A stretch of DNA of 50,450 nucleotides, taken from NCBI GenBank assembly GCA_949291575.1, contig CASEWH010000079.1, forward strand, positions 1-50,450, given 5' to 3'. A program made the translations under genes and the position numbers. A model generated the notes under the pieces. It saw nothing but the letters and a program-made list of their open reading frames with translations. It was not told the DNA's origin and searched no databases. Shown here in pieces: positions 1 through 50,450 of the stretch. Source of the stretch: an uncultured bacterium. GTDB taxonomy: Bacteria > Bacillota_I > Bacilli_A > RF39 > UBA660. Each line of letters opens with the position of its first letter. Positions within the stretch are counted from its first letter, which is position 1.

Positions 1-88
1 AAAACTTATCTATAATCTGATAACGTTCATTAATATCATAATTATGTTCTTTACATTTTTCTTCATCAAAATAAATCTCCATCATCAT
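1..88 (-). CDS. hypothetical protein, first 29 codons only (gene continues beyond the left edge)
   Basis: ATG at 88 with GGAG about 10 nt upstream. The frame is open to position 1 (MMMEIYFDEEKCKEHNYDINERYQIIDKF). No family recognised. Confidence 0.3.
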   Translation of the reverse strand, partial: MMMEIYFDEEKCKEHNYDINERYQIIDKF

Positions 89-139
89 TTTTAATCAACT
101 CCTTATTCTAATTAAATTTTATATTTGCAAATATTATTA

Positions 140-460
140 TTAATCTTTAATAGCATCTAGCATATCATACCTATCACCTAAACTAGTTGCATCTATTCTT
201 TTAATACAATGCTTCAACCAAGGAAAAGTATTTCCCATATTATTTAAATCCTGACTAACTTTAGGTAATGGCTTTTCAAAAATAGAAATATAACCAGAAC
301 CTTGTCTATGTTTATAACCAATATTTTCTAAATATTTTCTTATATCATAATAGGCATTAGTATAAGTTTTAGGATATACTTTTTTTAGTCTATTAGTATC
401 TAAATCAAAATTAATCGCTTTTCTTGTTAAATCATAATAAACACCTTGATTTAGATTTAT
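140..460 (-). CDS. vapD: VapD-like (Cas2-fold) virulence-associated protein D homologue without a canonical start codon; possibly decaying
   Basis: Not in the ORF track. The frame is open from a TAG near 470 to TAA at 140-142. The translation INLNQGVYYDLTRKAINFDLDTNRLKKVYPKTYTNAYYDIRKYLENIGYKHRQGSGYISIFEKPLPKVSQDLNNMGNTFPWLKHCIKRIDATSLGDRYDMLDAIKD follows the VapD pattern (AIxFDL, NAYxDIRxxLxxxG[FY]xxxQGSxY, W, [DR]I[DR]). A strong RBS AGGAGGG sits 8 nt before an ATA codon at 458-460. The first ATG/GTG/TTG in frame is two-thirds of the way down. Confidence 0.5.
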   Translation of the reverse strand: MNLNQGVYYDLTRKAINFDLDTNRLKKVYPKTYTNAYYDIRKYLENIGYKHRQGSGYISIFEKPLPKVSQDLNNMGNTFPWLKHCIKRIDATSLGDRYDMLDAIKD

Positions 461-580
461 AACCGTTCCCTCCTATAATATATCTTATAACTACCATCTC
501 CTTTCCATTAATTCTAATTAAATACTAATCGTGTTAACACGAGATAAATCTAACATAAAATTAAATATCTGTAAAATCAT

Positions 581-679
581 GAATTTTGCAAATTCGCCAA
601 AAAAAGTGGGTCAAATTTTAAAATTCGCCCACTAAATTTTTAATTTTGATATCTAAATTAACTCGAATTTGCAAAATTC
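581..679. repeat. Pair of 15-nt perfect inverted repeats (GAATTTTGCAAATTC at 581-595; GAATTTGCAAAATTC at 665-679) bracketing the VirD4 terminator
   Basis: The two 15-mers are exact reverse complements of each other, each is itself nearly palindromic, and they are 69 nt apart. Confidence 0.6.
599..633 (-). terminator. Rho-independent terminator downstream of the coupling-protein gene
   Basis: On the minus strand, AGTGGG-N17-CCCACT is followed by a T7 run, about 63 nt after the stop at 696. Confidence 0.6.
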
Positions 680-695
680 AAAGTTTTTTATATTT

Positions 696-2921
696 TTATT
701 CATCAAAGAAATCATCAAAGAAGTCATCATCATCGTCATCATCTAAACTCAAATTAACTTCCTTTTTCGGATGTTCAACTTTTGGCATTTCACTAACTTC
801 TGGTATAGGACTATTAACAACTTCTTTAACTGGAGAAACATCCTTAACAGGTTTAGGTTCCACAGCTTTCATAGCATCTAACTTCTGTTGTTGTTTCTGC
901 TTATTCATTGCCTCTTCTTTCTCAAGTTCTGCAATCTTAGCATCTATCTTCTTAACAAGCTCATCCACATCAAATGAAGGTTTCTTAGGTCCTGCATTAC
1001 TTTCCATATTAGGATTCATAAAAGGAGGCATTGGATTATTATTAATAGGATTATTTAGTCTAGGCATTCCAGTAGGATTAGGCATACCTTCACCCATAGG
1101 ATTATTATTAGCCCCTGCTCCTATACCAAACAAATTAGGAGGTACAAATCCAGGTGGAGTACTTCCCCCTTCTCCATTTGGATTAGAACTATTCATCATC
1201 TCTAACAATTTTTCTTTTTTCTTCTCTTTAACAAATGTCTTTATATCAAAAGTATGAACTGCAAGTTTTTCTCTTTCAGGATATGCTGCCTTAGGATAAG
1301 TCTTACCCCAATCAAGTTTAAAATCAGGCGTAAACTTAGTCTTAAATGGTTGCATTCTCATTCTTAGAATAATAACTTCGAACGTTTTCATTCTCTGTAA
1401 ATCAGATACTGTAACAAGAGGAGTTGAAGCAGTCTTATCATCTGACTTAGACTTAACTTCACCACACATCTTAGATATTTCTTCAAGTGCTGCAAGCTCT
1501 GCAGAAATTAAGTAAATAATATTACCACAGTTACCTCTAATAGTCTCAGCATTCTCTTTACCATAAACTTGATTTAACTGTGCATAGTTCTGAATAATCA
1601 TTGTAAATCTAATATGCCTTGAACGAGCAGCCGTAATCATAGTAGTAACATCTTTAAGTGGTGGCATATTTGCAAACTCATCAAGTAAGAAATTAGTTCT
1701 AACAGGAAGTTCTCCACCATTTTCCTGTGCAACACCGATTAATGTTTCATAACACTGTTTTAAAAGTATTGTAACAAGTGAATGATATGTTTTCTTTTCA
1801 TCTTGTACAACTATAAATAAAGCAGTTTTACGTCTTCCAATATCAGCAAGTTCTATATCACTATGACTAAGCATTTCTGATAAATTCTCACGAGATGCAA
1901 ATAACTTAATCTTTTGTCTAAATACTGACAAGATTGATCCTTTTGTATCTGTAGGAGCATTAATAGTACTAGAAGCATTAATTACAGATGCACTAGCAGG
2001 ATCTTTAAATGAAAAGTATTCTTTAATATAAGTAGAACCACCAAACTTCTCTTCTCCTACCGTAGTCATTAAACTAATACTATTAATATTTATCTCTTCT
2101 TCTTTAGCATCTTCAAAAAGACCTAAAGCAACACCAGAAAAGTAATCAGCTGAAGTCTTTTCCCAGAACGGATCACTATTATTACTAGATTCATCATATA
2201 AAATATTTAAAGCAAGGTCATCTAGTAACTCAATCGCTTTATCTTGATTGCCACTTTTATACATTCTATAAGGAAGTGATAATGGATTCCAACTACTACC
2301 ATTTTGTGGATCACGAAAGTTAAGAATTTGTACATCATAACCTTTATCTCTTAACATATTAGCAGTCGCTTCATAAATCTCACCCTTAGGGTCAGTAATA
2401 ATCATAGATTCCCCTGCTTTAGCAAGTAATTGAACTGTAGGTTTAATAACAGTCTGAGTTTTACCTGAACCAGTAGAACCAATAACTAAAGTATGATATT
2501 CTCCATTATCAACCCAAGCTTCTTTATCATTTAAAATTAAAGGAACACCTGCTGCATTACTATACTCTTGCCCTGGAGTAACCATAACAATATCTTTTTC
2601 AGCTTTCATTTCTTTATCTTTAGCCCATCTAGAATAACCTTTATCTTTTTTCTCACTAGTAAAACCAATACCCTTTTCCATTTCAAAGAAGTATGATTTA
2701 ACACTAACAAGCATCCCAATTAAAGCTACAAAATAGATGATTAAAGTAATCCATAAAAACCTAGGTGCAAAAGCAGGAAATGGATTAAGTCCACTAAAAT
2801 ATCCTTCAGTAGCAAAAGAATGTAAATTAACAACACCTATCGCTACTATATAAAGTAAAAAGATAGCAAAGACTATAAAAATCATTACATCGTCTTTATC
2901 AGCTCTAAACTTCAACTTCAT
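696..2921 (-). CDS. Type IV coupling protein (VirD4/TraG family ATPase)
   Basis: N-terminal TM helices, Walker A GSTGSGKTQT, and LLDEFANMPP (the TraG/VirD4 Walker B region). ATG at 2921 has RBS GAGGTGG 5 nt upstream; the track start 2930 is a GTG inside that RBS. The C-terminal ~200 aa are Pro/Asn/Gly-rich, then a coiled K/E stretch, ending in DDDDDDDFFDDFFDE. Confidence 0.9.
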   Translation of the reverse strand: MKLKFRADKDDVMIFIVFAIFLLYIVAIGVVNLHSFATEGYFSGLNPFPAFAPRFLWITLIIYFVALIGMLVSVKSYFFEMEKGIGFTSEKKDKGYSRWAKDKEMKAEKDIVMVTPGQEYSNAAGVPLILNDKEAWVDNGEYHTLVIGSTGSGKTQTVIKPTVQLLAKAGESMIITDPKGEIYEATANMLRDKGYDVQILNFRDPQNGSSWNPLSLPYRMYKSGNQDKAIELLDDLALNILYDESSNNSDPFWEKTSADYFSGVALGLFEDAKEEEININSISLMTTVGEEKFGGSTYIKEYFSFKDPASASVINASSTINAPTDTKGSILSVFRQKIKLFASRENLSEMLSHSDIELADIGRRKTALFIVVQDEKKTYHSLVTILLKQCYETLIGVAQENGGELPVRTNFLLDEFANMPPLKDVTTMITAARSRHIRFTMIIQNYAQLNQVYGKENAETIRGNCGNIIYLISAELAALEEISKMCGEVKSKSDDKTASTPLVTVSDLQRMKTFEVIILRMRMQPFKTKFTPDFKLDWGKTYPKAAYPEREKLAVHTFDIKTFVKEKKKEKLLEMMNSSNPNGEGGSTPPGFVPPNLFGIGAGANNNPMGEGMPNPTGMPRLNNPINNNPMPPFMNPNMESNAGPKKPSFDVDELVKKIDAKIAELEKEEAMNKQKQQQKLDAMKAVEPKPVKDVSPVKEVVNSPIPEVSEMPKVEHPKKEVNLSLDDDDDDDFFDDFFDE

Positions 2922-3001
2922 AATATCCACCTCTGTTCAATCTCAATTAAAATCTACGCTTATTATACCAGTATTTTACTAATTTGAAAACAAAAATTTA
3001 A

Positions 3002-3700
3002 TTATATTTTATTATTCTTTCTATTTCTAATAAGCAATAAAACTAAAATAATAAGTACTATTCCTATTACAACACCTATAGTAATTACTGTACTAACATT
3101 TACTATACCTAAAACTCTATCTCCACTTTTACTAGTATCTATTACTATATCAATACTCTTCTTACTATCTTTATTAAAAACCCAAGTATAAGTATTACCA
3201 TTAACACTATCAGCATTATTCTCTTCTACTAAATAATCTGTTTTTATATTAACTGTTACTTCTTCTAAAAGAGGAAAATCATTAAAATATATTAATCCTT
3301 CATTATCAGTTAATAAGGAAATAATATCATTTCTATAAGAATAACTATAATCTCTAAAACCATCTTTAATAGTTCTAGCATCCCCATATTTATCTATATC
3401 AAAATCATAACTATAATTAAATCTATAACCATTTCCTAAATCAGTAGTATTCTTATTATAATATAAAACATCAGAAAAAGGCTGATCAGGAACTGTATCT
3501 ACTATTAAATCAGAAGCATATATAGGAATATAATCTCTAAATGATGTTCTTAAAATCTCTTTAGTATAAATAGCATTCTCTAAAACTGTGATATCATTAC
3601 TCTCTTTTATTTTATTATCACTAATATCAAGATTAACTTCTACACTACATCCACTAACCATAAATATTAGTAGTATTAAAGTCAAAATTTTCTTTTTCAT
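3002..3700 (-). CDS. T4SS-associated lipoprotein with an additional C-terminal membrane anchor (paralogue A)
   Basis: Lipobox LIFMVSGC-S, an extracytoplasmic domain of ~190 aa, then a TM helix plus basic tail (LLLIRNRKNNKI). Paralogous to 5079-5756 (shared ENNAD-VNGNTYTW block and overall architecture). Confidence 0.6.
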   Translation of the reverse strand: MKKKILTLILLIFMVSGCSVEVNLDISDNKIKESNDITVLENAIYTKEILRTSFRDYIPIYASDLIVDTVPDQPFSDVLYYNKNTTDLGNGYRFNYSYDFDIDKYGDARTIKDGFRDYSYSYRNDIISLLTDNEGLIYFNDFPLLEEVTVNIKTDYLVEENNADSVNGNTYTWVFNKDSKKSIDIVIDTSKSGDRVLGIVNVSTVITIGVVIGIVLIILVLLLIRNRKNNKI

Positions 3701-3703
3701 AGT

Positions 3704-5053
3704 CTATCCTCCATAGAAACCACTCATATCAATTCCATAATAACCAGAAGCATCAAAAGATTTTCTAGAAAACAACACTCCTGTTTCATTACCAGCCGCT
3801 TCTGCACAGATATAACCATTATCATCAACACCAACAACTAAAATAATATGTCCACTTGTCGCTAGCAAATCACCAGCTTGCAAAACTGCACTACTACTTA
3901 ATGATACCCTCTCAGCCCCTTCTAAATATACAAAAGTAGCAGATGATTGAACAGGAATAGAAAATCCCCCATTATTAATAGCCCAAGTAACAAAACCAGA
4001 ACAGTCGAGTCCACAATAAGTATAAGCTTGTCCATTAGCAGCAGTATAGCAGGTGTTACTTCCCCAACTAGCTTCCGCACCTACAGAAATACTTCCATGA
4101 CCTCCAGTCCAAAAATAAGGAACTTTAACATTATAGTTATTACCAAGTTCTGCAATTAAAGTAACAGCAGCCGCTACAACACCTGCTCTTGTTCCAGAAC
4201 CTGCTTCTTGTACATTACTTACTATTAAATTATTGAATTCTTCTAAACTAGTACCTTTACTTTCTAAAAAAGTATCTAAAGGCTCATGCAATATTTCATG
4301 TCCATCACTAGATAATGAATAATCACCATAATCAATATCACCACTACCCCCACTAGAAGCTTCTGCCGTATCAAGCCCCCAAAAGCCACTAAAGAAACCT
4401 ATAACTGTAATAGGAATTAAAAAAATAAACAGAAAAGATATGATAAATCCAAAAAGTCCTATCATAAATTTAGTAGACAAAGGAATCCTACCAAATAATT
4501 TAAATTTAGAAGAAAATTTATTATTAGAACCAAAGATAGAACGTAAAGGATTTAAAGATCTAGATTCACTTTCTTCATTAGAAACAACACTATCATCACT
4601 AGTACTATCATCATTACTAGTTACACCACTAGTAATACTATCACTTCTACTATTATCTTCTCTATTATTACTAACAATACCACCAGTAGTAGTAGGATTA
4701 GTATTTCTTCTAGCCATAACATTTTTTCTAATATTATTAAGATTATTTAAAGTACCAAGAACAGGAACACTAGATAAAGCTCTATTAGCAATCTGTCTTT
4801 TAGCATTATTAACTATATTAGAACCCATACTACGTTTAGGAATATTGACATTACTAGAAGTACCAGAACTACTAACATTATCATTATTACCTGTTTTTTT
4901 TCTACTCTTATATTTATTAAAATCAACTATGTTATCTTTTTTATTATTAGCAACATTTCTAAGAGGTGTACTAGAAGAAGCATGAGTATTATTATTAGAT
5001 TGACCACCTACTTCATTATTATTATCTTCTAAGTTTTCTACTTCTTCTGGCAT
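3704..5053 (-). CDS. Membrane-anchored NlpC/P60 family cell-wall endopeptidase with a Ser/Asn-rich N-terminal region
   Basis: C-terminal NlpC/P60 motifs (GLDCSGFVTWAI catalytic Cys, SGHIILVVG His), a central hydrophobic segment (FMIGLFGFIISFLFIFLIPITVIGFF), and ~180 aa of low-complexity S/N-rich N-terminus. Confidence 0.8.
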   Translation of the reverse strand: MPEEVENLEDNNNEVGGQSNNNTHASSSTPLRNVANNKKDNIVDFNKYKSRKKTGNNDNVSSSGTSSNVNIPKRSMGSNIVNNAKRQIANRALSSVPVLGTLNNLNNIRKNVMARRNTNPTTTGGIVSNNREDNSRSDSITSGVTSNDDSTSDDSVVSNEESESRSLNPLRSIFGSNNKFSSKFKLFGRIPLSTKFMIGLFGFIISFLFIFLIPITVIGFFSGFWGLDTAEASSGGSGDIDYGDYSLSSDGHEILHEPLDTFLESKGTSLEEFNNLIVSNVQEAGSGTRAGVVAAAVTLIAELGNNYNVKVPYFWTGGHGSISVGAEASWGSNTCYTAANGQAYTYCGLDCSGFVTWAINNGGFSIPVQSSATFVYLEGAERVSLSSSAVLQAGDLLATSGHIILVVGVDDNGYICAEAAGNETGVLFSRKSFDASGYYGIDMSGFYGG

Positions 5054-5078
5054 TTTACCACCTCCCTTTAATGTAATA

Positions 5079-5756
5079 CTAAGTTATTTTATTATTTTTC
5101 TTACGTCTTCTAAGTGCCTTAAAATATATCAAAATTCCAATTATTACAACAATTATAAGAATAACTATAATAGAAATAACCTGTGAAGTAAAAGATTCCT
5201 GATATCTTTCTTTCTCTATTTTTATATAAATAGGTTTATTAGTATAATTTTTATCATTTATATACCAAGTATAAGTATTACCATTAACTTTATCTGCATT
5301 ATTTTCTAAAACTGTTAAAGCAGTCCTAATATTAACAGTAATACTGTCAATTTCTCTATCGCCATCTTTATAAAGACACGCTACTTGATTATCAGTATTA
5401 ATAGTAATAACATCATCAGTAACATTAACAATACGCTTATAATAACATCTACTAGCAGCTTCTGATTTATATAAATCATTTCCAGTATATTGATAACTAT
5501 AATTTAAAATTATATTATCATCAGTCTCTCTCTTAGTAAAGTCATAATATTCGTTTTCTCTTGTATCATAATTATAAAATGCAGTTCTTCTAATACCTTC
5601 CATTCTATTAGCAAGTTCACTTTCCGTAGCTTTATCAAAAATAGCATTAATATCTTCTTCCATAGTAGAGTTCTTAATAGTCAAATTATATTCAGCACTA
5701 CAACCGGATAACAGAAACATACAACAAATTAAACAAAATATTTTAAATTTTCTCAT
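5079..5756 (-). CDS. T4SS-associated lipoprotein with an additional C-terminal membrane anchor (paralogue B)
   Basis: Lipobox MFLLSGC-S and a C-terminal TM helix plus basic tail (KALRRRKKNNKIT). Paralogue of 3002-3700. Confidence 0.6.
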   Translation of the reverse strand: MRKFKIFCLICCMFLLSGCSAEYNLTIKNSTMEEDINAIFDKATESELANRMEGIRRTAFYNYDTRENEYYDFTKRETDDNIILNYSYQYTGNDLYKSEAASRCYYKRIVNVTDDVITINTDNQVACLYKDGDREIDSITVNIRTALTVLENNADKVNGNTYTWYINDKNYTNKPIYIKIEKERYQESFTSQVISIIVILIIVVIIGILIYFKALRRRKKNNKIT

Positions 5757-5765
5757 AATATTCTC

Positions 5766-7397
5766 CTATCCCTCAAGTGGAAAAATATATCCACTAAAGT
5801 CATAACTACCACTATAATATGGACCAAAGCTATTATAAAACTCATCAAGAGTCATAGTCTTCATATTAAAGTTAATACAACTCCAATCATTAGGACAACT
5901 ATTAGTATTAGTAGCCCATCCTTCAGTAATAGTAACACTATCATCAGTCACTTCTTCAATAAAAGCAACATGACCATAACCACCACTTTTAGTCCACGAA
6001 ATAATAGCACCAGCTTGTAAATCATTTATATTAGTACTAGTTCTAAAAGTACCAGAACTTCTTTCAACCCATACACCTGCATCTCCATATATAGAGAATA
6101 ATTTGTCTCCAATACTAGCTGCTTGTTCATCTGTAATAGTTCCCTTACTAGCAAGTTCTAAAGCAACTTCATAAGCACGAGCTTGAGCATACCAAACACA
6201 CTGTCCTCTATTACTACTCTTTCTTGTAAAAGCAGCATCAGAAGAACTTGGAGCAATTGTTCTAATAGTCCACTGTCCTTCCCCAGTATAACAAAGATCT
6301 GAACTAACATTAACAGGAACATCCCATTTATCTAAATCATACATTTCAATAGTATTAATAATAGTACTAGAATAATTAGGATCTGTTGCATATCCAGCAT
6401 TATGTATCGCTCTAATCTGTTCCTGATAAGTAGTAGCATCGAATACCCCTGCATTAGGATACCTAGGATTTTCTTTTAAAAACAAGGAATGATCATTAAC
6501 AGAATCTTCTATGCTATTATATTTTCTAAAATTAGAATCAGTTGTATAATAACCGCTGCTTCCATATTCACCTGTCTCCATGTTTATACATTCTCCATCC
6601 CAATTAGAACTACACTTAATACCAAACATATTATTCGCTTGTTGTGTCAAACCAGACTTACCCCAACCACTTTCTATTATAGACTGAGCAAGAGTAACAG
6701 AAGCAAAAACATCATTTCTACTAAAATCAGCTTGAGCAATAGGACCCATTGTGGCAATATATTCATCAGTACTCATATCAAGAAAGATAGAAGCTTGTGT
6801 ATTACCAGTAGAAAGACACCCATCCCCCATATTATCTTCTTTTTCTGCCCCAATAAACTCTAAATAATCATTTACATAATCATAAACATCTTGAGCCATC
6901 CTAGTACATGTAACATCCTCCAAACTAGAATCAACACTCTTAAAATAACTAGCAAGACTCTCTTTAACAGCTTCTTCACCTTTAGCAGTATAAGTATAAG
7001 TACCATCTTCATGTTCCACTTCATCAAGCATTAAATCTGCAACTTCTCTCATCCTAGCTTCTGACATATCATCATATGTAAAACCTTCTATATTAGTTTG
7101 CATAATAGTAAAAGTAGAAGTAATAATTAACTCTGAAAACTCTTTTTCTTCAGCATCATATTCATCACGCACTTCATCTAATCTCTCATAGTAAGCATCA
7201 GAACCTTGACTAAAAGCAACAAGTTGAGTAGAATCTTTACTTCTATCTATTCCAAAAAAGCATGTTAAACCTACAAGAAAAATCGAAAAAACAACACCTA
7301 TAACAGTAAGTGTACCCTGCCAAGAAGATAATAACTTAAAAGAAGATAGAAATAATGCTATCTTTCTACTTCTTTTATTATTTCTATCTCCTTTCAT
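5766..7397 (-). CDS. Bifunctional peptidoglycan hydrolase: GH73 N-acetylglucosaminidase domain + CHAP amidase/endopeptidase domain (VirB1-type role)
   Basis: TM anchor; GH73 motifs AQSIIESGWGKS, NMFGIK, GYATDPNY; CHAP motifs RGQCVWYAQARA and GYGHVAFIEEV. The likely start is ATG 7397 (RBS GGAAAGG). The track start 7439 would overlap the VirB4 end. Confidence 0.85.
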   Translation of the reverse strand: MKGDRNNKRSRKIALFLSSFKLLSSWQGTLTVIGVVFSIFLVGLTCFFGIDRSKDSTQLVAFSQGSDAYYERLDEVRDEYDAEEKEFSELIITSTFTIMQTNIEGFTYDDMSEARMREVADLMLDEVEHEDGTYTYTAKGEEAVKESLASYFKSVDSSLEDVTCTRMAQDVYDYVNDYLEFIGAEKEDNMGDGCLSTGNTQASIFLDMSTDEYIATMGPIAQADFSRNDVFASVTLAQSIIESGWGKSGLTQQANNMFGIKCSSNWDGECINMETGEYGSSGYYTTDSNFRKYNSIEDSVNDHSLFLKENPRYPNAGVFDATTYQEQIRAIHNAGYATDPNYSSTIINTIEMYDLDKWDVPVNVSSDLCYTGEGQWTIRTIAPSSSDAAFTRKSSNRGQCVWYAQARAYEVALELASKGTITDEQAASIGDKLFSIYGDAGVWVERSSGTFRTSTNINDLQAGAIISWTKSGGYGHVAFIEEVTDDSVTITEGWATNTNSCPNDWSCINFNMKTMTLDEFYNSFGPYYSGSYDFSGYIFPLEG

Positions 7398-7416
7398 ATA
7401 ACCACTACCTTTCCTA

Positions 7417-9207
7417 CTAAAATCCTCCAGCCGTTCCAAATGATTCTAACTCTTCTTGAGTTACAACTACATTTATTCTCATACGTCTATTACCACAAAC
7501 AAATAATGCTTCTCCCTGTGAATAACGTTTAATACTATCTTTTTCATTTTCATTTAAATCTATCAGTAAAGACAAATCTTCAACCGCTTGTTTTCTAAGT
7601 CCCATAACAAGATAATATGATGAGTTATCAAATATCGCTTTACCTTGAGTAATAATAGCAGGACTAGAGAAATCACTAGGTTGTTGAGTAATAATTATTG
7701 TACCTGTATTATATTTACGAGCACGTCTTTGTACCTGAGCAAGGAAATCAGCTCCCTGTTCATTATTAGTACCAAGTAAAACATGCGCTTCATCTACCAT
7801 TAATATTGTATTAACAGATGAATCAAGACAAAGTCCCCAAGCATATTTTAATACATTAAAGAATAAAGCATTTCTTATATTAGTATCAGAATTCATAAAT
7901 TCTTTAATATTAAATACCATAAAATCACTATCAGCAGTTATAGTAGTCTTACCATCAAAATAGAATTTTAATTCTTTAATTAAAGGTCTAATTTTAAGTT
8001 CAAGATTTTGAATAATATCTTTTTCTCTAGTCTGTTCAGTTAAAGACATAAGTCTACCTCTAATAGTAGCATATACATCAGAGAATGTTGGATAATCAGC
8101 TGAAGTAAACTTAGAAAAATCAGTATTAAAATCTATTCCAAAACGTTTATAAGTATCTTGAACAATCTCACTAAACATATTTAAAACATCTTCTTCAATA
8201 GAAGGATCATAATATTTCATAAAAGCTCTAAGAGATTGTAAAGTACGAGTTAAAACAGTATAACCTAATCCCTGAGAAATCTCTTCATCATCAGCATCAA
8301 TAATAACTTCTAATGGATTAATAAGACCATACTCTCCACCTTTACCAATATCAATAGTATCTCCTCCAAAAGTTCTAGTCATCTCTTCAAGCTCGTTTTC
8401 AGGGTCAATAGCAACAATTTGACAACCATTTCTAATATGAGTTCTAAGAAGCAGTTTAGCAGCAGTAGACTTACCACTACCAGAAGTACCAAGAATAATC
8501 ATATTAGCATTATTTCTATTATTTTCTTTTCTTATTTGATAAAGGAATTGATTAAACAAGATAACTCCTCCAGAGAAATCTACTCCAAGTAAAACAGATA
8601 ATCCTGGATCTTTAATACTATCAAAGATAAAAGGATACATCGCTGCAATAGTAGGAGTTGGTATAGGAGTACCAATTCTCTCTTCTATATCTTGACTAGG
8701 AAAGATAGGTAAAATACCCTTCAAAACTTTCTCTTGTTCAAAACGTAAAGACACCGCTCTAAGTTCCATTGCATCTAAATAGTTTTTAACATTAACTTTT
8801 TTTAATTCTAAATCTTCTTTAGTATCAGCATTTATCATAATATGCATTTGAAAATCAAAGATACGAGACTGACTAGATGCTAACATTGCTACAAAAGACT
8901 CTAAACTCTCAGCATCTTGTCTAATTCTCTCTTTAGCAGTTTGATCTTTCTCCTGACGATATTTCTCACGTAAATCAGCAACTTGTCTATTAATCATTTT
9001 AGACATAGTACTAAATGGTACAGGAATATGTTTAATAACTATTTTTATTCCACTCATAGATGTTAAAGTTGATAAGTAACCTGGGGCAATAAAACGTGGA
9101 TAAGATATAACAGACAAAATAGTTGCATACTTATCACTAATAAAGAAATCACTTGGATTAAATTGTAATCCTTTAGGTGCTAATTGACTTTTAATACTTA
9201 TACTCAT
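7417..9207 (-). CDS. VirB4-family T4SS ATPase, C-terminal three-quarters (middle + ATPase domains)
   Basis: Walker A GTSGSGKST and Walker B ILMVDEAHVLL. The motif order matches Gram-positive VirB4 proteins (TcpF/ConE/Tn916 Orf16 type), but the protein is about 190 residues short at the N-terminus. Its ATG overlaps the stop of the preceding ORF (ATGA at 9204-9207). Confidence 0.85.
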   Translation of the reverse strand: MSISIKSQLAPKGLQFNPSDFFISDKYATILSVISYPRFIAPGYLSTLTSMSGIKIVIKHIPVPFSTMSKMINRQVADLREKYRQEKDQTAKERIRQDAESLESFVAMLASSQSRIFDFQMHIMINADTKEDLELKKVNVKNYLDAMELRAVSLRFEQEKVLKGILPIFPSQDIEERIGTPIPTPTIAAMYPFIFDSIKDPGLSVLLGVDFSGGVILFNQFLYQIRKENNRNNANMIILGTSGSGKSTAAKLLLRTHIRNGCQIVAIDPENELEEMTRTFGGDTIDIGKGGEYGLINPLEVIIDADDEEISQGLGYTVLTRTLQSLRAFMKYYDPSIEEDVLNMFSEIVQDTYKRFGIDFNTDFSKFTSADYPTFSDVYATIRGRLMSLTEQTREKDIIQNLELKIRPLIKELKFYFDGKTTITADSDFMVFNIKEFMNSDTNIRNALFFNVLKYAWGLCLDSSVNTILMVDEAHVLLGTNNEQGADFLAQVQRRARKYNTGTIIITQQPSDFSSPAIITQGKAIFDNSSYYLVMGLRKQAVEDLSLLIDLNENEKDSIKRYSQGEALFVCGNRRMRINVVVTQEELESFGTAGGF

Positions 9208-9770
9208 ACAGGCATCACCGTCCCAAACTCAGTATTAACTCCTCCATTTAAGAAGTTTTCCATAATTATTCTAAGGTCATCATTACTTACTTGTGAAGCA
9301 TTAAGTCCACAACTAGCAAGACCATTAATAAGCATTCTAACACGTTTTTGTAATACATCTTCACTAGTATCTTTAAATAGAATAAAGTACTCAGTATCAA
9401 CAATATTATTATTCATAAACATATTACCCTTATCTATATCTTGTAAAATAAGTTTACGAATAGCAGGAGAAGCTGCATCGTTATATAATAACTGTAACTG
9501 TGACATATAAACTGATATATCAACAGGTCTATCTGCAACAACTAACCAAAACTCAAAGTCTATCATATTATAAAAGTTTTTAAGACTAATCATCACATTA
9601 TCTTGTTCTTGTTGATCTAGAATAAAGATATTACGAGGAGTAATTTTAACTCCAGTAACTTTCTGTTTACCTTCACAAATTATATAGCCATTCTGAATAC
9701 CAGTAATAGGCAACCAATCCTCAGTATACTGACTACTTGTTGTTTTGGACATCTTTGACATCTTTAACAC
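9204..9770 (-). CDS. Separate ORF encoding what looks like the N-terminal domain of VirB4
   Basis: The 188-aa sequence DWLPITGIQNGYIICEGKQKVTGVKITPRNIFILDQQEQ...FEFWLVVADRPVDI follows the pattern of the N-terminal domain of Gram-positive VirB4/TrsE-type proteins. 188 + 596 aa equals the usual ~780-830 aa. The true start is probably one of the ATGs at 9761 or 9752. Confidence 0.55.
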   Translation of the reverse strand: MLKMSKMSKTTSSQYTEDWLPITGIQNGYIICEGKQKVTGVKITPRNIFILDQQEQDNVMISLKNFYNMIDFEFWLVVADRPVDISVYMSQLQLLYNDAASPAIRKLILQDIDKGNMFMNNNIVDTEYFILFKDTSEDVLQKRVRMLINGLASCGLNASQVSNDDLRIIMENFLNGGVNTEFGTVMPV

Positions 9771-10053
9771 ACCAACCTTTCCAAATATATCTTCTTCTAC
9801 ATGTAAAGAAAGTATAACACTCTATAATTATAGTTAAAATATTATGATAATTAGGAACAGGAATAACTAAGAAAGCACTTAGTAGTCCAGGGGCAACTAC
9901 AACAATTACTTGCCATGTATAATTCATAGGAAGCATTGTTAAAAGTACCAAAGTAATCAAAACACCAGTTCCCAACAATATCAAATCAAAAGGTTTAAAT
10001 ATACCAAGAATAAGTTTTCCACTCTTTGTATTAGCAGGTATTAAATAATTCAC
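9733..10053 (-). CDS. VirB3-like small membrane protein (PrgI/TcpE/Tn916 Orf17 type)
   Basis: 106 aa with two hydrophobic helices (LILLGTGVLITLVLLTML; VIVVVAPGLLSAFLVIPV) and a basic C-terminal RRRYIWKG. It lies directly upstream of VirB4, as in Gram-positive T4SS loci. Confidence 0.55.
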   Translation of the reverse strand: MNYLIPANTKSGKLILGIFKPFDLILLGTGVLITLVLLTMLPMNYTWQVIVVVAPGLLSAFLVIPVPNYHNILTIIIECYTFFTCRRRYIWKGWCVKDVKDVQNNK

Positions 10054-10082
10054 TATAAATCACACTCCTTTTATAAATTAAA

Positions 10083-12128
10083 TTATTTATTATTATTATT
10101 AGTCGCTTTATCATTAGCAATTTTCCATTGAGTCCTTGGATCAGATTTAACAGCACGAGCTTCATTAATAGAAGCACCAATAACTCCTTTAATACCTTTA
10201 ACCTTATCAGCAGGAGTACCACCATATTTATAAGCATCAATATCCATATCAACCTTAGCTGCAGCATATTCAAGATCTTTAGCAGTACCAGCAATTTTAA
10301 CATTACTTCTACCATCAGCAGAAGCTAAATAATTTGTAGCCTGAGATTGTTTAAAGTCTTCAAGTCTATTAGCATTAATACTCTTAGTAGAAATAACATG
10401 GCTTCTACCAGCAGAATCCGTAAAACTAAATGTATTTTTACCAGCAGCTTTAGCAGCTTCATATTGACTATAAAAGTCTTGATAATTTGCAGATAAAGAT
10501 TGAGTTTTTCCCATATGATCCAGATAACTAAGTGTACCTTCAGAAGTAGTACTTTTCAATGCCTCATCTTCAACCATAGATTTATGTGCTTGAGCAGCCT
10601 TAGTAAGGCTATCAAATAACTCTGCTTTCTGTGCAGCTTTTCCTCCTAAACTACTACCCAAAAACATAGCAGAAGCATTAGATCCTACTCTACCAAGCAA
10701 TGTAGAACCAGTACCACGCATTGCATTACGTTTTTGCATTGCAGCCATAACAGCACTAGGAGCATTCTTATCAGCAGTAGCAAGTGCTTTAGTTCCAACA
10801 AAAGCTCCACCAAGTAAACCTCCTGCACCAGCACCTATTCCTCTTAAAACACTTCTACCAGTACCATAACCTAATTCTTTACCTTCTGACATACCAGTCC
10901 TAAAACTACCTATAGCAGAACCAGCAAGTCCTCCAGTTAAAGCAGCAGCTCCTAACATTGTACCAATTCCACTAAATAATTTCCCATCACCTTTAATACC
11001 TAACATATCTTGGAAAAATTTAGGAGCATCTTTCATAAATACTAAAATACCAATTATAATAAATATATTAGCAAGTCCAGTAGTCAAAGCATTAGATGTA
11101 TGTACCCAAGTAACTAAATCACCTTCTCTTAATATAATTATTAAATATATACCAAAATAGATAATTATTAATCTAATAAATAAGCTCAAATAAGTAGAAG
11201 TTAAAGTCTTAACCCAGTTACCAAAAGCACCATCTTTTTCTTGTCCTGGACTAATATAAGAAATAATAGGAACAGGCGCAATTAATCTAAGTAAAGCAAG
11301 TTTAATCGCTCTAACTGTTATATCAAGAGTAAATCCTATTATTATTATAGTCATAACTACAGCACAAACTACCCCACCAAATCCTATATAATCAAAAGCA
11401 TAGGCTTCACTACCATTTACTGTACATGTATCATTCACATGATCAATTAAAGAACCTGATGTAACTAACGGATTAAAATATGGACTAACAACATCAGGAC
11501 ATACCGCTGCTTCTTTGTAATTATCTTCATTTATATCATCATAACCATCATTTATAGCAGGAGTAATAAAGGCTTTAGCAATTTCTGAAGTAATAACATC
11601 CCCAACAGATGCCATACCAGGAAGCTGAGTACCACCTGAATTTGAAGTAGTAGTATCAGGATCAGAACCAAGAATTAACTTACCTAATATATTATCTTCA
11701 ACAATACTATTTTGAAATTGATATAAAAATCCAAACAAAATACCATTAGATTTTATCTGCTCATTTAATGGATTTCCATTTGTATTAGAAATATTAATAG
11801 GAACAATCAAAGTCAATAAAATTAACATAACTGCAATTCTCATAACAAGAGAACCAGCACCTTTTTGTTTATCTTTAAATAAATCAGGATTAACAATAAT
11901 TTGAAGAAGTGTAATAGATATCCTAAAAATCATTAAAATTCCTAATATCATCTGTATTCTTGAATAAAATGTATTAATTACACTACCTTGAAAAATGTCA
12001 GCATTTGCAATAGTAAAAAATATATTAAATATTCCACTCAAAAAGAAATAGCCTATACTATCCAATATAGAAAAAAATCCTCTAAGAAAATCACCTATAA
12101 ACCCAGGATTACTCCACATATTTTTCAC
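10083..12128 (-). CDS. Polytopic membrane protein, VirB6-like channel candidate, with a Gly/Ala-rich linker and a soluble C-terminal domain
   Basis: Multiple TM helices in the first ~400 aa, a G/A-rich stretch (GAAALTGGLAGSAIG...GAGAGGLLGGAFVG), and a hydrophilic tail of ~230 aa. The assignment rests on topology and position next to VirB3/VirB4 only. Confidence 0.5.
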   Translation of the reverse strand: MKNMWSNPGFIGDFLRGFFSILDSIGYFFLSGIFNIFFTIANADIFQGSVINTFYSRIQMILGILMIFRISITLLQIIVNPDLFKDKQKGAGSLVMRIAVMLILLTLIVPINISNTNGNPLNEQIKSNGILFGFLYQFQNSIVEDNILGKLILGSDPDTTTSNSGGTQLPGMASVGDVITSEIAKAFITPAINDGYDDINEDNYKEAAVCPDVVSPYFNPLVTSGSLIDHVNDTCTVNGSEAYAFDYIGFGGVVCAVVMTIIIIGFTLDITVRAIKLALLRLIAPVPIISYISPGQEKDGAFGNWVKTLTSTYLSLFIRLIIIYFGIYLIIILREGDLVTWVHTSNALTTGLANIFIIIGILVFMKDAPKFFQDMLGIKGDGKLFSGIGTMLGAAALTGGLAGSAIGSFRTGMSEGKELGYGTGRSVLRGIGAGAGGLLGGAFVGTKALATADKNAPSAVMAAMQKRNAMRGTGSTLLGRVGSNASAMFLGSSLGGKAAQKAELFDSLTKAAQAHKSMVEDEALKSTTSEGTLSYLDHMGKTQSLSANYQDFYSQYEAAKAAGKNTFSFTDSAGRSHVISTKSINANRLEDFKQSQATNYLASADGRSNVKIAGTAKDLEYAAAKVDMDIDAYKYGGTPADKVKGIKGVIGASINEARAVKSDPRTQWKIANDKATNNNNK

Positions 12129-12253
12129 TTCTCTTTCATCTAAATACTATTCTCTTTTATTTTATCAAAGATAAAGATAAATAGCAATCATATAAAAATA
12201 AAATGATATAAATTGCAGACAGTAAAAATTTTTGTTCTACAATTAATACCATT

Positions 12254-13417
12254 TTAACCTAATGTACAAGTAGTAGCATTAATAAATGATAATAATAATT
12301 GAACTAAAGTAGGAACTAAGAATAAACACAATGCTGCTACTAATCTAATAATTAACTTAGACTGAGCTTCTTTCATTGCTTTTTCATCAAAACCAACTAC
12401 TGCTTTTATAAAATCTATAGCACTAAGCAACACAACTAAAATAGGTCCTATTATCTTAATATAATTTAATACTGTATTAAGCATCCATCCAAATGAACCT
12501 GGAGTATCTATATCTATAATATCAGGACATTCTATCTCTTTATCAAAATTTCCTGAATTTAAATCTTCTTTAAGATTTTCCCATTCTTTCTGGTCTTCTA
12601 TTTCCCCAGAAGTATATGAACCATTTTCTTCAGGAGAAGGTTCAGTAGTTTGAATAATTCTCTCTCCAGCAATACCAGATGCACCAGGTGCCCTTAAATA
12701 ATGTTCCGCACTTTCACACTGATTACTCCAATAAACATCATAATCATCTGGATTAACACTAAAAGTAAAATTAGTAGCACCTTTAGATAAAGTTACAGTC
12801 TCATTATATTTTGCAGAAACTGAATCGCTACCCATAGTAATAGTAAACTCTCGAACTCCATTAGTTTCAGTAGTAGTAAAATATGATTCTTGATCACTAT
12901 TTCTAACATCAATTCTAACTGAATCACAATAAGTTTTTGTCTGACTAGGTTTTTTATCACTAGTACCACCAGTACTATTAGCAGTAGCAATAGTAGTAGG
13001 ATTACCTTGAGGAGATCTATTTCCATTTACATTAAAATGTAATTGATTAGGTGTAAAAAAGATAAATTGCAAATTAGGACAATTATTTTTCTTTTCATAA
13101 GCTTGATAAAAATCACCATTTTTATCAAACATTTTTGAATATTGTAAGCTAACACCAGTATTTCCTAAAAGTAGTCCACTTGATGGTTTATAACTAAATT
13201 TTTCACCATTAGCATCATGACCAGATATAACACGCCCTCCAGTACTACCGTCATCATAAACTGTTACTTTCAAAGATAAATCACTAAACGATCCTAATCC
13301 TAATTCATTAACATCAATTTTATAATCACAAGTACCAAGACTTTCCTTAGCTTCTACACCACAAGGAAATAAAAATAAACACAAAATAACACTTATAACC
13401 AATAAAATCTTCTTCAT
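12254..13417 (-). CDS. Secreted protein whose C-terminus is a VirB2-like two-TM hairpin (pilin-anchored adhesin or tip candidate)
   Basis: Signal peptide MKKILLVISVILCLFLFPCGVEA (ATG 13417, RBS GAGGTGG). An extracytoplasmic domain of ~300 aa is followed by a last ~75 aa that aligns with the two small ORFs at 13485-14265 (IGPILVVLLSAIDFIKAVVGFDEKAMKEAQSKLIIRLVAALCLFLVPTLV). Confidence 0.6.
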   Translation of the reverse strand: MKKILLVISVILCLFLFPCGVEAKESLGTCDYKIDVNELGLGSFSDLSLKVTVYDDGSTGGRVISGHDANGEKFSYKPSSGLLLGNTGVSLQYSKMFDKNGDFYQAYEKKNNCPNLQFIFFTPNQLHFNVNGNRSPQGNPTTIATANSTGGTSDKKPSQTKTYCDSVRIDVRNSDQESYFTTTETNGVREFTITMGSDSVSAKYNETVTLSKGATNFTFSVNPDDYDVYWSNQCESAEHYLRAPGASGIAGERIIQTTEPSPEENGSYTSGEIEDQKEWENLKEDLNSGNFDKEIECPDIIDIDTPGSFGWMLNTVLNYIKIIGPILVVLLSAIDFIKAVVGFDEKAMKEAQSKLIIRLVAALCLFLVPTLVQLLLSFINATTCTLG

Positions 13418-13460
13418 ATAAAGTTCCACCTCAATCATGATATTAGTATATCATCAGATG

Positions 13461-13485
13461 AAAAAAATAGCAATCAATTTGCTAT
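13461..13485 (-). terminator. Intrinsic terminator after the pilin-like gene at 13485-13832
   Basis: On the minus strand, ATAGCAA-attga-TTGCTAT is followed by T7. The hairpin overlaps the stop codon. Confidence 0.65.
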
Positions 13486-13832
13486 TAAAACTCACTAGGA
13501 TTATTCCAACACTCACTCCATTTAATTAAAGTTTCATTCTCAGTAATACTACCTACCATAGAAAATACAAGATTAACAACAGTTACAAAAAAGAATATTA
13601 ATAAAGCATAAACTAATCTTTTAACTATTCTACTTAACAGTTTCTTATTTTCTTTATCATCACTACTAAGCACCGCTCTTCCTAAATCAAAAGTACAAAG
13701 TACTATTAATATAATAGGTATAGCAATCTGAATAATAGGAAATACCCCTTCTTTAATAACTCTAACTACAGCATCAAAACCATAACAGTTACTATCTATA
13801 TTTACCATTATTGCATCTAATATATTTATCAT
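13485..13832 (-). CDS. VirB2/TrbC-like pilin-type two-TM hairpin protein (paralogue 1)
   Basis: ATG 13832 has RBS AAAGGTG upstream; the track start 13844 is a GTG. The protein has a short N-terminal tail with Cys (NCYGFD), TM1 (IPIILIVLCTFDLGRAV), a basic loop (SSDDKENKKLLSRIVKR), TM2, and a C-terminal tail with Cys (WSECWNN). Confidence 0.6.
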   Translation of the reverse strand: MINILDAIMVNIDSNCYGFDAVVRVIKEGVFPIIQIAIPIILIVLCTFDLGRAVLSSDDKENKKLLSRIVKRLVYALLIFFFVTVVNLVFSMVGSITENETLIKWSECWNNPSEF

Positions 13833-13858
13833 ATTAACACACACCTTTTTTCATATAG

Positions 13859-13887
13859 AAAAAAATAGCAACAAAATACATTGCTAT
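13859..13887 (-). terminator. Intrinsic terminator after the pilin-like gene at 13903-14265
   Basis: On the minus strand, ATAGCAA-N9-TTGCTAT is followed by T7. The stem sequence is the same as in the terminator at 13461-13485. Confidence 0.65.
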
Positions 13888-13902
13888 TTATAAATAACAA
13901 AA

Positions 13903-14265
13903 CTAATCTATACTATTCCAACAGTTACTCCAATCTTCTAATCCTGGTGCAGAATCTCCAGCAATATTACCAACCATTGTAAATAACAGATTAATTAGTG
14001 TTACAATAAAGAATACTAATATTGCATAAATACATCTCTTAATTAATTTAGATTGAGCCTCTTTAACAGCCTTATCATCGCTAGATATAACGGCTTTACC
14101 TAAATCTAATGTACCTAAAACTATTAAAATAATTGGAATACCTATTTGTAAAATAGGAAATAAACCATTCTTAATAATTCTAATTACAAAATCAAATCCA
14201 CGACAAGCTGATTCAGGATTAGCTTGAGTAGCATCTAAAATTTGAAATAACATCATACTTTTCAT
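13903..14265 (-). CDS. VirB2/TrbC-like pilin-type two-TM hairpin protein (paralogue 2)
   Basis: ATG 14265 is preceded by RBS GGAGGAG 5 nt upstream; the track start 14316 is less likely. Sequence elements: ACRGFD, TM1 IPIILIVLGTLDLGKAV, loop SSDDKAVKEAQSKLIKR, TM2, WSNCWNS. Confidence 0.6.
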   Translation of the reverse strand: MKSMMLFQILDATQANPESACRGFDFVIRIIKNGLFPILQIGIPIILIVLGTLDLGKAVISSDDKAVKEAQSKLIKRCIYAILVFFIVTLINLLFTMVGNIAGDSAPGLEDWSNCWNSID

Positions 14266-14319
14266 AAAATCTCCTCCACTTACAATAATAATATACAAAT
14301 TATTACAATTTGTCAATTA

Positions 14320-15300
14320 TTACCGTTTAAATAAGCCAAATATTTTGCCTCCACTCTCTTTTTCTTTAGTTTTATTAATAAGTCCTATCTTAGATAAAAA
14401 GTCACTAAGTACAGGATTCTTAACTCTATCATTTAAAGGCGGTATATTATAAAACACTTTAGTTCTACCTTCATACTCAAAATCCATAATATCACTATTA
14501 GAAAGTAAACTCATATTTAAAACTATCTTCTTCCCCTTAAGTTCTTCAAATATACGCCTATTTCTTCTCATTAATTTATTTAATCTTATACTAGATGGTT
14601 CTATCAAATACAAAACATCATTACATGCACCTTCATTGCTAGAATCATTCAAATCTATAAGTATAATCGCTACATCTTTATGTTTAACAACCTCAGTCAT
14701 TAAATGTTCATCATCAACAGAAATCATATTATGACTATTAAAATAAAGAAAATCATGTCTATTTACTTCAATAGCCACTACACTCATTCCATAAGTTTGT
14801 TCCAATTCCTTTTTTAACATATAAATAAGTGTTGTACTTCCAGCATGATCAGTAACATTCTTAATTCCAATTATTCTAGACCCTGCTACTATCTTTTCAT
14901 TAATAGTACTAGATAAATCATTTAACTGTTGTATATGAGCAACATCTTTATAAGTATTAGGATGATCTAAAAAGTATTTAATACCATCAATTGTAGTAGT
15001 AAAGTTATATATTCCCATAGATATTATCTTAGATAAATAACTACTAGATGTAGAAGTTTCTGTATTAGGAAGTAAAAGAATGATTTTATCAGCATCAAGA
15101 CCTATAGATATCCTCTGTATATTAGTAATATCTTCATAGTCTTTAATGGCTGTAATATCTAAAATCATTCTTGCATAAAAGAAGTTCTTGAACATCTCAA
15201 CAATTTCATCAGCAGTATGAACACCATCTACACTCTTAATTACATCTATATCTAAAGTAGATAACATGCTCTTCGCTTCATTAGCAATTATAACGTTCAT
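14320..15300 (-). CDS. TadZ/CpaE-like protein: receiver-like N-domain + degenerate ParA/MinD-type ATPase domain
   Basis: The N-terminal ~120 aa show alternating beta/alpha receiver-like blocks (NVIIAN, ARMILDITA, KIILLLPN, GIYNF). The C-terminal MinD/ParA-like fold has a degenerate P-loop (IIGIKNVTDHAGSTTL). It sits next to the other Tad-like genes. Confidence 0.55.
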   Translation of the reverse strand: MNVIIANEAKSMLSTLDIDVIKSVDGVHTADEIVEMFKNFFYARMILDITAIKDYEDITNIQRISIGLDADKIILLLPNTETSTSSSYLSKIISMGIYNFTTTIDGIKYFLDHPNTYKDVAHIQQLNDLSSTINEKIVAGSRIIGIKNVTDHAGSTTLIYMLKKELEQTYGMSVVAIEVNRHDFLYFNSHNMISVDDEHLMTEVVKHKDVAIILIDLNDSSNEGACNDVLYLIEPSSIRLNKLMRRNRRIFEELKGKKIVLNMSLLSNSDIMDFEYEGRTKVFYNIPPLNDRVKNPVLSDFLSKIGLINKTKEKESGGKIFGLFKR

Positions 15301-15312
15301 TAAACCACTTCC

Positions 15313-15771
15313 TTATTCGTAATATATAGTCCTAGTCTCACCAACTACTTGTAGAAAGTTACCAAGTCCTATCAAATTGTTAATAACAGGAATATCTATA
15401 TTAACAAAAGTAACTACAGAATAGTATCTACCTTTTCTTTCTCCATCCGCCTCATCAATAGAAACTTCATGAGCAACATAGCACCAACCATTTTGACAAC
15501 TACTTTCACTAGAACTACTACCGTAATCTTCTAAGAAGTCTTGAACAAGTCTAGGAGGAACCTCATAAGTCATTTGATCAATATAACTATTAATCTTAGC
15601 AATTGCCTCATCATTATAAGGCCCTTCATATTGTTCAATTATATCAACTATACGATTCTTAACTCGAAATGCTCTAGTATAATTAACAGAATAAGCCATA
15701 TAACCATTAATTAAAAGTACAAAAGCTAAAATAATTTGTAATGTAAAAACTTGTCCTATCGCATCTCTCAT
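15313..15771 (-). CDS. TadE-like pseudopilin / minor pilin candidate
   Basis: 152 aa with an N-terminal hydrophobic helix after a short polar leader (MRDAIGQVFTLQIILAFVLLINGYMAY), then a ~120-aa domain. It lies immediately downstream of the Flp-like ORF, as tadE does in Tad loci. Confidence 0.5.
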   Translation of the reverse strand: MRDAIGQVFTLQIILAFVLLINGYMAYSVNYTRAFRVKNRIVDIIEQYEGPYNDEAIAKINSYIDQMTYEVPPRLVQDFLEDYGSSSSESSCQNGWCYVAHEVSIDEADGERKGRYYSVVTFVNIDIPVINNLIGLGNFLQVVGETRTIYYE

Positions 15772-15792
15772 TATTAATCACATCCTTACTTA

Positions 15793-15954
15793 TTATTCAA
15801 AATCTATGTTAGATTGAGAAGTAGTATTATCATTCCAAGTGTCTTGGATAGTTTCTTGAATAGTTGGCCAGAAAAATGCAAAAAACGCTGCAATAACTCC
15901 AATCAAAACAATTGTTACAACAGTCATATTTAACTCTCCAGTCGCTTCTTTCAC
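15793..15954 (-). CDS. Small Flp-type (class III signal peptide-like) pilin candidate, not in the ORF track
   Basis: GTG at 15954 lies 7 nt after RBS AAAGGAGAG; an alternative ATG is at 15927. The 53-codon product is (M)KEATGELNMTVVTIVLIGVIAAFFAFFWPTIQETIQDTWNDNTTSQSNIDFE: a short polar leader ending in Gly, a ~22-residue hydrophobic helix and a short polar tail. It sits between the TadC-like and TadE-like genes and has its own near-consensus promoter. Confidence 0.55.
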   Translation of the reverse strand: MKEATGELNMTVVTIVLIGVIAAFFAFFWPTIQETIQDTWNDNTTSQSNIDFE

Positions 15955-15987
15955 AAAACATCTCTCCTTTCATATCTTACAAATATA

Positions 15988-16015
15988 ATTATATCAAAAA
16001 ATTATTAATTTGTAA
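15988..16015 (-). promoter_or_regulatory. Internal sigma-A-type promoter in front of the Flp-like ORF
   Basis: On the minus strand, TTACAA-N16-TATAAT with an extended -10 (TGATATAAT), starting just after the TadC-like stop codon. Confidence 0.5.
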
Positions 16016-16023
16016 CCTCTTTT

Positions 16024-16803
16024 TTAACCAATCATTGTCATCATAGAACCTAGTATTACAATCATAACACTAACACCAGTAACAACAAGCATTATCATAG
16101 TTTGATTTCCCATATGATCAAGTCTTTCTTTATATTTAGTTTCACGAGCTTTCGCTTGTAAATTAGAAACAGTCCTTGAAAACATTAATAATCTTTCTTG
16201 TTTCTTATCTTGACCACCAAGACCTAAACGATAAAGAAGTCTCATCATTCTCATAGAGTCACGTACTGGATAGGTGTTAGCAAAATCCATATAAGGAGTA
16301 ATACTAGAATCACCTGAATTAATCTTTTCAATTAAATCTCTAAGTCCAGGTTTAAAAATATCAGGAGCATCATTAATACTTTTACCTATCGCTACAGGAA
16401 CAGTATAATGTTGAATTAATATTTCCAAACTCTTTAAATAGTATGGCAACATTATATCAATTTGATGCAAATGAGCTTTATAATATTTTTTTAATTGCAT
16501 ATAAGGCATTTTAAAAATAAATACAGCAACTAAACAAGATAATATTACATTAATTAAACTAACATCGTCTATAAATAAGAACATAAATACAAAGAAAGCA
16601 CCAATCGCATAAGTTATTCTTTTTTGGAATAAAACATTAGGATCTGCCGTATCTCCATACTTAGCATAAACAAGAAAGTTATAATCATCTTCTCTTAATA
16701 TTTCAAAATATTTTTTATTATCATTAATAAATTTATCTTTATCAATAGTTCTATTATAAATTAAGACAAATAAAATGATAACCGCTACAAATACTATTTC
16801 CAT
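16024..16803 (-). CDS. TadC-like inner-membrane platform protein (T2SS-F / GspF-like domain)
   Basis: N-terminal TM, internal TM pair, a helical cytoplasmic domain of ~120 aa (LPYYLKSLEILIQHY...MRMMRLLYRLGLGG) and a C-terminal TM. It is paired with a second such protein next to a TadA-type ATPase. Confidence 0.6.
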   Translation of the reverse strand: MEIVFVAVIILFVLIYNRTIDKDKFINDNKKYFEILREDDYNFLVYAKYGDTADPNVLFQKRITYAIGAFFVFMFLFIDDVSLINVILSCLVAVFIFKMPYMQLKKYYKAHLHQIDIMLPYYLKSLEILIQHYTVPVAIGKSINDAPDIFKPGLRDLIEKINSGDSSITPYMDFANTYPVRDSMRMMRLLYRLGLGGQDKKQERLLMFSRTVSNLQAKARETKYKERLDHMGNQTMIMLVVTGVSVMIVILGSMMTMIG

Positions 16804-16805
16804 AC

Positions 16806-17699
16806 TTACTCAACCCCCACATTCTCATTATAATATTTTTCTCCTTTTAATAGGAAATAACTATTAAAGATTATAATAAAGTGTAGTACAAGTTGAACCC
16901 AAATACTTTTTATTAATTCAATATAACTTTCACTACCTAACATATATTGAATTAACATAACTAAAAGAAATAACATAATACCATATTGTAAAAACTTCTT
17001 ATGAAATGTCGCTCTATCCATTCTATCCCTATAAACACTTTCAACAAGAGTATCGATATCTAACTGTAAGTTTTCCAAACTCTCTCCAGTATCTTGAGCA
17101 CCTTCTTTAGTTATTTGTAAGAACAACTGATGCATATTTTTAACAATGTAATATGGATATTTATCACTCATATAACTTAAGGCTCCATCAATCGCTCCTT
17201 CTTCATAAGCCATATCAATCATATGATTTACATCACTTAACACAGGATCTTCAAGTATCCCAGAATCTCTTACACCCTCTAAGGATTTAACAAAACTCTG
17301 AGTAGTAGCAAATTCCATAATTGTATTAGTTGTATATATCTGTATTTGTTCAAATATAAATTCACTATACACTCTTTTACATCTTAAAAATGATAAATAA
17401 GGAATAAAACAAATAGCTATAGCAACATAAATAACAGATACTACTAAATTATAAAAATACATATAGGTAACAATACCTGCAAAACCACCCATAATAACTA
17501 TTTGTATCAAATATTGTCTAGCCGTATATTCTTGCCCTAACTGTTTTGTTTTCTCTCTTACAACCTTATATGAGTAAGGAGCAAATTTATCATAAATAAC
17601 TTGTACTTGATCTGTGATAAATTTAGAAACATTCTCTCCTCTATAGTTTCTATATAATAAAACAGCTATAGCAATTACTAATAGTAAGAAAAATACCAT
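16806..17699 (-). CDS. TadB-like inner-membrane platform protein (T2SS-F / GspF-like domain)
   Basis: Same architecture as 16024-16803 (TM, TM pair, helical cytoplasmic domain, C-terminal TMs), directly downstream of the ATPase. Confidence 0.6.
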   Translation of the reverse strand: MVFFLLLVIAIAVLLYRNYRGENVSKFITDQVQVIYDKFAPYSYKVVREKTKQLGQEYTARQYLIQIVIMGGFAGIVTYMYFYNLVVSVIYVAIAICFIPYLSFLRCKRVYSEFIFEQIQIYTTNTIMEFATTQSFVKSLEGVRDSGILEDPVLSDVNHMIDMAYEEGAIDGALSYMSDKYPYYIVKNMHQLFLQITKEGAQDTGESLENLQLDIDTLVESVYRDRMDRATFHKKFLQYGIMLFLLVMLIQYMLGSESYIELIKSIWVQLVLHFIIIFNSYFLLKGEKYYNENVGVE

Positions 17700-17715
17700 A
17701 AAACCCCTCCTCTCT

Positions 17716-18900
17716 TTAAACTATCTCAGTAGGAAACGTCATCTTAGTCTGTGGCCCATTATCAAAATTAGGAGATACCACTACACCTAGAGAAGGTGTA
17801 GCTTGTTCTACTGCACTAACCGCTTCATCTATATTATTCATTGAATCTCCCTTAGTAAACAAATTATCAATAAAGATATTTTGATTTTCCAAATATTCTT
17901 TCAAATGTTTACTTGGCATATTTTGAACAGGCGCTTTACCAAAAGTTTTTTGATAAAGAATATGACTCTGAGGTTTATTATCATCATCTACATAAAACTC
18001 TACTACTTCATCAACTTCTCTATGAAATTTACCATATTCTTTACTGTAATATGCTTTAATATGAACCCCTAATTGAATATAACGATATATTGTATTAAGA
18101 AATTGATCTACATCAATATCACTTTCAAGAAGTGAATACATACGATAAGGAATAGCACTAGCTTTATCAGCATGGATAGTTGATAAAATATTATGTCCAG
18201 AACTTATCGAATTACGAACCGCTGTAACCGCTTCAGCACTACGAACCTCTGATAATAATATCCATTTAGGATTCTGACGCATACAAGTAACTAATACTTC
18301 TGAGTAACTAGCAACATTATTAGTTTTCATAGCAACTATATCACGATGTGGAAAGATTTTATCCAAATGAAGTTCCAAAGTATCCTCTATTGTAATAATC
18401 TTCTCACTTTCTTTAGTATGACTAGCTAAATACTTAACAAATTCTGTCTTACCTGAACCAGTCTCTCCACTTACCATAATATTACAATGTCCTTCAACAC
18501 ATTTCATTAAGATATCATGGATATTAGCAGTAAAATAATCTTCACTAAGTAACTTCTCACGATTTAGTCTAATCTTAGCAGGAGTTTTACGAATAACCAC
18601 AGCAATACCATTAGTAGCAATAGAATCATGAACAAAGTTAAGACGTAACTCAGTAGACTCTGCATCCAAAAATGGTTTAGCATTATTAAAGGTTGTACCC
18701 ATTACATTAGAACATTGAAAGGCTAACTTTTCAACAAAAGTATCATTTAACCCTTCAATTTCTACTCTTTTGGAACCTTCAGTTAAAGAACGAATCCAAA
18801 TTTGCCCATGGTTACAATAAGAAATATCTGTTATATCATCATTATCTATCAAAGGTTTAAATAATCCAAAATCTAACTTATCAAATATGGAATCGTTCAT
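17716..18900 (-). CDS. TadA/CpaF-type secretion ATPase (type II/IV secretion NTPase superfamily; VirB11 relative)
   Basis: Walker A VSGETGSGKTEF, Asp box IITIEDTLEL, Walker B WILLSEVR and His box STIHA in a 394-aa protein. It is followed by two T2SS-F-like membrane proteins, which favours TadA/CpaF over VirB11. Confidence 0.8.
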   Translation of the reverse strand: MNDSIFDKLDFGLFKPLIDNDDITDISYCNHGQIWIRSLTEGSKRVEIEGLNDTFVEKLAFQCSNVMGTTFNNAKPFLDAESTELRLNFVHDSIATNGIAVVIRKTPAKIRLNREKLLSEDYFTANIHDILMKCVEGHCNIMVSGETGSGKTEFVKYLASHTKESEKIITIEDTLELHLDKIFPHRDIVAMKTNNVASYSEVLVTCMRQNPKWILLSEVRSAEAVTAVRNSISSGHNILSTIHADKASAIPYRMYSLLESDIDVDQFLNTIYRYIQLGVHIKAYYSKEYGKFHREVDEVVEFYVDDDNKPQSHILYQKTFGKAPVQNMPSKHLKEYLENQNIFIDNLFTKGDSMNNIDEAVSAVEQATPSLGVVVSPNFDNGPQTKMTFPTEIV

Positions 18901-18916
18901 AATATCACCCTTTCTA

Positions 18917-19738
18917 TTATTGCTGTGTATATGATAAATCTTCTTCAGTCATAGCAGTAACGTTATTAATAAAGTTTCTTAAATCCTCACTAGATAATGT
19001 TACATCACCTGGCTCATCTTCTAAAGACTCTGCAGTAGGTACAGGAATAATTTCAGATTCATAAGCTCTTAAATATCCAGCTTTACGAAGTAATATATGA
19101 TATTCTTCTGGTACAGCAAAGATAATCTGTGCAGGTGCGGTTTTCTCATCAAGATTAGCAAAAACATTATTACCATTACTATCAAATACAGCAAGAACTT
19201 TAACATTAGATAGTAATTTACCAACCATAATTCTATCATCAGCAACAGAACCATCTGCCCCTTGAGCATTTTGAACTTTTAAGTATATGTCTATATAATT
19301 ACCAGGATAAATTGAATTACTATAAGTACTAGCCATATCAACATCTAAGTTATATAAGACATAGCCCTTAGGATAATCTAAAATTATACTATCAGGCAAT
19401 TGATCACGAGATACAACACATCTTTTATAGAAAAGACTTCCTTCAGGTATAACACTATCCCCATTAGCATACATATCAATAACATCTGCACTATTTGTAA
19501 TAATCTCATCAGTTACCATAGACTGAGGAATTTCCATAGTACTAATCATATCTTCAGTAATTTGTGTCCTAGCTTTAATTGTTTCTGTAGCATAAGGAAC
19601 AGTAACAGGTGTAATAGCTTGATTAATTCTCATATTATAACCAGCATAAAGAACAACTATAGCAAGAATAACTCCCACAACTGTAACTGTATTCTTATTA
19701 GTAAAGAATTTTTTTATTCCAATAACTAAATTATTCAT
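18917..19738 (-). CDS. CpaB/RcpC-like pilus assembly protein (SAF domain)
   Basis: N-terminal TM, a SAF-like segment (VTVPYATETIKARTQITEDMIS ... DSVIPEGSLFYKRCVV), then a beta-rich domain. It sits immediately upstream of the ATPase, as in cpa/tad loci. Confidence 0.6.
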   Translation of the reverse strand: MNNLVIGIKKFFTNKNTVTVVGVILAIVVLYAGYNMRINQAITPVTVPYATETIKARTQITEDMISTMEIPQSMVTDEIITNSADVIDMYANGDSVIPEGSLFYKRCVVSRDQLPDSIILDYPKGYVLYNLDVDMASTYSNSIYPGNYIDIYLKVQNAQGADGSVADDRIMVGKLLSNVKVLAVFDSNGNNVFANLDEKTAPAQIIFAVPEEYHILLRKAGYLRAYESEIIPVPTAESLEDEPGDVTLSSEDLRNFINNVTAMTEEDLSYTQQ

Positions 19739-19763
19739 CTTTTATGTCCTCCTTATTCTTTTA

Positions 19764-20222
19764 CTATTCAACATCACTATAATCTAACTCACCTGCTCTA
19801 GTCATATCTGTTACTAATTTATTTTCATAATAATTAGATTCCAAAATAACATCAACTTTATTTGTTAAGTCTAAAGCTTCTCCATTAACACTAGCAGCAG
19901 TTTCTGATTTAACAAAAATACTAACTTTAGGTGGTGTTTCATTTATATCATAAAATCCAATATCATAAGTTCTATTATTAGATACATTTTGAGCAAAACG
20001 TCTAATAAAACTCTCAACAAATTTCTCTTTATCAATTCTAAGTAGACCGCTTAAGCGGTAATAACCAACGTCTACTGCATCAGTCATTGCCGCTTCAGCT
20101 GTTTCTCTAAGTAAATAATAATCAAGTTCATTACCAGTTTGATAATTTTGAACTATATTAACAACACCAAAAGTAATAATAGCCAAAAGTATAATTCCAA
20201 CAACTAACATTGCTTTACTCAT
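19764..20222 (-). CDS. Membrane-anchored small protein, possible pseudopilin (TadF/TadG-like position)
   Basis: 152 aa with the N-terminal hydrophobic helix MSKAMLVVGIILLAIITFGVVNIV, then a soluble domain. Size and architecture match 15313-15771. No canonical prepilin cleavage motif. Confidence 0.4.
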   Translation of the reverse strand: MSKAMLVVGIILLAIITFGVVNIVQNYQTGNELDYYLLRETAEAAMTDAVDVGYYRLSGLLRIDKEKFVESFIRRFAQNVSNNRTYDIGFYDINETPPKVSIFVKSETAASVNGEALDLTNKVDVILESNYYENKLVTDMTRAGELDYSDVE

Positions 20223-20223
20223 A

Positions 20224-23025
20224 CTACCTAGCTCCTTTCAAGATAGCACTTTGTGCCATATATTCATTATAACAAGCGGTAGAAGTATCAATAGTATTAA
20301 CACAAGTACCATTATCTTCATTATTACATCCGATTACACCACTCTTTAATAATTCACTACTATTAAGAACTCTATGAAGTAGATAACTACGATAAACTGT
20401 AATACCACTTGTTTTATCATTACCTGCAGTTAATACTTCACTACTATCAGTACCAGTAGGTTGAGCATAACTATCATATTTATCATTATAGTTTCTAACT
20501 TTATTCATAGTTTCAGGAGTTAATCTAATATGATAATCTAAATATTCATCACCTTCATAAATACTATCACCTAAAGCTTGAATATTATTTAATGTTGTAA
20601 CTGGTTGAACTAAATAATCAGGATTTTCCAAATTAGTTGCAGCACAAGTCCAGTTAAATCCAATTTCTCTAGTATTATCAGCAACCTGTACAGCATCATT
20701 TCCTCTTAAACTCTCTACTTCATTTATTAAAAGAGAAGCATTTGTATTCTTATCATCTGCACTAGTAGGAGTAACAGAATTAGGGAATAAATTATCTAAA
20801 GCTACTGTCCTAAACTTATAATTAGTAGTAGGACTTTCACCTTCTTCTATCTCACTATCATCTATAGGAATATCAAAACCACCATCTGGATTATCTGGAT
20901 CATCAGGATCACTACCAGGAATAGTAGCAGGATCTCTATATAGTGCATAGAAACATTCTACATCAAAGTTCCATCCGAAGTAACCATAATTATCTATAGA
21001 ACCTCTAATATTCATATCAATAGAATCATTAATCTCTTTCTTCTCACTATCAGTTAAAGCATTAGGATCACCATCTTGATTAACTTTCCAGTTATACCAA
21101 GCAGTATTAACAGGAACTGAATTAAATTTAGTACAATATTCATTTCCAGCATAAGTATAGAAATCTTCATATCCAGGTTGAATTGAATGAACAGTTTGAC
21201 CTGTCTTATTATTAATCCATACACCAGGGAATGTTATAATATTATGATAATTCCAAGGATCATCCTCTCCATCTTCACAATCACCATCAGTAAGTATTAC
21301 CATATCAGGGAAATCCCCAGTTACATTAGTACTATTTAATTTTTGCTCAGAATTAAACTCTTCTTGCCAATCACTCTTATCAGTATCATTTTTACTATCA
21401 TTACCATCTAAATTATCAACAACGATTTGGTATTTAGTAGTTTCATTGTTACATGTAGCAGCACTACTTTCACAAGCATTTTTCTCCTTTAAATACTCTT
21501 CATATTCTTTATTATATTCCTCTTGAGCTTGCCATTGAGTTAAAACTGTATTAGTAGGATCACAATCCCATTGCCATTCGCATTCATCATTACATAAGGT
21601 ATTATCATAGTAAATTTCTTTTAATATTCCGTTATCATCAGCACGATAATAACCAGAATCACCATATGTTAAATCACCCTTATACATACTTATTGTTTTC
21701 TCTGTAGCTTCTACACTTCTGTAATAATAAGGACCTAAAGTACTACTACAAGGAGATTGCTTAATCCAATTATTACCATCATAATAACCACCAGGATATT
21801 GTTGTCTAAACTCATATAATTCCATAGCAGTAATTTCACCATCAGCTGCTTGATCCAAACTCTTACATTGAGAAGCCATCTTAGTAGCATCTAAGAAATT
21901 ATCACTTTCTCTATATAAAGGACTCATTGCAATAACTTCATCATGAGTTAAATTACTTTCACTAGTCTTTTTAGTACTACCTTTACCTTCATATACTTTA
22001 CTATAACACTTATCTATACATTTTTGAGTATATTTACCACCATCACAGTCTGATACACACATATCAAAGTCCTCATTAGGACCACCAGCATCATATGACT
22101 TGTTACCAGATTTACAAACAGGTGTAGGATAACATACTGATTTCATTGTAGGTTTTTTTCCTTGATATTGAGACTCACAAACTGTCTTAGATTTTATTTC
22201 TATCAAATATTGAAAACACATTCCTGCCTGAGTTGCCACTGGATCACTAAAATTAACCTCAACTTTCTCAGTACAAGTAACTTTACAATTATTAGAAGTA
22301 CTAGTATCAGTATGATAATACTTATGCATTGTATCATAATTATTGTTACTAAATGCATCACAAGTTAATGTATCAATATTAGTAACATCATCTACATATT
22401 GATAACCAGTAGTATCCATAGTTTCACCTGATGAACCACTAGATGAATTTATTAAATCTCTAAATTTTATAGCAGTAGCAATCCAACTTTCAAGTTGACC
22501 TCTTGTAAAACTACCATAAGTTTGTGTTTGAAAACATTGAGGAACAGCATTTCTCATCATCTCATCATTACCATAATTATTACGATAATTAACACAAAGA
22601 CTATCGTTATACAATGTATTAGTTGTTAAAGCACTCTCATTAAGTGATATTTTACCTACTTCTGTACCATTTGGAGCCATACACCCATGAGCAATCATAT
22701 CCATATTTTCACGTAAGGAAAATCTAACTACACCACCAGTAAAGACTTCTAATCTAATAGTTTGTCCTGGATAAAAATCCCCATTTGGTCGTGACCCAAC
22801 ACTATATTGATAAAGAAGTGGAACACTAGAATTATTAGTAAGTACAGCATAATTACCATCATAAGAAACATCTATTTTATCTATAATATTTCTAACATAG
22901 TACTCAGCAGAACAAGTATTATTATTAGCAGCCTCTACATTATCCATATTAGCTAACATAATTCCACTAATACTAGCAATTGCCACAAGTGGGACAAAAA
23001 GTAATCTAGACTTCTTTACTCTCAT
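20224..23025 (-). CDS. Large secreted cysteine-rich protein (adhesin / pilus-associated candidate)
   Basis: ATG 23025 follows RBS GAAGGTG. The signal peptide is RVKKSRLLFVPLVAIASISGIMLANMDNVEA. About 930 aa, 29 Cys by manual count, acidic Pro/Asp-rich linker (PGSDPDDPDNPDGG), no C-terminal sorting signal, no family recognised. Confidence 0.5.
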   Translation of the reverse strand: MRVKKSRLLFVPLVAIASISGIMLANMDNVEAANNNTCSAEYYVRNIIDKIDVSYDGNYAVLTNNSSVPLLYQYSVGSRPNGDFYPGQTIRLEVFTGGVVRFSLRENMDMIAHGCMAPNGTEVGKISLNESALTTNTLYNDSLCVNYRNNYGNDEMMRNAVPQCFQTQTYGSFTRGQLESWIATAIKFRDLINSSSGSSGETMDTTGYQYVDDVTNIDTLTCDAFSNNNYDTMHKYYHTDTSTSNNCKVTCTEKVEVNFSDPVATQAGMCFQYLIEIKSKTVCESQYQGKKPTMKSVCYPTPVCKSGNKSYDAGGPNEDFDMCVSDCDGGKYTQKCIDKCYSKVYEGKGSTKKTSESNLTHDEVIAMSPLYRESDNFLDATKMASQCKSLDQAADGEITAMELYEFRQQYPGGYYDGNNWIKQSPCSSTLGPYYYRSVEATEKTISMYKGDLTYGDSGYYRADDNGILKEIYYDNTLCNDECEWQWDCDPTNTVLTQWQAQEEYNKEYEEYLKEKNACESSAATCNNETTKYQIVVDNLDGNDSKNDTDKSDWQEEFNSEQKLNSTNVTGDFPDMVILTDGDCEDGEDDPWNYHNIITFPGVWINNKTGQTVHSIQPGYEDFYTYAGNEYCTKFNSVPVNTAWYNWKVNQDGDPNALTDSEKKEINDSIDMNIRGSIDNYGYFGWNFDVECFYALYRDPATIPGSDPDDPDNPDGGFDIPIDDSEIEEGESPTTNYKFRTVALDNLFPNSVTPTSADDKNTNASLLINEVESLRGNDAVQVADNTREIGFNWTCAATNLENPDYLVQPVTTLNNIQALGDSIYEGDEYLDYHIRLTPETMNKVRNYNDKYDSYAQPTGTDSSEVLTAGNDKTSGITVYRSYLLHRVLNSSELLKSGVIGCNNEDNGTCVNTIDTSTACYNEYMAQSAILKGAR

Positions 23026-23794
23026 TATTTTCACCTTCTTTCATTCTCTCTTCAATAACATTATAATTTTTATTTGTTTCAACCGTTGCATATTTCATAT
23101 CTTCACCCTCTCTTAATTTTCTAGCATCAACTCTAAATGAGTAACTAGTAGTTCCATAAAATCTTGTACATGTATAAAGTGTCAACAAATCATCATCTTT
23201 ATTAACATCAACATCAATATCAAACATACTCTCTTTTTTAGCTTTCTTTATAAATTCTTCTTGTTCTTCCTCTGTATAAGTATCATAGTAAGAAGAATAT
23301 TGACCTTCATCAACTAAAGATACACCAAACACTCTATATATAGAAGTCTCATTATCTTCATTAGTTATTGCAATGAATTGATTTTCTTTAACAAAATCTT
23401 CATATATAAAGTTCATAAGTTGTTCAAAATATGTCATTGTATCATCATCAGTTATCGGATTACTAGAAACATTTCTTATATTATGAGAAATAAATGTAAG
23501 ATGATTACTCTTATCATCAGGATAAGAATTAGTCCAAGCAAATTCATAATCTCTTCTTGATATATCCATAACATTATTTCTCTCTACTAAAGCCATATCT
23601 ATATTTGTTCCTTCAACTCTAATCCAACCAATAACATCATCTCCAAACTCCTTAGCTTCTTCTATATTTGAACTCTCATCTTTAATGGCAAAATTACTAG
23701 TATTACCACCATCTTTATACAAGAGTACAAGACATATAATTATAAGTATTATAACTATTATTAAAGCTAGATAAACCTTTCTTTTTTCCTTCAT
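23006..23794 (-). CDS. Class B-type sortase
   Basis: N-terminal TM; GWIRVEGTNIDMALV (the class B N-terminal signature); His in LTFISHNIR; catalytic TLYTC; Arg in SFRVDARKL. Confidence 0.8.
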   Translation of the reverse strand: MKEKRKVYLALIIVIILIIICLVLLYKDGGNTSNFAIKDESSNIEEAKEFGDDVIGWIRVEGTNIDMALVERNNVMDISRRDYEFAWTNSYPDDKSNHLTFISHNIRNVSSNPITDDDTMTYFEQLMNFIYEDFVKENQFIAITNEDNETSIYRVFGVSLVDEGQYSSYYDTYTEEEQEEFIKKAKKESMFDIDVDVNKDDDLLTLYTCTRFYGTTSYSFRVDARKLREGEDMKYATVETNKNYNVIEERMKEGENNESKEV

Positions 23795-23811
23795 AATTTA
23801 CTCCTTAACTA

Positions 23812-25629
23812 CTAATCATCTATTCTATAAGGACTAGACTCAGTACCATCTCCATTAGTAATATATACATCTTTATTTAAATAAGCTTTAACTTTAACAC
23901 CAGCAGTTATACCTTCATAAACATTCGAATAAGTAACAGTACCCAAAGATCTAACTACAGTTTTAACCTCTTCATTTTTAGAAGAATCTATTAACCAGTA
24001 ACCACCATCTTTTGATAAGGCCCCTTTAGCACTAAATATATCAAATGTAGAAGGTATACTAATTAATAAGTTATATGTTTTCTCATCATGTTTACCTTTA
24101 TAAGTTACTTTATTATTATAAATAGGAACAGTTATCTTTTTACTAGTAAATAAACTTGTATCTATATAACTAGTCATATTATTCTTTATTTGATAACCAA
24201 TATTACCTTCTTGATTAGGATTATAAACTTTAGTTTTTTGAGTATTTTGGTATCCTATAGTTATTTCATTATTATCATTCTTTAAAACAGATGTCATAAT
24301 AACTTCAGTAGTACCATCATCCATAATATCACTTATTCTAAATAGATAACCAGAATAACTAATAAATTCACCACTCTCTCTTTCATTAATTAAACTATTT
24401 TTTCTACCACTTTTATCATTTAAAAGTATATAAGGATCAGTATAACTACCATCACCCTCTAACACTGTTGTACTAGCTTTAAGTGTAACAGCAGGTACTA
24501 CATTTAATAGGTTATTACCATCACTTGTACTAAAACCATTAGGATAAATAGCATTACCAGTCATAGCCCAAGGTTTATTTTCTTCATTAAAATTAGCATA
24601 CCAACTTAAATTATCTTTATTTAAATAACTACTTCTGCCATCATAACTTCTATTATAGTCTTGAATTGATAAAATTCCAACTTTTCTTTTAGAAGTTTCC
24701 CTACTACATTCAGTAGTATTAAGATTATCAGAAGTTATAACATCATTACACCAAGTACTATTCTTGATAAGTTCCTGATATCTAGGTTCTAATAATCCAT
24801 AAAAGTAATCATTAAGCCAAGAATCTAAAGCACTATCTTCAAATTTACCATTAGTACTATAATCAACATTAGCAAGAGCATCATTACTAACAATAACAAC
24901 AGAATTATCATCATTAACTCTAACTATTCTAAATAACATATGATTAAACATTACATAATTATCGCTATCATTACCAACATAATAACCATTTTCTGTATTA
25001 TCATTAACAATCCTAGAAAGTCTCTCTTCTACTTTAACAGTTCTAGTAACCTCACTTTTATTATTTAAACTATCAGTAGCACTATAAGTAATCTCATAAG
25101 TACCAACAACTGAAGTATCAACTTTACCTTTTACACTAACTTTAGATACATCCATCTTTCCATCTGTATCATCTGTAACACTCTTAACCCCAGGATCAGT
25201 ATACTCTTCTCCTCTGCTAACAGTTACATCTGTATCACCATTTAATTCAATAACAGGACCTTCATGGTCAACATCAGATTCATACTTACCACATTTTAAA
25301 TAGGTATAATACCTATAATCCCCATCTTTTTTTACCGCTTTAACATTAGATTCCCTCAAATCACAAAGTTCATTACTATAAGGAATATAAAGCCCTTCTA
25401 AGTAATCTTGTTTTATTAAAGTATCTAAACTAACAGAAATAACTCTTCCTTCTTCTTTAGGCAAATATGAGTCATTAATCTCATAATAACGAATCCCTGC
25501 TGCATTAAAAGCTTTTTCATTATCATTAAAAACTTTTCTAGGATATAAAAATATAAACCAAATAAGAAGAATTATAATTACTACAACCAAAACCACACCT
25601 ACTATTTTAATAATTTTTTGTTTAGTCAT
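23812..25629 (-). CDS. Membrane-anchored surface protein with a bacterial Ig-like (DUF5011-type) domain
   Basis: N-terminal TM anchor and an Ig-like segment (GPVIELNGDTDVTVSRGEEYTDPGVKSVTDDTDG...GTYEITYSATDSLNNKSEVTRTVKV). Two further beta-rich modules end in GDGSYTDPY and GDGTESSPY. Confidence 0.55.
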   Translation of the reverse strand: MTKQKIIKIVGVVLVVVIIILLIWFIFLYPRKVFNDNEKAFNAAGIRYYEINDSYLPKEEGRVISVSLDTLIKQDYLEGLYIPYSNELCDLRESNVKAVKKDGDYRYYTYLKCGKYESDVDHEGPVIELNGDTDVTVSRGEEYTDPGVKSVTDDTDGKMDVSKVSVKGKVDTSVVGTYEITYSATDSLNNKSEVTRTVKVEERLSRIVNDNTENGYYVGNDSDNYVMFNHMLFRIVRVNDDNSVVIVSNDALANVDYSTNGKFEDSALDSWLNDYFYGLLEPRYQELIKNSTWCNDVITSDNLNTTECSRETSKRKVGILSIQDYNRSYDGRSSYLNKDNLSWYANFNEENKPWAMTGNAIYPNGFSTSDGNNLLNVVPAVTLKASTTVLEGDGSYTDPYILLNDKSGRKNSLINERESGEFISYSGYLFRISDIMDDGTTEVIMTSVLKNDNNEITIGYQNTQKTKVYNPNQEGNIGYQIKNNMTSYIDTSLFTSKKITVPIYNNKVTYKGKHDEKTYNLLISIPSTFDIFSAKGALSKDGGYWLIDSSKNEEVKTVVRSLGTVTYSNVYEGITAGVKVKAYLNKDVYITNGDGTESSPYRIDD

Positions 25630-25639
25630 AATATCCTCC

Positions 25640-27181
25640 TCAAATTAAATGATAGACATAACGTTTAGCTCTAAAAGTAAATATTAAATCAATATTGCTA
25701 TCAGAGCTTATATCACTAGGAATACTAAAATATGCATAATTACCATTATAATCATTAATAAGTGATGTCGCTTCCACTCTCTTGACTTTCCCATTATCAT
25801 CCTCATATCTAATTTTAGCATATATTGAAGAAAAGTCAACAAAACTTTGCCCTGTAAAGTTATTACTTACAAAAGAAAGTGTTAAAATCTTATTCTTACT
25901 AAGACTAAATGTTTCTGTTCTAATACCACAGCCATAACTATCACAACCGTATTTATTATAAGATGTCTCACTACCAAGAGTAGCATTAGTAACAGTAAGA
26001 GTATTATTATTTAATAGAGTCATCTTTTCATTTAAATTAGCAGTAGCAACTGTCTTAACATCTCGTACATCTTGAACATTTAATTTAGTTTTCTTAAGAA
26101 GTAAATTACTAGCAAGATCATGATAATATAAAACGTATTTACTAGGATCTAATGAAGCATCTACTTTATAAACTAAGATAAAGGTAACTTCATCTCCAGT
26201 ATCAAGTTTTTTCTCAGTATTATAACTACTACCTAAATCTTTAAAATTATCATAAAGTCTTCCTACATATTTAAATTGTTCACTTTTATTCATAACTCTA
26301 AATCTATCTATATTAATATTCCTTCTACTAGCATTATTTTTTACTGTTAAATTTAATACTAAGTATGCTGTATTATCATTAGAAACAATAGAAAAACCTT
26401 TACTATCTCTAGTAGTTAAATAACTACTATTAACAGTTATATCATAGTAATTAGCAGAAAAAGTATTTCCTTCCCTATAAGTTCTATGTAATATTCCAAA
26501 GTAATAATAAGTATAACCAGTAACAGAAGCAAAGAGAATTATTATGATAGTATTACAAATAAGTCGATGCTCTAAATAAACATATTTTACATTTCTAATA
26601 AACTTCTTAAAAGTTCTAGTTATCTTATCTTTATCAAATTCTATATTAACTTCAAATTCTTCTCTATCTTCTTCTTTTATATCTAAGTATTCTTCATCAT
26701 CTTTAAAGCCAAATTTCTTAAGGTCAATACCTAATAATCTAATTCCAAAGATTATAAAGACTATATATTGAGGCAAATATACCAAGTTTAATAAGTCTCT
26801 ACCTGCCATTATAGGTGTAATAGTAGAAAACTCATCATAACTATTAAAATAACTTCTAATAAACAATAAAATACCAAACATAAAAGCATACTCAAATACA
26901 GGAATTAAATATATCTTCCATGGTTTCTTTTTATAATGTAAAAGAACAATCAAAATTATACTTATAATAACTACTAGAAGTATGGAAATAAGTACAAAAA
27001 AGTTAATATGATCACTAATTGGCTCATAATAAGCATTATAACTTTCTGTATTTAAAAAATCAGCGACAAAACTTCTCAAAGCTATTACTTTATAGAAAAT
27101 ATAAGCACAAAGTAATATAAGTACTAAATGTATTCTCTGAAAGTACTGTATTAAAAGAGCATATGGTTTTCTAAGTATCAT
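25640..27181 (-). CDS. Polytopic membrane protein with extracytoplasmic beta-rich modules; first gene of the long operon
   Basis: About five hydrophobic helices in the first 230 aa, then two beta-rich repeats with a DUF4352-like pattern (LVLNLTVKNNASRRNINIDRFRV...). Function unknown. Confidence 0.45.
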   Translation of the reverse strand: MILRKPYALLIQYFQRIHLVLILLCAYIFYKVIALRSFVADFLNTESYNAYYEPISDHINFFVLISILLVVIISIILIVLLHYKKKPWKIYLIPVFEYAFMFGILLFIRSYFNSYDEFSTITPIMAGRDLLNLVYLPQYIVFIIFGIRLLGIDLKKFGFKDDEEYLDIKEEDREEFEVNIEFDKDKITRTFKKFIRNVKYVYLEHRLICNTIIIILFASVTGYTYYYFGILHRTYREGNTFSANYYDITVNSSYLTTRDSKGFSIVSNDNTAYLVLNLTVKNNASRRNINIDRFRVMNKSEQFKYVGRLYDNFKDLGSSYNTEKKLDTGDEVTFILVYKVDASLDPSKYVLYYHDLASNLLLKKTKLNVQDVRDVKTVATANLNEKMTLLNNNTLTVTNATLGSETSYNKYGCDSYGCGIRTETFSLSKNKILTLSFVSNNFTGQSFVDFSSIYAKIRYEDDNGKVKRVEATSLINDYNGNYAYFSIPSDISSDSNIDLIFTFRAKRYVYHLI

Positions 27182-27242
27182 AGGCTACACCCCTTTACTA
27201 TTATAAGTATAGACTAAATTTACCAATTTGAAAAGTAAAAAG

Positions 27243-27272
27243 TTGTTTTTATACTCTAAACAGTGCTATAAT
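27243..27272 (+). promoter_or_regulatory. Candidate promoter of the thioredoxin-like gene (divergent from the long operon)
   Basis: TTGTTT-N18-TATAAT with an extended -10 (TGCTATAAT). Confidence 0.4.
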
Positions 27273-27295
27273 ACTTAAGGAAAGTAGTGATAAAA

Positions 27296-27700
27296 ATGAA
27301 AAAGAAAATAAAATATTTATTAATAGGTATCTTAGCTATATTTTTAACAGGCTGCTCTAATAGTAATGTTATTACTGATATTGATTATAGTAAATTAGAA
27401 GAAATGATTGATAATAAGGAAAGCTTTATCTTAGAAATTGTTCAAACTGGATGTTCACATTGTGAAGAATTTTCTCCAAGATTTAGAGCAGTTTTAAAGA
27501 CAAACGACAAAGAAGCTTACTCTCTTAATTTATATAATATGACAGAAGAAGAAAGTAAAAAGTTTAGTGAATTAACAACCAGTGTAAGTGGTACTCCTAC
27601 TGTTTTATATTTTGAAGATGGTAAAGAAACTAGTCATAAAATAAATGGAGCGGTATCTAATGAGAAAATTGAAGAATTTTTAGAAAAGATAGAAAACTAA
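27296..27700 (+). CDS. Thioredoxin-fold lipoprotein (extracytoplasmic thiol-disulfide oxidoreductase)
   Basis: Lipobox IFLTGC-S, the CxxC motif CSHC in ILEIVQTGCSHCEEF, and a cis-Pro loop SGTPTVLYF. ATG 27296 is preferred over the track GTG at 27287. Confidence 0.75.
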   Translation: MKKKIKYLLIGILAIFLTGCSNSNVITDIDYSKLEEMIDNKESFILEIVQTGCSHCEEFSPRFRAVLKTNDKEAYSLNLYNMTEEESKKFSELTTSVSGTPTVLYFEDGKETSHKINGAVSNEKIEEFLEKIEN

Positions 27701-27733
27701 AAGGCTTTGGTGTTTTGCCAAAGCCTTTTTATT
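27701..27733 (+). terminator. Strong bidirectional intrinsic terminator between the thioredoxin-like gene and typA
   Basis: AAGGCTTTGG-N7-CCAAAGCCTT (10-bp stem) is followed by T5 on the plus strand and flanked by an A-run that gives a T-run on the minus strand. Confidence 0.85.
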
Positions 27734-27738
27734 TACTG

Positions 27739-29553
27739 TTATTTATTTTTCTTAGCGTCAAATTTCTTTCTCTCTTCTGTATTTAAAATACGTTTTCTAA
27801 GCCTAATAAAGTTAGGAGTAACTTCAACAAGTTCATCAGAATTAATATAGTCAAGTGCATATTCTAAGGTAATAGGACGAGGTCTTTTTAGAACAACGGT
27901 ATGATCACTTCCTGCAGCACGCATATTTGTTAGTTGTTTACCTTTAACAACATTAACTGCAAGGTCATTATCACGATTACATTCACCTATTATCATACCT
28001 TCATATACTTCAGTACCAGGTTCAATAAACATAGTACCTCTATCTTCTAGATTACCAATTGCATAAGCAGTAGAGTTTCCATTTTCAACAGAAACTAAAA
28101 CACCAAGTTTACGTTCTCCAATATCAACGTTTTCATATGTTTTATAGGAACTAAAGGTGTGATTCATAATTCCATATCCCTTAGTCATAGTCATAAAGTC
28201 TGTAGAAAAACCAATAAGTCCACGAGATGGAATACTATAGTTAAGACGAACTTGATTTTCAAAGTTAGTCATATTTTCCATAACTCCACCACGAGTACCT
28301 AAATGTTCAATAACACTACCAACAACATCTTCTGGTACTTCTATTTGTAACTCTTCCCAAGGTTCACATTTAACACCATCTATTTCTTTAATAATTACTT
28401 TAGGTTTAGATACTTCAAGTTCAAAGCCTTCACGACGCATATTTTCTATTAATATACCAAGATGTAACTCACCACGTCCTGAAACAAGAAAACTATCACG
28501 TCCTGTGTTTTCAACTTTTAAAGATACATCTTTTTGAGTCTCACGTATTAATCTTTCTTCTATTTTACGAGCTGTTAAAATCTTACCATCACGGCCTACA
28601 AAAGGACTACTATTAGTACCAAATGTCATTTGTAATGTAGGTTCATCTATATGTAAAATAGGTAAAGGTAAATTATCTCCCATATTACAAATAGTCTCTC
28701 CTACTGATATATCAGCAAGACCTGCAATAGCGACAATATCTCCTGCTTCAGCACTCTCAATCTCTATACGATTATAGCCATAGTATCCAAACAGTTTTTG
28801 AATCCTAAAGTTCTTAACAGAACCATCTAATCTAATACAACTAACCATTTCACCAGTCTTAATGATTCCATTATGAACACGTCCAATACCAATACGTCCT
28901 ACAAATTCATTATAATCAAGTAATGCTGGTTGAAATTGTAATGATTTAGTATTATCTCCAGTAGGTGCAGGTATTTTATCTATTATTAAGTCAAGTAATG
29001 GTTCAAAGCCTTTTTTCTGAGTACTTATATCATCACTTAAACTACAAGTCTCATTCAAAGCACTAGCATATACAACAGGGAAATCTAGTTGATCTTCATC
29101 AGCACCTAATTCAATGAATAAATCAAGAACTTCATCAACAACAGCACTACATCTTGCACTAGGTTTATCTACTTTATTGATAACTACAATAGGCTTAACC
29201 CCTGCTTCAAAAGCTTTCTTTAAAACAAATCTAGTCTGAGGCATAGCACCTTCATAAGCATCAACAACAAGGATAACACCATCAACCATATTCATAATAC
29301 GTTCAACTTCTCCTCCAAAGTCAGCATGACCAGGAGTATCAAGAATATTAATACGATAACCGTTATAGTCTAAAGCCGTTGTTTTAGCAAGAATTGTAAT
29401 ACCACGTTCTTTCTCTAAAGCATTAGAATCCATTGATACATTACTTACATCTTCATTATCACGAAACATACCAGATGTTTTTAAAATACCATCTACTAAT
29501 GTAGTTTTACCATGATCGACATGGGCAATAATTGCTACATTTCTTTTTTTCAT
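27739..29553 (-). CDS. typA: Translational GTPase TypA/BipA
   Basis: G motifs AIIAHVDHGKTTLVD, DTPGHADF and NKVD, with full-length EF-G-like domain order. ATG 29553; an extended -10 TGATATAAT lies at about 29582-29590. Confidence 0.95.
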   Translation of the reverse strand: MKKRNVAIIAHVDHGKTTLVDGILKTSGMFRDNEDVSNVSMDSNALEKERGITILAKTTALDYNGYRINILDTPGHADFGGEVERIMNMVDGVILVVDAYEGAMPQTRFVLKKAFEAGVKPIVVINKVDKPSARCSAVVDEVLDLFIELGADEDQLDFPVVYASALNETCSLSDDISTQKKGFEPLLDLIIDKIPAPTGDNTKSLQFQPALLDYNEFVGRIGIGRVHNGIIKTGEMVSCIRLDGSVKNFRIQKLFGYYGYNRIEIESAEAGDIVAIAGLADISVGETICNMGDNLPLPILHIDEPTLQMTFGTNSSPFVGRDGKILTARKIEERLIRETQKDVSLKVENTGRDSFLVSGRGELHLGILIENMRREGFELEVSKPKVIIKEIDGVKCEPWEELQIEVPEDVVGSVIEHLGTRGGVMENMTNFENQVRLNYSIPSRGLIGFSTDFMTMTKGYGIMNHTFSSYKTYENVDIGERKLGVLVSVENGNSTAYAIGNLEDRGTMFIEPGTEVYEGMIIGECNRDNDLAVNVVKGKQLTNMRAAGSDHTVVLKRPRPITLEYALDYINSDELVEVTPNFIRLRKRILNTEERKKFDAKKNK

Positions 29554-29596
29554 ACTTATCACACTCCAAAATACGTTCTAAATTATATCATAACTT

Positions 29597-29624
29597 AAAG
29601 AAAAATACTAGAGTTTTCTAGTAT
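29597..29624 (-). terminator. Intrinsic terminator upstream of typA
   Basis: On the minus strand, ATACTAGA-aaac-TCTAGTAT is followed by TTTTCTTT. Confidence 0.6.
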
Positions 29625-29793
29625 TTATATAAAAGACCAATCAGAAAATCCTAATTTTTCTTAGTTAAATTCTCAATTCTCTTTTTAATTAATCTTTTTT
29701 GAATATCTTTCTGATTGTATTCAAAGATAAGCTTATCAACTTCTTCAAAGGGATAAATTCCAATAGATAACATTTCTTCAATTAGTTTATCAT

Positions 29794-29988
29794 TTATAAT
29801 ATTATTTCAAAATAATTAACTAACTTTTTTGGTAAATGAATATTACTATTATAATAAGTTTCCCCTGTACCAACCATTAATCCAAAGTTTTTTAATTTTA
29901 CACCATAATCTTTTCTTTCAAATACAGTTCCTATATGCTTACCCAAACGAATACTATTATCTTCCATAACTACAATTTCATATTTCAT
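29794..29988 (-). CDS. Hypothetical small protein downstream of tsf (may continue in another frame)
   Basis: The ATG is 2 nt after the tsf stop. 64 codons, no family recognised. A further ~50 codons are open in a neighbouring frame down to about 29650. Confidence 0.3.
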   Translation of the reverse strand: MKYEIVVMEDNSIRLGKHIGTVFERKDYGVKLKNFGLMVGTGETYYNSNIHLPKKLVNYFEIIL

Positions 29989-29990
29989 AA

Positions 29991-30869
29991 TTATTTAGCA
30001 GCATTAATTTGACTCATTACTTCATCAGCAAAGTTTTCTTCTTTTTTCTCAATACCTTCACCAACTGCATAACGAATCATTGATACAATAGAACCTCCAT
30101 TATTCTTAACATAATCTCCTACTGTAACATTAGAATCTTTAATAAACGCTTGTTCTTCTAAACAAATCTCTTTATAGAATTTATTTAATCTACCAGTAAC
30201 CATTTTTTCAGCTATTTCTGCAGGTTTACCTTCATTCATAACTTGTTCTTTAATTACTTTTGATTCATGTTCTACCATATCACTTGGAACACTATCTCTA
30301 TTTACACAAACAGGAGCCATAGCTGCAACATGCATAGCAACATCTTTGGCGATGTTCTCTGTAGTATTATCAAGTACTACTAAAGCACCGATTTTACCTC
30401 CCATATGTAGGTAACTTCCAAATACCCCGCTATCAGTTTTCTCTACTAATTCACATCTTCTAAAAGATATTTTTTCTCCTATTTTAGCAGTTAAACTAAC
30501 TAACTTAGCTTCTACAGTCTCTCCATTATCATCAAATGATAAAACTTCTTCTCTAGTCTTTAAATCATTATTAATAATAGTATCTGCTAAATAATTAACA
30601 AAGTTAACAAACTCTTCATTCTTAGCAACAAAGTCAGTCTCAGAATTAACTTCTAATATAACTGCTTTATTATCTTTAACTTCTATTTTACATAAACCTT
30701 CTGCAGCAACTCTAGACTCTTTCTTAGCAGCCTTACTAATACCTTTTTCTCTTAACCAATCAACTGCCTCATCCATATTACCATTACAAGCTTCTAAGGC
30801 TTTCTTACAATCAAGCATTCCTGCCCCAGTCTTATCTCTTAATTCTTTTACATCACTTGCTTTAAACAT
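29991..30869 (-). CDS. tsf: Elongation factor Ts
   Basis: Canonical N-terminus ASDVKELRDKTGAGMLDCKKALE, 292 aa, downstream of rpsB. Confidence 0.95.
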   Translation of the reverse strand: MFKASDVKELRDKTGAGMLDCKKALEACNGNMDEAVDWLREKGISKAAKKESRVAAEGLCKIEVKDNKAVILEVNSETDFVAKNEEFVNFVNYLADTIINNDLKTREEVLSFDDNGETVEAKLVSLTAKIGEKISFRRCELVEKTDSGVFGSYLHMGGKIGALVVLDNTTENIAKDVAMHVAAMAPVCVNRDSVPSDMVEHESKVIKEQVMNEGKPAEIAEKMVTGRLNKFYKEICLEEQAFIKDSNVTVGDYVKNNGGSIVSMIRYAVGEGIEKKEENFADEVMSQINAAK

Positions 30870-30896
30870 AATTTATCCAATCCTTTCTTTAATTTA

Positions 30897-30929
30897 TACA
30901 AAAGGAAGGAGATTCCCTCCCTCCTTCCT
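30897..30929 (-). terminator. Hairpin / attenuator between rpsB and tsf
   Basis: On the minus strand, AGGAAGGAG-N9-CTCCTTCCT (perfect 9-bp stem) is followed by TTTTGT. Confidence 0.6.
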
Positions 30930-30932
30930 ATC

Positions 30933-31892
30933 TTACTTTGATAAAGCTTCTATAATGTCAGCTTTTTTCATACCAGTTGTAGAAATATTTTTAGATTTAG
31001 CTATTTCTTTAAGTTCTGCAACTGTCATTTTACTATAATCAACTGTTTCCTCTTTAGTAGATTCTTTCTTTTCTTCTACTACTTCTTCTTTTTTCTCTTC
31101 TACTTTAACTTCTTTTTTAGTTTCTTTTCTAGTCTCTTTCTTTACTTCCTTCTTAGCTTCTTTTTTATCTTTCTTAGCTTTATCTTCTTCAGTAACATAA
31201 TCAATTACTTCATTACCATTAACTTCTGCAATAGCATTAGTTAAAGCTCCAATAAGTAATTTAACACTTCTTACAGCATCATCATTACCAGGAATAACAT
31301 AATCAACCATATCTGGATCACAGTTTGTATCAACTACACCAAATACAGGAATATTTAAGATTCTAGCTTCTTTAATAGCAATCTCTTCTTTTTTAGGATC
31401 AACTATAACTAAAGCTTGAGGAAGTTTCTTCATATCTCTAATTCCTCTTAAGTTCTTATTAAGTTTCTCATACTCTTTCTTAAGACCAATTACTTCTTTC
31501 TTAGGTAATGCATCGAATGTTCCATCCTCTTCCATTTTTTCGATTTGTTCCATTCTTCTAACTCTTGATCTAATAGTTCTAAAGTTAGTTAATGTACCAC
31601 CTAACCATCTTTCATTAACAAAGTACATATTAGTTCTAATAGCAGATTCTTCTGCAGCTTCTTGAGCTTGTTTCTTAGTTCCAACAAATAGAACTTTTCC
31701 TCCATCTTCTGCTATTGTCTTTAAAGCTTCATATGCTTTATCTAAACATTTAGATGTTTTTTGTAAATCGATAATATAAATATCATCTCTAGTTGTATAA
31801 ATATATTCTCCCATCTTAGGATTCCATCTTCTTTTTTGATGTCCAAATTGAACACCAGCTTCTAATAAATAATTCATTGATACTACGCTCAT
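30933..31892 (-). CDS. rpsB: 30S ribosomal protein S2 with an ~80-aa C-terminal extension (Lys/Glu-rich linker + Rho_N/HeH-like module)
   Basis: Canonical S2 N-terminus [27 protein letters not shown] and core. Residues ~238-319 are [18 protein letters not shown]... followed by [35 protein letters not shown]. Confidence 0.95.
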
Positions 31893-31990
31893 ATTTTAAT
31901 CTCCTTTTCGTTTTAATCTTCTATTTTGTTCTAAAAATTATCACTGATTATACTATAGTCAGCACTAGATAATTCAATTCCAAAATATGT

Positions 31991-32599
31991 TTATTTTTCT
32001 AAAGCTTCAATTATATCAGCTTTTTTCATACCTGTAGTTGCAATACCTTTTTCTTTAGCAATTTCTTTAAGTTCAGCAACTGTCATTTTACTATAGTCTA
32101 CTTTCTCTTCTTTTTTAGTCTCTTTCTTAGCAGTTTCTTTCTTAGTTGTAGCTTTCTTCTCAGTAGTCTTTACTTCTTCTTTAGTACTATTACTCTTAAC
32201 AGTTACCTCATTAGTAGATTTAACTTCATTTACTTTTATTTTACCTTCTTTACCTTTTTTAGCTACTTCAACTAATTCAGTAAATGCTTTAGGATCATTA
32301 ATAGCAATCTCACTTAACATTTTACGGTTAACTTCAACGCCTGCTTTATTTAATCCTTCTATAAATCTAGAATAACTAATACCATTTTCTCTACATGCTG
32401 CATTAATTCTAGTTATCCATAATTTTCTAAATTCTCTTTTCTTTTGCTTTCTATCTCTAAAAGCATATTGACCAGAATGCATTAATTGTTCTTTAGCACT
32501 CTTATAAAGTCTATGTTTACTACCAAAGTATCCTTTAGCTTGTTTTAATACTTTCTTATGACGAGCTTTTGTAACTGCTCCATTCTTAACTCTTGCCAT
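31991..32599 (-). CDS. rplT: 50S ribosomal protein L20 with an ~85-aa C-terminal extension (Lys/Glu/Thr-rich linker + Rho_N/HeH-like module)
   Basis: Canonical L20 core ([33 protein letters not shown] ... [18 protein letters not shown]) is followed by a linker and [36 protein letters not shown]. Confidence 0.95.
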
Positions 32600-32620
32600 C
32601 TTTACATCCTCCTTCTTTTA

Positions 32621-32806
32621 TTAAATAATGTTCTTTAAACGATTTTGATCTGCTTTAGATAAGCTAGATGCACTTCTTTTCTTTCTATTAACTTTTCTTG
32701 ACTTATATCCAGTATTATGTCTACTTCCTGGATGTCCTATTTTATAATCATTTTTTCTTTTCTTAAATACTTTCTTACTACCTTTATGTGTTTTTAATTT
32801 AGGCAT
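32621..32806 (-). CDS. rpmI: 50S ribosomal protein L35
   Basis: MPKLKTHKGSKKVFKKRKN...; 61 aa, basic, between infC and rplT. Confidence 0.9.
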   Translation of the reverse strand: MPKLKTHKGSKKVFKKRKNDYKIGHPGSRHNTGYKSRKVNRKKRSASSLSKADQNRLKNII

Positions 32807-32820
32807 TATAATTCCTCCTT

Positions 32821-33354
32821 CTACTTATCTTTCTTTGGTACTAAAAACATTGTCATAGTACGACCATCTAACTTTGGATGTTGATCAATTGTTGCATAAT
32901 CTAGAGTCCTATTAGCAAATTTCTCTAATACTTCTTTACCTAATTCAGTATGAGCCATTTGTCTTCCTTTGAATCTAATCGTAAGTTTAATCTTATCACC
33001 TTTTTGTAAGTACTTAATAACGTTTCTAAGTTTAGTTTCAAAGTCCCCTACATCAATAACAGGAGATAATCTAAACTCTTTTAACTCTGCCTGACTTGCT
33101 CTTTGTTTTTTCAAAGCTTCTTTTTCTTTCTTTTGTCTTTCGTAACGGTATTTATTATAATCCATTACTTTACAAACAGGCGGATTTCCATTAGGATTCA
33201 TTAAAACTAAATCTAAATTAGCATATTTTGCTAGAGTTCTAGCATCTTCTATAGATTTAATTCCAACTTGTTCTCCATTAGGACCAATAACTAATACTTC
33301 TTTAGCTCTAATTTGCTCATTAATTAATTGACTCTTATTATCTTTTGCTATAAT
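32821..33354 (-). CDS. infC: Translation initiation factor IF-3, predicted AUU (ATT) start
   Basis: Read from ATT at 33354, the protein starts (M)IAKDNKSQLINEQIRAKEVLVIGPNGEQ..., matching the usual IF-3 N-terminus. RBS GGAGGTG lies 5 nt upstream. The track start (GTG 33399) lies inside the leader hairpin. Confidence 0.9.
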   Translation of the reverse strand: MIAKDNKSQLINEQIRAKEVLVIGPNGEQVGIKSIEDARTLAKYANLDLVLMNPNGNPPVCKVMDYNKYRYERQKKEKEALKKQRASQAELKEFRLSPVIDVGDFETKLRNVIKYLQKGDKIKLTIRFKGRQMAHTELGKEVLEKFANRTLDYATIDQHPKLDGRTMTMFLVPKKDK

Positions 33355-33366
33355 TAACACCTCCAT

Positions 33367-33400
33367 AAAATTAAGAAAAGTGGATATATTAATACCCACT
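33367..33400 (-). terminator. Leader terminator/attenuator hairpin upstream of infC (candidate L20-responsive leader element)
   Basis: On the minus strand, AGTGGGTAT-loop-ATATCCACT (9 bp with one G-T pair) is followed by TTTTCTTAATTTT, located between the promoter and the infC RBS. Confidence 0.45.
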
Positions 33401-33511
33401 AAAAAACCAAAAATAATAATGTATTACTTATATCTAATCTTGGCTTTTTACCTATTGACTTACTTATCAATCAGGTGGTGGGGTATCCCATCTCTTTCCT
33501 TTTCTTCAAGT

Positions 33512-33540
33512 ATTGTATGCTAAAAATCTAGGTTTGTCAA
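33512..33540 (-). promoter_or_regulatory. Promoter of the infC-rpmI-rplT operon
   Basis: On the minus strand, TTGACA-N17-TACAAT. Confidence 0.7.
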
Positions 33541-33578
33541 CACTTTTTTGCTACTTTGTTACTACTTTTTTTAACAAA

Positions 33579-34229
33579 TTAAACTCCATCTATACAGTTT
33601 TCATAAAGCCACTCTTTTAACTTAGTATTATCTCCACTCTCATAGTATTCAATTAATTTAGTTAAATAGTTACCAATCTCTTCAACAGGTACTGCTATTA
33701 TACCTAGCCCATTTTTAATCATTTCTTTATTAGCAACTAAGTTGGCAACTAATTTTTTACCATCTAAAAACATTTGAGACCTCTGAAGCCAGCAAAATAA
33801 ATCAATACATCTTTCCAATTTATTTTTATTACTTAAAATCTCTTTTAATTCTTCATCATAATCACATTCACTAGGAAGTTTTGGTCTCCAAGAAGTACCA
33901 GTAATACCAACGTCTTTGTCTCTAAAATCACCTAAAGGATAAATACTTTCACATTTACATACTTCAAAATGTATTTTCTTAATAAAATCTATAGTAAGTT
34001 CTTCATTAACATGATTTATTACATATTCCCAAGCATCTTTTAATCCTTTGAGTTTCAACATATCATCAACTGAAATATTTCCTGTATTAACATTATTCAT
34101 AAAAGCATAAGTATTAGCGAAAGTTACAGCAATTCCTTCAAGATTAGCACTCTTATAAATATTATCTACAAGTTTTCTTTTAGCAAAAAATATATTATCT
34201 TCTAAAGACATATTATACTTATCTTTCAT
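33579..34229 (-). CDS. Fic/Doc-fold protein with a degenerate active-site motif and an N-terminal inhibitory-helix-like motif
   Basis: ATG 34229 follows RBS GGAAGGAGAAG; the track start 34268 is a TTG. The sequence shows SANLEG, which fits the (S/T)xxxE(G/N) motif; GDFRDKDVGITG; and QMFLDGKKLVANLVANKEMIKNG where Fic proteins have HPFx(D/E)GN(G/K)R. The catalytic His and the GNGR residues are therefore not conserved. Confidence 0.55.
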   Translation of the reverse strand: MKDKYNMSLEDNIFFAKRKLVDNIYKSANLEGIAVTFANTYAFMNNVNTGNISVDDMLKLKGLKDAWEYVINHVNEELTIDFIKKIHFEVCKCESIYPLGDFRDKDVGITGTSWRPKLPSECDYDEELKEILSNKNKLERCIDLFCWLQRSQMFLDGKKLVANLVANKEMIKNGLGIIAVPVEEIGNYLTKLIEYYESGDNTKLKEWLYENCIDGV

Positions 34230-34317
34230 TTGCCACTTCTCCTTCCAACACATATCATCACTTATCAAAGTAATATTCTTTATTTTCTTTGTAAAGCATT
34301 TTTTTGATTAAAGTTTC

Positions 34318-34346
34318 TTTAAAATATTTTGTATACATGATATAAT
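34318..34346 (+). promoter_or_regulatory. Candidate plus-strand promoter inside the Fic-like upstream region
   Basis: TTTAAA-N17-TATAAT with an extended -10 (TGATATAAT). It would drive a ~100-nt transcript ending at the hairpin/T-run at 34435-34457. Confidence 0.35.
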
Positions 34347-34432
34347 ATTAATGTAGATAATATTATATCTACAATCTTGGTCTATTATTTATAATGGATC
34401 AAACCCGTGTTGGCACTATGTGCCGCTTAGAA

Positions 34433-34457
34433 AAGTAACCTTTATGGTTGCTTTTTT
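34433..34457. repeat. Degenerate, internally deleted copy of the 34-nt repeat; forms a hairpin with flanking A/T runs
   Basis: aagtaacctttatggttgctttttt compared with the repeat unit aagttcctgttatggtcgg(aatcaccag)ctttttt. A GTAACC/GGTTGC stem (one G-T pair) is followed by T6 on the plus strand. Confidence 0.45.
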
Positions 34458-34467
34458 AATTTCTATA

Positions 34468-34494
34468 TACAAAAACTAGAGTTTGCTCTCTAGT
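34468..34494 (-). terminator. Bidirectional intrinsic terminator immediately after the repeat array
   Basis: ACTAGAG-N6-CTCTAGT is followed by TTTTTGT on the minus strand and by TTCTTTTTTT on the plus strand. Confidence 0.7.
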
Positions 34495-34504
34495 TTCTTT
34501 TTTT

Positions 34505-34606
34505 AGTTCCTGTTATAGTCGGAATCACCGCTTTTTTAAGTTCCTGTTATAGTCGGAATCACTGCTTTTTTAAGTTCCTGTTATGGTCGGAATCACCAGC
34601 TTTTTT
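34505..34606 (-). repeat. Three tandem direct repeats of 33-35 nt (minus-strand unit AAAAAAGC[G/A/TG]GTGATTCCGAC[T/C]ATAACAGGAACTT)
   Basis: Units lie at 34505-34537, 34538-34571 and 34572-34606 with 2-3 substitutions or indels between copies. A partial unit (AGTGATT...) sits at 34607-34623. Confidence 0.9.
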
Positions 34607-34633
34607 ACAACACATAATCACTTATGTAGCTAT

Positions 34634-34662
34634 AATATAACATTCAGCGATAATAATGTCAA
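34634..34662 (-). promoter_or_regulatory. Near-consensus promoter reading into the repeat array
   Basis: On the minus strand, TTGACA-N17-TATATT with an extended -10 (TGTTATATT). The -35 starts 6 nt after the stop of the upstream amidotransferase gene. Confidence 0.65.
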
Positions 34663-34667
34663 TAAAA

Positions 34668-35387
34668 TTATTTAATAATTATTTTGCTTTCTTTCTTCTC
34701 CTTAGCTTTCTCCATAAAACATTCAAATATCTTCTTAGAATTAACATCATCACTAATAGTTATCTCTGGATGCCACTGTACCCCTAAACAGAAGTCATAA
34801 TCTTTTAACTCTACCGCTTCAATCACTCCATCAGAACTCTTAGCAACCACATTACACTCTTTAGTGTAGTCCACACATCTTAAATGATGAGAGTTAACCA
34901 TTATCTCTTCACTACCTAATATCTTATATAAAAGACTATTTTTATCAATAGTAACATTATGTGCTGGCTCTCTATAATCTTCTTTATAATGTAACTCTTT
35001 ATTAGGAACATCTAATAATTTAAAGTTATCTATTTTATAGTTAGCAATCATCTGCATACCTAAACATACTCCAAGTATTGGAATATTTCTTTTAAGACAA
35101 AAATGTAAGACATAATAATCATACTTAGTAATCTTATCTCCACCAGGAATAAATAATCCATCTAACTTTTCTATCTGATATAAAATCATTTCTTGTTCCA
35201 TCCCAGTTAAATCAGGAGCTTCACTACTCTTAGTAGTAAAATAATCTATATCTTGAGGAGGTGTTAACATAATAGGCACTCCACCTGCTTTAATAATCGC
35301 TCTTCTAGTACTTTCCATGCAGTATTCTATAGGTGTACCATTTTCATTAACACCACTTCTAGTTAAAATACCAATAATAGGACCCAT
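34668..35387 (-). CDS. Class I glutamine amidotransferase-like / peptidase C26 (gamma-glutamyl hydrolase family)
   Basis: Nucleophile elbow GVCLGMQ and LGVQWHPE. 239 aa. Its start overlaps the glyQS stop. Confidence 0.75.
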   Translation of the reverse strand: MGPIIGILTRSGVNENGTPIEYCMESTRRAIIKAGGVPIMLTPPQDIDYFTTKSSEAPDLTGMEQEMILYQIEKLDGLFIPGGDKITKYDYYVLHFCLKRNIPILGVCLGMQMIANYKIDNFKLLDVPNKELHYKEDYREPAHNVTIDKNSLLYKILGSEEIMVNSHHLRCVDYTKECNVVAKSSDGVIEAVELKDYDFCLGVQWHPEITISDDVNSKKIFECFMEKAKEKKESKIIIK

Positions 35388-36757
35388 TAGAATTTAATCC
35401 TCTCTTCAATATATGGAATAACTTCATCTAACTTCAATGTTACTTGTTCCATAGTATCTCTATCTCTTAAAGTAACAGTTCCATTATCTATTGTATTATC
35501 ATCAACTGTTAAACTAAAAGGTGTTCCAATAGCATCCCCTCTTCTATATCTTTTACCAATAGAACCTGCTTCATCATAACTAACCATAAAGTTTTTAGAT
35601 AATAAATCATATATCTCATTAGCTTTTTCACTATGTTTTTTCTTAATTAAAGGTAAAACTGCCACTTTATAAGGTGCTAGGTAAGGGTGTATTTTTAATA
35701 CTTCTCTTTCACTTCCATCTTCTAAAGTCTCTTTTCTATAAGCTTCTGCAATTATCGCTAAAGTAAGTCTATCAGCACCAACAGTTGACTCTATTATATA
35801 AGGAATATATTTCTCATTAGTAATAGGATCCAAATATTCTTGACTAACAGAAGAATACTCTTGATGCTGTGATAAATCATAATTAGTTCTATTATGAGTA
35901 CCATTTATCTCTCCCCAACCAAAAGGAAATAAATATTCTATATCACATGCTTCTTTAGCATAAAAAACCAACTTTTCATGGTCATGAAATCTAAGTTTAT
36001 CTTCTGGCAATCCTAAATCCATAAAATATTTTTTAGCATATTCTTTAAAATATTTATATAAATCACTATCTTCACCTTCTTTACAGAAAGTCTGATATTC
36101 CATTTGTTCAAATTCAATAGTTCTAAAAGTAAAATTACCAGGAGTTATTTCATTTCTAAAAGCTTTACCAATTTGTCCAATACTAAATGGTACTTTCGCT
36201 CTCATACTTCTCCCTACATTTAAAAAATTAACATACTCACCCTGAGCATTTTCAGGTCTTAAATAAATAGTATTTTTACTATCATTTGTTACTCCTCTTT
36301 TAGTTTCAAACATCAAGTTAAATTCTCTAATATCAGTATAATCTGTCCCACCACAGTTTGGACAAGGTACTTTATGAGCCTTAATATAATCCATCATTTC
36401 TTCTTCGCTCATACCATCTGCATGAGCATTAGAATCGAAATCATCAATTAAATTATCAACTCTATGTCTCATTTTACATTTTTTACAATCTATTAAAGGA
36501 TCAGAAAAACCTGATACATGACCTGAAGCTTCCCATACTCTAGGATGCATTAAAATCGCTGCATCTATTTCGTATGCATTCTTTCTCTCCTGTATAAATC
36601 TTTTTCTCCAAGTATCTTTAATAGCATTTTTTATTCTACTACCAACAGGACCATAATCCCAAGTATTAGCAAGACCTCCATATATCTCACTTCCTTGGAA
36701 TATTATTCCATATTGTTTACAGTAATTAACTAAATCTTCCATCTTAATATTACTCAT
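35387..36757 (-). CDS. glyQS: Glycine--tRNA ligase (alpha2 type)
   Basis: 456 aa with YGGLANTWDYGPVG, FRNEITPGNFTFRTIEFEQME and the class II motif 3 region GADRL. It lies downstream of recO, as in Bacillus. Confidence 0.9.
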   Translation of the reverse strand: MSNIKMEDLVNYCKQYGIIFQGSEIYGGLANTWDYGPVGSRIKNAIKDTWRKRFIQERKNAYEIDAAILMHPRVWEASGHVSGFSDPLIDCKKCKMRHRVDNLIDDFDSNAHADGMSEEEMMDYIKAHKVPCPNCGGTDYTDIREFNLMFETKRGVTNDSKNTIYLRPENAQGEYVNFLNVGRSMRAKVPFSIGQIGKAFRNEITPGNFTFRTIEFEQMEYQTFCKEGEDSDLYKYFKEYAKKYFMDLGLPEDKLRFHDHEKLVFYAKEACDIEYLFPFGWGEINGTHNRTNYDLSQHQEYSSVSQEYLDPITNEKYIPYIIESTVGADRLTLAIIAEAYRKETLEDGSEREVLKIHPYLAPYKVAVLPLIKKKHSEKANEIYDLLSKNFMVSYDEAGSIGKRYRRGDAIGTPFSLTVDDNTIDNGTVTLRDRDTMEQVTLKLDEVIPYIEERIKF

Positions 36758-37320
36758 TATCTTACTTTGCTCCTCTCTTCAGCTTTTTTATTAAAAATAT
36801 TTTCTGCTTTTTGTAAACTGTCTGCCAAACCAAAAACATCATGAACTTCATCAAAATATAATTTATAATTTTTGTCAATACAACCTCTTTTAACTCCATC
36901 CTCAAATGTTTTCAAAATAAAATCATAACTATGGTCTTCATTATATATAATTAGAGGTTTATCATCATTAGTTTCTTTTTTATTATCAAGAAAACCCAAA
37001 AATTCAGTAAAAGTTCCTAAACCACCAGATAAAAATACAACCGCATCACTTAAATTATATAAAGCAGTTACTCTTTCTGTAGGTAAATTTACTTTAATTG
37101 TAGCAGGACCTTCTTCCCTTTCTAAACCAACAGTCAAAACCTTTCTTCCATTTTCTCTAGCAATCTCTTTTATATCATGCATAGAACCAGTATTACCAGA
37201 ACCCATTACCCAATCATAATCTTTCCTAGCAATAAGCTTTGCAACATACGAATTAATTCCTCTAACATCTAAATTTGCTTCCAAACTTCCACACATAATT
37301 CCTAACTTCAAATAAATCAC
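36757..37320 (-). CDS. LOG/TIGR00725-like Rossmann-fold nucleotide-binding protein
   Basis: GSGNTGSMHD and VFLSGGLGTFTEF, which fit the PGGxGTxxE-type motif. The start is uncertain (a TTG at 37311 has better RBS spacing). Confidence 0.55.
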   Translation of the reverse strand: MIYLKLGIMCGSLEANLDVRGINSYVAKLIARKDYDWVMGSGNTGSMHDIKEIARENGRKVLTVGLEREEGPATIKVNLPTERVTALYNLSDAVVFLSGGLGTFTEFLGFLDNKKETNDDKPLIIYNEDHSYDFILKTFEDGVKRGCIDKNYKLYFDEVHDVFGLADSLQKAENIFNKKAEERSKVR

Positions 37321-37344
37321 CTCATTTGATAATTATTATATACA

Positions 37345-38298
37345 CTATAGATTTAAAAGTCTAGGTAAAAATATTGATATACCTATAATAACTGAAAATA
37401 TCGCTGCAACTAGTACTGCCCCTGCTGCCGCATCTTTAGCAACTTTAGCTTTCGCCCTCTTCTCTTCTGTTACAAGATCAACGACATTTTCCAAAGCTGT
37501 ATTCATAAGTTCTAAAGAAAGAACTAATGCAAAAAGTACAAAACATACTCCCCATTCTACAAAAGTAATTTCAAAGACTATTCCTGCTATTATAACTAAT
37601 ATCATAACAAGAAAATGAATTACCATATTTCTTTCATGTTTTAAAGTATAAAAGATTCCATTAAAACCATAAGATAAAGTTTTAAGTAAAGGTTTCTCCT
37701 TTTCTTTAGGCTTAAAAGTCTTCTCAAAAAAGTAAATTAATACTAAAAGAATTATAAGTCCTAAAATAACTCCCCCAACTACATCAGTAACATAATGAAC
37801 ATTAAGTATTAACCTACTTAAACAAATTAAAACAATTAATGTAGTTAAAAATGTTGTTCCTATTACCTTATATTCTTCCTTACATTTACTTCTCCTAAGT
37901 AAATATATTAAGAATCCATAATAAGTAGTAGCAATTAAACTATGCCCACTAGGAAAACTATAACTAGAAAGAAGTTCACTTCCAATTAAAGGCCTTTCTC
38001 TTAAAAATATATTCTTACTTAATATAATAGTACCAGCACTAATTATGGTATTAATTATAACAAATAGTCTTTGATGATTAGTATTAAGTAAAAATATAAG
38101 TACAAGAGTAATTATAATTATCGCCTGACTAGATGCTAAAGATGTAACTACATTAGCACAGGTTGTTAAAAAATCTATTCTGTTAGTAGATAATAAATTA
38201 TAAACATTATAATCTATTACCCCTGTCACATCTAACAAGACACATATAGTTAAAATAACAAATAAACTTAAAAGAATTATTAATTTTTTCTTCATCAA
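37345..38298 (-). CDS. Fusion protein: PAP2-family lipid phosphatase (undecaprenyl-diphosphatase-like) + DgkA-type diacylglycerol/undecaprenol kinase domain
   Basis: The N-terminal half carries the PAP2 motifs KNIFLRERP, SFPSGHS and NVHYVTDVVGG. The C-terminal ~115 aa align with the stand-alone DgkA at 43553-43945 (LELMNTALENVVDLVTEEKRAKAKVAKDAAAGAVLV versus VELLNTAIESTVDLVTEEFHPLAKVAKDTASAAEFV). Confidence 0.75.
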   Translation of the reverse strand: MMKKKLIILLSLFVILTICVLLDVTGVIDYNVYNLLSTNRIDFLTTCANVVTSLASSQAIIIITLVLIFLLNTNHQRLFVIINTIISAGTIILSKNIFLRERPLIGSELLSSYSFPSGHSLIATTYYGFLIYLLRRSKCKEEYKVIGTTFLTTLIVLICLSRLILNVHYVTDVVGGVILGLIILLVLIYFFEKTFKPKEKEKPLLKTLSYGFNGIFYTLKHERNMVIHFLVMILVIIAGIVFEITFVEWGVCFVLFALVLSLELMNTALENVVDLVTEEKRAKAKVAKDAAAGAVLVAAIFSVIIGISIFLPRLLNL

Positions 38299-38311
38299 AC
38301 CACTACCTATC

Positions 38312-39058
38312 TTACTTTAATTTTATCACATTCTTTAACATTTTTTTACTATTTAAATAAATTCCTGTATATCTATCATAATAATCTTCTAAAAATTTAT
38401 TTATTTCTTCATTTACTTTAGGATTAACATCTATTTTCGTAATTTTCTCTAAATCAACATAATAATACATCTGTAAAAGTTTAATAGCTTTATCACTATA
38501 ATATCCTTCATTCTGATAACAGTCTTTACAAATAAAACCACCAGAGACAGGACTTAAACTAACTATATTAGTAGTTTTTCCGCAAACTGCACAACCTGTT
38601 ACTACTGGACTAACACCTAAAAAGTCTAAATATTTAAGTTCTAAAATATTAGTAACAACAGCAGGACTTAAACCATTCTCTATTTTATCCAAGGCACTGA
38701 TTAACAAAGGTAGTATAGCTTCATCCTTAGATTGTTTAACTACTTGTCTTGTAAGATCTAAAAGGTATGATGCATATACAACTCTCTCTAAATTCATAAT
38801 AGTCTTAGGATAATCACTAATAACATCAATACTAATTAAAGTAGACAAACCATTCTCTTTATAATAGAAATGAAATGTCCCATATACTAATTTTCTAGAA
38901 CTACCTCTAAGTTTACTTTTTAAATTACGACACCCTTTAGAAATAATACCTATAAGACCATACTCACTAGTCAAAACATTTAATATCTTACTAGAATCAC
39001 TATAATTAGTCTCGTTTAGAACTAAACCCTTCACGTCCAATATCTTCATTATTTTCAC
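38312..39058 (-). CDS. recO: DNA repair protein RecO
   Basis: OB-fold N-terminus (KGLVLNETNYSDSSKILNVLTSEYGLIGIISKG) and a Cys4 zinc motif CAVCG...CKDC. Synteny era-yqzL-recO. Confidence 0.9.
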   Translation of the reverse strand: MKIMKILDVKGLVLNETNYSDSSKILNVLTSEYGLIGIISKGCRNLKSKLRGSSRKLVYGTFHFYYKENGLSTLISIDVISDYPKTIMNLERVVYASYLLDLTRQVVKQSKDEAILPLLISALDKIENGLSPAVVTNILELKYLDFLGVSPVVTGCAVCGKTTNIVSLSPVSGGFICKDCYQNEGYYSDKAIKLLQMYYYVDLEKITKIDVNPKVNEEINKFLEDYYDRYTGIYLNSKKMLKNVIKLK

Positions 39059-39143
39059 TTTCCTTTATAGACTTTGCTAAAAGAAAATATCTAATATCTC
39101 CAGTTTTCTTAAATAAATTCCAAACTATTTCATAATTATTCAT
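39006..39143 (-). CDS. yqzL: YqzL-family small protein (not in the ORF track)
   Basis: ATG 39143 follows AGGTGA. The 45-codon product is MNNYEIVWNLFKKTGDIRYFLLAKSIKESENNEDIGREGFSSKRD. The W-x-x-F-x-x-TG-x-I-x-x-[YF]LL-x-K pattern and the era/recO position match B. subtilis yqzL. Its 3' end overlaps the recO start in another frame. Confidence 0.55.
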   Translation of the reverse strand: MNNYEIVWNLFKKTGDIRYFLLAKSIKESENNEDIGREGFSSKRD

Positions 39144-39182
39144 ATTATCACCTATTAATATAATGATTAATAAGTAATTTTT

Positions 39183-40073
39183 TTATTCATCTTTACTATC
39201 AATTCCTAGTTCTATTAAATATTTCTCTTTATCACGCCAATTTTCTATTACTTTAACATGAGTTTCTAAAAATACTTTTTTACCTAAAAAATCTTCCATA
39301 TCATTACGAGCAAGTATACCAATACGTTTTAACATATTACCATTCTTACCAATAATAATTTTCTTTAAACTATCTTTATCCACTACTATTAAGACTTGTA
39401 TATGTACTAAATCATCATATTCTTCAAAGTTTTCCACATAACAAGTAACACTATGAGGAATCTCTTGTTTAGTTAACATCATTATCTTTTCACGAACAAA
39501 CTCACCCATAATAAACTTAGTAGAAACATTAGTAAGTTCATCATTATCAAATATCGCTTCATCTAGTGGCAGATATTTTTTTAATGTTTTAATTAAATCA
39601 TCAATTGCTTTCTTCTTTAAAGCAGATATAGGAATAATCTCATCAAAATCATACAATTCTTTCGCTTCATCTATTACTTTAAGTAATTTCTCACTACCTA
39701 CTTTATCAATTTTATTTAGAATTAAGAAGACTTTAGCATCTTTGTTTTCTTTAATTTTATTTAAAACAAACCTATCTCCCTTACCAATACCACTGTTTAC
39801 ATCTATTAACAAAAGAATAATATCAGCATTATCTATATTCTGATATGCTTTTTTATTTAAAACACTACCAAGTTTATTCATAGGCTTATGAATACCTGGA
39901 GTATCTATAAAGACAATCTGTGCCTCATCATCTTGATAAATTCCTTGTATAATATTTCTCGTAGTACCTGCTTTATCAGTTGTAATAGCAAGTTTCATAT
40001 TAAGTATTGCATTTAATAATGTACTCTTCCCCACATTAGGTCTTCCCATTATTGATACAACTCCACACTTCAT
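39183..40073 (-). CDS. era: GTPase Era
   Basis: GRPNVGKSTLLN, DTPG, NKID and a C-terminal KH domain (VEN...IIGKNGNMLKRIG). Confidence 0.95.
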   Translation of the reverse strand: MKCGVVSIMGRPNVGKSTLLNAILNMKLAITTDKAGTTRNIIQGIYQDDEAQIVFIDTPGIHKPMNKLGSVLNKKAYQNIDNADIILLLIDVNSGIGKGDRFVLNKIKENKDAKVFLILNKIDKVGSEKLLKVIDEAKELYDFDEIIPISALKKKAIDDLIKTLKKYLPLDEAIFDNDELTNVSTKFIMGEFVREKIMMLTKQEIPHSVTCYVENFEEYDDLVHIQVLIVVDKDSLKKIIIGKNGNMLKRIGILARNDMEDFLGKKVFLETHVKVIENWRDKEKYLIELGIDSKDE

Positions 40074-40177
40074 AAAATTACCTCCTTACTTTTGAACAAT
40101 TATTGTATTTTTGTAACTACTAAAATTTACTTTATATTTAAATATGGCGAATTTGCCACAATTAAATATTTCTTTAT

Positions 40178-40203
40178 AATTTTGCAGATATATCTGCAAA
40201 ATT
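40178..40203. repeat. Perfect 26-nt palindrome AATTTTGCAGATA|TATCTGCAAAATT abutting the HAD gene stop
   Basis: Exact dyad symmetry. No convincing T-run on the minus strand, so it may be an operator rather than a terminator. Confidence 0.6.
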
Positions 40204-40826
40204 TATATATTTGACAATTGACTAATATCATTAATTTTATAATCAAAACTTTCTACCTTACCAAAGCCGTACGTTGCATATACAAAAGGAATACCTGCAT
40301 AATAACTTGCTTCCATATCACCCTTAGTATCTCCAACATATATAGGATTTTTCAAATTATTACGTTCTATAACCAGCTTAATATTTTCTCCTTTACTAAG
40401 AAGAGTGTTACCATAACTTTCATAATCATCAAAATAAGCTTTAAGCCCACTAGTATTTAAAAAAGATTCAATATATCCTTTAACACAATTACTAACTATA
40501 TATAATTTATATTTTCTACTTAAATTTATAATAGTTTCTCTAGTATTAGGATATAATGTTCCTCCTTCTTTTAACAAGTTTTCCACATTCTTATTAAAAG
40601 CCTCATTAGCATACTCTTCCCCTTTTTCTCTTGGAAGATATCCATAATATATATTAATAATCTCATCAGATGTTTTTCCCATTGCCGATTCGATTTGTTC
40701 TCTTGTAACATCCCTAGTGATATCATTATGTTCTTCTTTTACAAGACTTATCGCTTTAAGACAACTATCAACAGTATTCCACAAAGTACCATCTAAATCA
40801 AATATTATTGCATCTATTTTTTTCAT
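40203..40826 (-). CDS. HAD-superfamily hydrolase (phosphoglycolate phosphatase-like)
   Basis: Motif I IIFDLDGTLWNT, motif II VSN, motif IV VGDTKGDM. ATG 40826 follows RBS AAAGGAG. Confidence 0.8.
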   Translation of the reverse strand: MKKIDAIIFDLDGTLWNTVDSCLKAISLVKEEHNDITRDVTREQIESAMGKTSDEIINIYYGYLPREKGEEYANEAFNKNVENLLKEGGTLYPNTRETIINLSRKYKLYIVSNCVKGYIESFLNTSGLKAYFDDYESYGNTLLSKGENIKLVIERNNLKNPIYVGDTKGDMEASYYAGIPFVYATYGFGKVESFDYKINDISQLSNI

Positions 40827-40848
40827 GCCTATCACTCCTTTCAACACC

Positions 40849-41373
40849 TTATAGTTCATATTCCTTTATTTCACAATTTTTTAACCCTCTTTTTAAAAAC
40901 ATTCCATCTCCTATGCCTTCAAAGTAAGCACTAAAAGCTTTAGAAACACCACTATGTGCAACAATTAAAACACTTTCATAATTTTTAAGTTTTAAATCAT
41001 CTAAAAAACTATATACTCTATTAAAGAATAACTTTATATTTTCAGAAGTTCCATACTGAATACTAGTATTATAATTCCAATATTCATCACGATTAACTGT
41101 ATCAAGTGGTTTAGAAGCAAAATTTCCAATATTTCTTTCTTTAAGTCTATCATCAAAAATAACATTCTTATTATTAATATTAATAATATCTGTTGTATGT
41201 CTTGTTCTAATTAATGGGGATGAAAAAATTATATCAAAATCTATACTTACAATTTTATCTCTTAAATTTTTAGCTTGTTCTATCCCAGTATCGTTTAAAT
41301 CATCATCATAACTATTATATAATTTTAAAGCATTATTCTGAGTTTCACCATGTCTAACTATATATACTTTCAA
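40849..41373 (-). CDS. Histidine phosphatase family protein (phosphoglycerate mutase-like)
   Basis: VYIVRHGETQNN (RHG motif), SPLIRTRHT, VAHSG. TTG start. Confidence 0.8.
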   Translation of the reverse strand: MKVYIVRHGETQNNALKLYNSYDDDLNDTGIEQAKNLRDKIVSIDFDIIFSSPLIRTRHTTDIININNKNVIFDDRLKERNIGNFASKPLDTVNRDEYWNYNTSIQYGTSENIKLFFNRVYSFLDDLKLKNYESVLIVAHSGVSKAFSAYFEGIGDGMFLKRGLKNCEIKEYEL

Positions 41374-41387
41374 TTTATATCATCACC

Positions 41388-41458
41388 TTTACTCATTTCT
41401 TCTAATAACAAATCAGAATCAGATTTATATAACCTATCTTGTTTAACTCTATATTTTT
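41388..41458. repeat. 71-bp direct repeat copy A: an orphan duplicate of the rhuM 3' end
   Basis: Matches 42438-42508 with 4 mismatches (tttactcatttcttctaa[t/c]aacaaatca[g/a]aatcagatttatata[ac/gc][c/a]tatcttgtttaactctatattttt). Confidence 0.85.
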
Positions 41459-41468
41459 AAATAATTTA

Positions 41469-42359
41469 TTATTTATTATTATTTAATTGCAATGAAAGAT
41501 TATTGACATCATTTTGCAAAATTTCCAATTCATTTATTCTATTATTATTTTTTAGCAATTCAATTTGTCTTCTAGCAGATTCATTAAGTTTAATTAATCT
41601 TTCTTGTTGAGGAATTCCTAATTTAATCATCTCAGCATTAGAATTTTCTAAATTATTTAATATAATCAAATGAAGTAAATCAGTATAATCCCTCATATTG
41701 CCATTTAAAGCTAATTCTTGATTTTGTTCTCGCCATTCTTTAGCAGTCATTCCAAACAAAGCTACATTTAAAACATCTGCTTCATTGGCATATACAAATC
41801 TTTTTTGTTTCTCTGTAAGTTTAGGCACTATTATCTCTTTAACAGCATCTGTATGAACTAAATAATTTACTTTCGAAAGTAATCTATTAGCACTCCATTC
41901 TAATTTATATTGATACGATTCTTTATTTTTTAACCTTTCAAATTCAGTTATTAAATATAACTTAAATTCTGGAGACAACCAACTAGCAAATTCAAAAGCT
42001 ATATCGGGATGAGCAAAAGTACCTATACTATATCTTCCACCCTTAGAAATAATACCAATAGCTTTTGTTCTTTTAATCCACTGACTAGGAGACATTGCAA
42101 AAGAATTCTTTCCATATTCAGTTTTAATTTGGTCGAATTCGACCAAATTAAACTCTTTATTATGTAATTGTTCCCAAAGTCCTATATAATCAATTGTACT
42201 TACCCTACGCAACCAATTTTTTACAGTAAAAGATGGATCACTAGAATTTTGAAATCTTGCTAAATCTGTTAAAGAAATATAATCAATATTGTTTACATGT
42301 AATATTGAAATTTTTAAATTTTTTACATTAATTTCTGCCCTTACAATTTCACTATTCAT
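41469..42359 (-). CDS. KilA-N domain-containing protein
   Basis: The N-terminus VKNLKISILHVNNIDYISLTDLARFQNSSDPSFTVKNWLR is typical of KilA-N DNA-binding domains. The C-terminal helical region ends in a coiled coil. Confidence 0.7.
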   Translation of the reverse strand: MNSEIVRAEINVKNLKISILHVNNIDYISLTDLARFQNSSDPSFTVKNWLRRVSTIDYIGLWEQLHNKEFNLVEFDQIKTEYGKNSFAMSPSQWIKRTKAIGIISKGGRYSIGTFAHPDIAFEFASWLSPEFKLYLITEFERLKNKESYQYKLEWSANRLLSKVNYLVHTDAVKEIIVPKLTEKQKRFVYANEADVLNVALFGMTAKEWREQNQELALNGNMRDYTDLLHLIILNNLENSNAEMIKLGIPQQERLIKLNESARRQIELLKNNNRINELEILQNDVNNLSLQLNNNK

Positions 42360-42434
42360 CTAAAACCTCCAATAATAAATTTTAATATAATTTGACACAC
42401 TATTTGCAATTTTTTATTGTGTATTAATTTTTTC

Positions 42435-43387
42435 TTATTTACTCATTTCTTCTAACAACAAATCAAAATCAGATTTATATAGCATATCTTGTTTAACTCT
42501 ATATTTTTCATATTCACATAATGCTTTATCACAAGCTATTTCATAAGAAATCTTACCTGCATCTTTTAAAATATCTCTATCATCTGCAAGTAAAAACTTA
42601 TCTATTCTATTAGCCCAATCTTCCATCGTCATTGGAATATTTCTTTTCGCTCTTGCTTCTGCTAAATCTAAAAAAGTACTAACTATTCTTTCTAAATCAT
42701 CCATTTCTTCTTTAGTTAAATAATTTTTGCAACAACAACATCAGTTTCTAAAATTTTACCATTAGGAGAATTTTTCCAAGACGTTAATCCCATATTCTCT
42801 TTTTCAGCATCTGCTCTATTATAAATTATCTCTGCCGCTGTCTGTTTAGAAACAGCATAATGCATTTTATTTTGAACTTTCTTAAAGAATTTAATCGTTG
42901 TTGGTGATTTAGAATCACAATCGATACTAGTAGCATAGATATCTGTTATTTTTTGATAAAATCTTCTTTCAGAAAGTCTAATCACTGCAAGTAATGAATC
43001 AAAATAATCTTCATCAAAAAAAGTACCATTTTCCATTCTCTTTTTATCAATTATATACCCTTTTTTAGAAAATTCTTTCAAAACATCAGTAGCCCATCTT
43101 CTAAACTGAATTGCCCTATCAGAATTAACTCTATAACCAACTGAAATAACAACATCCAAATTATAATATTTAACTTCTCTATTTCCTTCTTTTTGAACTA
43201 GTGCAAAAATTGCACTAGTTGACTTTTCTTCAAGTTCTAAATCAGCATAAATATTTTTCAAATGCTTCGTTATAACAGTTCTATCAACATCATATAAATC
43301 AGCAAGGCCTTTTTGTGTTAACCACAAATCTCCTTCCTCGAATCTAACTTGAATACCTTCACTATGATTTTGTCTTTCGAAAATCAA
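42435..43387 (-). pseudogene. rhuM: RhuM-family gene disrupted by a 1-nt frameshift in a homopolymer
   Basis: The 223-aa ORF carries RhuM blocks (DLWLTQKGLADLYDVDRTVITKHLKNIY, YYNLDVVISVGYRVNS, RRFYQKITDIYATSID, FFKKVQNKMHYA). It stops at DVVVAKII*. Adding one A to the A5 run (plus-strand T5 at 42724-42728) reads AKNYLTKEEMDDLERIV and joins the 89-aa ORF 42704-42435. Confidence 0.7.
42438..42508. repeat. 71-bp direct repeat copy B (the genuine 3' end of rhuM)
   Basis: See 41388-41458. Confidence 0.85.
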
Positions 43388-43552
43388 GAACTAGAGCACT
43401 GCTGCTTCTTACAACTAAATTTTCTCTCAAGAGTATCTCCTCCTAACTTCTTATTATTTTTTTACTCTTCATTATATGTTATACCATTTCCTAAAAAGTT
43501 TTTTGAGATTTTAAAGTTTTTTTACAGTCAACACTCTTGAGTTAACAAAATA

Positions 43553-43945
43553 TTAAAATAACTCCATAATCTTAGGTATAAAAATCATCAAAGCAATAAG
43601 AGCACTAGTCAAAGTAAGTACAAACTCTGCCGCACTTGCCGTATCTTTAGCAACTTTAGCAAGAGGATGAAACTCTTCAGTAACAAGATCAACTGTACTT
43701 TCTATCGCTGTATTAAGAAGTTCAACTACCAAAGTTAATCCTATAATTGCAATTATAATCAACCACTGTGTTAAAGATATCTCAAATAAAAAACTAAGCA
43801 ATAGTAAAATAACAGTACATACCAAATGAATATACATACTCTGCTCATTTTTATATGCAACCTTCAACCCGTTCCAAGAATTCTTAATACTTGAAATAAT
43901 TCTTTTAATACAAAAACTTTTATTTTTTCTATCTAGTGATGCCAT
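43553..43945 (-). CDS. dgkA: Diacylglycerol kinase family protein (DgkA; undecaprenol kinase in Gram-positives)
   Basis: 130 aa with three TM helices and the motif VELLNTAIESTVDLV. It overlaps the ybeY stop, as in the Bacillus ybeY-dgkA operon. Confidence 0.9.
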   Translation of the reverse strand: MASLDRKNKSFCIKRIISSIKNSWNGLKVAYKNEQSMYIHLVCTVILLLLSFLFEISLTQWLIIIAIIGLTLVVELLNTAIESTVDLVTEEFHPLAKVAKDTASAAEFVLTLTSALIALMIFIPKIMELF

Positions 43946-44384
43946 ATTCCATCAAAACCTCCTCTTGTTTCTTAAACATAACTTTCGCTTCTTCTTCACT
44001 CTCATGATCATATCCTAACAAATGATAAACACCATGCACTGCTAAAAAACATAATTCTCTTTCCAAAGAATGACCATATTCCTTAGCCTGTTCCTTTGCT
44101 TTATCTAAACTAATATAAATATCTCCTAATAATCTAATACCATCAGGAATAACCATACTTTTATCATCTTCTAAAGCAAAACTAATAACATCAGTAACTC
44201 TATCAATACCCCGATATTCCTTATTCAGTTTATGAATAAAAGAATTATCTACAATTATTATACTACAACTTGCTTTTTTTAACCTTTCAATTTCGAAAGT
44301 CTTATTAACAACCTTCTCTATTATATCCTGATAAGTAAACTCTTCATCTATCTCATTATAAATAGTAACTTCATTCAAATTCAA
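43929..44384 (-). CDS. ybeY: rRNA maturation endoribonuclease YbeY
   Basis: Metal-binding HGVYHLLGYDH. The likely start is TTG at 44384, 6 nt after RBS GGAAAGGA. The track start 44489 would overlap the upstream gene. Confidence 0.9.
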   Translation of the reverse strand: MNLNEVTIYNEIDEEFTYQDIIEKVVNKTFEIERLKKASCSIIIVDNSFIHKLNKEYRGIDRVTDVISFALEDDKSMVIPDGIRLLGDIYISLDKAKEQAKEYGHSLERELCFLAVHGVYHLLGYDHESEEEAKVMFKKQEEVLMEYGITR

Positions 44385-44431
44385 CACACGTCCTTTCCAA
44401 TGCCTATAATATATCATAAAAAAAGAAGTTT

Positions 44432-45031
44432 TTAAAGTAATGTTATTAATCCCACTAAAAGAATAATAGACACTAAATTTAAAAACCATTCTCTTTGTAA
44501 TACACTAGGACACATATCTCCTATCTTCAAAATAAAAATATATAAATAATGACCTAAAACTCCCCCAATTATATTTAATAAAATATCATCAATATCAAAA
44601 ACTCTACCTATCATTAACTGTGTACATTCAATAGTTAAAGATGTAACTACAGTTAATATGAATATAGGAAGTAATTTCTTTTCTTTTAAAAAGTAACTAG
44701 TAAAGAATCCATATGGTAAAAACATAATTATATTACCTAAAACATTCTTTAAAAATAATCTACTACCTAAATCATATCTAAACATTTCTCTAAAAGGAAT
44801 TAAATTATTACTAGAAATATTATTATTATCTTGAAAAGTAACTACTTGGAATAAACAAAGTATATATATGATAAATGATAAAGCGATTAATTCTTTATAA
44901 AAACAAAACTCTTTTTTATTTTTAACTATATCAGCAGCTCTCAAAGTAATAGCAACTACAACAGATATTATTATCATAGGTAAACTAAATTCAAAAACAT
45001 TACCAATAGTACGACTTAAACTTGTAAACAT
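44432..45031 (-). CDS. VanZ-like family membrane protein
   Basis: Several TM helices; NIIMFLPYGFF and DIDDILLNIIGGVLGHYL are typical of VanZ-like proteins. Confidence 0.7.
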   Translation of the reverse strand: MFTSLSRTIGNVFEFSLPMIIISVVVAITLRAADIVKNKKEFCFYKELIALSFIIYILCLFQVVTFQDNNNISSNNLIPFREMFRYDLGSRLFLKNVLGNIIMFLPYGFFTSYFLKEKKLLPIFILTVVTSLTIECTQLMIGRVFDIDDILLNIIGGVLGHYLYIFILKIGDMCPSVLQREWFLNLVSIILLVGLITLL

Positions 45032-45046
45032 ATTACTATTACCTCC

Positions 45047-46225
45047 CTAACTACTTTCTTCTTCTAATTTTTTATTCTCTTCTTCTATATTAAAGTCTTT
45101 TAAAGATTTATAACTAGTAATATCTTCTTCGACTTTAAAAAAGATTTCTATATCTATTCTATCAGTATTCTCTTCTTTTTTCAAAACCTTTTCGGAAAAG
45201 ATCTTAATATCACTACCTAATTTATTTTTTAATTTCTCTATCGCTAACGGTTTTATATTCTTTTCATAATTTTCACTAAAGTCTATATCAGTAGTCTTAA
45301 CCTCTTCTTTCTTTGTTAAATTAATACTAATAGGTAACAAAGGATGTTTATAAAGAACAGTTTTAGTATCTTTTGAGTGTTTATATTTATCGAAGTCTGT
45401 AAGGGCAATATCATCACTTAAAAAGCTAATTTCAAGTACAGTTTTATTCTTCCCAGTTTTAATCTCTTCATGATAATTACGAGGTAAAGATAGTGATACT
45501 TTATACCAAATCTCTGCATATACATGACCTATCGCTCTCGTTTTACTAACAATATTACCATTATTTTTAATAAGTCCACTAATTAAAGTATCTCCTTTCT
45601 TAACATAAGCATTTTTCTTAGTAACAACTTCCCCACTCTCTGCTTCTATCCTCGTAACAAGTCCTGTTTTCTTAGCCACGATATCACGAGGTTCAGTTTC
45701 CTTTTTTATATCATCTTTTACTCTTCTAATAAGTTTAACTTCATAACTAACCCCTTTTTCTTCTATTTCAATCCACTCTAATATATCTTTTTCTTTTTCA
45801 AGAATCTTCTCTTCAATTTTCTCTTTTTCTTTATAACTTATCTTAAAACTATATTTTTTAAGTCCCAACTCTTCTAAATCCGTAAGTATTATCTCTCTTA
45901 ACTCACTATCAGTATCAATTACTTTAATAGAAAACACTAAATTAGTAAGAAGATTAAAGAAAGCAAAGCCAAGTAAAACTATTATTACAAAAAATTTTCT
46001 CATCTTAATAAAATGAATAATATTAAGAAGCCCTTTTCTTTTAACAATCTCTATTTTATAAGTAGTATTAATCTTTAAAAGCTTTTCATAATCTTCTTCC
46101 AAGACTTCTATTATAATAGAGTCTCTACTTCTTTTAATCATCTTAAAATTAATACTAAATCTAACCAATAACATTAAAAAGGTATCTATTCTCTTACCAG
46201 TTACTCTTAATATATAACTACTCAT
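45047..46225 (-). CDS. yqfD: Sporulation protein YqfD
   Basis: 392 aa with the N-terminus YILRVTGKRIDTFLMLLVRFSINF, a central TM and a C-terminal beta-rich domain. It follows yqfC, as in Bacillus and Clostridium. Confidence 0.75.
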   Translation of the reverse strand: MSSYILRVTGKRIDTFLMLLVRFSINFKMIKRSRDSIIIEVLEEDYEKLLKINTTYKIEIVKRKGLLNIIHFIKMRKFFVIIVLLGFAFFNLLTNLVFSIKVIDTDSELREIILTDLEELGLKKYSFKISYKEKEKIEEKILEKEKDILEWIEIEEKGVSYEVKLIRRVKDDIKKETEPRDIVAKKTGLVTRIEAESGEVVTKKNAYVKKGDTLISGLIKNNGNIVSKTRAIGHVYAEIWYKVSLSLPRNYHEEIKTGKNKTVLEISFLSDDIALTDFDKYKHSKDTKTVLYKHPLLPISINLTKKEEVKTTDIDFSENYEKNIKPLAIEKLKNKLGSDIKIFSEKVLKKEENTDRIDIEIFFKVEEDITSYKSLKDFNIEEENKKLEEESS

Positions 46226-46460
46226 ACTTAATCTCCAAATTATTTAAACTACCTAATATTAATAACTCCCTATCTGCTAACTTCTTTAAAGAAAAATCTC
46301 TTCCTTCTAATGTTATTTTACGAGACTTAGCTTTTATAATTATTTTATTACTACCAAGAGTTAATATTTTCTCATAATTAGTAATATGTATCATCTTACT
46401 ATAAATATCAATATGAAAATCTATTGGATCTAAAAAATTTCTTAAATAATTATAAGCCAT
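46218..46460 (-). CDS. yqfC: Sporulation protein YqfC (YabP/YqfC family)
   Basis: 80 aa; ITNYEKILTLGSNKIIIKAKSRKITLEGRDFSLKKLADRELLILGSLNNLEI fits the YabP-like pattern. It overlaps the yqfD start. Confidence 0.7.
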   Translation of the reverse strand: MAYNYLRNFLDPIDFHIDIYSKMIHITNYEKILTLGSNKIIIKAKSRKITLEGRDFSLKKLADRELLILGSLNNLEIKYE

Positions 46461-46519
46461 AAAACTTCACCTATAAAATTTTATGTTATTAAAAAGAAAA
46501 AAAGAAAAGAAAAGAAAGA

Positions 46520-46723
46520 TTAATCTCTTTCTCTTCTTCTCTTACGTTCATTCTTACGAGCATTCTTAATAGCTTCTTTCTTAGCCTTTCTTCTTCTTAC
46601 TCCTGGTTTATCATAAGCATCGTGCTTCTTAGCTTCAGAAGGGACACCACTACGTGCAAGCTTTTGTTTATATCTTTTTATCGCTCCATCAAGATTACCG
46701 TTTTTTACAGTTACCTGTGCCAT
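46520..46723 (-). CDS. rpsU: 30S ribosomal protein S21
   Basis: 67 aa and basic (GAIKRYKQKLARSGV...DKPGVRRRKAKKEA). It heads the rpsU-yqfC-yqfD-ybeY-dgkA-era-recO syntenic block. Confidence 0.9.
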   Translation of the reverse strand: MAQVTVKNGNLDGAIKRYKQKLARSGVPSEAKKHDAYDKPGVRRRKAKKEAIKNARKNERKRRRERD

Positions 46724-46759
46724 TACTATTATCCCTCCCTTCGCTTTTTTCTACAACTG

Positions 46760-46789
46760 ATTATAACACTAAGAACATTTAAAGTACAA
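46760..46789 (-). promoter_or_regulatory. rpsU promoter
   Basis: On the minus strand, TTGTAC-N18-TATAAT with an extended -10 (TGTTATAAT). Confidence 0.55.
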
Positions 46790-46910
46790 CATTTTTTTGA
46801 CATTTTTTACACATTTTGTAATATTTCACCTAAAAATATGCCAAAATTATAAAAAGTAAGTACCATTATAACATTAAGTAAACTAAAACTTATTAACTTA
46901 ACACATCTCT

Positions 46911-47081
46911 TTACTCTAAGGGACATATATCACCACTCCCTATTCTTCTAAGAGAACTTCCTAACTTTCTTCCTGCTAATATTAATATTTCGATTAAATC
47001 ACCTACATATTTAATAGCAGTTGATGTTAAAGAAAATCCCCCTTTAATATTTTTTAACTCTTTAACTGATAAATCTTTCAT
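46911..47081 (-). CDS. Double-glycine-leader bacteriocin prepeptide B (class II type)
   Basis: ATG 47081 lies 6 nt after RBS GGAGGTGGTGA. The leader is MKDLSVKELKNIKGG and the 41-aa cationic mature part is FSLTSTAIKYVGDLIEILILAGRKLGSSLRRIGSGDICPLE, with a GxxxG motif (GRKLG) and one Cys. The track ORF starts further upstream at a GTG inside peptide A. Confidence 0.8.
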   Translation of the reverse strand: MKDLSVKELKNIKGGFSLTSTAIKYVGDLIEILILAGRKLGSSLRRIGSGDICPLE

Positions 47082-47082
47082 T

Positions 47083-47238
47083 CTAATCACCACCTCCACA
47101 TGGTTCAGGATTAGTAAAACCACTAATTACTCCTACTACAAAAGAAATAATTATAGATACACCAATTCCTATAACAGCAGCAGATAAACCTGCTCCCCCT
47201 TTAATATTCTTCATTTCATTTTTTGTTAATTCTTTCAT
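47083..47238 (-). CDS. Double-glycine-leader bacteriocin prepeptide A (not in the ORF track)
   Basis: The ATG overlaps the stop of the upstream ORF (ATGA at 47235-47238), with RBS GGAGGGT. The leader is MKELTKNEMKNIKGG and the 36-aa hydrophobic mature part is AGLSAAVIGIGVSIIISFVVGVISGFTNPEPCGGGD, with a GxxxG motif (GVISG) and one Cys. Confidence 0.75.
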   Translation of the reverse strand: MKELTKNEMKNIKGGAGLSAAVIGIGVSIIISFVVGVISGFTNPEPCGGGD

Positions 47239-47615
47239 TTTACCCTCCAACTATCTATTATCAAACTAAGTATGGTTTCCCGTTTATTAGGTAAAAGTAT
47301 TACCATATCATCATTAACTAATCTAAAAGATTTCTCTAACTCTAACATCAAGATAACTCCATCTTCAGAATCTTCTTTACTATTTATTTTATAGGTATAT
47401 TTTAAGGTATCATAGTAGAAGAAATTATTATCTTTAAATAAGTCTAAATCCAATGTAGTAAAAACTGTAATAACATTATCATCTATATTTAAGATACTAA
47501 CGGTATTATAAGTCCATAGTTTAACAGTATTTATTAGATAAAAGAATACGATAGTTAAAATAAAGGTAATGACAAAAGATAATAAAAGTAATCTCTTCTT
47601 CTTATAACTCTTCAT
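47235..47615 (-). CDS. Small membrane-anchored protein of the bacteriocin operon (export accessory or immunity candidate)
   Basis: 126 aa with a single N-terminal TM (LLLLSFVITFILTIVFFYLI). It is translationally coupled to both the ABC transporter and peptide A. No family recognised. Confidence 0.35.
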   Translation of the reverse strand: MKSYKKKRLLLLSFVITFILTIVFFYLINTVKLWTYNTVSILNIDDNVITVFTTLDLDLFKDNNFFYYDTLKYTYKINSKEDSEDGVILMLELEKSFRLVNDDMVILLPNKRETILSLIIDSWRVK

Positions 47616-49695
47616 GGCATTTCCCTTTCTCTAAGTAAAAGACTCTATTAAACAAATCTTTATTATTAAGACGATGAGAAATATAAATAATTATCTTATC
47701 TTGATAATAATTTAATATATTTTTTAGTATCTCTCTTTCTAACTCTATATCTACATTACTAAGACATTCATCAAGTATATAAATATAACTAGGTTTAAAG
47801 AAAGCTTGAGCAAGATTAATCCTAGACCTTTCCCCCATACTAATATTTTCCCCATCTTCTAAAAGAATAGTATCAAGATTATATTTTTTATCTTTAAATA
47901 ATTTCTTTACTCCTGTAATAGATAAAAGTGTATTTTGATTAATATTAGGCTTTCTAGATAAATAAATATTCTCTTTAATATTAGTATTACTAATCATCTC
48001 TTTATTAGAAACATAAGTAATAATATTTCTAAGATCATAAAGATTATAATGAGTTAAGTCAATATTACCAAGCTTAATATGTCCAAAATCAAGTGGTAAG
48101 AATCTTCCTAACAATTTAACAAGAGTACTTTTACCACTACCAGAATCTCCATAAATAAATACTTTATCTCTTGGCTTAATCTTCATATTAATATTATTTA
48201 AAACAAGATTATCTTTATATTTAAAGTATAAATTAGATATAGTTATCCCCATATTTTTAATATTGTAATTATAATTAGGAAAAGGTAATAACAATTCCTT
48301 CTCATAATTAAAGATATCATCTAATCTTTCCTTTATTTTTTTAGCATTTTGATATTTTAAGATAATTAATACTAAGTTCTCTACATTTCTTAACCCCATA
48401 AAGATAAAACCTTCTAGTAGTAAGAATGTTGCCAAACTAATATCAGTTGTAGTTATTAAGATAAAGCCCCCTACACCTAAAACTAGTAAGTAAATAATAC
48501 CTTCTAATAAGCTTAAGATATTTCTTATAATTTCACTATACCTACTAACTCTATAATTCTCTTCTTCTACATTATCAGTAACCTTTCTAATTTTCTTAAA
48601 CATTACTTCTTCTAAATGTAGACCCTTAATCTTATCATTATTAATAATTACTTGTTGTAACTTACTATTATAATTATCTCTAACTTGATAATACTTACTA
48701 ATTAGATTAGTACTTAATCTCTTCTGAAAATAAATAAAAAGAAATAAAATAATACTACTAATTATAATGATGAGAGCTAATAGGTTTGATAAACTCATAA
48801 AGAATATGTAGATAAATATTAATATAAAAGTACTATTAATAAATGTTAATACTGAAGATAATAATGAATCTGCAAAAGTATCTATATCGTTAAATAAAGA
48901 TATAATAATCCCCCTTTCCTTAGTTTGATAATATAAATTAGGAAGTGATAATAACTGTTTCATTAAATTAAGTTTTAACTGATAACTAAGTTTCTTTGTA
49001 AGTTTCAAAGCAGTAAGTTGTATAAAGTATGAATAAAAAGTCTTTAATACTAAAAGATAAAGAAAGATAAGTAACAAAACTACCAAATTATAAGTAGATT
49101 TAACTGTTAAAGCATTATTTAAAATTATCTTTAAAGAAAACAAATTCAAAAGTTCAAGACTAATACTAAGTATTATTGAAATTAACATAAAAGTAAGAGT
49201 ATTTTTGTTACTAGCAATTAATTTTATAATCTCATTTCTAATAATTTTTACCTTTACAAATCTCTTAATACTAGCAGTTTTCTTAATAAAAAGATAATTA
49301 CCTGTCGATATCTTACTAAACTCTTCTATTGATAGAGTCTTAATAAGTTTACTAGGATCTTTAATAATAACTTTCTTATCAGTGATATTAGTAATTACTA
49401 CATAATGATATAAATTCTTCTTTTCATCAATTTTAATATGGGCAATTACAGGAAGTGATATTTTAGGTATATCACTGACATTACCTTTCTTTCCATAAGC
49501 ATCAAAGCCCAAAGACAAAGCTGCCTCCAACAAACCATACATCGTTGTACCATCAGAAAAAGTATTACTAACTCTTTCTAAGTAGTCCTTTGAAACATTA
49601 CAATTATAATATTTAGCAATCATGAGCAGGCAGGAAAGGCCACAGTCGTAACTTGATTCCTGCGAAACTATTTTTAATCTTTTTATTATTACCAC
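47602..49695 (-). CDS. Bacteriocin-processing ABC transporter with an N-terminal C39 peptidase domain
   Basis: C39 motifs QESSYDCGLSCLLMIAKYY and HYVVI, six-TM region, Walker A GDSGSGKST, Walker B IYILDE, H-loop ISHR. Confidence 0.9.
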   Translation of the reverse strand: MVIIKRLKIVSQESSYDCGLSCLLMIAKYYNCNVSKDYLERVSNTFSDGTTMYGLLEAALSLGFDAYGKKGNVSDIPKISLPVIAHIKIDEKKNLYHYVVITNITDKKVIIKDPSKLIKTLSIEEFSKISTGNYLFIKKTASIKRFVKVKIIRNEIIKLIASNKNTLTFMLISIILSISLELLNLFSLKIILNNALTVKSTYNLVVLLLIFLYLLVLKTFYSYFIQLTALKLTKKLSYQLKLNLMKQLLSLPNLYYQTKERGIIISLFNDIDTFADSLLSSVLTFINSTFILIFIYIFFMSLSNLLALIIIISSIILFLFIYFQKRLSTNLISKYYQVRDNYNSKLQQVIINNDKIKGLHLEEVMFKKIRKVTDNVEEENYRVSRYSEIIRNILSLLEGIIYLLVLGVGGFILITTTDISLATFLLLEGFIFMGLRNVENLVLIILKYQNAKKIKERLDDIFNYEKELLLPFPNYNYNIKNMGITISNLYFKYKDNLVLNNINMKIKPRDKVFIYGDSGSGKSTLVKLLGRFLPLDFGHIKLGNIDLTHYNLYDLRNIITYVSNKEMISNTNIKENIYLSRKPNINQNTLLSITGVKKLFKDKKYNLDTILLEDGENISMGERSRINLAQAFFKPSYIYILDECLSNVDIELEREILKNILNYYQDKIIIYISHRLNNKDLFNRVFYLEKGKCHEEL

Positions 49696-49816
49696 CTCCT
49701 ATTATAATAATTAACCATATCTATTTTTTTGCTCCAAAAATTTTTGTTTATCAGTTATTTTGACAAATCTCTTAATATTAAAATGACTGTAATAAAATAT
49801 GGTTAAGGTGGTAGAG

Positions 49817-50275
49817 ATGCAGTTTGGGAAAATTAGAGATTTAAGAGAAGATCATGATTTAAAACAAATAGACGTTGCTAAAATTCTTGGCGTTAAAAGA
49901 ACTACCTACGCTATGTGGGAATTAGGTGATGTTAATTTTCCAATAGAAAAACTAGTTGAACTTGCTAAATATTTCCATACAAATGTTGAATATATGCTTA
50001 ATTTAACATCAGATAAACGTGAAATTATATATGAAAAAGATATAAGTGTAGAATTTATTGGAAATCAATTAAAAAGATATCGCCTAAGATTAAAGAAAAC
50101 ACAAAGAGAATTTGCAAAAGTTTTAAACATAAGACAATCGAGTTATTCTTATTATGAAGATGGTAAAACTAGGATTCCAACTAACAAACTAGTTATACTA
50201 GCGATGACATATCACATTCCTATAAATTATATTTGTGGCGGCAAAAGAAAAGAAAATATCAGTGTCACCCTATAA
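49817..50275 (+). CDS. XRE-family transcriptional regulator with two tandem HTH domains
   Basis: ATG 49817 follows RBS AAGGTGG. There are two Cro/C1-type HTH units (LKQIDVAKILGVKRTTYAMWELG; KTQREFAKVLNIRQSSYSYYEDG). It is divergent from the bacteriocin operon. Confidence 0.8.
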   Translation: MQFGKIRDLREDHDLKQIDVAKILGVKRTTYAMWELGDVNFPIEKLVELAKYFHTNVEYMLNLTSDKREIIYEKDISVEFIGNQLKRYRLRLKKTQREFAKVLNIRQSSYSYYEDGKTRIPTNKLVILAMTYHIPINYICGGKRKENISVTL

Positions 50276-50291
50276 AATTTACAAAAAAGTG

Positions 50292-50320
50292 TTGACAAGA
50301 GCCTTTTCTTTTCATATAAT
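50292..50320 (+). promoter_or_regulatory. Consensus sigma-A promoter of the tRNA gene
   Basis: TTGACA-N17-TATAAT, about 33 nt upstream of the tRNA. Confidence 0.75.
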
Positions 50321-50353
50321 TGTAAATGTCAATACAAATTGATGTTTACTTAT

Positions 50354-50427
50354 GCGGATGTAGTTTAATGGTAGAACCTCAGCCTTCCAAGCTGACTACG
50401 GGAGTTCGATTCTCCTCATCCGCTCCA
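50354..50427 (+). tRNA. tRNA-Gly (anticodon UCC), CCA encoded
   Basis: Acceptor stem GCGGATG/CATCCGC, anticodon arm TCAGC-CTTCCAA-GCTGA (anticodon TCC), T arm GGGAG-TTCGATT-CTCCT, discriminator T, then CCA. 74 nt. Confidence 0.9.
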
Positions 50428-50450
50428 GTGACGTTTCTGTTCGAACTTTT

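Follow-up and report, generated by a model that had tools for sequence, protein, structure and literature searches.

Is a gene train that sets a Gram-positive-type type IV secretion system (T4SS) beside a Tad-type assembly module, a sortase and large surface proteins a mobile conjugative element, or does it belong to the chromosome that carries it? We examined this question in a 50,450-nt stretch of DNA (the window) whose host appears to be one of the gut Bacilli, from an uncultured lineage (Candidatus Onthousia and relatives) in which the genome measures ~1.5 Mb. Features lie on the minus strand unless stated otherwise.

Gene organization and genomic context

The first-pass annotation of the window described a co-directional train of ~26.5 kb, and this description holds: 24 ORFs, all on the minus strand, extend without a change of strand between 27181 and 696, and 17 of the 23 intergenic junctions are 30 nt or shorter. 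Read 5' to 3', the junctions measure 10, 17, -29, 1, 25, 16, 16, 2, 69, 21 and 12 nt from gene 1 to gene 12, and 54, 58, 46, 125, 29, -38, -4, -23, 9, 25, 3 and 71 nt from gene 12 to gene 24. The train is more than one simple operon, with conserved promoter-like elements inside it, before the Flp-like gene and at the junction of the Tad-like and T4SS parts. Behind the VirD4 gene (599..632) the sequence itself shows a hairpin that resembles a terminator, with seven T in a row after it; the consensus scan missed it.

Housekeeping genes fill the window outside the train, with typA, tsf and rpsB upstream of it. The locus has no GC anomaly, no tRNA or att repeat was found at the borders of the train, and a relaxase and an integrase are missing from the window, as had been noted at first pass.

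The T4SS module

Pfam and NCBIfam models confirm gene identities in the Gram-positive-type T4SS, namely VirD4, VirB4, a VirB6-like protein, a GH73+CHAP hydrolase and an NlpC/P60 hydrolase. The first protein of the module (13903..14265) is small and VirB2-like (T4SS_pilin-type), a two-helix hairpin in which two transmembrane segments are seen. In its family, 15 of 18 members match Pfam PF18895 T4SS_pilin (best 1.3e-6), while the window copy alone gives no PF18895 match. The second hairpin protein (13485..13844) is a paralogue, 56% identical, with a weak match to the NCBIfam conjugal-transfer model MMCAP2_0566 (0.0018). The third, a 394-aa secreted Cys-containing protein (12254..13438), has a signal peptide and ends in a C-terminal transmembrane pair that forms a VirB2-like hairpin, and its last 100 aa align with the two small paralogues.

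The VirB6-like polytopic channel protein (10083..12128) has a long hydrophilic C-terminal part and matches Pfam TrbL_4 (2.4e-9; 37.4 bits, above the cut-off of 27); profile comparison by hhalign gives 90% against the pLS20_p028-family VirB6 of a Paraclostridium plasmid. The next small protein, with two transmembrane segments (9733..10053), has no profile match, and its position and topology suggest a VirB3-like protein. VirB4 is split into two ORFs, as first described, a division that every relative examined retains. The N-terminal domain (9204..9770) covers positions 92-276 of the NCBIfam Mbov_0397 VirB4 model (1.9e-14), and its counterparts in relatives match Pfam TraC-like. The ATPase domain (7417..9207) matches the same model (2e-103), the CD1110 family (1e-49) and Pfam AAA_10 and P-loop_TraG, and shows dN/dS of 0.03-0.13. 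Together the VirB3-like protein and the two VirB4 pieces (106+188+596 aa) approximate the length of the 894-aa model.

Downstream of VirB4 lies a membrane-anchored peptidoglycan hydrolase with GH73 glucosaminidase and CHAP domains (5766..7439; Pfam 3e-36 and 1e-13), a slot that differs between genomes and holds Peptidase_M23 or SpoIID in relatives. It is followed by a lipoprotein with an SGC lipobox and a C-terminal transmembrane anchor with a basic tail (5079..5756), and by an NlpC/P60 hydrolase (3704..5053; Pfam NLPC_P60, 25.8 bits, above the cut-off of 23) that has a single transmembrane segment and an N-terminus of low complexity. A second lipoprotein (3002..3700) is a paralogue of the first (hhalign 100%, E 6e-77), and an 84-nt DNA repeat links the two genes. 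The last gene encodes a VirD4 coupling protein of the CD1115 family (696..2930; NCBIfam NF045973 3.3e-90, 303 bits, above the cut-off of 250; Pfam T4SS-DNA_transf 8e-58) with a long C-terminal tail that is Pro/Asn-rich and acidic.

The Tad-like module

The Tad/Flp module had been called complete. As judged from its sequence it is incomplete, being without TadZ/CpaE, a prepilin peptidase gene and the Flp G/XXXXEY motif, and the TadE assignment also fails. The protein first read as pseudopilin-like is instead a DUF5411 family member of 152 aa, anchored in the membrane by its N-terminus (19764..20222; Pfam DUF5411 2.6e-50). DUF5411 is a marker of the Firmicute Tad-like cassette, and its gene precedes CpaB also in Priestia L095, L102 and L104. 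The CpaB/RcpC-like protein (18917..19738) matches TIGR03177 (1.6e-9) and Pfam RcpC (3e-6) slightly below the cut-offs; hhalign gives 99.4% (E 1e-21) against Bacillaceae CpaB/SAF and 75% against proteobacterial CpaB.

The secretion ATPase (17716..18900; Pfam T2SSE 4e-28) is placed in the CpaF/TadA-FlaI branch; its Walker A, a Walker B-like motif and its His box are all intact. Against PDB sequences it scores 8e-19 with FlaI, 2e-17 with CpaF and 4e-13 with VirB11. When it was used as a tblastn query against 72,556 plasmids, ATPases of Gram-positive conjugative plasmids ranked first (1e-31 to 2e-45), above CpaF (1e-15 to 1e-22) and VirB11 (1e-10 to 1e-14). The original TadA/CpaF-like label is supported; NCBIfam is ambiguous between VirB11 (1.3e-31) and TadA-conjugal (5e-31).

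The proposed TadB- and TadC-like platform proteins have no match in Pfam (including T2SSF), NCBIfam or PDB sequences; their placement in the T2SS-F family comes from profile-profile comparison of small alignments. The TadB-like protein (16806..17699), a remote family member, gives 99.1% (E 4e-19) against a Bacillaceae platform protein named 'T2SS F family' by PGAP, 97.8% against the pLS20 gene-38 family and 90.9% (E 1e-6) against proteobacterial TadB, with controls at 1% or less. For the second, TadC-like platform protein (16024..16803) the support is weaker: 96.5% (E 1e-9) against the second platform protein of Bacillaceae Tad-like loci, 76% against the pLS20 gene-39 family, and no direct link to proteobacterial TadC (0.2%).

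The small ORF that had been pointed out as an unannotated Flp-like pilin (15793..15954) is a real, conserved gene, called by gene callers in other assemblies. It encodes a 53-aa pilin-like protein, a candidate Flp homologue, with one transmembrane helix, a short N-terminus (MKEATGE) and a variable tail. Its N-terminus follows the pattern MK[ED]xxxE, found also in small proteins of related cassettes; that of L104 reads MKEILQEYGG. The following protein, of 152 aa and N-terminally anchored in the membrane (15313..15771), has no Pfam or NCBIfam match and shows no detectable similarity to TadE (hhalign 0.1% against proteobacterial TadE); against the pLS20 gene-40 family it reaches 39%.

The final protein of the module, a highly conserved 326-aa cytoplasmic protein (14320..15300), had been taken for TadZ/CpaE. 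None of the methods tried detected a resemblance to TadZ, CpaE, MinD or ParA. Values in hhalign stay at 1% or less for CpaE, for the TadZ-like ATPases of Bacillaceae, for E. coli MinD and for pLS20 p47, and searches of Pfam, NCBIfam and PDB give no match, whether the query is the protein alone or its family profile. Its AF2 model has a pLDDT of 39.9, too low for use. The protein belongs to an orphan family, with dN/dS of 0.03-0.09 against close relatives and a match of 2e-88 to the homologue in the distant L098 locus.

Surface proteins and accessory genes

The train begins with a 513-aa polytopic membrane protein (25640..27181) with 5-6 hydrophobic segments, an extracellular beta-rich domain and a weak DUF4352 match; its position is kept in relatives. 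The Ig-domain surface protein is confirmed by Pfam: this 605-aa protein with an N-terminal anchor (23812..25629) matches Bact_surface_Ig-like (2e-20) and DUF6273 (8e-7), lacks a C-terminal sorting signal and evolves fast (dN/dS 0.44-0.59). The sortase (23006..23794) has a TLYTC catalytic motif and passes Pfam Sortase (29.9 bits, above the cut-off of 26.6), but its reported class B type stands as class-B-like, with TIGR03064 at 4.5e-15, below the model cut-off. LPXTG- or NPQTN-type signals are absent from all proteins of the locus. The 936-aa secreted protein (20224..23034) has a signal peptide and 29 Cys, in keeping with its initial description as Cys-rich; it has no Pfam or NCBIfam match and evolves fast, with 35-59% identity between genomes whose VirB4 proteins are 89-98% identical.

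Divergent from the train, on the plus strand, lies a gene for a thioredoxin-fold lipoprotein, a PedC/BrcD-like thiol-disulfide oxidoreductase (27287..27700; Pfam Thioredoxin 6e-9, NCBIfam PedC_BrcD 6e-10). It has the same placement in L001-L006 and in L098, and is a probable accessory for Cys-bearing exported proteins.

Separability of the two halves

The apparatus had been proposed as one composite. The T4SS does adjoin a Tad-type assembly module, a sortase and large surface proteins in many genomes, and the junction is conserved wherever the fetched flank reaches it. In the distant L098 locus, CpaB-, TadB-, TadC- and 'TadZ'-like genes run directly into the VirB6-like gene. Against a strict tie between the halves stand the junction promoter at ~14.3 kb, four genomes with the T4SS half and no adjoining Tad-like half, and stand-alone Tad-like cassettes elsewhere.

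The junction element, TTGACA-17-TATTAT (14288..14316), is the top match of the scan (11 of 12 positions), and a GGAGGA ribosome-binding site and an ATG at 14265, read directly, lie downstream of it; across 8 genomes neither the -35 hexamer nor the ribosome-binding site varies. The other element, GTTACA-17-TGnTATAAT (15988..16016), precedes the pilin-like gene and is conserved in the window, L001, L004 and L087. These conserved internal promoters, together with the four genomes in which the T4SS half stands by itself, show that the train consists of two separable modules with a boundary at ~14.3 kb. Those same four genomes mean that we can only infer a functional coupling of the two modules.

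Related operons on conjugative plasmids

The layout was at first thought to be without a characterised counterpart. A homologous ATPase and two platform proteins are, however, encoded beside VirD4 and VirB6 in the operons of pLS20, pXO2, pZB18 and a Paraclostridium plasmid, where the gene order is adhesin, small membrane proteins, ATPase, two polytopic proteins, small membrane proteins, TrbC/VirB2, VirD4 (CD1115 family) and VirB6 (p028 family). By homology, the chromosomal locus is an evolutionary relative of the pLS20, pXO2 and pZB18 conjugation operons, and its layout has precedents on conjugative plasmids. Neighbouring genes for DNA processing or mobility were not found at the chromosomal locus. 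In the pLS20 literature the ATPase is named 'VirB11' and the platform genes 'unknown', and we found there no recognition of their Tad-like nature. Stand-alone cassettes with matching gene order occur in Priestia L095, B. mycoides L097 and L104.

Conservation in relatives and proposed function

Confirmed matches to VirD4 number at least 565 among species-representative MAG genomes. We fetched 80 VirD4 loci (63-96% identical), among them one from a circular 1.52-Mb MAG, all genomes compared being MAGs, and inspected 10 kb past VirD4 in each. The DNA-processing genes that had been suggested just beyond the left end of the window did not appear there: the neighbours are housekeeping genes (pncA/pncB/nadE, or rhodanese/DedA/RmuC/trpS, or SepF/DivIVA/RelQ), and no element-type integrase is present in these 10 kb. 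In L035, three tyrosine recombinases lie ~4.5 kb downstream, past three housekeeping genes; they are the sole integrases within 10 kb at the 80 loci.

A cognate relaxase may lie elsewhere in the chromosome, but none was seen within 10 kb past VirD4 at any of the 80 loci. Since relaxase, integrase and att site are absent and the surroundings are housekeeping genes in hundreds of species, the locus is probably an exapted (domesticated) contact and/or transfer organelle and not a mobile element. With moderate confidence, we favor a vertically inherited, two-module chromosomal apparatus that spans the envelope, is related to plasmid conjugation operons and was most likely exapted.

In this exapted apparatus, Module 1 (27.2-14.3 kb) would be a Firmicute 'DUF5411-type' Tad-like cassette, with a core of DUF5411, CpaB-like protein, CpaF-like ATPase, TadB/TadC-like platform, pilin-like subunit with its own promoter, small N-anchored protein and orphan cytoplasmic protein, preceded by the fast-evolving surface proteins, the sortase and the divergent extracytoplasmic oxidoreductase. 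Module 2 (14.3-0.7 kb) would be a T4SS of the monoderm (MPF_FATA-like) kind, under a conserved promoter of its own and comprising three T4SS_pilin/VirB2-like proteins, VirB6, VirB3, split VirB4, wall hydrolases, lipoproteins and VirD4. The Tad-like module may form a fibre, its ATPase and platform assembling the small subunits into a short fibre or piston. This structure, acting with the hydrolases and adhesins, would breach the wall and make or hold cell contact, and VirD4 would feed a substrate, protein or DNA, into a channel of VirB4, VirB3, VirB6 and the VirB2-like proteins.

The locus is under purifying selection and its function is maintained: dN/dS is 0.03-0.17 in most comparisons for VirB4, VirD4, the ATPase, the TadB/C-like proteins and the orphan cytoplasmic protein, and 0.3-0.67 for most surface-exposed proteins.

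Layout and borders of the gene train

ORF calls in the window place 24 genes in one unbroken minus-strand series that starts at 27181 and ends at 696. With the start of the first VirB2-like gene corrected to the ATG at 14265, which has a GGAGGA ribosome-binding site upstream, 17 of the 23 junctions are overlaps or gaps of no more than 30 nt, and the co-directional train described in the first-pass annotation therefore largely stands. The right border is marked by a divergent gene for a thioredoxin-fold lipoprotein (27287-27700, plus strand) and by a bidirectional terminator found in the terminator scan (27699-27729), beyond which lie typA, tsf and rpsB. At the left border, a hairpin with a T-run (599-632) follows VirD4. 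A VapD family gene (140-472, minus strand; NCBIfam 4e-27) lies directly 3' of this terminator, and a small ORF then runs off the window end.

The rest of the window consists of housekeeping genes (rplT, a class II tRNA synthetase, dgkA/PAP2, recO, era and yqfD). The G+C content is ~29% all along the window with no step at the locus borders, where searches for tRNA genes and direct repeats found none, and the sole match in an Rfam scan of the window is a tRNA-Gly at its far end. Overall counts in the promoter and terminator scans equal the background, and our argument uses only two sites that are conserved across genomes.

The Tad-like half contains a CpaF-type ATPase, a candidate platform pair and a CpaB-like protein

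The ATPase (17716-18900) is a T2SSE protein (Pfam 4e-28). Among solved structures, FlaI (8e-19) and CpaF (2e-17) both rank above VirB11 (4e-13), and among plasmid-encoded proteins the matches to CpaF (1e-15 to 1e-22) are better than those to VirB11 (1e-10 to 1e-14). NCBIfam is ambiguous, with VirB11 (TIGR02788, 1.3e-31) at the top against TadA-conjugal, both below their cut-offs. Judged by these matches, the protein falls in the TadA/CpaF clade. Just 5' of it, the CpaB-like protein (18917-19738) aligns with Bacillaceae CpaB/SAF proteins at hhalign 99.4% and with proteobacterial CpaB at 75%, while TIGR03177 (1.6e-9) and Pfam RcpC (3e-6) each score just under the cut-off; it can be regarded as a member of the CpaB/RcpC family.

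The TadB-like (16806-17699) and TadC-like (16024-16803) proteins have no match in Pfam, including T2SSF, or in NCBIfam. A search of the PDB sequences with the TadB-like protein gave no relevant match, and neither did 23 of its family members down to 20% identity. We compared the two families by hhalign with the Tad loci of Rhizobium, Azospirillum and Ralstonia replicons, with Firmicute Tad-like loci, and with the operons of pLS20, pXO2, pZB18 and a Paraclostridium plasmid. The TadB-like family is linked to the Bacillaceae platform proteins, among which PGAP annotates one as 'type II secretion system F family' (99.1%, E 4e-19), to the pLS20 gene-38 family (97.8%), and to proteobacterial TadB, directly at 90.9% and via the Bacillaceae loci at 99.1% and then 96.2%. 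The TadC-like family is linked to the second Bacillaceae platform protein (96.5%) and to the pLS20 gene-39 family (76%), with no direct link to proteobacterial TadC. Three unrelated membrane-protein controls gave at most 1% against either family. The AlphaFold2 models of the TadB-like protein (pLDDT 47.5) and of the 326-aa protein labelled TadZ-like (pLDDT 39.9) are unusable because the alignments are too shallow, the best 120 homologues, out of thousands in existence, all being 75-99% identical. The platform pair is a candidate for the T2SS-F fold.

The pilin-like gene is real, while several Tad assignments fail

The first-pass annotation had proposed that a complete Tad/Flp-like module is fused to a T4SS. 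The combination is real, but the completeness is not, as TadZ, TadE, the Flp motif and the prepilin peptidase all fail. The 53-aa pilin-like ORF (15793-15954) is a genuine gene, since it is conserved and gene callers predict the same ORF in other assemblies. Its identification as Flp was not borne out: the protein starts MKEATGELNMTV, lacks the G/XXXXEY motif and has a Glu at position 7. A conserved promoter-like element, GTTACA-17-TGnTATAAT, lies 5' of the gene. The N-terminus MK[ED]xxxE is common to the 53-aa protein and to small proteins of related cassettes, with a metagenomic stand-alone cassette (L104) reading MKEILQEYGG, and the resemblance of this N-terminus to a Flp-type start can be taken as suggestive only.

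The 326-aa protein at 14320-15300, which had been called TadZ/CpaE-like, has no match in Pfam, NCBIfam or the PDB, either with single-sequence or with profile queries. Its hhalign values against CpaE, Bacillaceae AAA ATPases and E. coli MinD are at most 1%; the value for MinD itself is 0.1%, obtained with an approximate MinD sequence. It contains a P-loop-like stretch, AGSTT, without the lysine. The protein is among the most conserved of the locus, with a dN/dS of 0.03-0.09 against close relatives, and it retrieves its homologue at 2e-88 from a locus in which TadB-like identity is only 27%. The TadE-like label of the 152-aa protein (15313-15771) fares no better, with hhalign 0.1% to five proteobacterial TadE/TadG-family proteins and no match to Pfam TadE. 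None of the proteins encoded in 696-27700 matches Pfam Peptidase_A24 or the NCBIfam models for prepilin peptidase. The search for sortase sorting signals covered all locus proteins and yielded neither a signal nor a substrate for the enzyme. There are 29 Cys in the giant secreted protein.

The T4SS half is of the Gram-positive type and has a split VirB4

The last gene of the train encodes a VirD4 of the CD1115 family (696-2930; NF045973, 303 bits against a cut-off of 250), a name that is also annotated on pLS20, pZB18 and the Paraclostridium plasmid, and its C-terminal tail is long, of low complexity and acidic. VirB4 is divided into an N-terminal part of 188 aa (9204-9770; Mbov_0397 family 1.9e-14) and an ATPase part of 596 aa (7417-9207; Mbov_0397 family 2e-103, CD1110 family 1e-49), and the division of the gene keeps its matches under the equivalog cut-offs. 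The split is kept in all relatives examined with a dN/dS of 0.03-0.18, and is therefore a genuine arrangement rather than decay; on the same grounds we rejected pseudogenization of VirB4. The polytopic VirB6-like protein (10083-12128) matches Pfam TrbL_4 with 37.4 bits against a cut-off of 27 and aligns with the p028-family protein of the Paraclostridium plasmid at hhalign 90%. The small gene labelled VirB3-like is a candidate named by its size, topology and position only.

Two wall hydrolases, a GH73+CHAP protein (5766-7439) and an NlpC/P60 protein (3704-5053), were identified by Pfam. Within the T4SS half, conservation is lowest for the genes that separate VirB4 from VirD4, and the hydrolase slot 3' of VirB4, occupied by GH73+CHAP in the window, is swapped for Peptidase_M23 or SpoIID among the relatives compared (L001 from 20368, L004 from 20121 and L087 from 17754). 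Two lipoproteins (3002-3700 and 5079-5756) are paralogues, matching each other at hhalign 100%. Models for VirB8, PrgL and TcpC found no match among the locus proteins; the lipoprotein pair provides VirB8 candidates by position only, with a weak TrsH match (0.014). Comparison by hhalign of the VirB4 N-terminal piece, the VirB3-like protein and the lipoproteins with their positional counterparts on the Paraclostridium plasmid gave no link.

The three VirB2-like proteins (two small, 13903-14265 and 13485-13844, and one large, 12254-13438) are two-helix hairpins, and 15 of 18 diverse members of the family match Pfam PF18895 (T4SS_pilin), the best at 1.3e-6. The copy at 13903-14265 alone has no PF18895 match. 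The family profile gave only spurious matches among PDB sequences, and hhalign 0.2% against the TrbC/VirB2 proteins annotated on pXO2 and pZB18. In the family alignment, every paralogue carries one Cys just before TM helix 1 and one just after helix 2, in the motifs ...C[RG]G... and W..CW in the small type and ...C.G...LLG and TCGLK in the large type. Given the hairpin topology, both Cys would lie outside the cell, which suggests a disulfide stapling the N- and C-termini. Such stapled termini recall the cyclized T-pilin and RP4 TrbC. The conserved PedC-like lipoprotein, encoded by the divergent gene at the right border, is a plausible oxidase for these Cys and for those of the giant secreted protein.

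The gene order belongs to the pLS20 family of conjugation operons

The first-pass annotation knew of no characterized system with this layout, but the gene order belongs to the described pLS20/pXO2/pZB18 family. Among 72,556 plasmids, the closest homologues of the ATPase are encoded by a Paraclostridium bifermentans plasmid, Enterococcus pZB18, Bacillus subtilis pLS20 and B. anthracis pXO2, and the pLS20 record names the gene tadA. A megablast search of the whole train against the same plasmids gave no DNA-level match. On the plasmids, an adhesin, small membrane proteins, the ATPase and two polytopic proteins of ~270 and ~240 aa are followed by a 120-aa protein with an N-terminal TM, a 47-aa TM protein and a TrbC/VirB2 family protein or a 76-aa hairpin, then by VirD4 (CD1115) and VirB6 (pLS20_p028 family), and finally by VirB3-like, VirB4 and hydrolase genes; this last part was taken from the fetched Paraclostridium stretch and, for pLS20, from the literature. 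The architecture of the plasmid operon is that of the window with VirD4 moved, standing before VirB6 on the plasmids and last in the window.

The ATPases of the pLS20 operon (genes 34-54), pXO2, pZB18 and the Paraclostridium plasmid, with pAW63 included via the literature only, are homologous CpaF/VirB11-type proteins with 33-36% identity to that of the window (1e-34 to 1e-40). As in the window, they are followed by the two polytopic platform homologues (hhalign 97.8% and 76%), and the operons encode small single-TM proteins, a two-TM VirB2-type hairpin protein, a CD1115 VirD4, a pLS20_p028/TrbL-type VirB6, VirB4 and wall hydrolases, with a big adhesin gene at the 5' end. In contrast to the window locus, which is chromosomal and has no relaxase nearby, the plasmid operons include relaxase and relaxosome genes and are self-transmissible. 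The window additionally has the CpaB-like protein, DUF5411, the sortase, the Cys-rich giant, the PedC-like oxidoreductase and three VirB2-like paralogues, and the comparison with the pLS20-family plasmids detected no counterpart of its 326-aa orphan protein.

The paper on the pLS20 family describes gene 37 as a putative VirB11 and genes 38-47 as unknown, and states that conjugative pili are not formed by Gram-positive elements (PMC8557374). A review covering pAW63 and the B. cereus group likewise takes the ATPase for VirB11 and names only VirB11, VirB4 and VirD4 (PMC9673590), and a 2025 review describes Gram-positive T4SSs as universally without VirB11 and pili (PMC12857230). In the papers that could be searched, we found no recognition of the Tad-like nature of the pLS20-family genes.

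Two modules of separate origin are repeatedly found together

Stand-alone Tad-like cassettes of Firmicutes, on a Priestia koreensis plasmid (L095, NZ_CP061869), on Bacillus mycoides p539 (L097) and on the metagenomic contig L104, share the gene order of the window: DUF5411, CpaB/SAF, ATPase, platform 1, platform 2 and small proteins, often with a big (Ig-like) surface protein. They are the strongest profile matches of the TadB-like, TadC-like and CpaB-like proteins, and of the ATPase (2e-45); unlike in the window, T4SS genes are absent nearby. The Priestia and B. mycoides cassettes have an extra gene between CpaB and the ATPase, a TadZ-like ParA-type AAA ATPase in B. mycoides and a hypothetical protein in Priestia, whereas the window has none there. 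The large protein that ends the L104 cassette (6932-9511) matches Pfam PXO2_28_C, named for a pXO2 transfer-region protein, which is another link between the cassettes and the plasmid T4SSs.

Wherever the flank of a locus unambiguously extends to this point, the gene for the 326-aa protein adjoins the VirB2-like genes, save in four loci (L061, L074, L077 and L080), which have unrelated genes upstream of the VirB2-like genes. The 54-nt gap at this junction, at 14.3 kb, holds TTGACA-17-TATTAT and a ribosome-binding site. Eight genomes with silent sites otherwise at saturation all keep the -35 hexamer and the ribosome-binding site unchanged. A distant chromosomal variant beside rplM-rpsI (L098 9209-14539, also L099 and L100) encodes CpaB-like, TadB-like and TadC-like proteins and the 326-aa homologue, followed by VirB6-like, with the ATPase, pilin-like and VirB2-like genes absent between the platform genes and VirB6-like. 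The divergent PedC/BrcD-like lipoprotein gene occurs at the 5' end in the window, in close relatives and also in L098 (8717-9118), which suggests that this lipoprotein may be a functional part of the system. Co-occurrence of the two halves thus held up as a recurrent adjacency, L098 included, but the four exceptional genomes and the stand-alone cassettes break the pairing. The locus is composed of two modules of separate origin that are repeatedly found together and, as we infer, probably cooperate.

The separate conserved promoters at 16.0 kb and 14.3 kb, together with the cassettes and the four genomes that break the pairing, would fit two functionally independent neighbours, namely a Tad-like adhesion pilus with its adhesins beside a separate T4SS that merely shares its orientation. 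We consider this unlikely because the adjacency persists where VirD4 is just 64-74% identical and recurs in the far more distant L098, and because the pLS20 family has the ATPase and platform genes within one conjugation operon, where the adhesin gene precedes and virD4 follows them (PMC8557374). The PedC-like oxidoreductase beside the Tad-like half, moreover, probably acts on the Cys-pair VirB2-like proteins of the other half as well. It is even harder to maintain that there is no Tad relationship at all and that the ATPase is the VirB11 of a Gram-positive T4SS with T4SS-specific membrane proteins as neighbours, as in the pLS20 literature. This naming of the ATPase in the pLS20 and pAW63 papers (PMC8557374, PMC9673590) agrees with the top NCBIfam match, and the T2SSF, TadZ, TadE and Flp models remain unmatched; nonetheless, the ranking of FlaI and CpaF over VirB11 among solved structures, the better plasmid CpaF matches, the CpaB-like gene 5' of the ATPase and the link of the TadB-like protein to bona fide TadB, set against controls of at most 1%, make the VirB11 reading very unlikely.

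The locus is chromosomal and probably not a mobile element

We searched one genome per GTDB species with the VirD4 of the window and obtained at least 565 confirmed matches, of which the best 80 loci, 63-96% identical, were kept. Almost all of the matches listed come from gut MAGs (chicken, human, rabbit, mouse and rumen) that bear the labels uncultured Bacilli, Tenericutes, Mycoplasmatota or Candidatus Onthousia, and one VirD4-bearing genome is a circular chromosome of 1.52 Mb. The flank downstream of VirD4 was judged from these relatives: genes within 10 kb were clustered across the best 80 loci, and representatives of the commonest clusters were scanned. The blocks consist of housekeeping genes: pncA, pncB and nadE; rhodanese, DedA and RmuC (36-41 of the 80 loci each) and trpS (29); and SepF, DivIVA and a small alarmone synthetase. 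The typA gene adjoins the locus on one or the other side, and synteny blocks are common to up to 45 of the 80 loci.

No relaxase was found in the train, in its near flanks or among the ten largest genes of the right-hand part of the window, nor among the cluster representatives scanned for the 10 kb beyond VirD4 in the 80 genomes. The first-pass annotation had placed possible DNA-processing genes to the left of position 1; in the 80 relatives, the 10 kb beyond VirD4 are occupied by housekeeping genes, and no relaxase was seen there. The only integrases within 10 kb downstream in the 80 genomes are three tandem tyrosine-recombinase genes in a closed MAG (L035 16711-19925), which resemble a recombinase-in-trio and lie ~4.5 kb beyond VirD4, past pncA, pncB and nadE. 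Within the regions scanned, the locus has neither a relaxase or oriT nor an integrase with att sites or a replicon of its own, and we consider a mobile element improbable. Because phage genes are absent, we also discarded an origin from a prophage or phage-plasmid.

Directly after VirD4, 45 loci (L037 12417-13613 and 44 others) encode a membrane-anchored, Cys-containing protein of ~400 aa without a Pfam match, and five loci (L024 12171-13940 and four others) encode a HerA-like ATPase instead; both are absent from the window. Weak tblastn matches of the Ig-like/DUF6273 protein of the window in loci of the former kind may correspond to the ~400-aa protein.

The core cytoplasmic and membrane proteins have a dN/dS of 0.03-0.17 in most comparisons, and the surface-exposed VirB6-like, VirB2-like, pilin-like, Cys-rich giant and Ig-like proteins have 0.3-0.67 for most. 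The surface proteins are 35-59% identical between genomes whose VirB4 proteins are 89-98% identical. Read from the sequences, this pattern appears as the signature of a maintained, vertically inherited apparatus with diversifying exposed parts, not of a decaying or hopping element.

In F-type systems, an acidic VirD4 C-terminal tail like the one found here binds relaxosome proteins. This tail, the presence of a VirD4 coupling protein at all, the Mycoplasma ICE family Mbov_0397 as the best VirB4 model, the L035 recombinase trio and the fact that all characterized close relatives are conjugative plasmids (pLS20, pXO2/pAW63 and pZB18; PMC8557374) keep in play a locus that still moves DNA between cells, either as the mating-pair-formation part of an ICE or in conjugative chromosome transfer as in Mycoplasma or Mycobacterium, with the relaxase, oriT and recombinase encoded elsewhere. 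We regard this as improbable, given the scans for relaxases and integrases in the 80 genomes and the conserved housekeeping genes on both flanks, borders without an att repeat, tRNA or compositional break, and the spread of VirD4 over species-representative genomes with shared synteny. The L035 trio is cut off from the locus by pncA, pncB and nadE, and the other genomes lack it.

Relation to other filament and secretion systems and a proposed mechanism

Like the classical Tad/Flp (type IVc) loci of Aggregatibacter (tad) and Caulobacter (cpa), the window has a CpaF-type ATPase, a CpaB/RcpC-like protein, a putative pair of single-domain platform proteins of ~260-300 aa and, behind a separate promoter, a tiny pilin-like gene. 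In contrast to them, it is without TadZ/CpaE, a TadV/CpaA peptidase, the G/XXXXEY motif and a detectable TadE/F, and the platform similarity to proteobacterial Tad is at the profile-profile level only. A secretin is not expected in a monoderm. In its predicted products, the locus resembles a Tad system in four components and fails on four others. The IncI1 R64 thin pilus and the PAPI-1 island likewise combine a conjugation-type T4SS genetically with a contact-promoting type IV filament machine; these are diderm systems with an MPF_I or MPF_G T4SS and a IVb pilus (PilQ/PilR/PilS/PilV) in separate clusters, and the likeness is analogy, not homology.

The closest conceptual parallel is the chromosomal T4SS of Patescibacteria (e.g. 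Southlakia epibionticum), which is likewise a monoderm, MPF_FATA-derived and chromosome-fixed system of a genome-reduced uncultured lineage, usually relaxase-less, with arrays of divergent PF18895/VirB2-like pilins and variable surface parts (PMC12102498, PMC12857230). Patescibacteria are a different phylum from the window lineage, and the parallel is conceptual. For these bacteria, the essentiality of the T4SS and the epibiotic lifestyle have been demonstrated, whereas a CpaF/TadB/TadC module in the T4SS has not been reported and type IV pili are encoded separately (PMC12102498, PMC12857230). Our search of the literature for this locus in Onthousia-, RF39- or RFN20-type Bacilli found no description.

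By sequence comparison, the locus is homologous to the mating apparatus of pLS20-type plasmids and would work like it. In such a scheme, the wall hydrolases would open the peptidoglycan, and the CpaF-like ATPase, the TadB/C-like platform and the CpaB-like protein would polymerize the small subunit or subunits into a short fibre or piston. This fibre, together with the fast-evolving surface proteins, would contact a partner cell or cross the thick wall. VirB4, VirB3, VirB6 and the VirB2-like proteins would form the membrane channel, and VirD4, with its long low-complexity acidic tail, would select the substrate.

We can further envisage, as a speculative reading with a low probability, that the locus serves genome-reduced gut Bacilli with an obligately dependent life (epibiotic, parasitic or syntrophic) as their organelle for interaction with a partner, in parallel to the essential T4SS of Patescibacteria. 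The Tad-like motor would then push a fibre, built from leaderless Flp-like subunits, disulfide-stapled VirB2-like pilins or both, across the thick wall to attach to other cells, while the T4SS channel would receive proteins or nucleic acid from VirD4. If this were true, the pLS20-type conjugation systems of Gram-positive bacteria would form a filament as well, against the current view. pLS20, pXO2, pZB18 and the locus all carry a CpaF-type ATPase, a TadB/TadC-like platform, small pilin-like subunits and T4SS_pilin/VirB2-type proteins, and we hypothesize that a fibre or piston is assembled, which runs against textbook statements on Gram-positive T4SSs and is testable in the genetically tractable pLS20. 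In hundreds of species of an uncultured gut lineage with ~1.5-Mb genomes, a T4SS with fast-evolving surface parts and no relaxase found nearby is a fixed part of the chromosome, which points to an exapted T4SS. By analogy with Patescibacteria, this suggests a contact-dependent lifestyle for an abundant group of gut Bacilli and commends the locus for work by metatranscriptomics, imaging and cultivation.

Other features of the window

Outside the train, the ribosomal proteins S2 and L20 (30933-31892 and 31991-32599) each carry a C-terminal SAP/Rho_N-like extension, which is unusual in bacterial ribosomal proteins. A KilA-N domain protein is encoded at 41469-42359. A homologue of YqfD (stage IV sporulation) at 45047-46225 suggests that sporulation genes may be retained in this small-genome lineage. 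Finally, a bacteriocin-type ABC exporter with a C39 peptidase (47602-49695) and the adjoining small ORFs at 46218-47123 possibly form a bacteriocin and immunity cluster.

Follow-up and report, generated by a model that had tools for sequence, protein, structure and literature searches.

The closest described relatives of the locus reported here are type III toxin-antitoxin systems of the ToxIN family. In ToxIN_Bt of Bacillus thuringiensis (pAW63; toxin structure 4ATO), the antitoxin RNA ToxI_Bt consists of 2.9 repeats of 34 nt, and the toxin ToxN_Bt cuts at A/AAAA (PMC5086642). AbiQ/antiQ of Lactococcus lactis and ToxIN_Pa of Pectobacterium atrosepticum have repeats of 35-36 nt (PMC5086642). 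A toxin-less form is known from phages: the pseudo-ToxI of phage TE escape mutants is a ToxI-type array without a toxN of its own, which can in principle neutralise ToxN in trans (PMC5086642). Because type III loci have been surveyed with the toxin as the starting point (PMC5086642), orphan ToxI arrays are invisible to such surveys. In the literature searched, no RNA (type III) orphan array is described and nothing relevant turned up on orphan, solo or pseudogene ToxI or toxN, including for AbiQ/antiQ and ToxIN_Pa, which is not proof that such cases are unpublished. Among type II systems, orphan or 'anti-addiction' antitoxins are proteins that persist after the loss of their toxin, and decay is expected to begin with the toxin because losing the antitoxin first would be lethal.

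The array described here is of a known kind, the ToxIN family, in an orphan, toxin-less state. It lies in the window, by which we mean the whole 50,450-nt stretch of DNA from an uncultured bacterium that was analyzed, where a promoter, three 34-nt tandem units, a terminator and an ORF for a 216-aa Fic-fold protein are all present on the minus strand (Table 1). With ToxIN_Bt it shares 34-nt units in about three copies, and its A6 linkers would be compatible with the A/AAAA cleavage preference of ToxN_Bt; sister loci also share the order promoter, array, terminator, toxN. It differs from ToxIN_Bt in that the window has no toxN, in a unit sequence that is unrelated at the primary level, in its chromosomal position between housekeeping genes of small-genome uncultured Bacilli, and in having a conserved 5' leader hairpin whose loop is mostly GNRA. 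AbiQ/antiQ and ToxIN_Pa belong to the same family and have the same grammar, but their repeat numbers (2.8 and 5.5) and sequences differ and they are plasmid-borne. Unlike phage pseudo-ToxI, the array is in a bacterial chromosome, at an original ToxIN locus, and probably arose via loss of toxN; unlike type II orphan antitoxins, it is RNA. We consider it probable, taking the reading as a whole, that this is the ToxI array of an ordinary ToxIN locus whose toxN has been deleted here, that the Fic-like gene is an unrelated neighbor, and that the array is most likely a relic. The parts of this reading differ in strength: derivation from ToxI, with the Fic-like protein not its partner, is very likely, while the present relic state is favored more cautiously.

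Table 1. Features of the locus, in the 5' to 3' order of the minus strand.
Feature	Position	Strand	Basis or description
Predicted sigma-70-type promoter of the ToxI array	34634..34662	-	Near-consensus; -35 TTGACA, 17-nt spacer, extended -10 TG-n-TATATT
5' leader hairpin ACAUAA-GUGA-UUAUGU	34612..34627	-	6-bp stem when folded; predicted transcript 5' end
Three 34-nt ToxI units	34504..34605 (34605-34572, 34571-34538, 34537-34504)	-	TRF, core search, units identical 5' of intact toxN, pseudoknot covariation
Predicted intrinsic terminator of the ToxI transcript	34471..34496	-	AAACUAGAG-AGCAAA-CUCUAGUUU + UU; 9-bp hairpin and T-run
Putative deletion junction, 8 nt	34463..34470	-	GTATATAG; no match in the 5' region of toxN or in the intergenic DNA further downstream in toxN-carrying alleles (compared with L005)
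Filler, native intergenic DNA	34300..34462	-	In toxN+orf222 alleles, 3' of the orf222 stop codon and 5' of the infC promoter
Filler hairpin	34459-34427	-	AAAAGCAACC-AUAAA-GGUUACUUUU; terminator-like
ORF of the 216-aa Fic-fold protein, PADLOC PDC-S04 candidate	33579..34229	-	RBS, SANLEG, QMFLDGKKLVAN

A sequence-only reading had described the promoter, the tandem units, the terminator and the absence of an ORF over the repeats, and each of these was confirmed, by coordinates, TRF, core search and ORF scan. The promoter, TTGACA-17-TATATT with the TG present, matches the consensus at 11 of 12 positions, and transcription is predicted to start near 34627. TRF reports a tandem array at 34497-34607 (period 34, 3.2 copies, 93% matches, score 192), the best in the window by a wide margin, and the 23-nt unit core GTGATTCCGACYATAACAGGAAC occurs 3 times in the window against 0.00 expected from shuffles. 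Within each unit, the A-rich linker AAAAAAGC comes first and the pseudoknot core GGUGAUUCCGACYAUAACAGGAACUU second; no ORF of at least 40 aa covers the repeats. The array matched no Rfam family, either in a gathering search of the whole window or in an E-value search of 33200-34900. As DNA, the terminator hairpin reads AAACTAGAG-AGCAAA-CTCTAGTTT + TT. The functions of promoter and terminator are assigned from consensus alone. The leader hairpin, part of which (AGTGATT) had been taken for a partial repeat, is conserved in related loci, with a GNRA loop (GUGA, GAGA, GAAA, GCAA or GCGA) in five lineage variants; the exceptions are L055, with a UUAA loop and a closing pair changed from A:U to G:C, and L018, with a shortened leader.

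Homology with complete loci comes from sister genomes, where the same site between the GATase gene and infC carries the promoter, leader, units and terminator directly 5' of a canonical toxN/AbiQ endoribonuclease gene, which begins about 70 nt past the terminator. The clearest case is L005, which has LOG-glyQS-GATase...infC synteny and an identical promoter, leader, three units and terminator, then an intact 172-aa ToxN, then an unrelated 222-aa ORF (orf222). The same array, followed by ToxN, was likewise found in L015, L025-27, L030, L037, L043 and L048. The same promoter also precedes the array of toxN-carrying L026, and the identical terminator hairpin stands between array and toxN in L005, L009 and L026. 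In L002 and L003 the gene directly upstream of the Fic-like gene encodes ToxN (PF13958, E=1.1e-34), and L009-L012 and L054 combine the same module with a frameshifted toxN and the Fic-like gene. What follows toxN varies among sister loci: the Fic-like gene, the unrelated 222-aa ORF, or nothing. Among solved structures, 4ATO (ToxN_Bt) is closest to the sister-locus ToxN (E=4e-22), which also matches PADLOC AbiQ (2.5e-36); it is less than 60% identical to every plasmid match (best 42%), the Bacillus plasmid matches being about 35% identical. The earlier recognition of a type III, ToxI-like grammar was thus correct, since canonical toxN genes are found behind identical modules. If the sister loci work like ToxIN_Bt, their ToxN would cut the precursor in its A-rich linkers and would in turn be bound and blocked by each 34-nt pseudoknot. 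A promoter-like site, TTGCAA-17-TATAAT, occurs between terminator and toxN in the toxN-carrying alleles and is a further difference from ToxIN_Bt. Scans of the neighboring orf222 and orf267 with Pfam and PADLOC returned only a weak DUF3800 match.

In the window, the position directly 3' of the terminator holds no such gene. Searches with tblastn and a ToxN HMM found no toxN in this 50-kb part of a roughly 1.5-Mb genome, and blastn with toxN DNA returned only AT-rich noise. A 47-nt toxN-like similarity at 41-86 was rejected as a chance EEKCKEHN stretch beside a VapD-like remnant. Past the terminator, the window instead continues with the DNA that lies 3' of the toxN-orf222 operon in L005, L027, L037 and L048: the filler is 96.8% identical over 125 nt to L005 4204-4328 and matches 17 other loci by blastn, and the 8-nt junction in front of it is common to all 11 toxN-less filler alleles. 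The hairpin within the filler, previously taken for a fourth, internally deleted repeat, is a separate intergenic hairpin that elsewhere lies 1.3 kb from the array, directly 3' of the stop codon of orf222, the gene after toxN, and is likely the terminator of the toxN-orf222 operon.

These comparisons suggest a simple history. The module at 34662-34471, with its constitutive promoter, 5' hairpin, three units and terminator, would be the antitoxin part of a canonical type III locus of the ToxIN family. A single deletion, starting just past the T-run of the terminator and reaching the end of the toxN operon, would have fused the ToxI terminator, through the junction GTATATAG, to native intergenic DNA upstream of infC. 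We infer that the change was a deletion of toxN and not an insertion into an array-only ancestor because the module is shared and frameshifted intermediates exist. The Fic-like cassette would have been inserted between the filler and the infC promoter, within a small hypervariable islet extending from the C26 GATase gene to infC. Transcription of the array probably continues, giving an RNA of about 155 nt that stops at its own terminator and presumably goes unprocessed; with no cognate toxin nearby to process it or be neutralised, the array would most likely be a relic drifting under relaxed constraint.

The sequence-only reading had offered, as one option, that the Fic-fold protein and the repeat RNA form a type III-like pair, with the RNA controlling the protein as its toxin or partner. 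Array and Fic-like gene do share a strand and are separated by about 275 nt, both in the window and in at least 7 related genomes, and the Fic-like family is the PADLOC phage-defence candidate PDC-S04 (E=6e-12, 5e-11 and 2e-7 for the window protein against three PDC-S04 HMMs), mentioned in the literature solely as a predicted candidate of this sort. However, in other genomes the identical array is paired with a canonical ToxN; it occurs without the Fic gene with toxN in L005 and with neither gene in L036, L045 and L051, and beside a broken Fic gene in L018 and L020. The proposed check for repeats beside homologs of the protein came back empty: among 80 loci of the Fic-like family, 68 of which offered 400 nt or more of upstream sequence, none carried ToxN or ToxI-like repeats. 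Both observations that the sequence-only reading had named as refuting this option, homologs away from such repeats and repeats away from the protein, were thus made. Array and gene are also separated by two terminator-like hairpins and native intergenic DNA. We therefore regard a Fic-fold partner as highly improbable, and the Fic-like gene as an independent cassette, with a predicted RBS and promoter-like site of its own, outside the ToxI module. A weak promoter-like site, TTTACA-17-TACTTT, can be read at 34295-34267, 5' of the gene.

The earlier description of the protein itself, as a Fic fold with a degenerate motif and no likeness to ToxN, agrees with the structure prediction and the family consensus. 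The AF2 model (pLDDT 97.5) matches FICD 4U0Z and Clostridioides difficile Fic 4X2D in Foldseek with TMq 0.80, while the score against Pfam Fic PF02661 is 20.7 bits, below the gathering cutoff of 24. With C. difficile Fic (4X2C/D/E) and FICD/HYPE it shares, besides the fold (TM 0.80), an N-terminal inhibitory-helix motif (S/T)xxxE(G/N), here SANLEG. It departs from Fic/Doc (Fido) proteins in this sub-threshold Pfam score, in having no link to the repeat RNA, and in its active site. The catalytic motif HxFx(D/E)(G/A)N(G/K)R is replaced family-wide by the consensus RxQxFxDGNKR, with Gln in place of the catalytic His in at least 90% of 70 members, and the window protein (QMFLDGKKL) has lost the conserved N and R as well. 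These losses make toxicity doubtful and argue further against a Fic toxin. Type III grammar beside a non-ToxN gene can be the remnant of a toxin deletion, so a proposal of a new toxin fold should wait until the neighboring genes have been compared with sister alleles; for this locus, that comparison removes a false lead.

The unit is predicted to fold as an H-type pseudoknot, in which stem 1 pairs positions 9-11 with 19-21 and stem 2 pairs positions 14-18 with 26 and 28-31. Across 41 distinct units, pairing holds in 98.8% of cells, and changes on both sides are seen in 5 of the 8 pairs, the pseudoknot having been derived by mutual information from the same alignment in which covariation was then tested. 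None of 500 shuffles reached the observed support, and slid controls collapsed. The alignment thus provides a covariation-supported pseudoknot for a ToxI subfamily undescribed in uncultured gut Bacilli. This structure bears on the other option of the sequence-only reading, an independent repeat sRNA with no tie to toxin-antitoxin biology, such as a sponge that takes up a GGA-binding protein. Every unit does contain ACAGGAAC, and the array stands alone in many genomes. But GGAA pairs with UUCC in stem 2, so it is a covariation-supported stem strand and not an exposed loop; the linkage to toxN shows a ToxI origin, and no Rfam family matches. A sponge RNA consequently seems very unlikely, about as much so as a Fic partner.

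Loss of toxin from ToxI loci is not confined to the window. Of 35 assessable species-level loci with this ToxI array, 21 have no intact adjacent toxN. The toxN-less allele occurs in 11 assemblies, one of them a circular long-read MAG (L024), and a further allele (L036, L045, L051) consists of array, filler and infC, with neither toxN nor the Fic gene. Presence of toxN is polymorphic even within one species: L001 lacks it and L002 carries it, at 99.25% identity over 1476 nt. At one chromosomal site toxN can be intact, frameshifted or fully deleted, a natural series for the decay of RNA-antitoxin systems. All 8 core-clade genomes with an intact toxN have 3 units, whereas the number varies between 1 and 4 where toxN is missing or broken, 5 of those 13 genomes having 3 units (p=0.007 vs toxN-intact); this fits a relic under relaxed constraint. 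The toxN-less allele with 4 units is carried by the complete 1.52-Mb chromosome OZ006970.1. Copy number is the only significant sign of decay: the 4 units with a broken pseudoknot pair all come from loci without intact toxN, but the difference (4/64 vs 0/37, p=0.29) is not significant, nor is that in variable unit columns (5/34 vs 1/34, p=0.20).

The main competitor to a relic is an orphan ToxI kept by selection as a stand-alone antitoxin, neutralising in trans the ToxN of same-species alleles or mobile elements and acting as an anti-addiction or immunity element that makes re-acquisition of toxN harmless. The three units in the window retain their structure and have exact counterparts in toxN-carrying loci, all pseudoknot pairs are preserved, and promoter, leader and terminator are intact; with such units and a near-consensus promoter, the array may still be a competent antitoxin, its orphan state retained and not decaying. 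The coexistence of toxN-carrying and toxN-less alleles in one species, with the flank identity given above, the presence of toxN-less arrays in at least 15 species-level genomes and several unrelated genomic contexts, and the capacity of toxin-less phage pseudo-ToxI to neutralise ToxN in trans (PMC5086642) point the same way. Yet nothing we found speaks positively for selection. Among the 11 toxN-less alleles, ToxI is no more constrained than adjacent non-coding DNA, with 13 of 95 columns variable against 21 of 130 in the filler (p=0.71); unit number drifts from 1 to 4 solely where toxN has been lost; and none of the viral contigs scanned for the unit core contained the repeat. An apparent special conservation of the orphan array (~99.5%, against ~96% for the filler and ~86% for third codon positions) was rejected on the same column count, having arisen because local alignments were trimmed and all were compared to one reference, the window. 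We therefore consider a selected stand-alone antitoxin unlikely for this locus. More doubtful still is the broader proposition that many small-genome gut Bacilli maintain toxin-less ToxI arrays as a stand-alone RNA immunity against ToxN, an anti-addiction element countering toxN alleles or mobile elements that enter by recombination; if true, this would be the first orphan type III antitoxin on a chromosome to have its own function.

Some minor features of the surrounding DNA were recorded. The terminator scanner assigns the hairpin at 34496-34471 to the plus strand; the structure is symmetric, flanked by an A-run and, at its other end, by a T-run. The sole relevant Rfam match is a weak L20-leader upstream of infC. 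A small plus-strand RNA in the filler was also considered, from a promoter-like TCTACA-16-TATAAT and a bidirectional hairpin; the region is represented by only 8 distinct sequences, which vary mostly in loops.

We recovered every sequence feature that the sequence-only reading had described at this locus: promoter, repeat units, hairpin and ORF. The 34-nt units form the strongest tandem array of the window, a core search of the window found their 23-nt core three times where zero were expected, and an ORF search detected no ORF of at least 40 aa over the array. The minus-strand order is a LOG-family gene, glyQS, C26 GATase, the array, the 216-aa gene, infC, rpmI, rplT and rpsB.

Features of the array locus and of other regions of the window
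Feature	Position	Strand	Remarks
Promoter TTGACA-17-TG-n-TATATT	34662-34634	minus	11/12 consensus matches
Leader hairpin ACAUAA-GUGA-UUAUGU	34627-34612	minus	16 nt; predicted transcript start
Three 34-nt units	34605-34504	minus	TRF period 34, 3.2 copies, 93% matches, score 192
9-bp hairpin and T-run	34496-34471	minus	terminator after units
GTATATAG	34470-34463		8 nt, ToxI T-run to filler
Filler	34462-34300		about 165 nt
Filler hairpin	34459-34427		first filler element
Promoter-like TCTACA-16-TATAAT, hairpin GGCAC-UAU-GUGCC, bidirectional terminator hairpin	34300-34462	plus	in this order
Fic-like ORF	34229-33579	minus	216 aa; RBS and previously reported motifs
Promoter TTGACA-17-TACAAT	33540-33512	minus	before L20_leader match
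L20_leader match	33366-33502	minus	Rfam 30.2 bits, gathering 58.7; upstream of infC
rplT	31991-32599	minus	L20
rpsB	30933-31892	minus	S2
744-aa ORF	696-2930	minus	TraG/VirD4-like by eye
Interrupted VapD-like frame	about 140-450	minus	read by eye

About 2,100 proteins are related to the 216-aa protein, and the best 120 are at least 91% identical to it; contig look-up was started from one relative, P0086. The 1.5-Mb contig L001 has the window's arrangement but four units, and on the short contigs L002 and L003 another gene, whose product is ToxN (Pfam PF13958, E=1.1e-34), ends 85 nt upstream of the 216-aa gene. Searching with this ToxN fragment retrieved full-length proteins; P0125 is a 172-aa ToxN on the 53.9-kb contig L005, which shares the window's LOG-glyQS-GATase...infC synteny. 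The GATase-toxN gap of L005 holds the window's promoter and leader hairpin, three units of nearly identical sequence and an identical terminator; toxN starts about 70 nt further on and is followed by an unrelated 222-aa ORF (orf222) that does not resemble the Fic-like protein. L009-L012 and L054 also carry this module, followed by a frameshifted toxN (41 + 143 aa) and then the Fic-like gene. The nearest solved structure to the sister-locus ToxN is ToxN_Bt (4ATO, E=4e-22), followed by ToxN_Pa and AbiQ, and the PADLOC AbiQ model matches it at 2.5e-36. ToxI_Bt consists of 2.9 copies of 34 nt, and ToxN_Bt cuts at A/AAAA (PMC5086642); the window array likewise has a 34-nt period, roughly three copies and A6 linkers, fitting the ToxN_Bt subfamily. 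By homology and anatomy, the array belongs to the ToxIN family.

Between the ToxI terminator and toxN, L005 (2926-3000) and L026 (4822-4893) carry a promoter-like TTGCAA-17-TATAAT, identified by consensus match only. Whereas textbook ToxIN expresses toxN by terminator read-through, toxN in the alleles that carry it may thus not depend solely on read-through. Further variable genes of the GATase-infC islet in sister genomes are orf222 (L005 3537-4205), with a weak DUF3800 match (E=1e-3), and orf267 (L009 1579-2382), for which Pfam and PADLOC scans gave no match.

Neither tblastn with ToxN nor an HMM built from ToxN relatives of 160-185 aa found toxN anywhere in the window's 50,450 bases, and blastn with toxN DNA returned only noise. 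The filler is 97% identical to DNA after the orf222 stop codon in L005, L027, L037 and L048, where it lies upstream of the infC promoter. Since the filler matches DNA past orf222, its first hairpin, previously taken for an internally deleted fourth repeat, is most simply read as the terminator of a toxN-orf222 operon. The 8 nt GTATATAG, which match neither side and are common to all 11 toxN-less filler alleles, appear to be a deletion junction.

Four allele types occur at the GATase-infC site: array, toxN, orf222, filler and infC (L005, L027, L037, L048); array, toxN, Fic and infC (L015, L025, L026, L030); array, filler, Fic and infC (the window, L001/L024, L013, L023, L035, L039, and L018 and L020 with a broken Fic); and array, filler and infC (L036, L045, L051). 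Eleven assemblies carry the toxN-less allele, one of them a circular long-read MAG (OZ006970.1). The flanks of L001, which lacks toxN, and L002, which has it, are 99.25% identical over 1476 nt, so the presence of toxN is polymorphic within a species. At L047 (1423-1760), a single deletion has destroyed both toxN and the Fic-like gene by fusing the start of the former to the C-terminal part of the latter.

The adjacent ToxN that defines the family is missing at the window locus, which therefore appears to hold an orphan ToxI, neither a complete type III system nor a new one. No account of orphan type III antitoxin arrays turned up in the literature searched.

The sequence-only reading had offered the 216-aa protein as a Fic-fold partner of the repeat RNA. 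On the fold it was right. The Pfam Fic score is 20.7 bits, below the threshold of 24, and the top PDB sequence match is C. difficile Fic at E=1e-3. AlphaFold2 on a 70-member alignment gave a pLDDT of 97.5, and Foldseek aligned the model with FICD/HYPE and with C. difficile Fic at TM 0.80. The predicted structure indicates that the protein is not ToxN-like. It matches PADLOC PDC-S04 (E=6e-12), mentioned in the literature only as a predicted candidate. The family (1,372 clusters at 50% identity) has the consensus SAxLEGI...RxQxFxDGNKR in the alignment of 70 members, with the catalytic His replaced by Gln family-wide; in the window protein (QMFLDGKKL), the conserved Asn and Arg are missing too.

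The proposed partnership fared worse. We examined 80 metagenome loci of this family (30-74% identity, canonical QxFxDGNKR), 68 with at least 400 nt upstream, and none of the 80 had a ToxN match or ToxI-like core, so repeats of this type do not accompany homologues of the 216-aa protein there. ToxIN and the Fic-like gene are thus not functionally paired; their adjacency is a lineage-specific trait of a small variable islet. We are highly confident that the array derives from ToxI and is not partnered by the Fic-like protein. Among the 80 loci, only L079 (2458-2880) has a sizeable upstream repeat array, with a 66-nt period and a 36-nt repeat (ATTTTAGGAGTATGTTATTTTGAATGGTAACAAAAC), directly upstream of a PDC-S04 homologue; to the eye this repeat looks like those of type II CRISPR arrays, and a defence-island setting for the family would be in keeping with that.

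Mutual information across 41 distinct units singled out the pairs 9:21, 11:19 and 18:26, from which, together with UUCC:GGAA, an H-type pseudoknot follows. Its stem 1 joins positions 9-11 to 19-21, and its stem 2 joins 14-18 to 26 and 28-31, with A27 bulged. A register of stem 2 shifted by one scored worse. In the unit alignment, pairing holds in 98.8% of cells, and five of the eight pairs have changed on both sides; the observed value was reached in 0/500 shuffles and all slid controls collapsed. These results are supportive of the pseudoknot, although not independently, since that alignment also served to derive the structure. It agrees with known ToxI RNAs, which are pseudoknotted (PMC5086642). 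The GGAA that had been taken for an exposed GGA motif, as in a sponge sRNA, would be one strand of stem 2.

Scanning one genome per species for the unit core yielded 43 loci, mostly in uncultured Bacilli or 'Tenericutes', Candidatus Onthousia and Coprobacillus sp. CAG:605, which we classified with ToxN and Fic HMMs. toxN is intact, or cut only by the sequence end, at 14 loci, broken at six, and absent from 15 whose downstream sequence extends for 700 nt or more; three are uncertain (scaffold gaps or a second array), three not assessable, and two (L019 and L038) single isolated matches, of which L038, the one inspected, lacks array features. An intact adjacent toxN is thus missing from 21 of the 35 assessable loci. 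In other lineages, toxN-less arrays keep the terminator and precede apparent housekeeping genes (murF-like, argS-like, rpsO-pnp, PFOR-like) or an apparent helix-turn-helix regulator gene, named by reading N-terminal translations only; toxN therefore appears to have been lost repeatedly.

Upstream of intact toxN, L022 (oriented 4038-4271) and L017 have composite arrays with canonical 34-nt units around three ~59-nt units (GCGGTGAACCCAGCCAAAGTGAGAAAGAAATTTCAAACTGAAAATTGGGACTTAAAAAA), which seem to be loop-expanded versions of the same scaffold. L016, L040, L046, L049, L050 and L052 have a longer leader, with an extra conserved element (…GCATATAATATWAATGC…) between the GNRA hairpin and the first unit. 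Several contigs with this AT-rich Bacilli-type locus, including L016 and L049, bear the label of Muribaculaceae MAGs, probably through mis-binning.

Window-centred identities made the orphan array seem far better conserved than its surroundings, which a count of variable columns did not confirm (ToxI unit and terminator 13/95, filler 21/130 across the 11 toxN-less alleles, p=0.71). All eight toxN-intact core-clade genomes have three units, versus 5/13 of those with toxN missing or broken, where one, two, three or four occur (p=0.007). Variable columns in the first unit (5/34 in toxN-less versus 1/34 in intact alleles, p=0.20) and broken pseudoknot pairs (4/64 units at loci without intact toxN versus 0/37, p=0.29) likewise point toward relaxed constraint; copy number alone is significant. 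Because of this, and because the window's three units are structurally intact, we favour a fairly young relic. Retention for a trans-protective role is less probable and has no positive support; scanning viral contigs for the unit core found none carrying the repeat. On balance, we lean toward an array that is currently drifting as a relic.

The plus strand of the filler could give rise to a ~60-nt small RNA in convergent orientation to ToxI; its eight distinct alleles differ mainly in the loops, and L039 has a disrupted hairpin. Further downstream, the L20_leader match is probably a divergent L20 leader. S2 and L20 have long K/E-rich C-terminal extensions ending in nearly the same ~35-aa SAP/Rho_N-like module, and precomputed Pfam annotation of a sister locus places SAP on both. 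At the start of the window, the 744-aa ORF, which by eye resembles a TraG/VirD4-type coupling protein, and the VapD-like frame beside it suggest that positions 1-2930 belong to a conjugative element.
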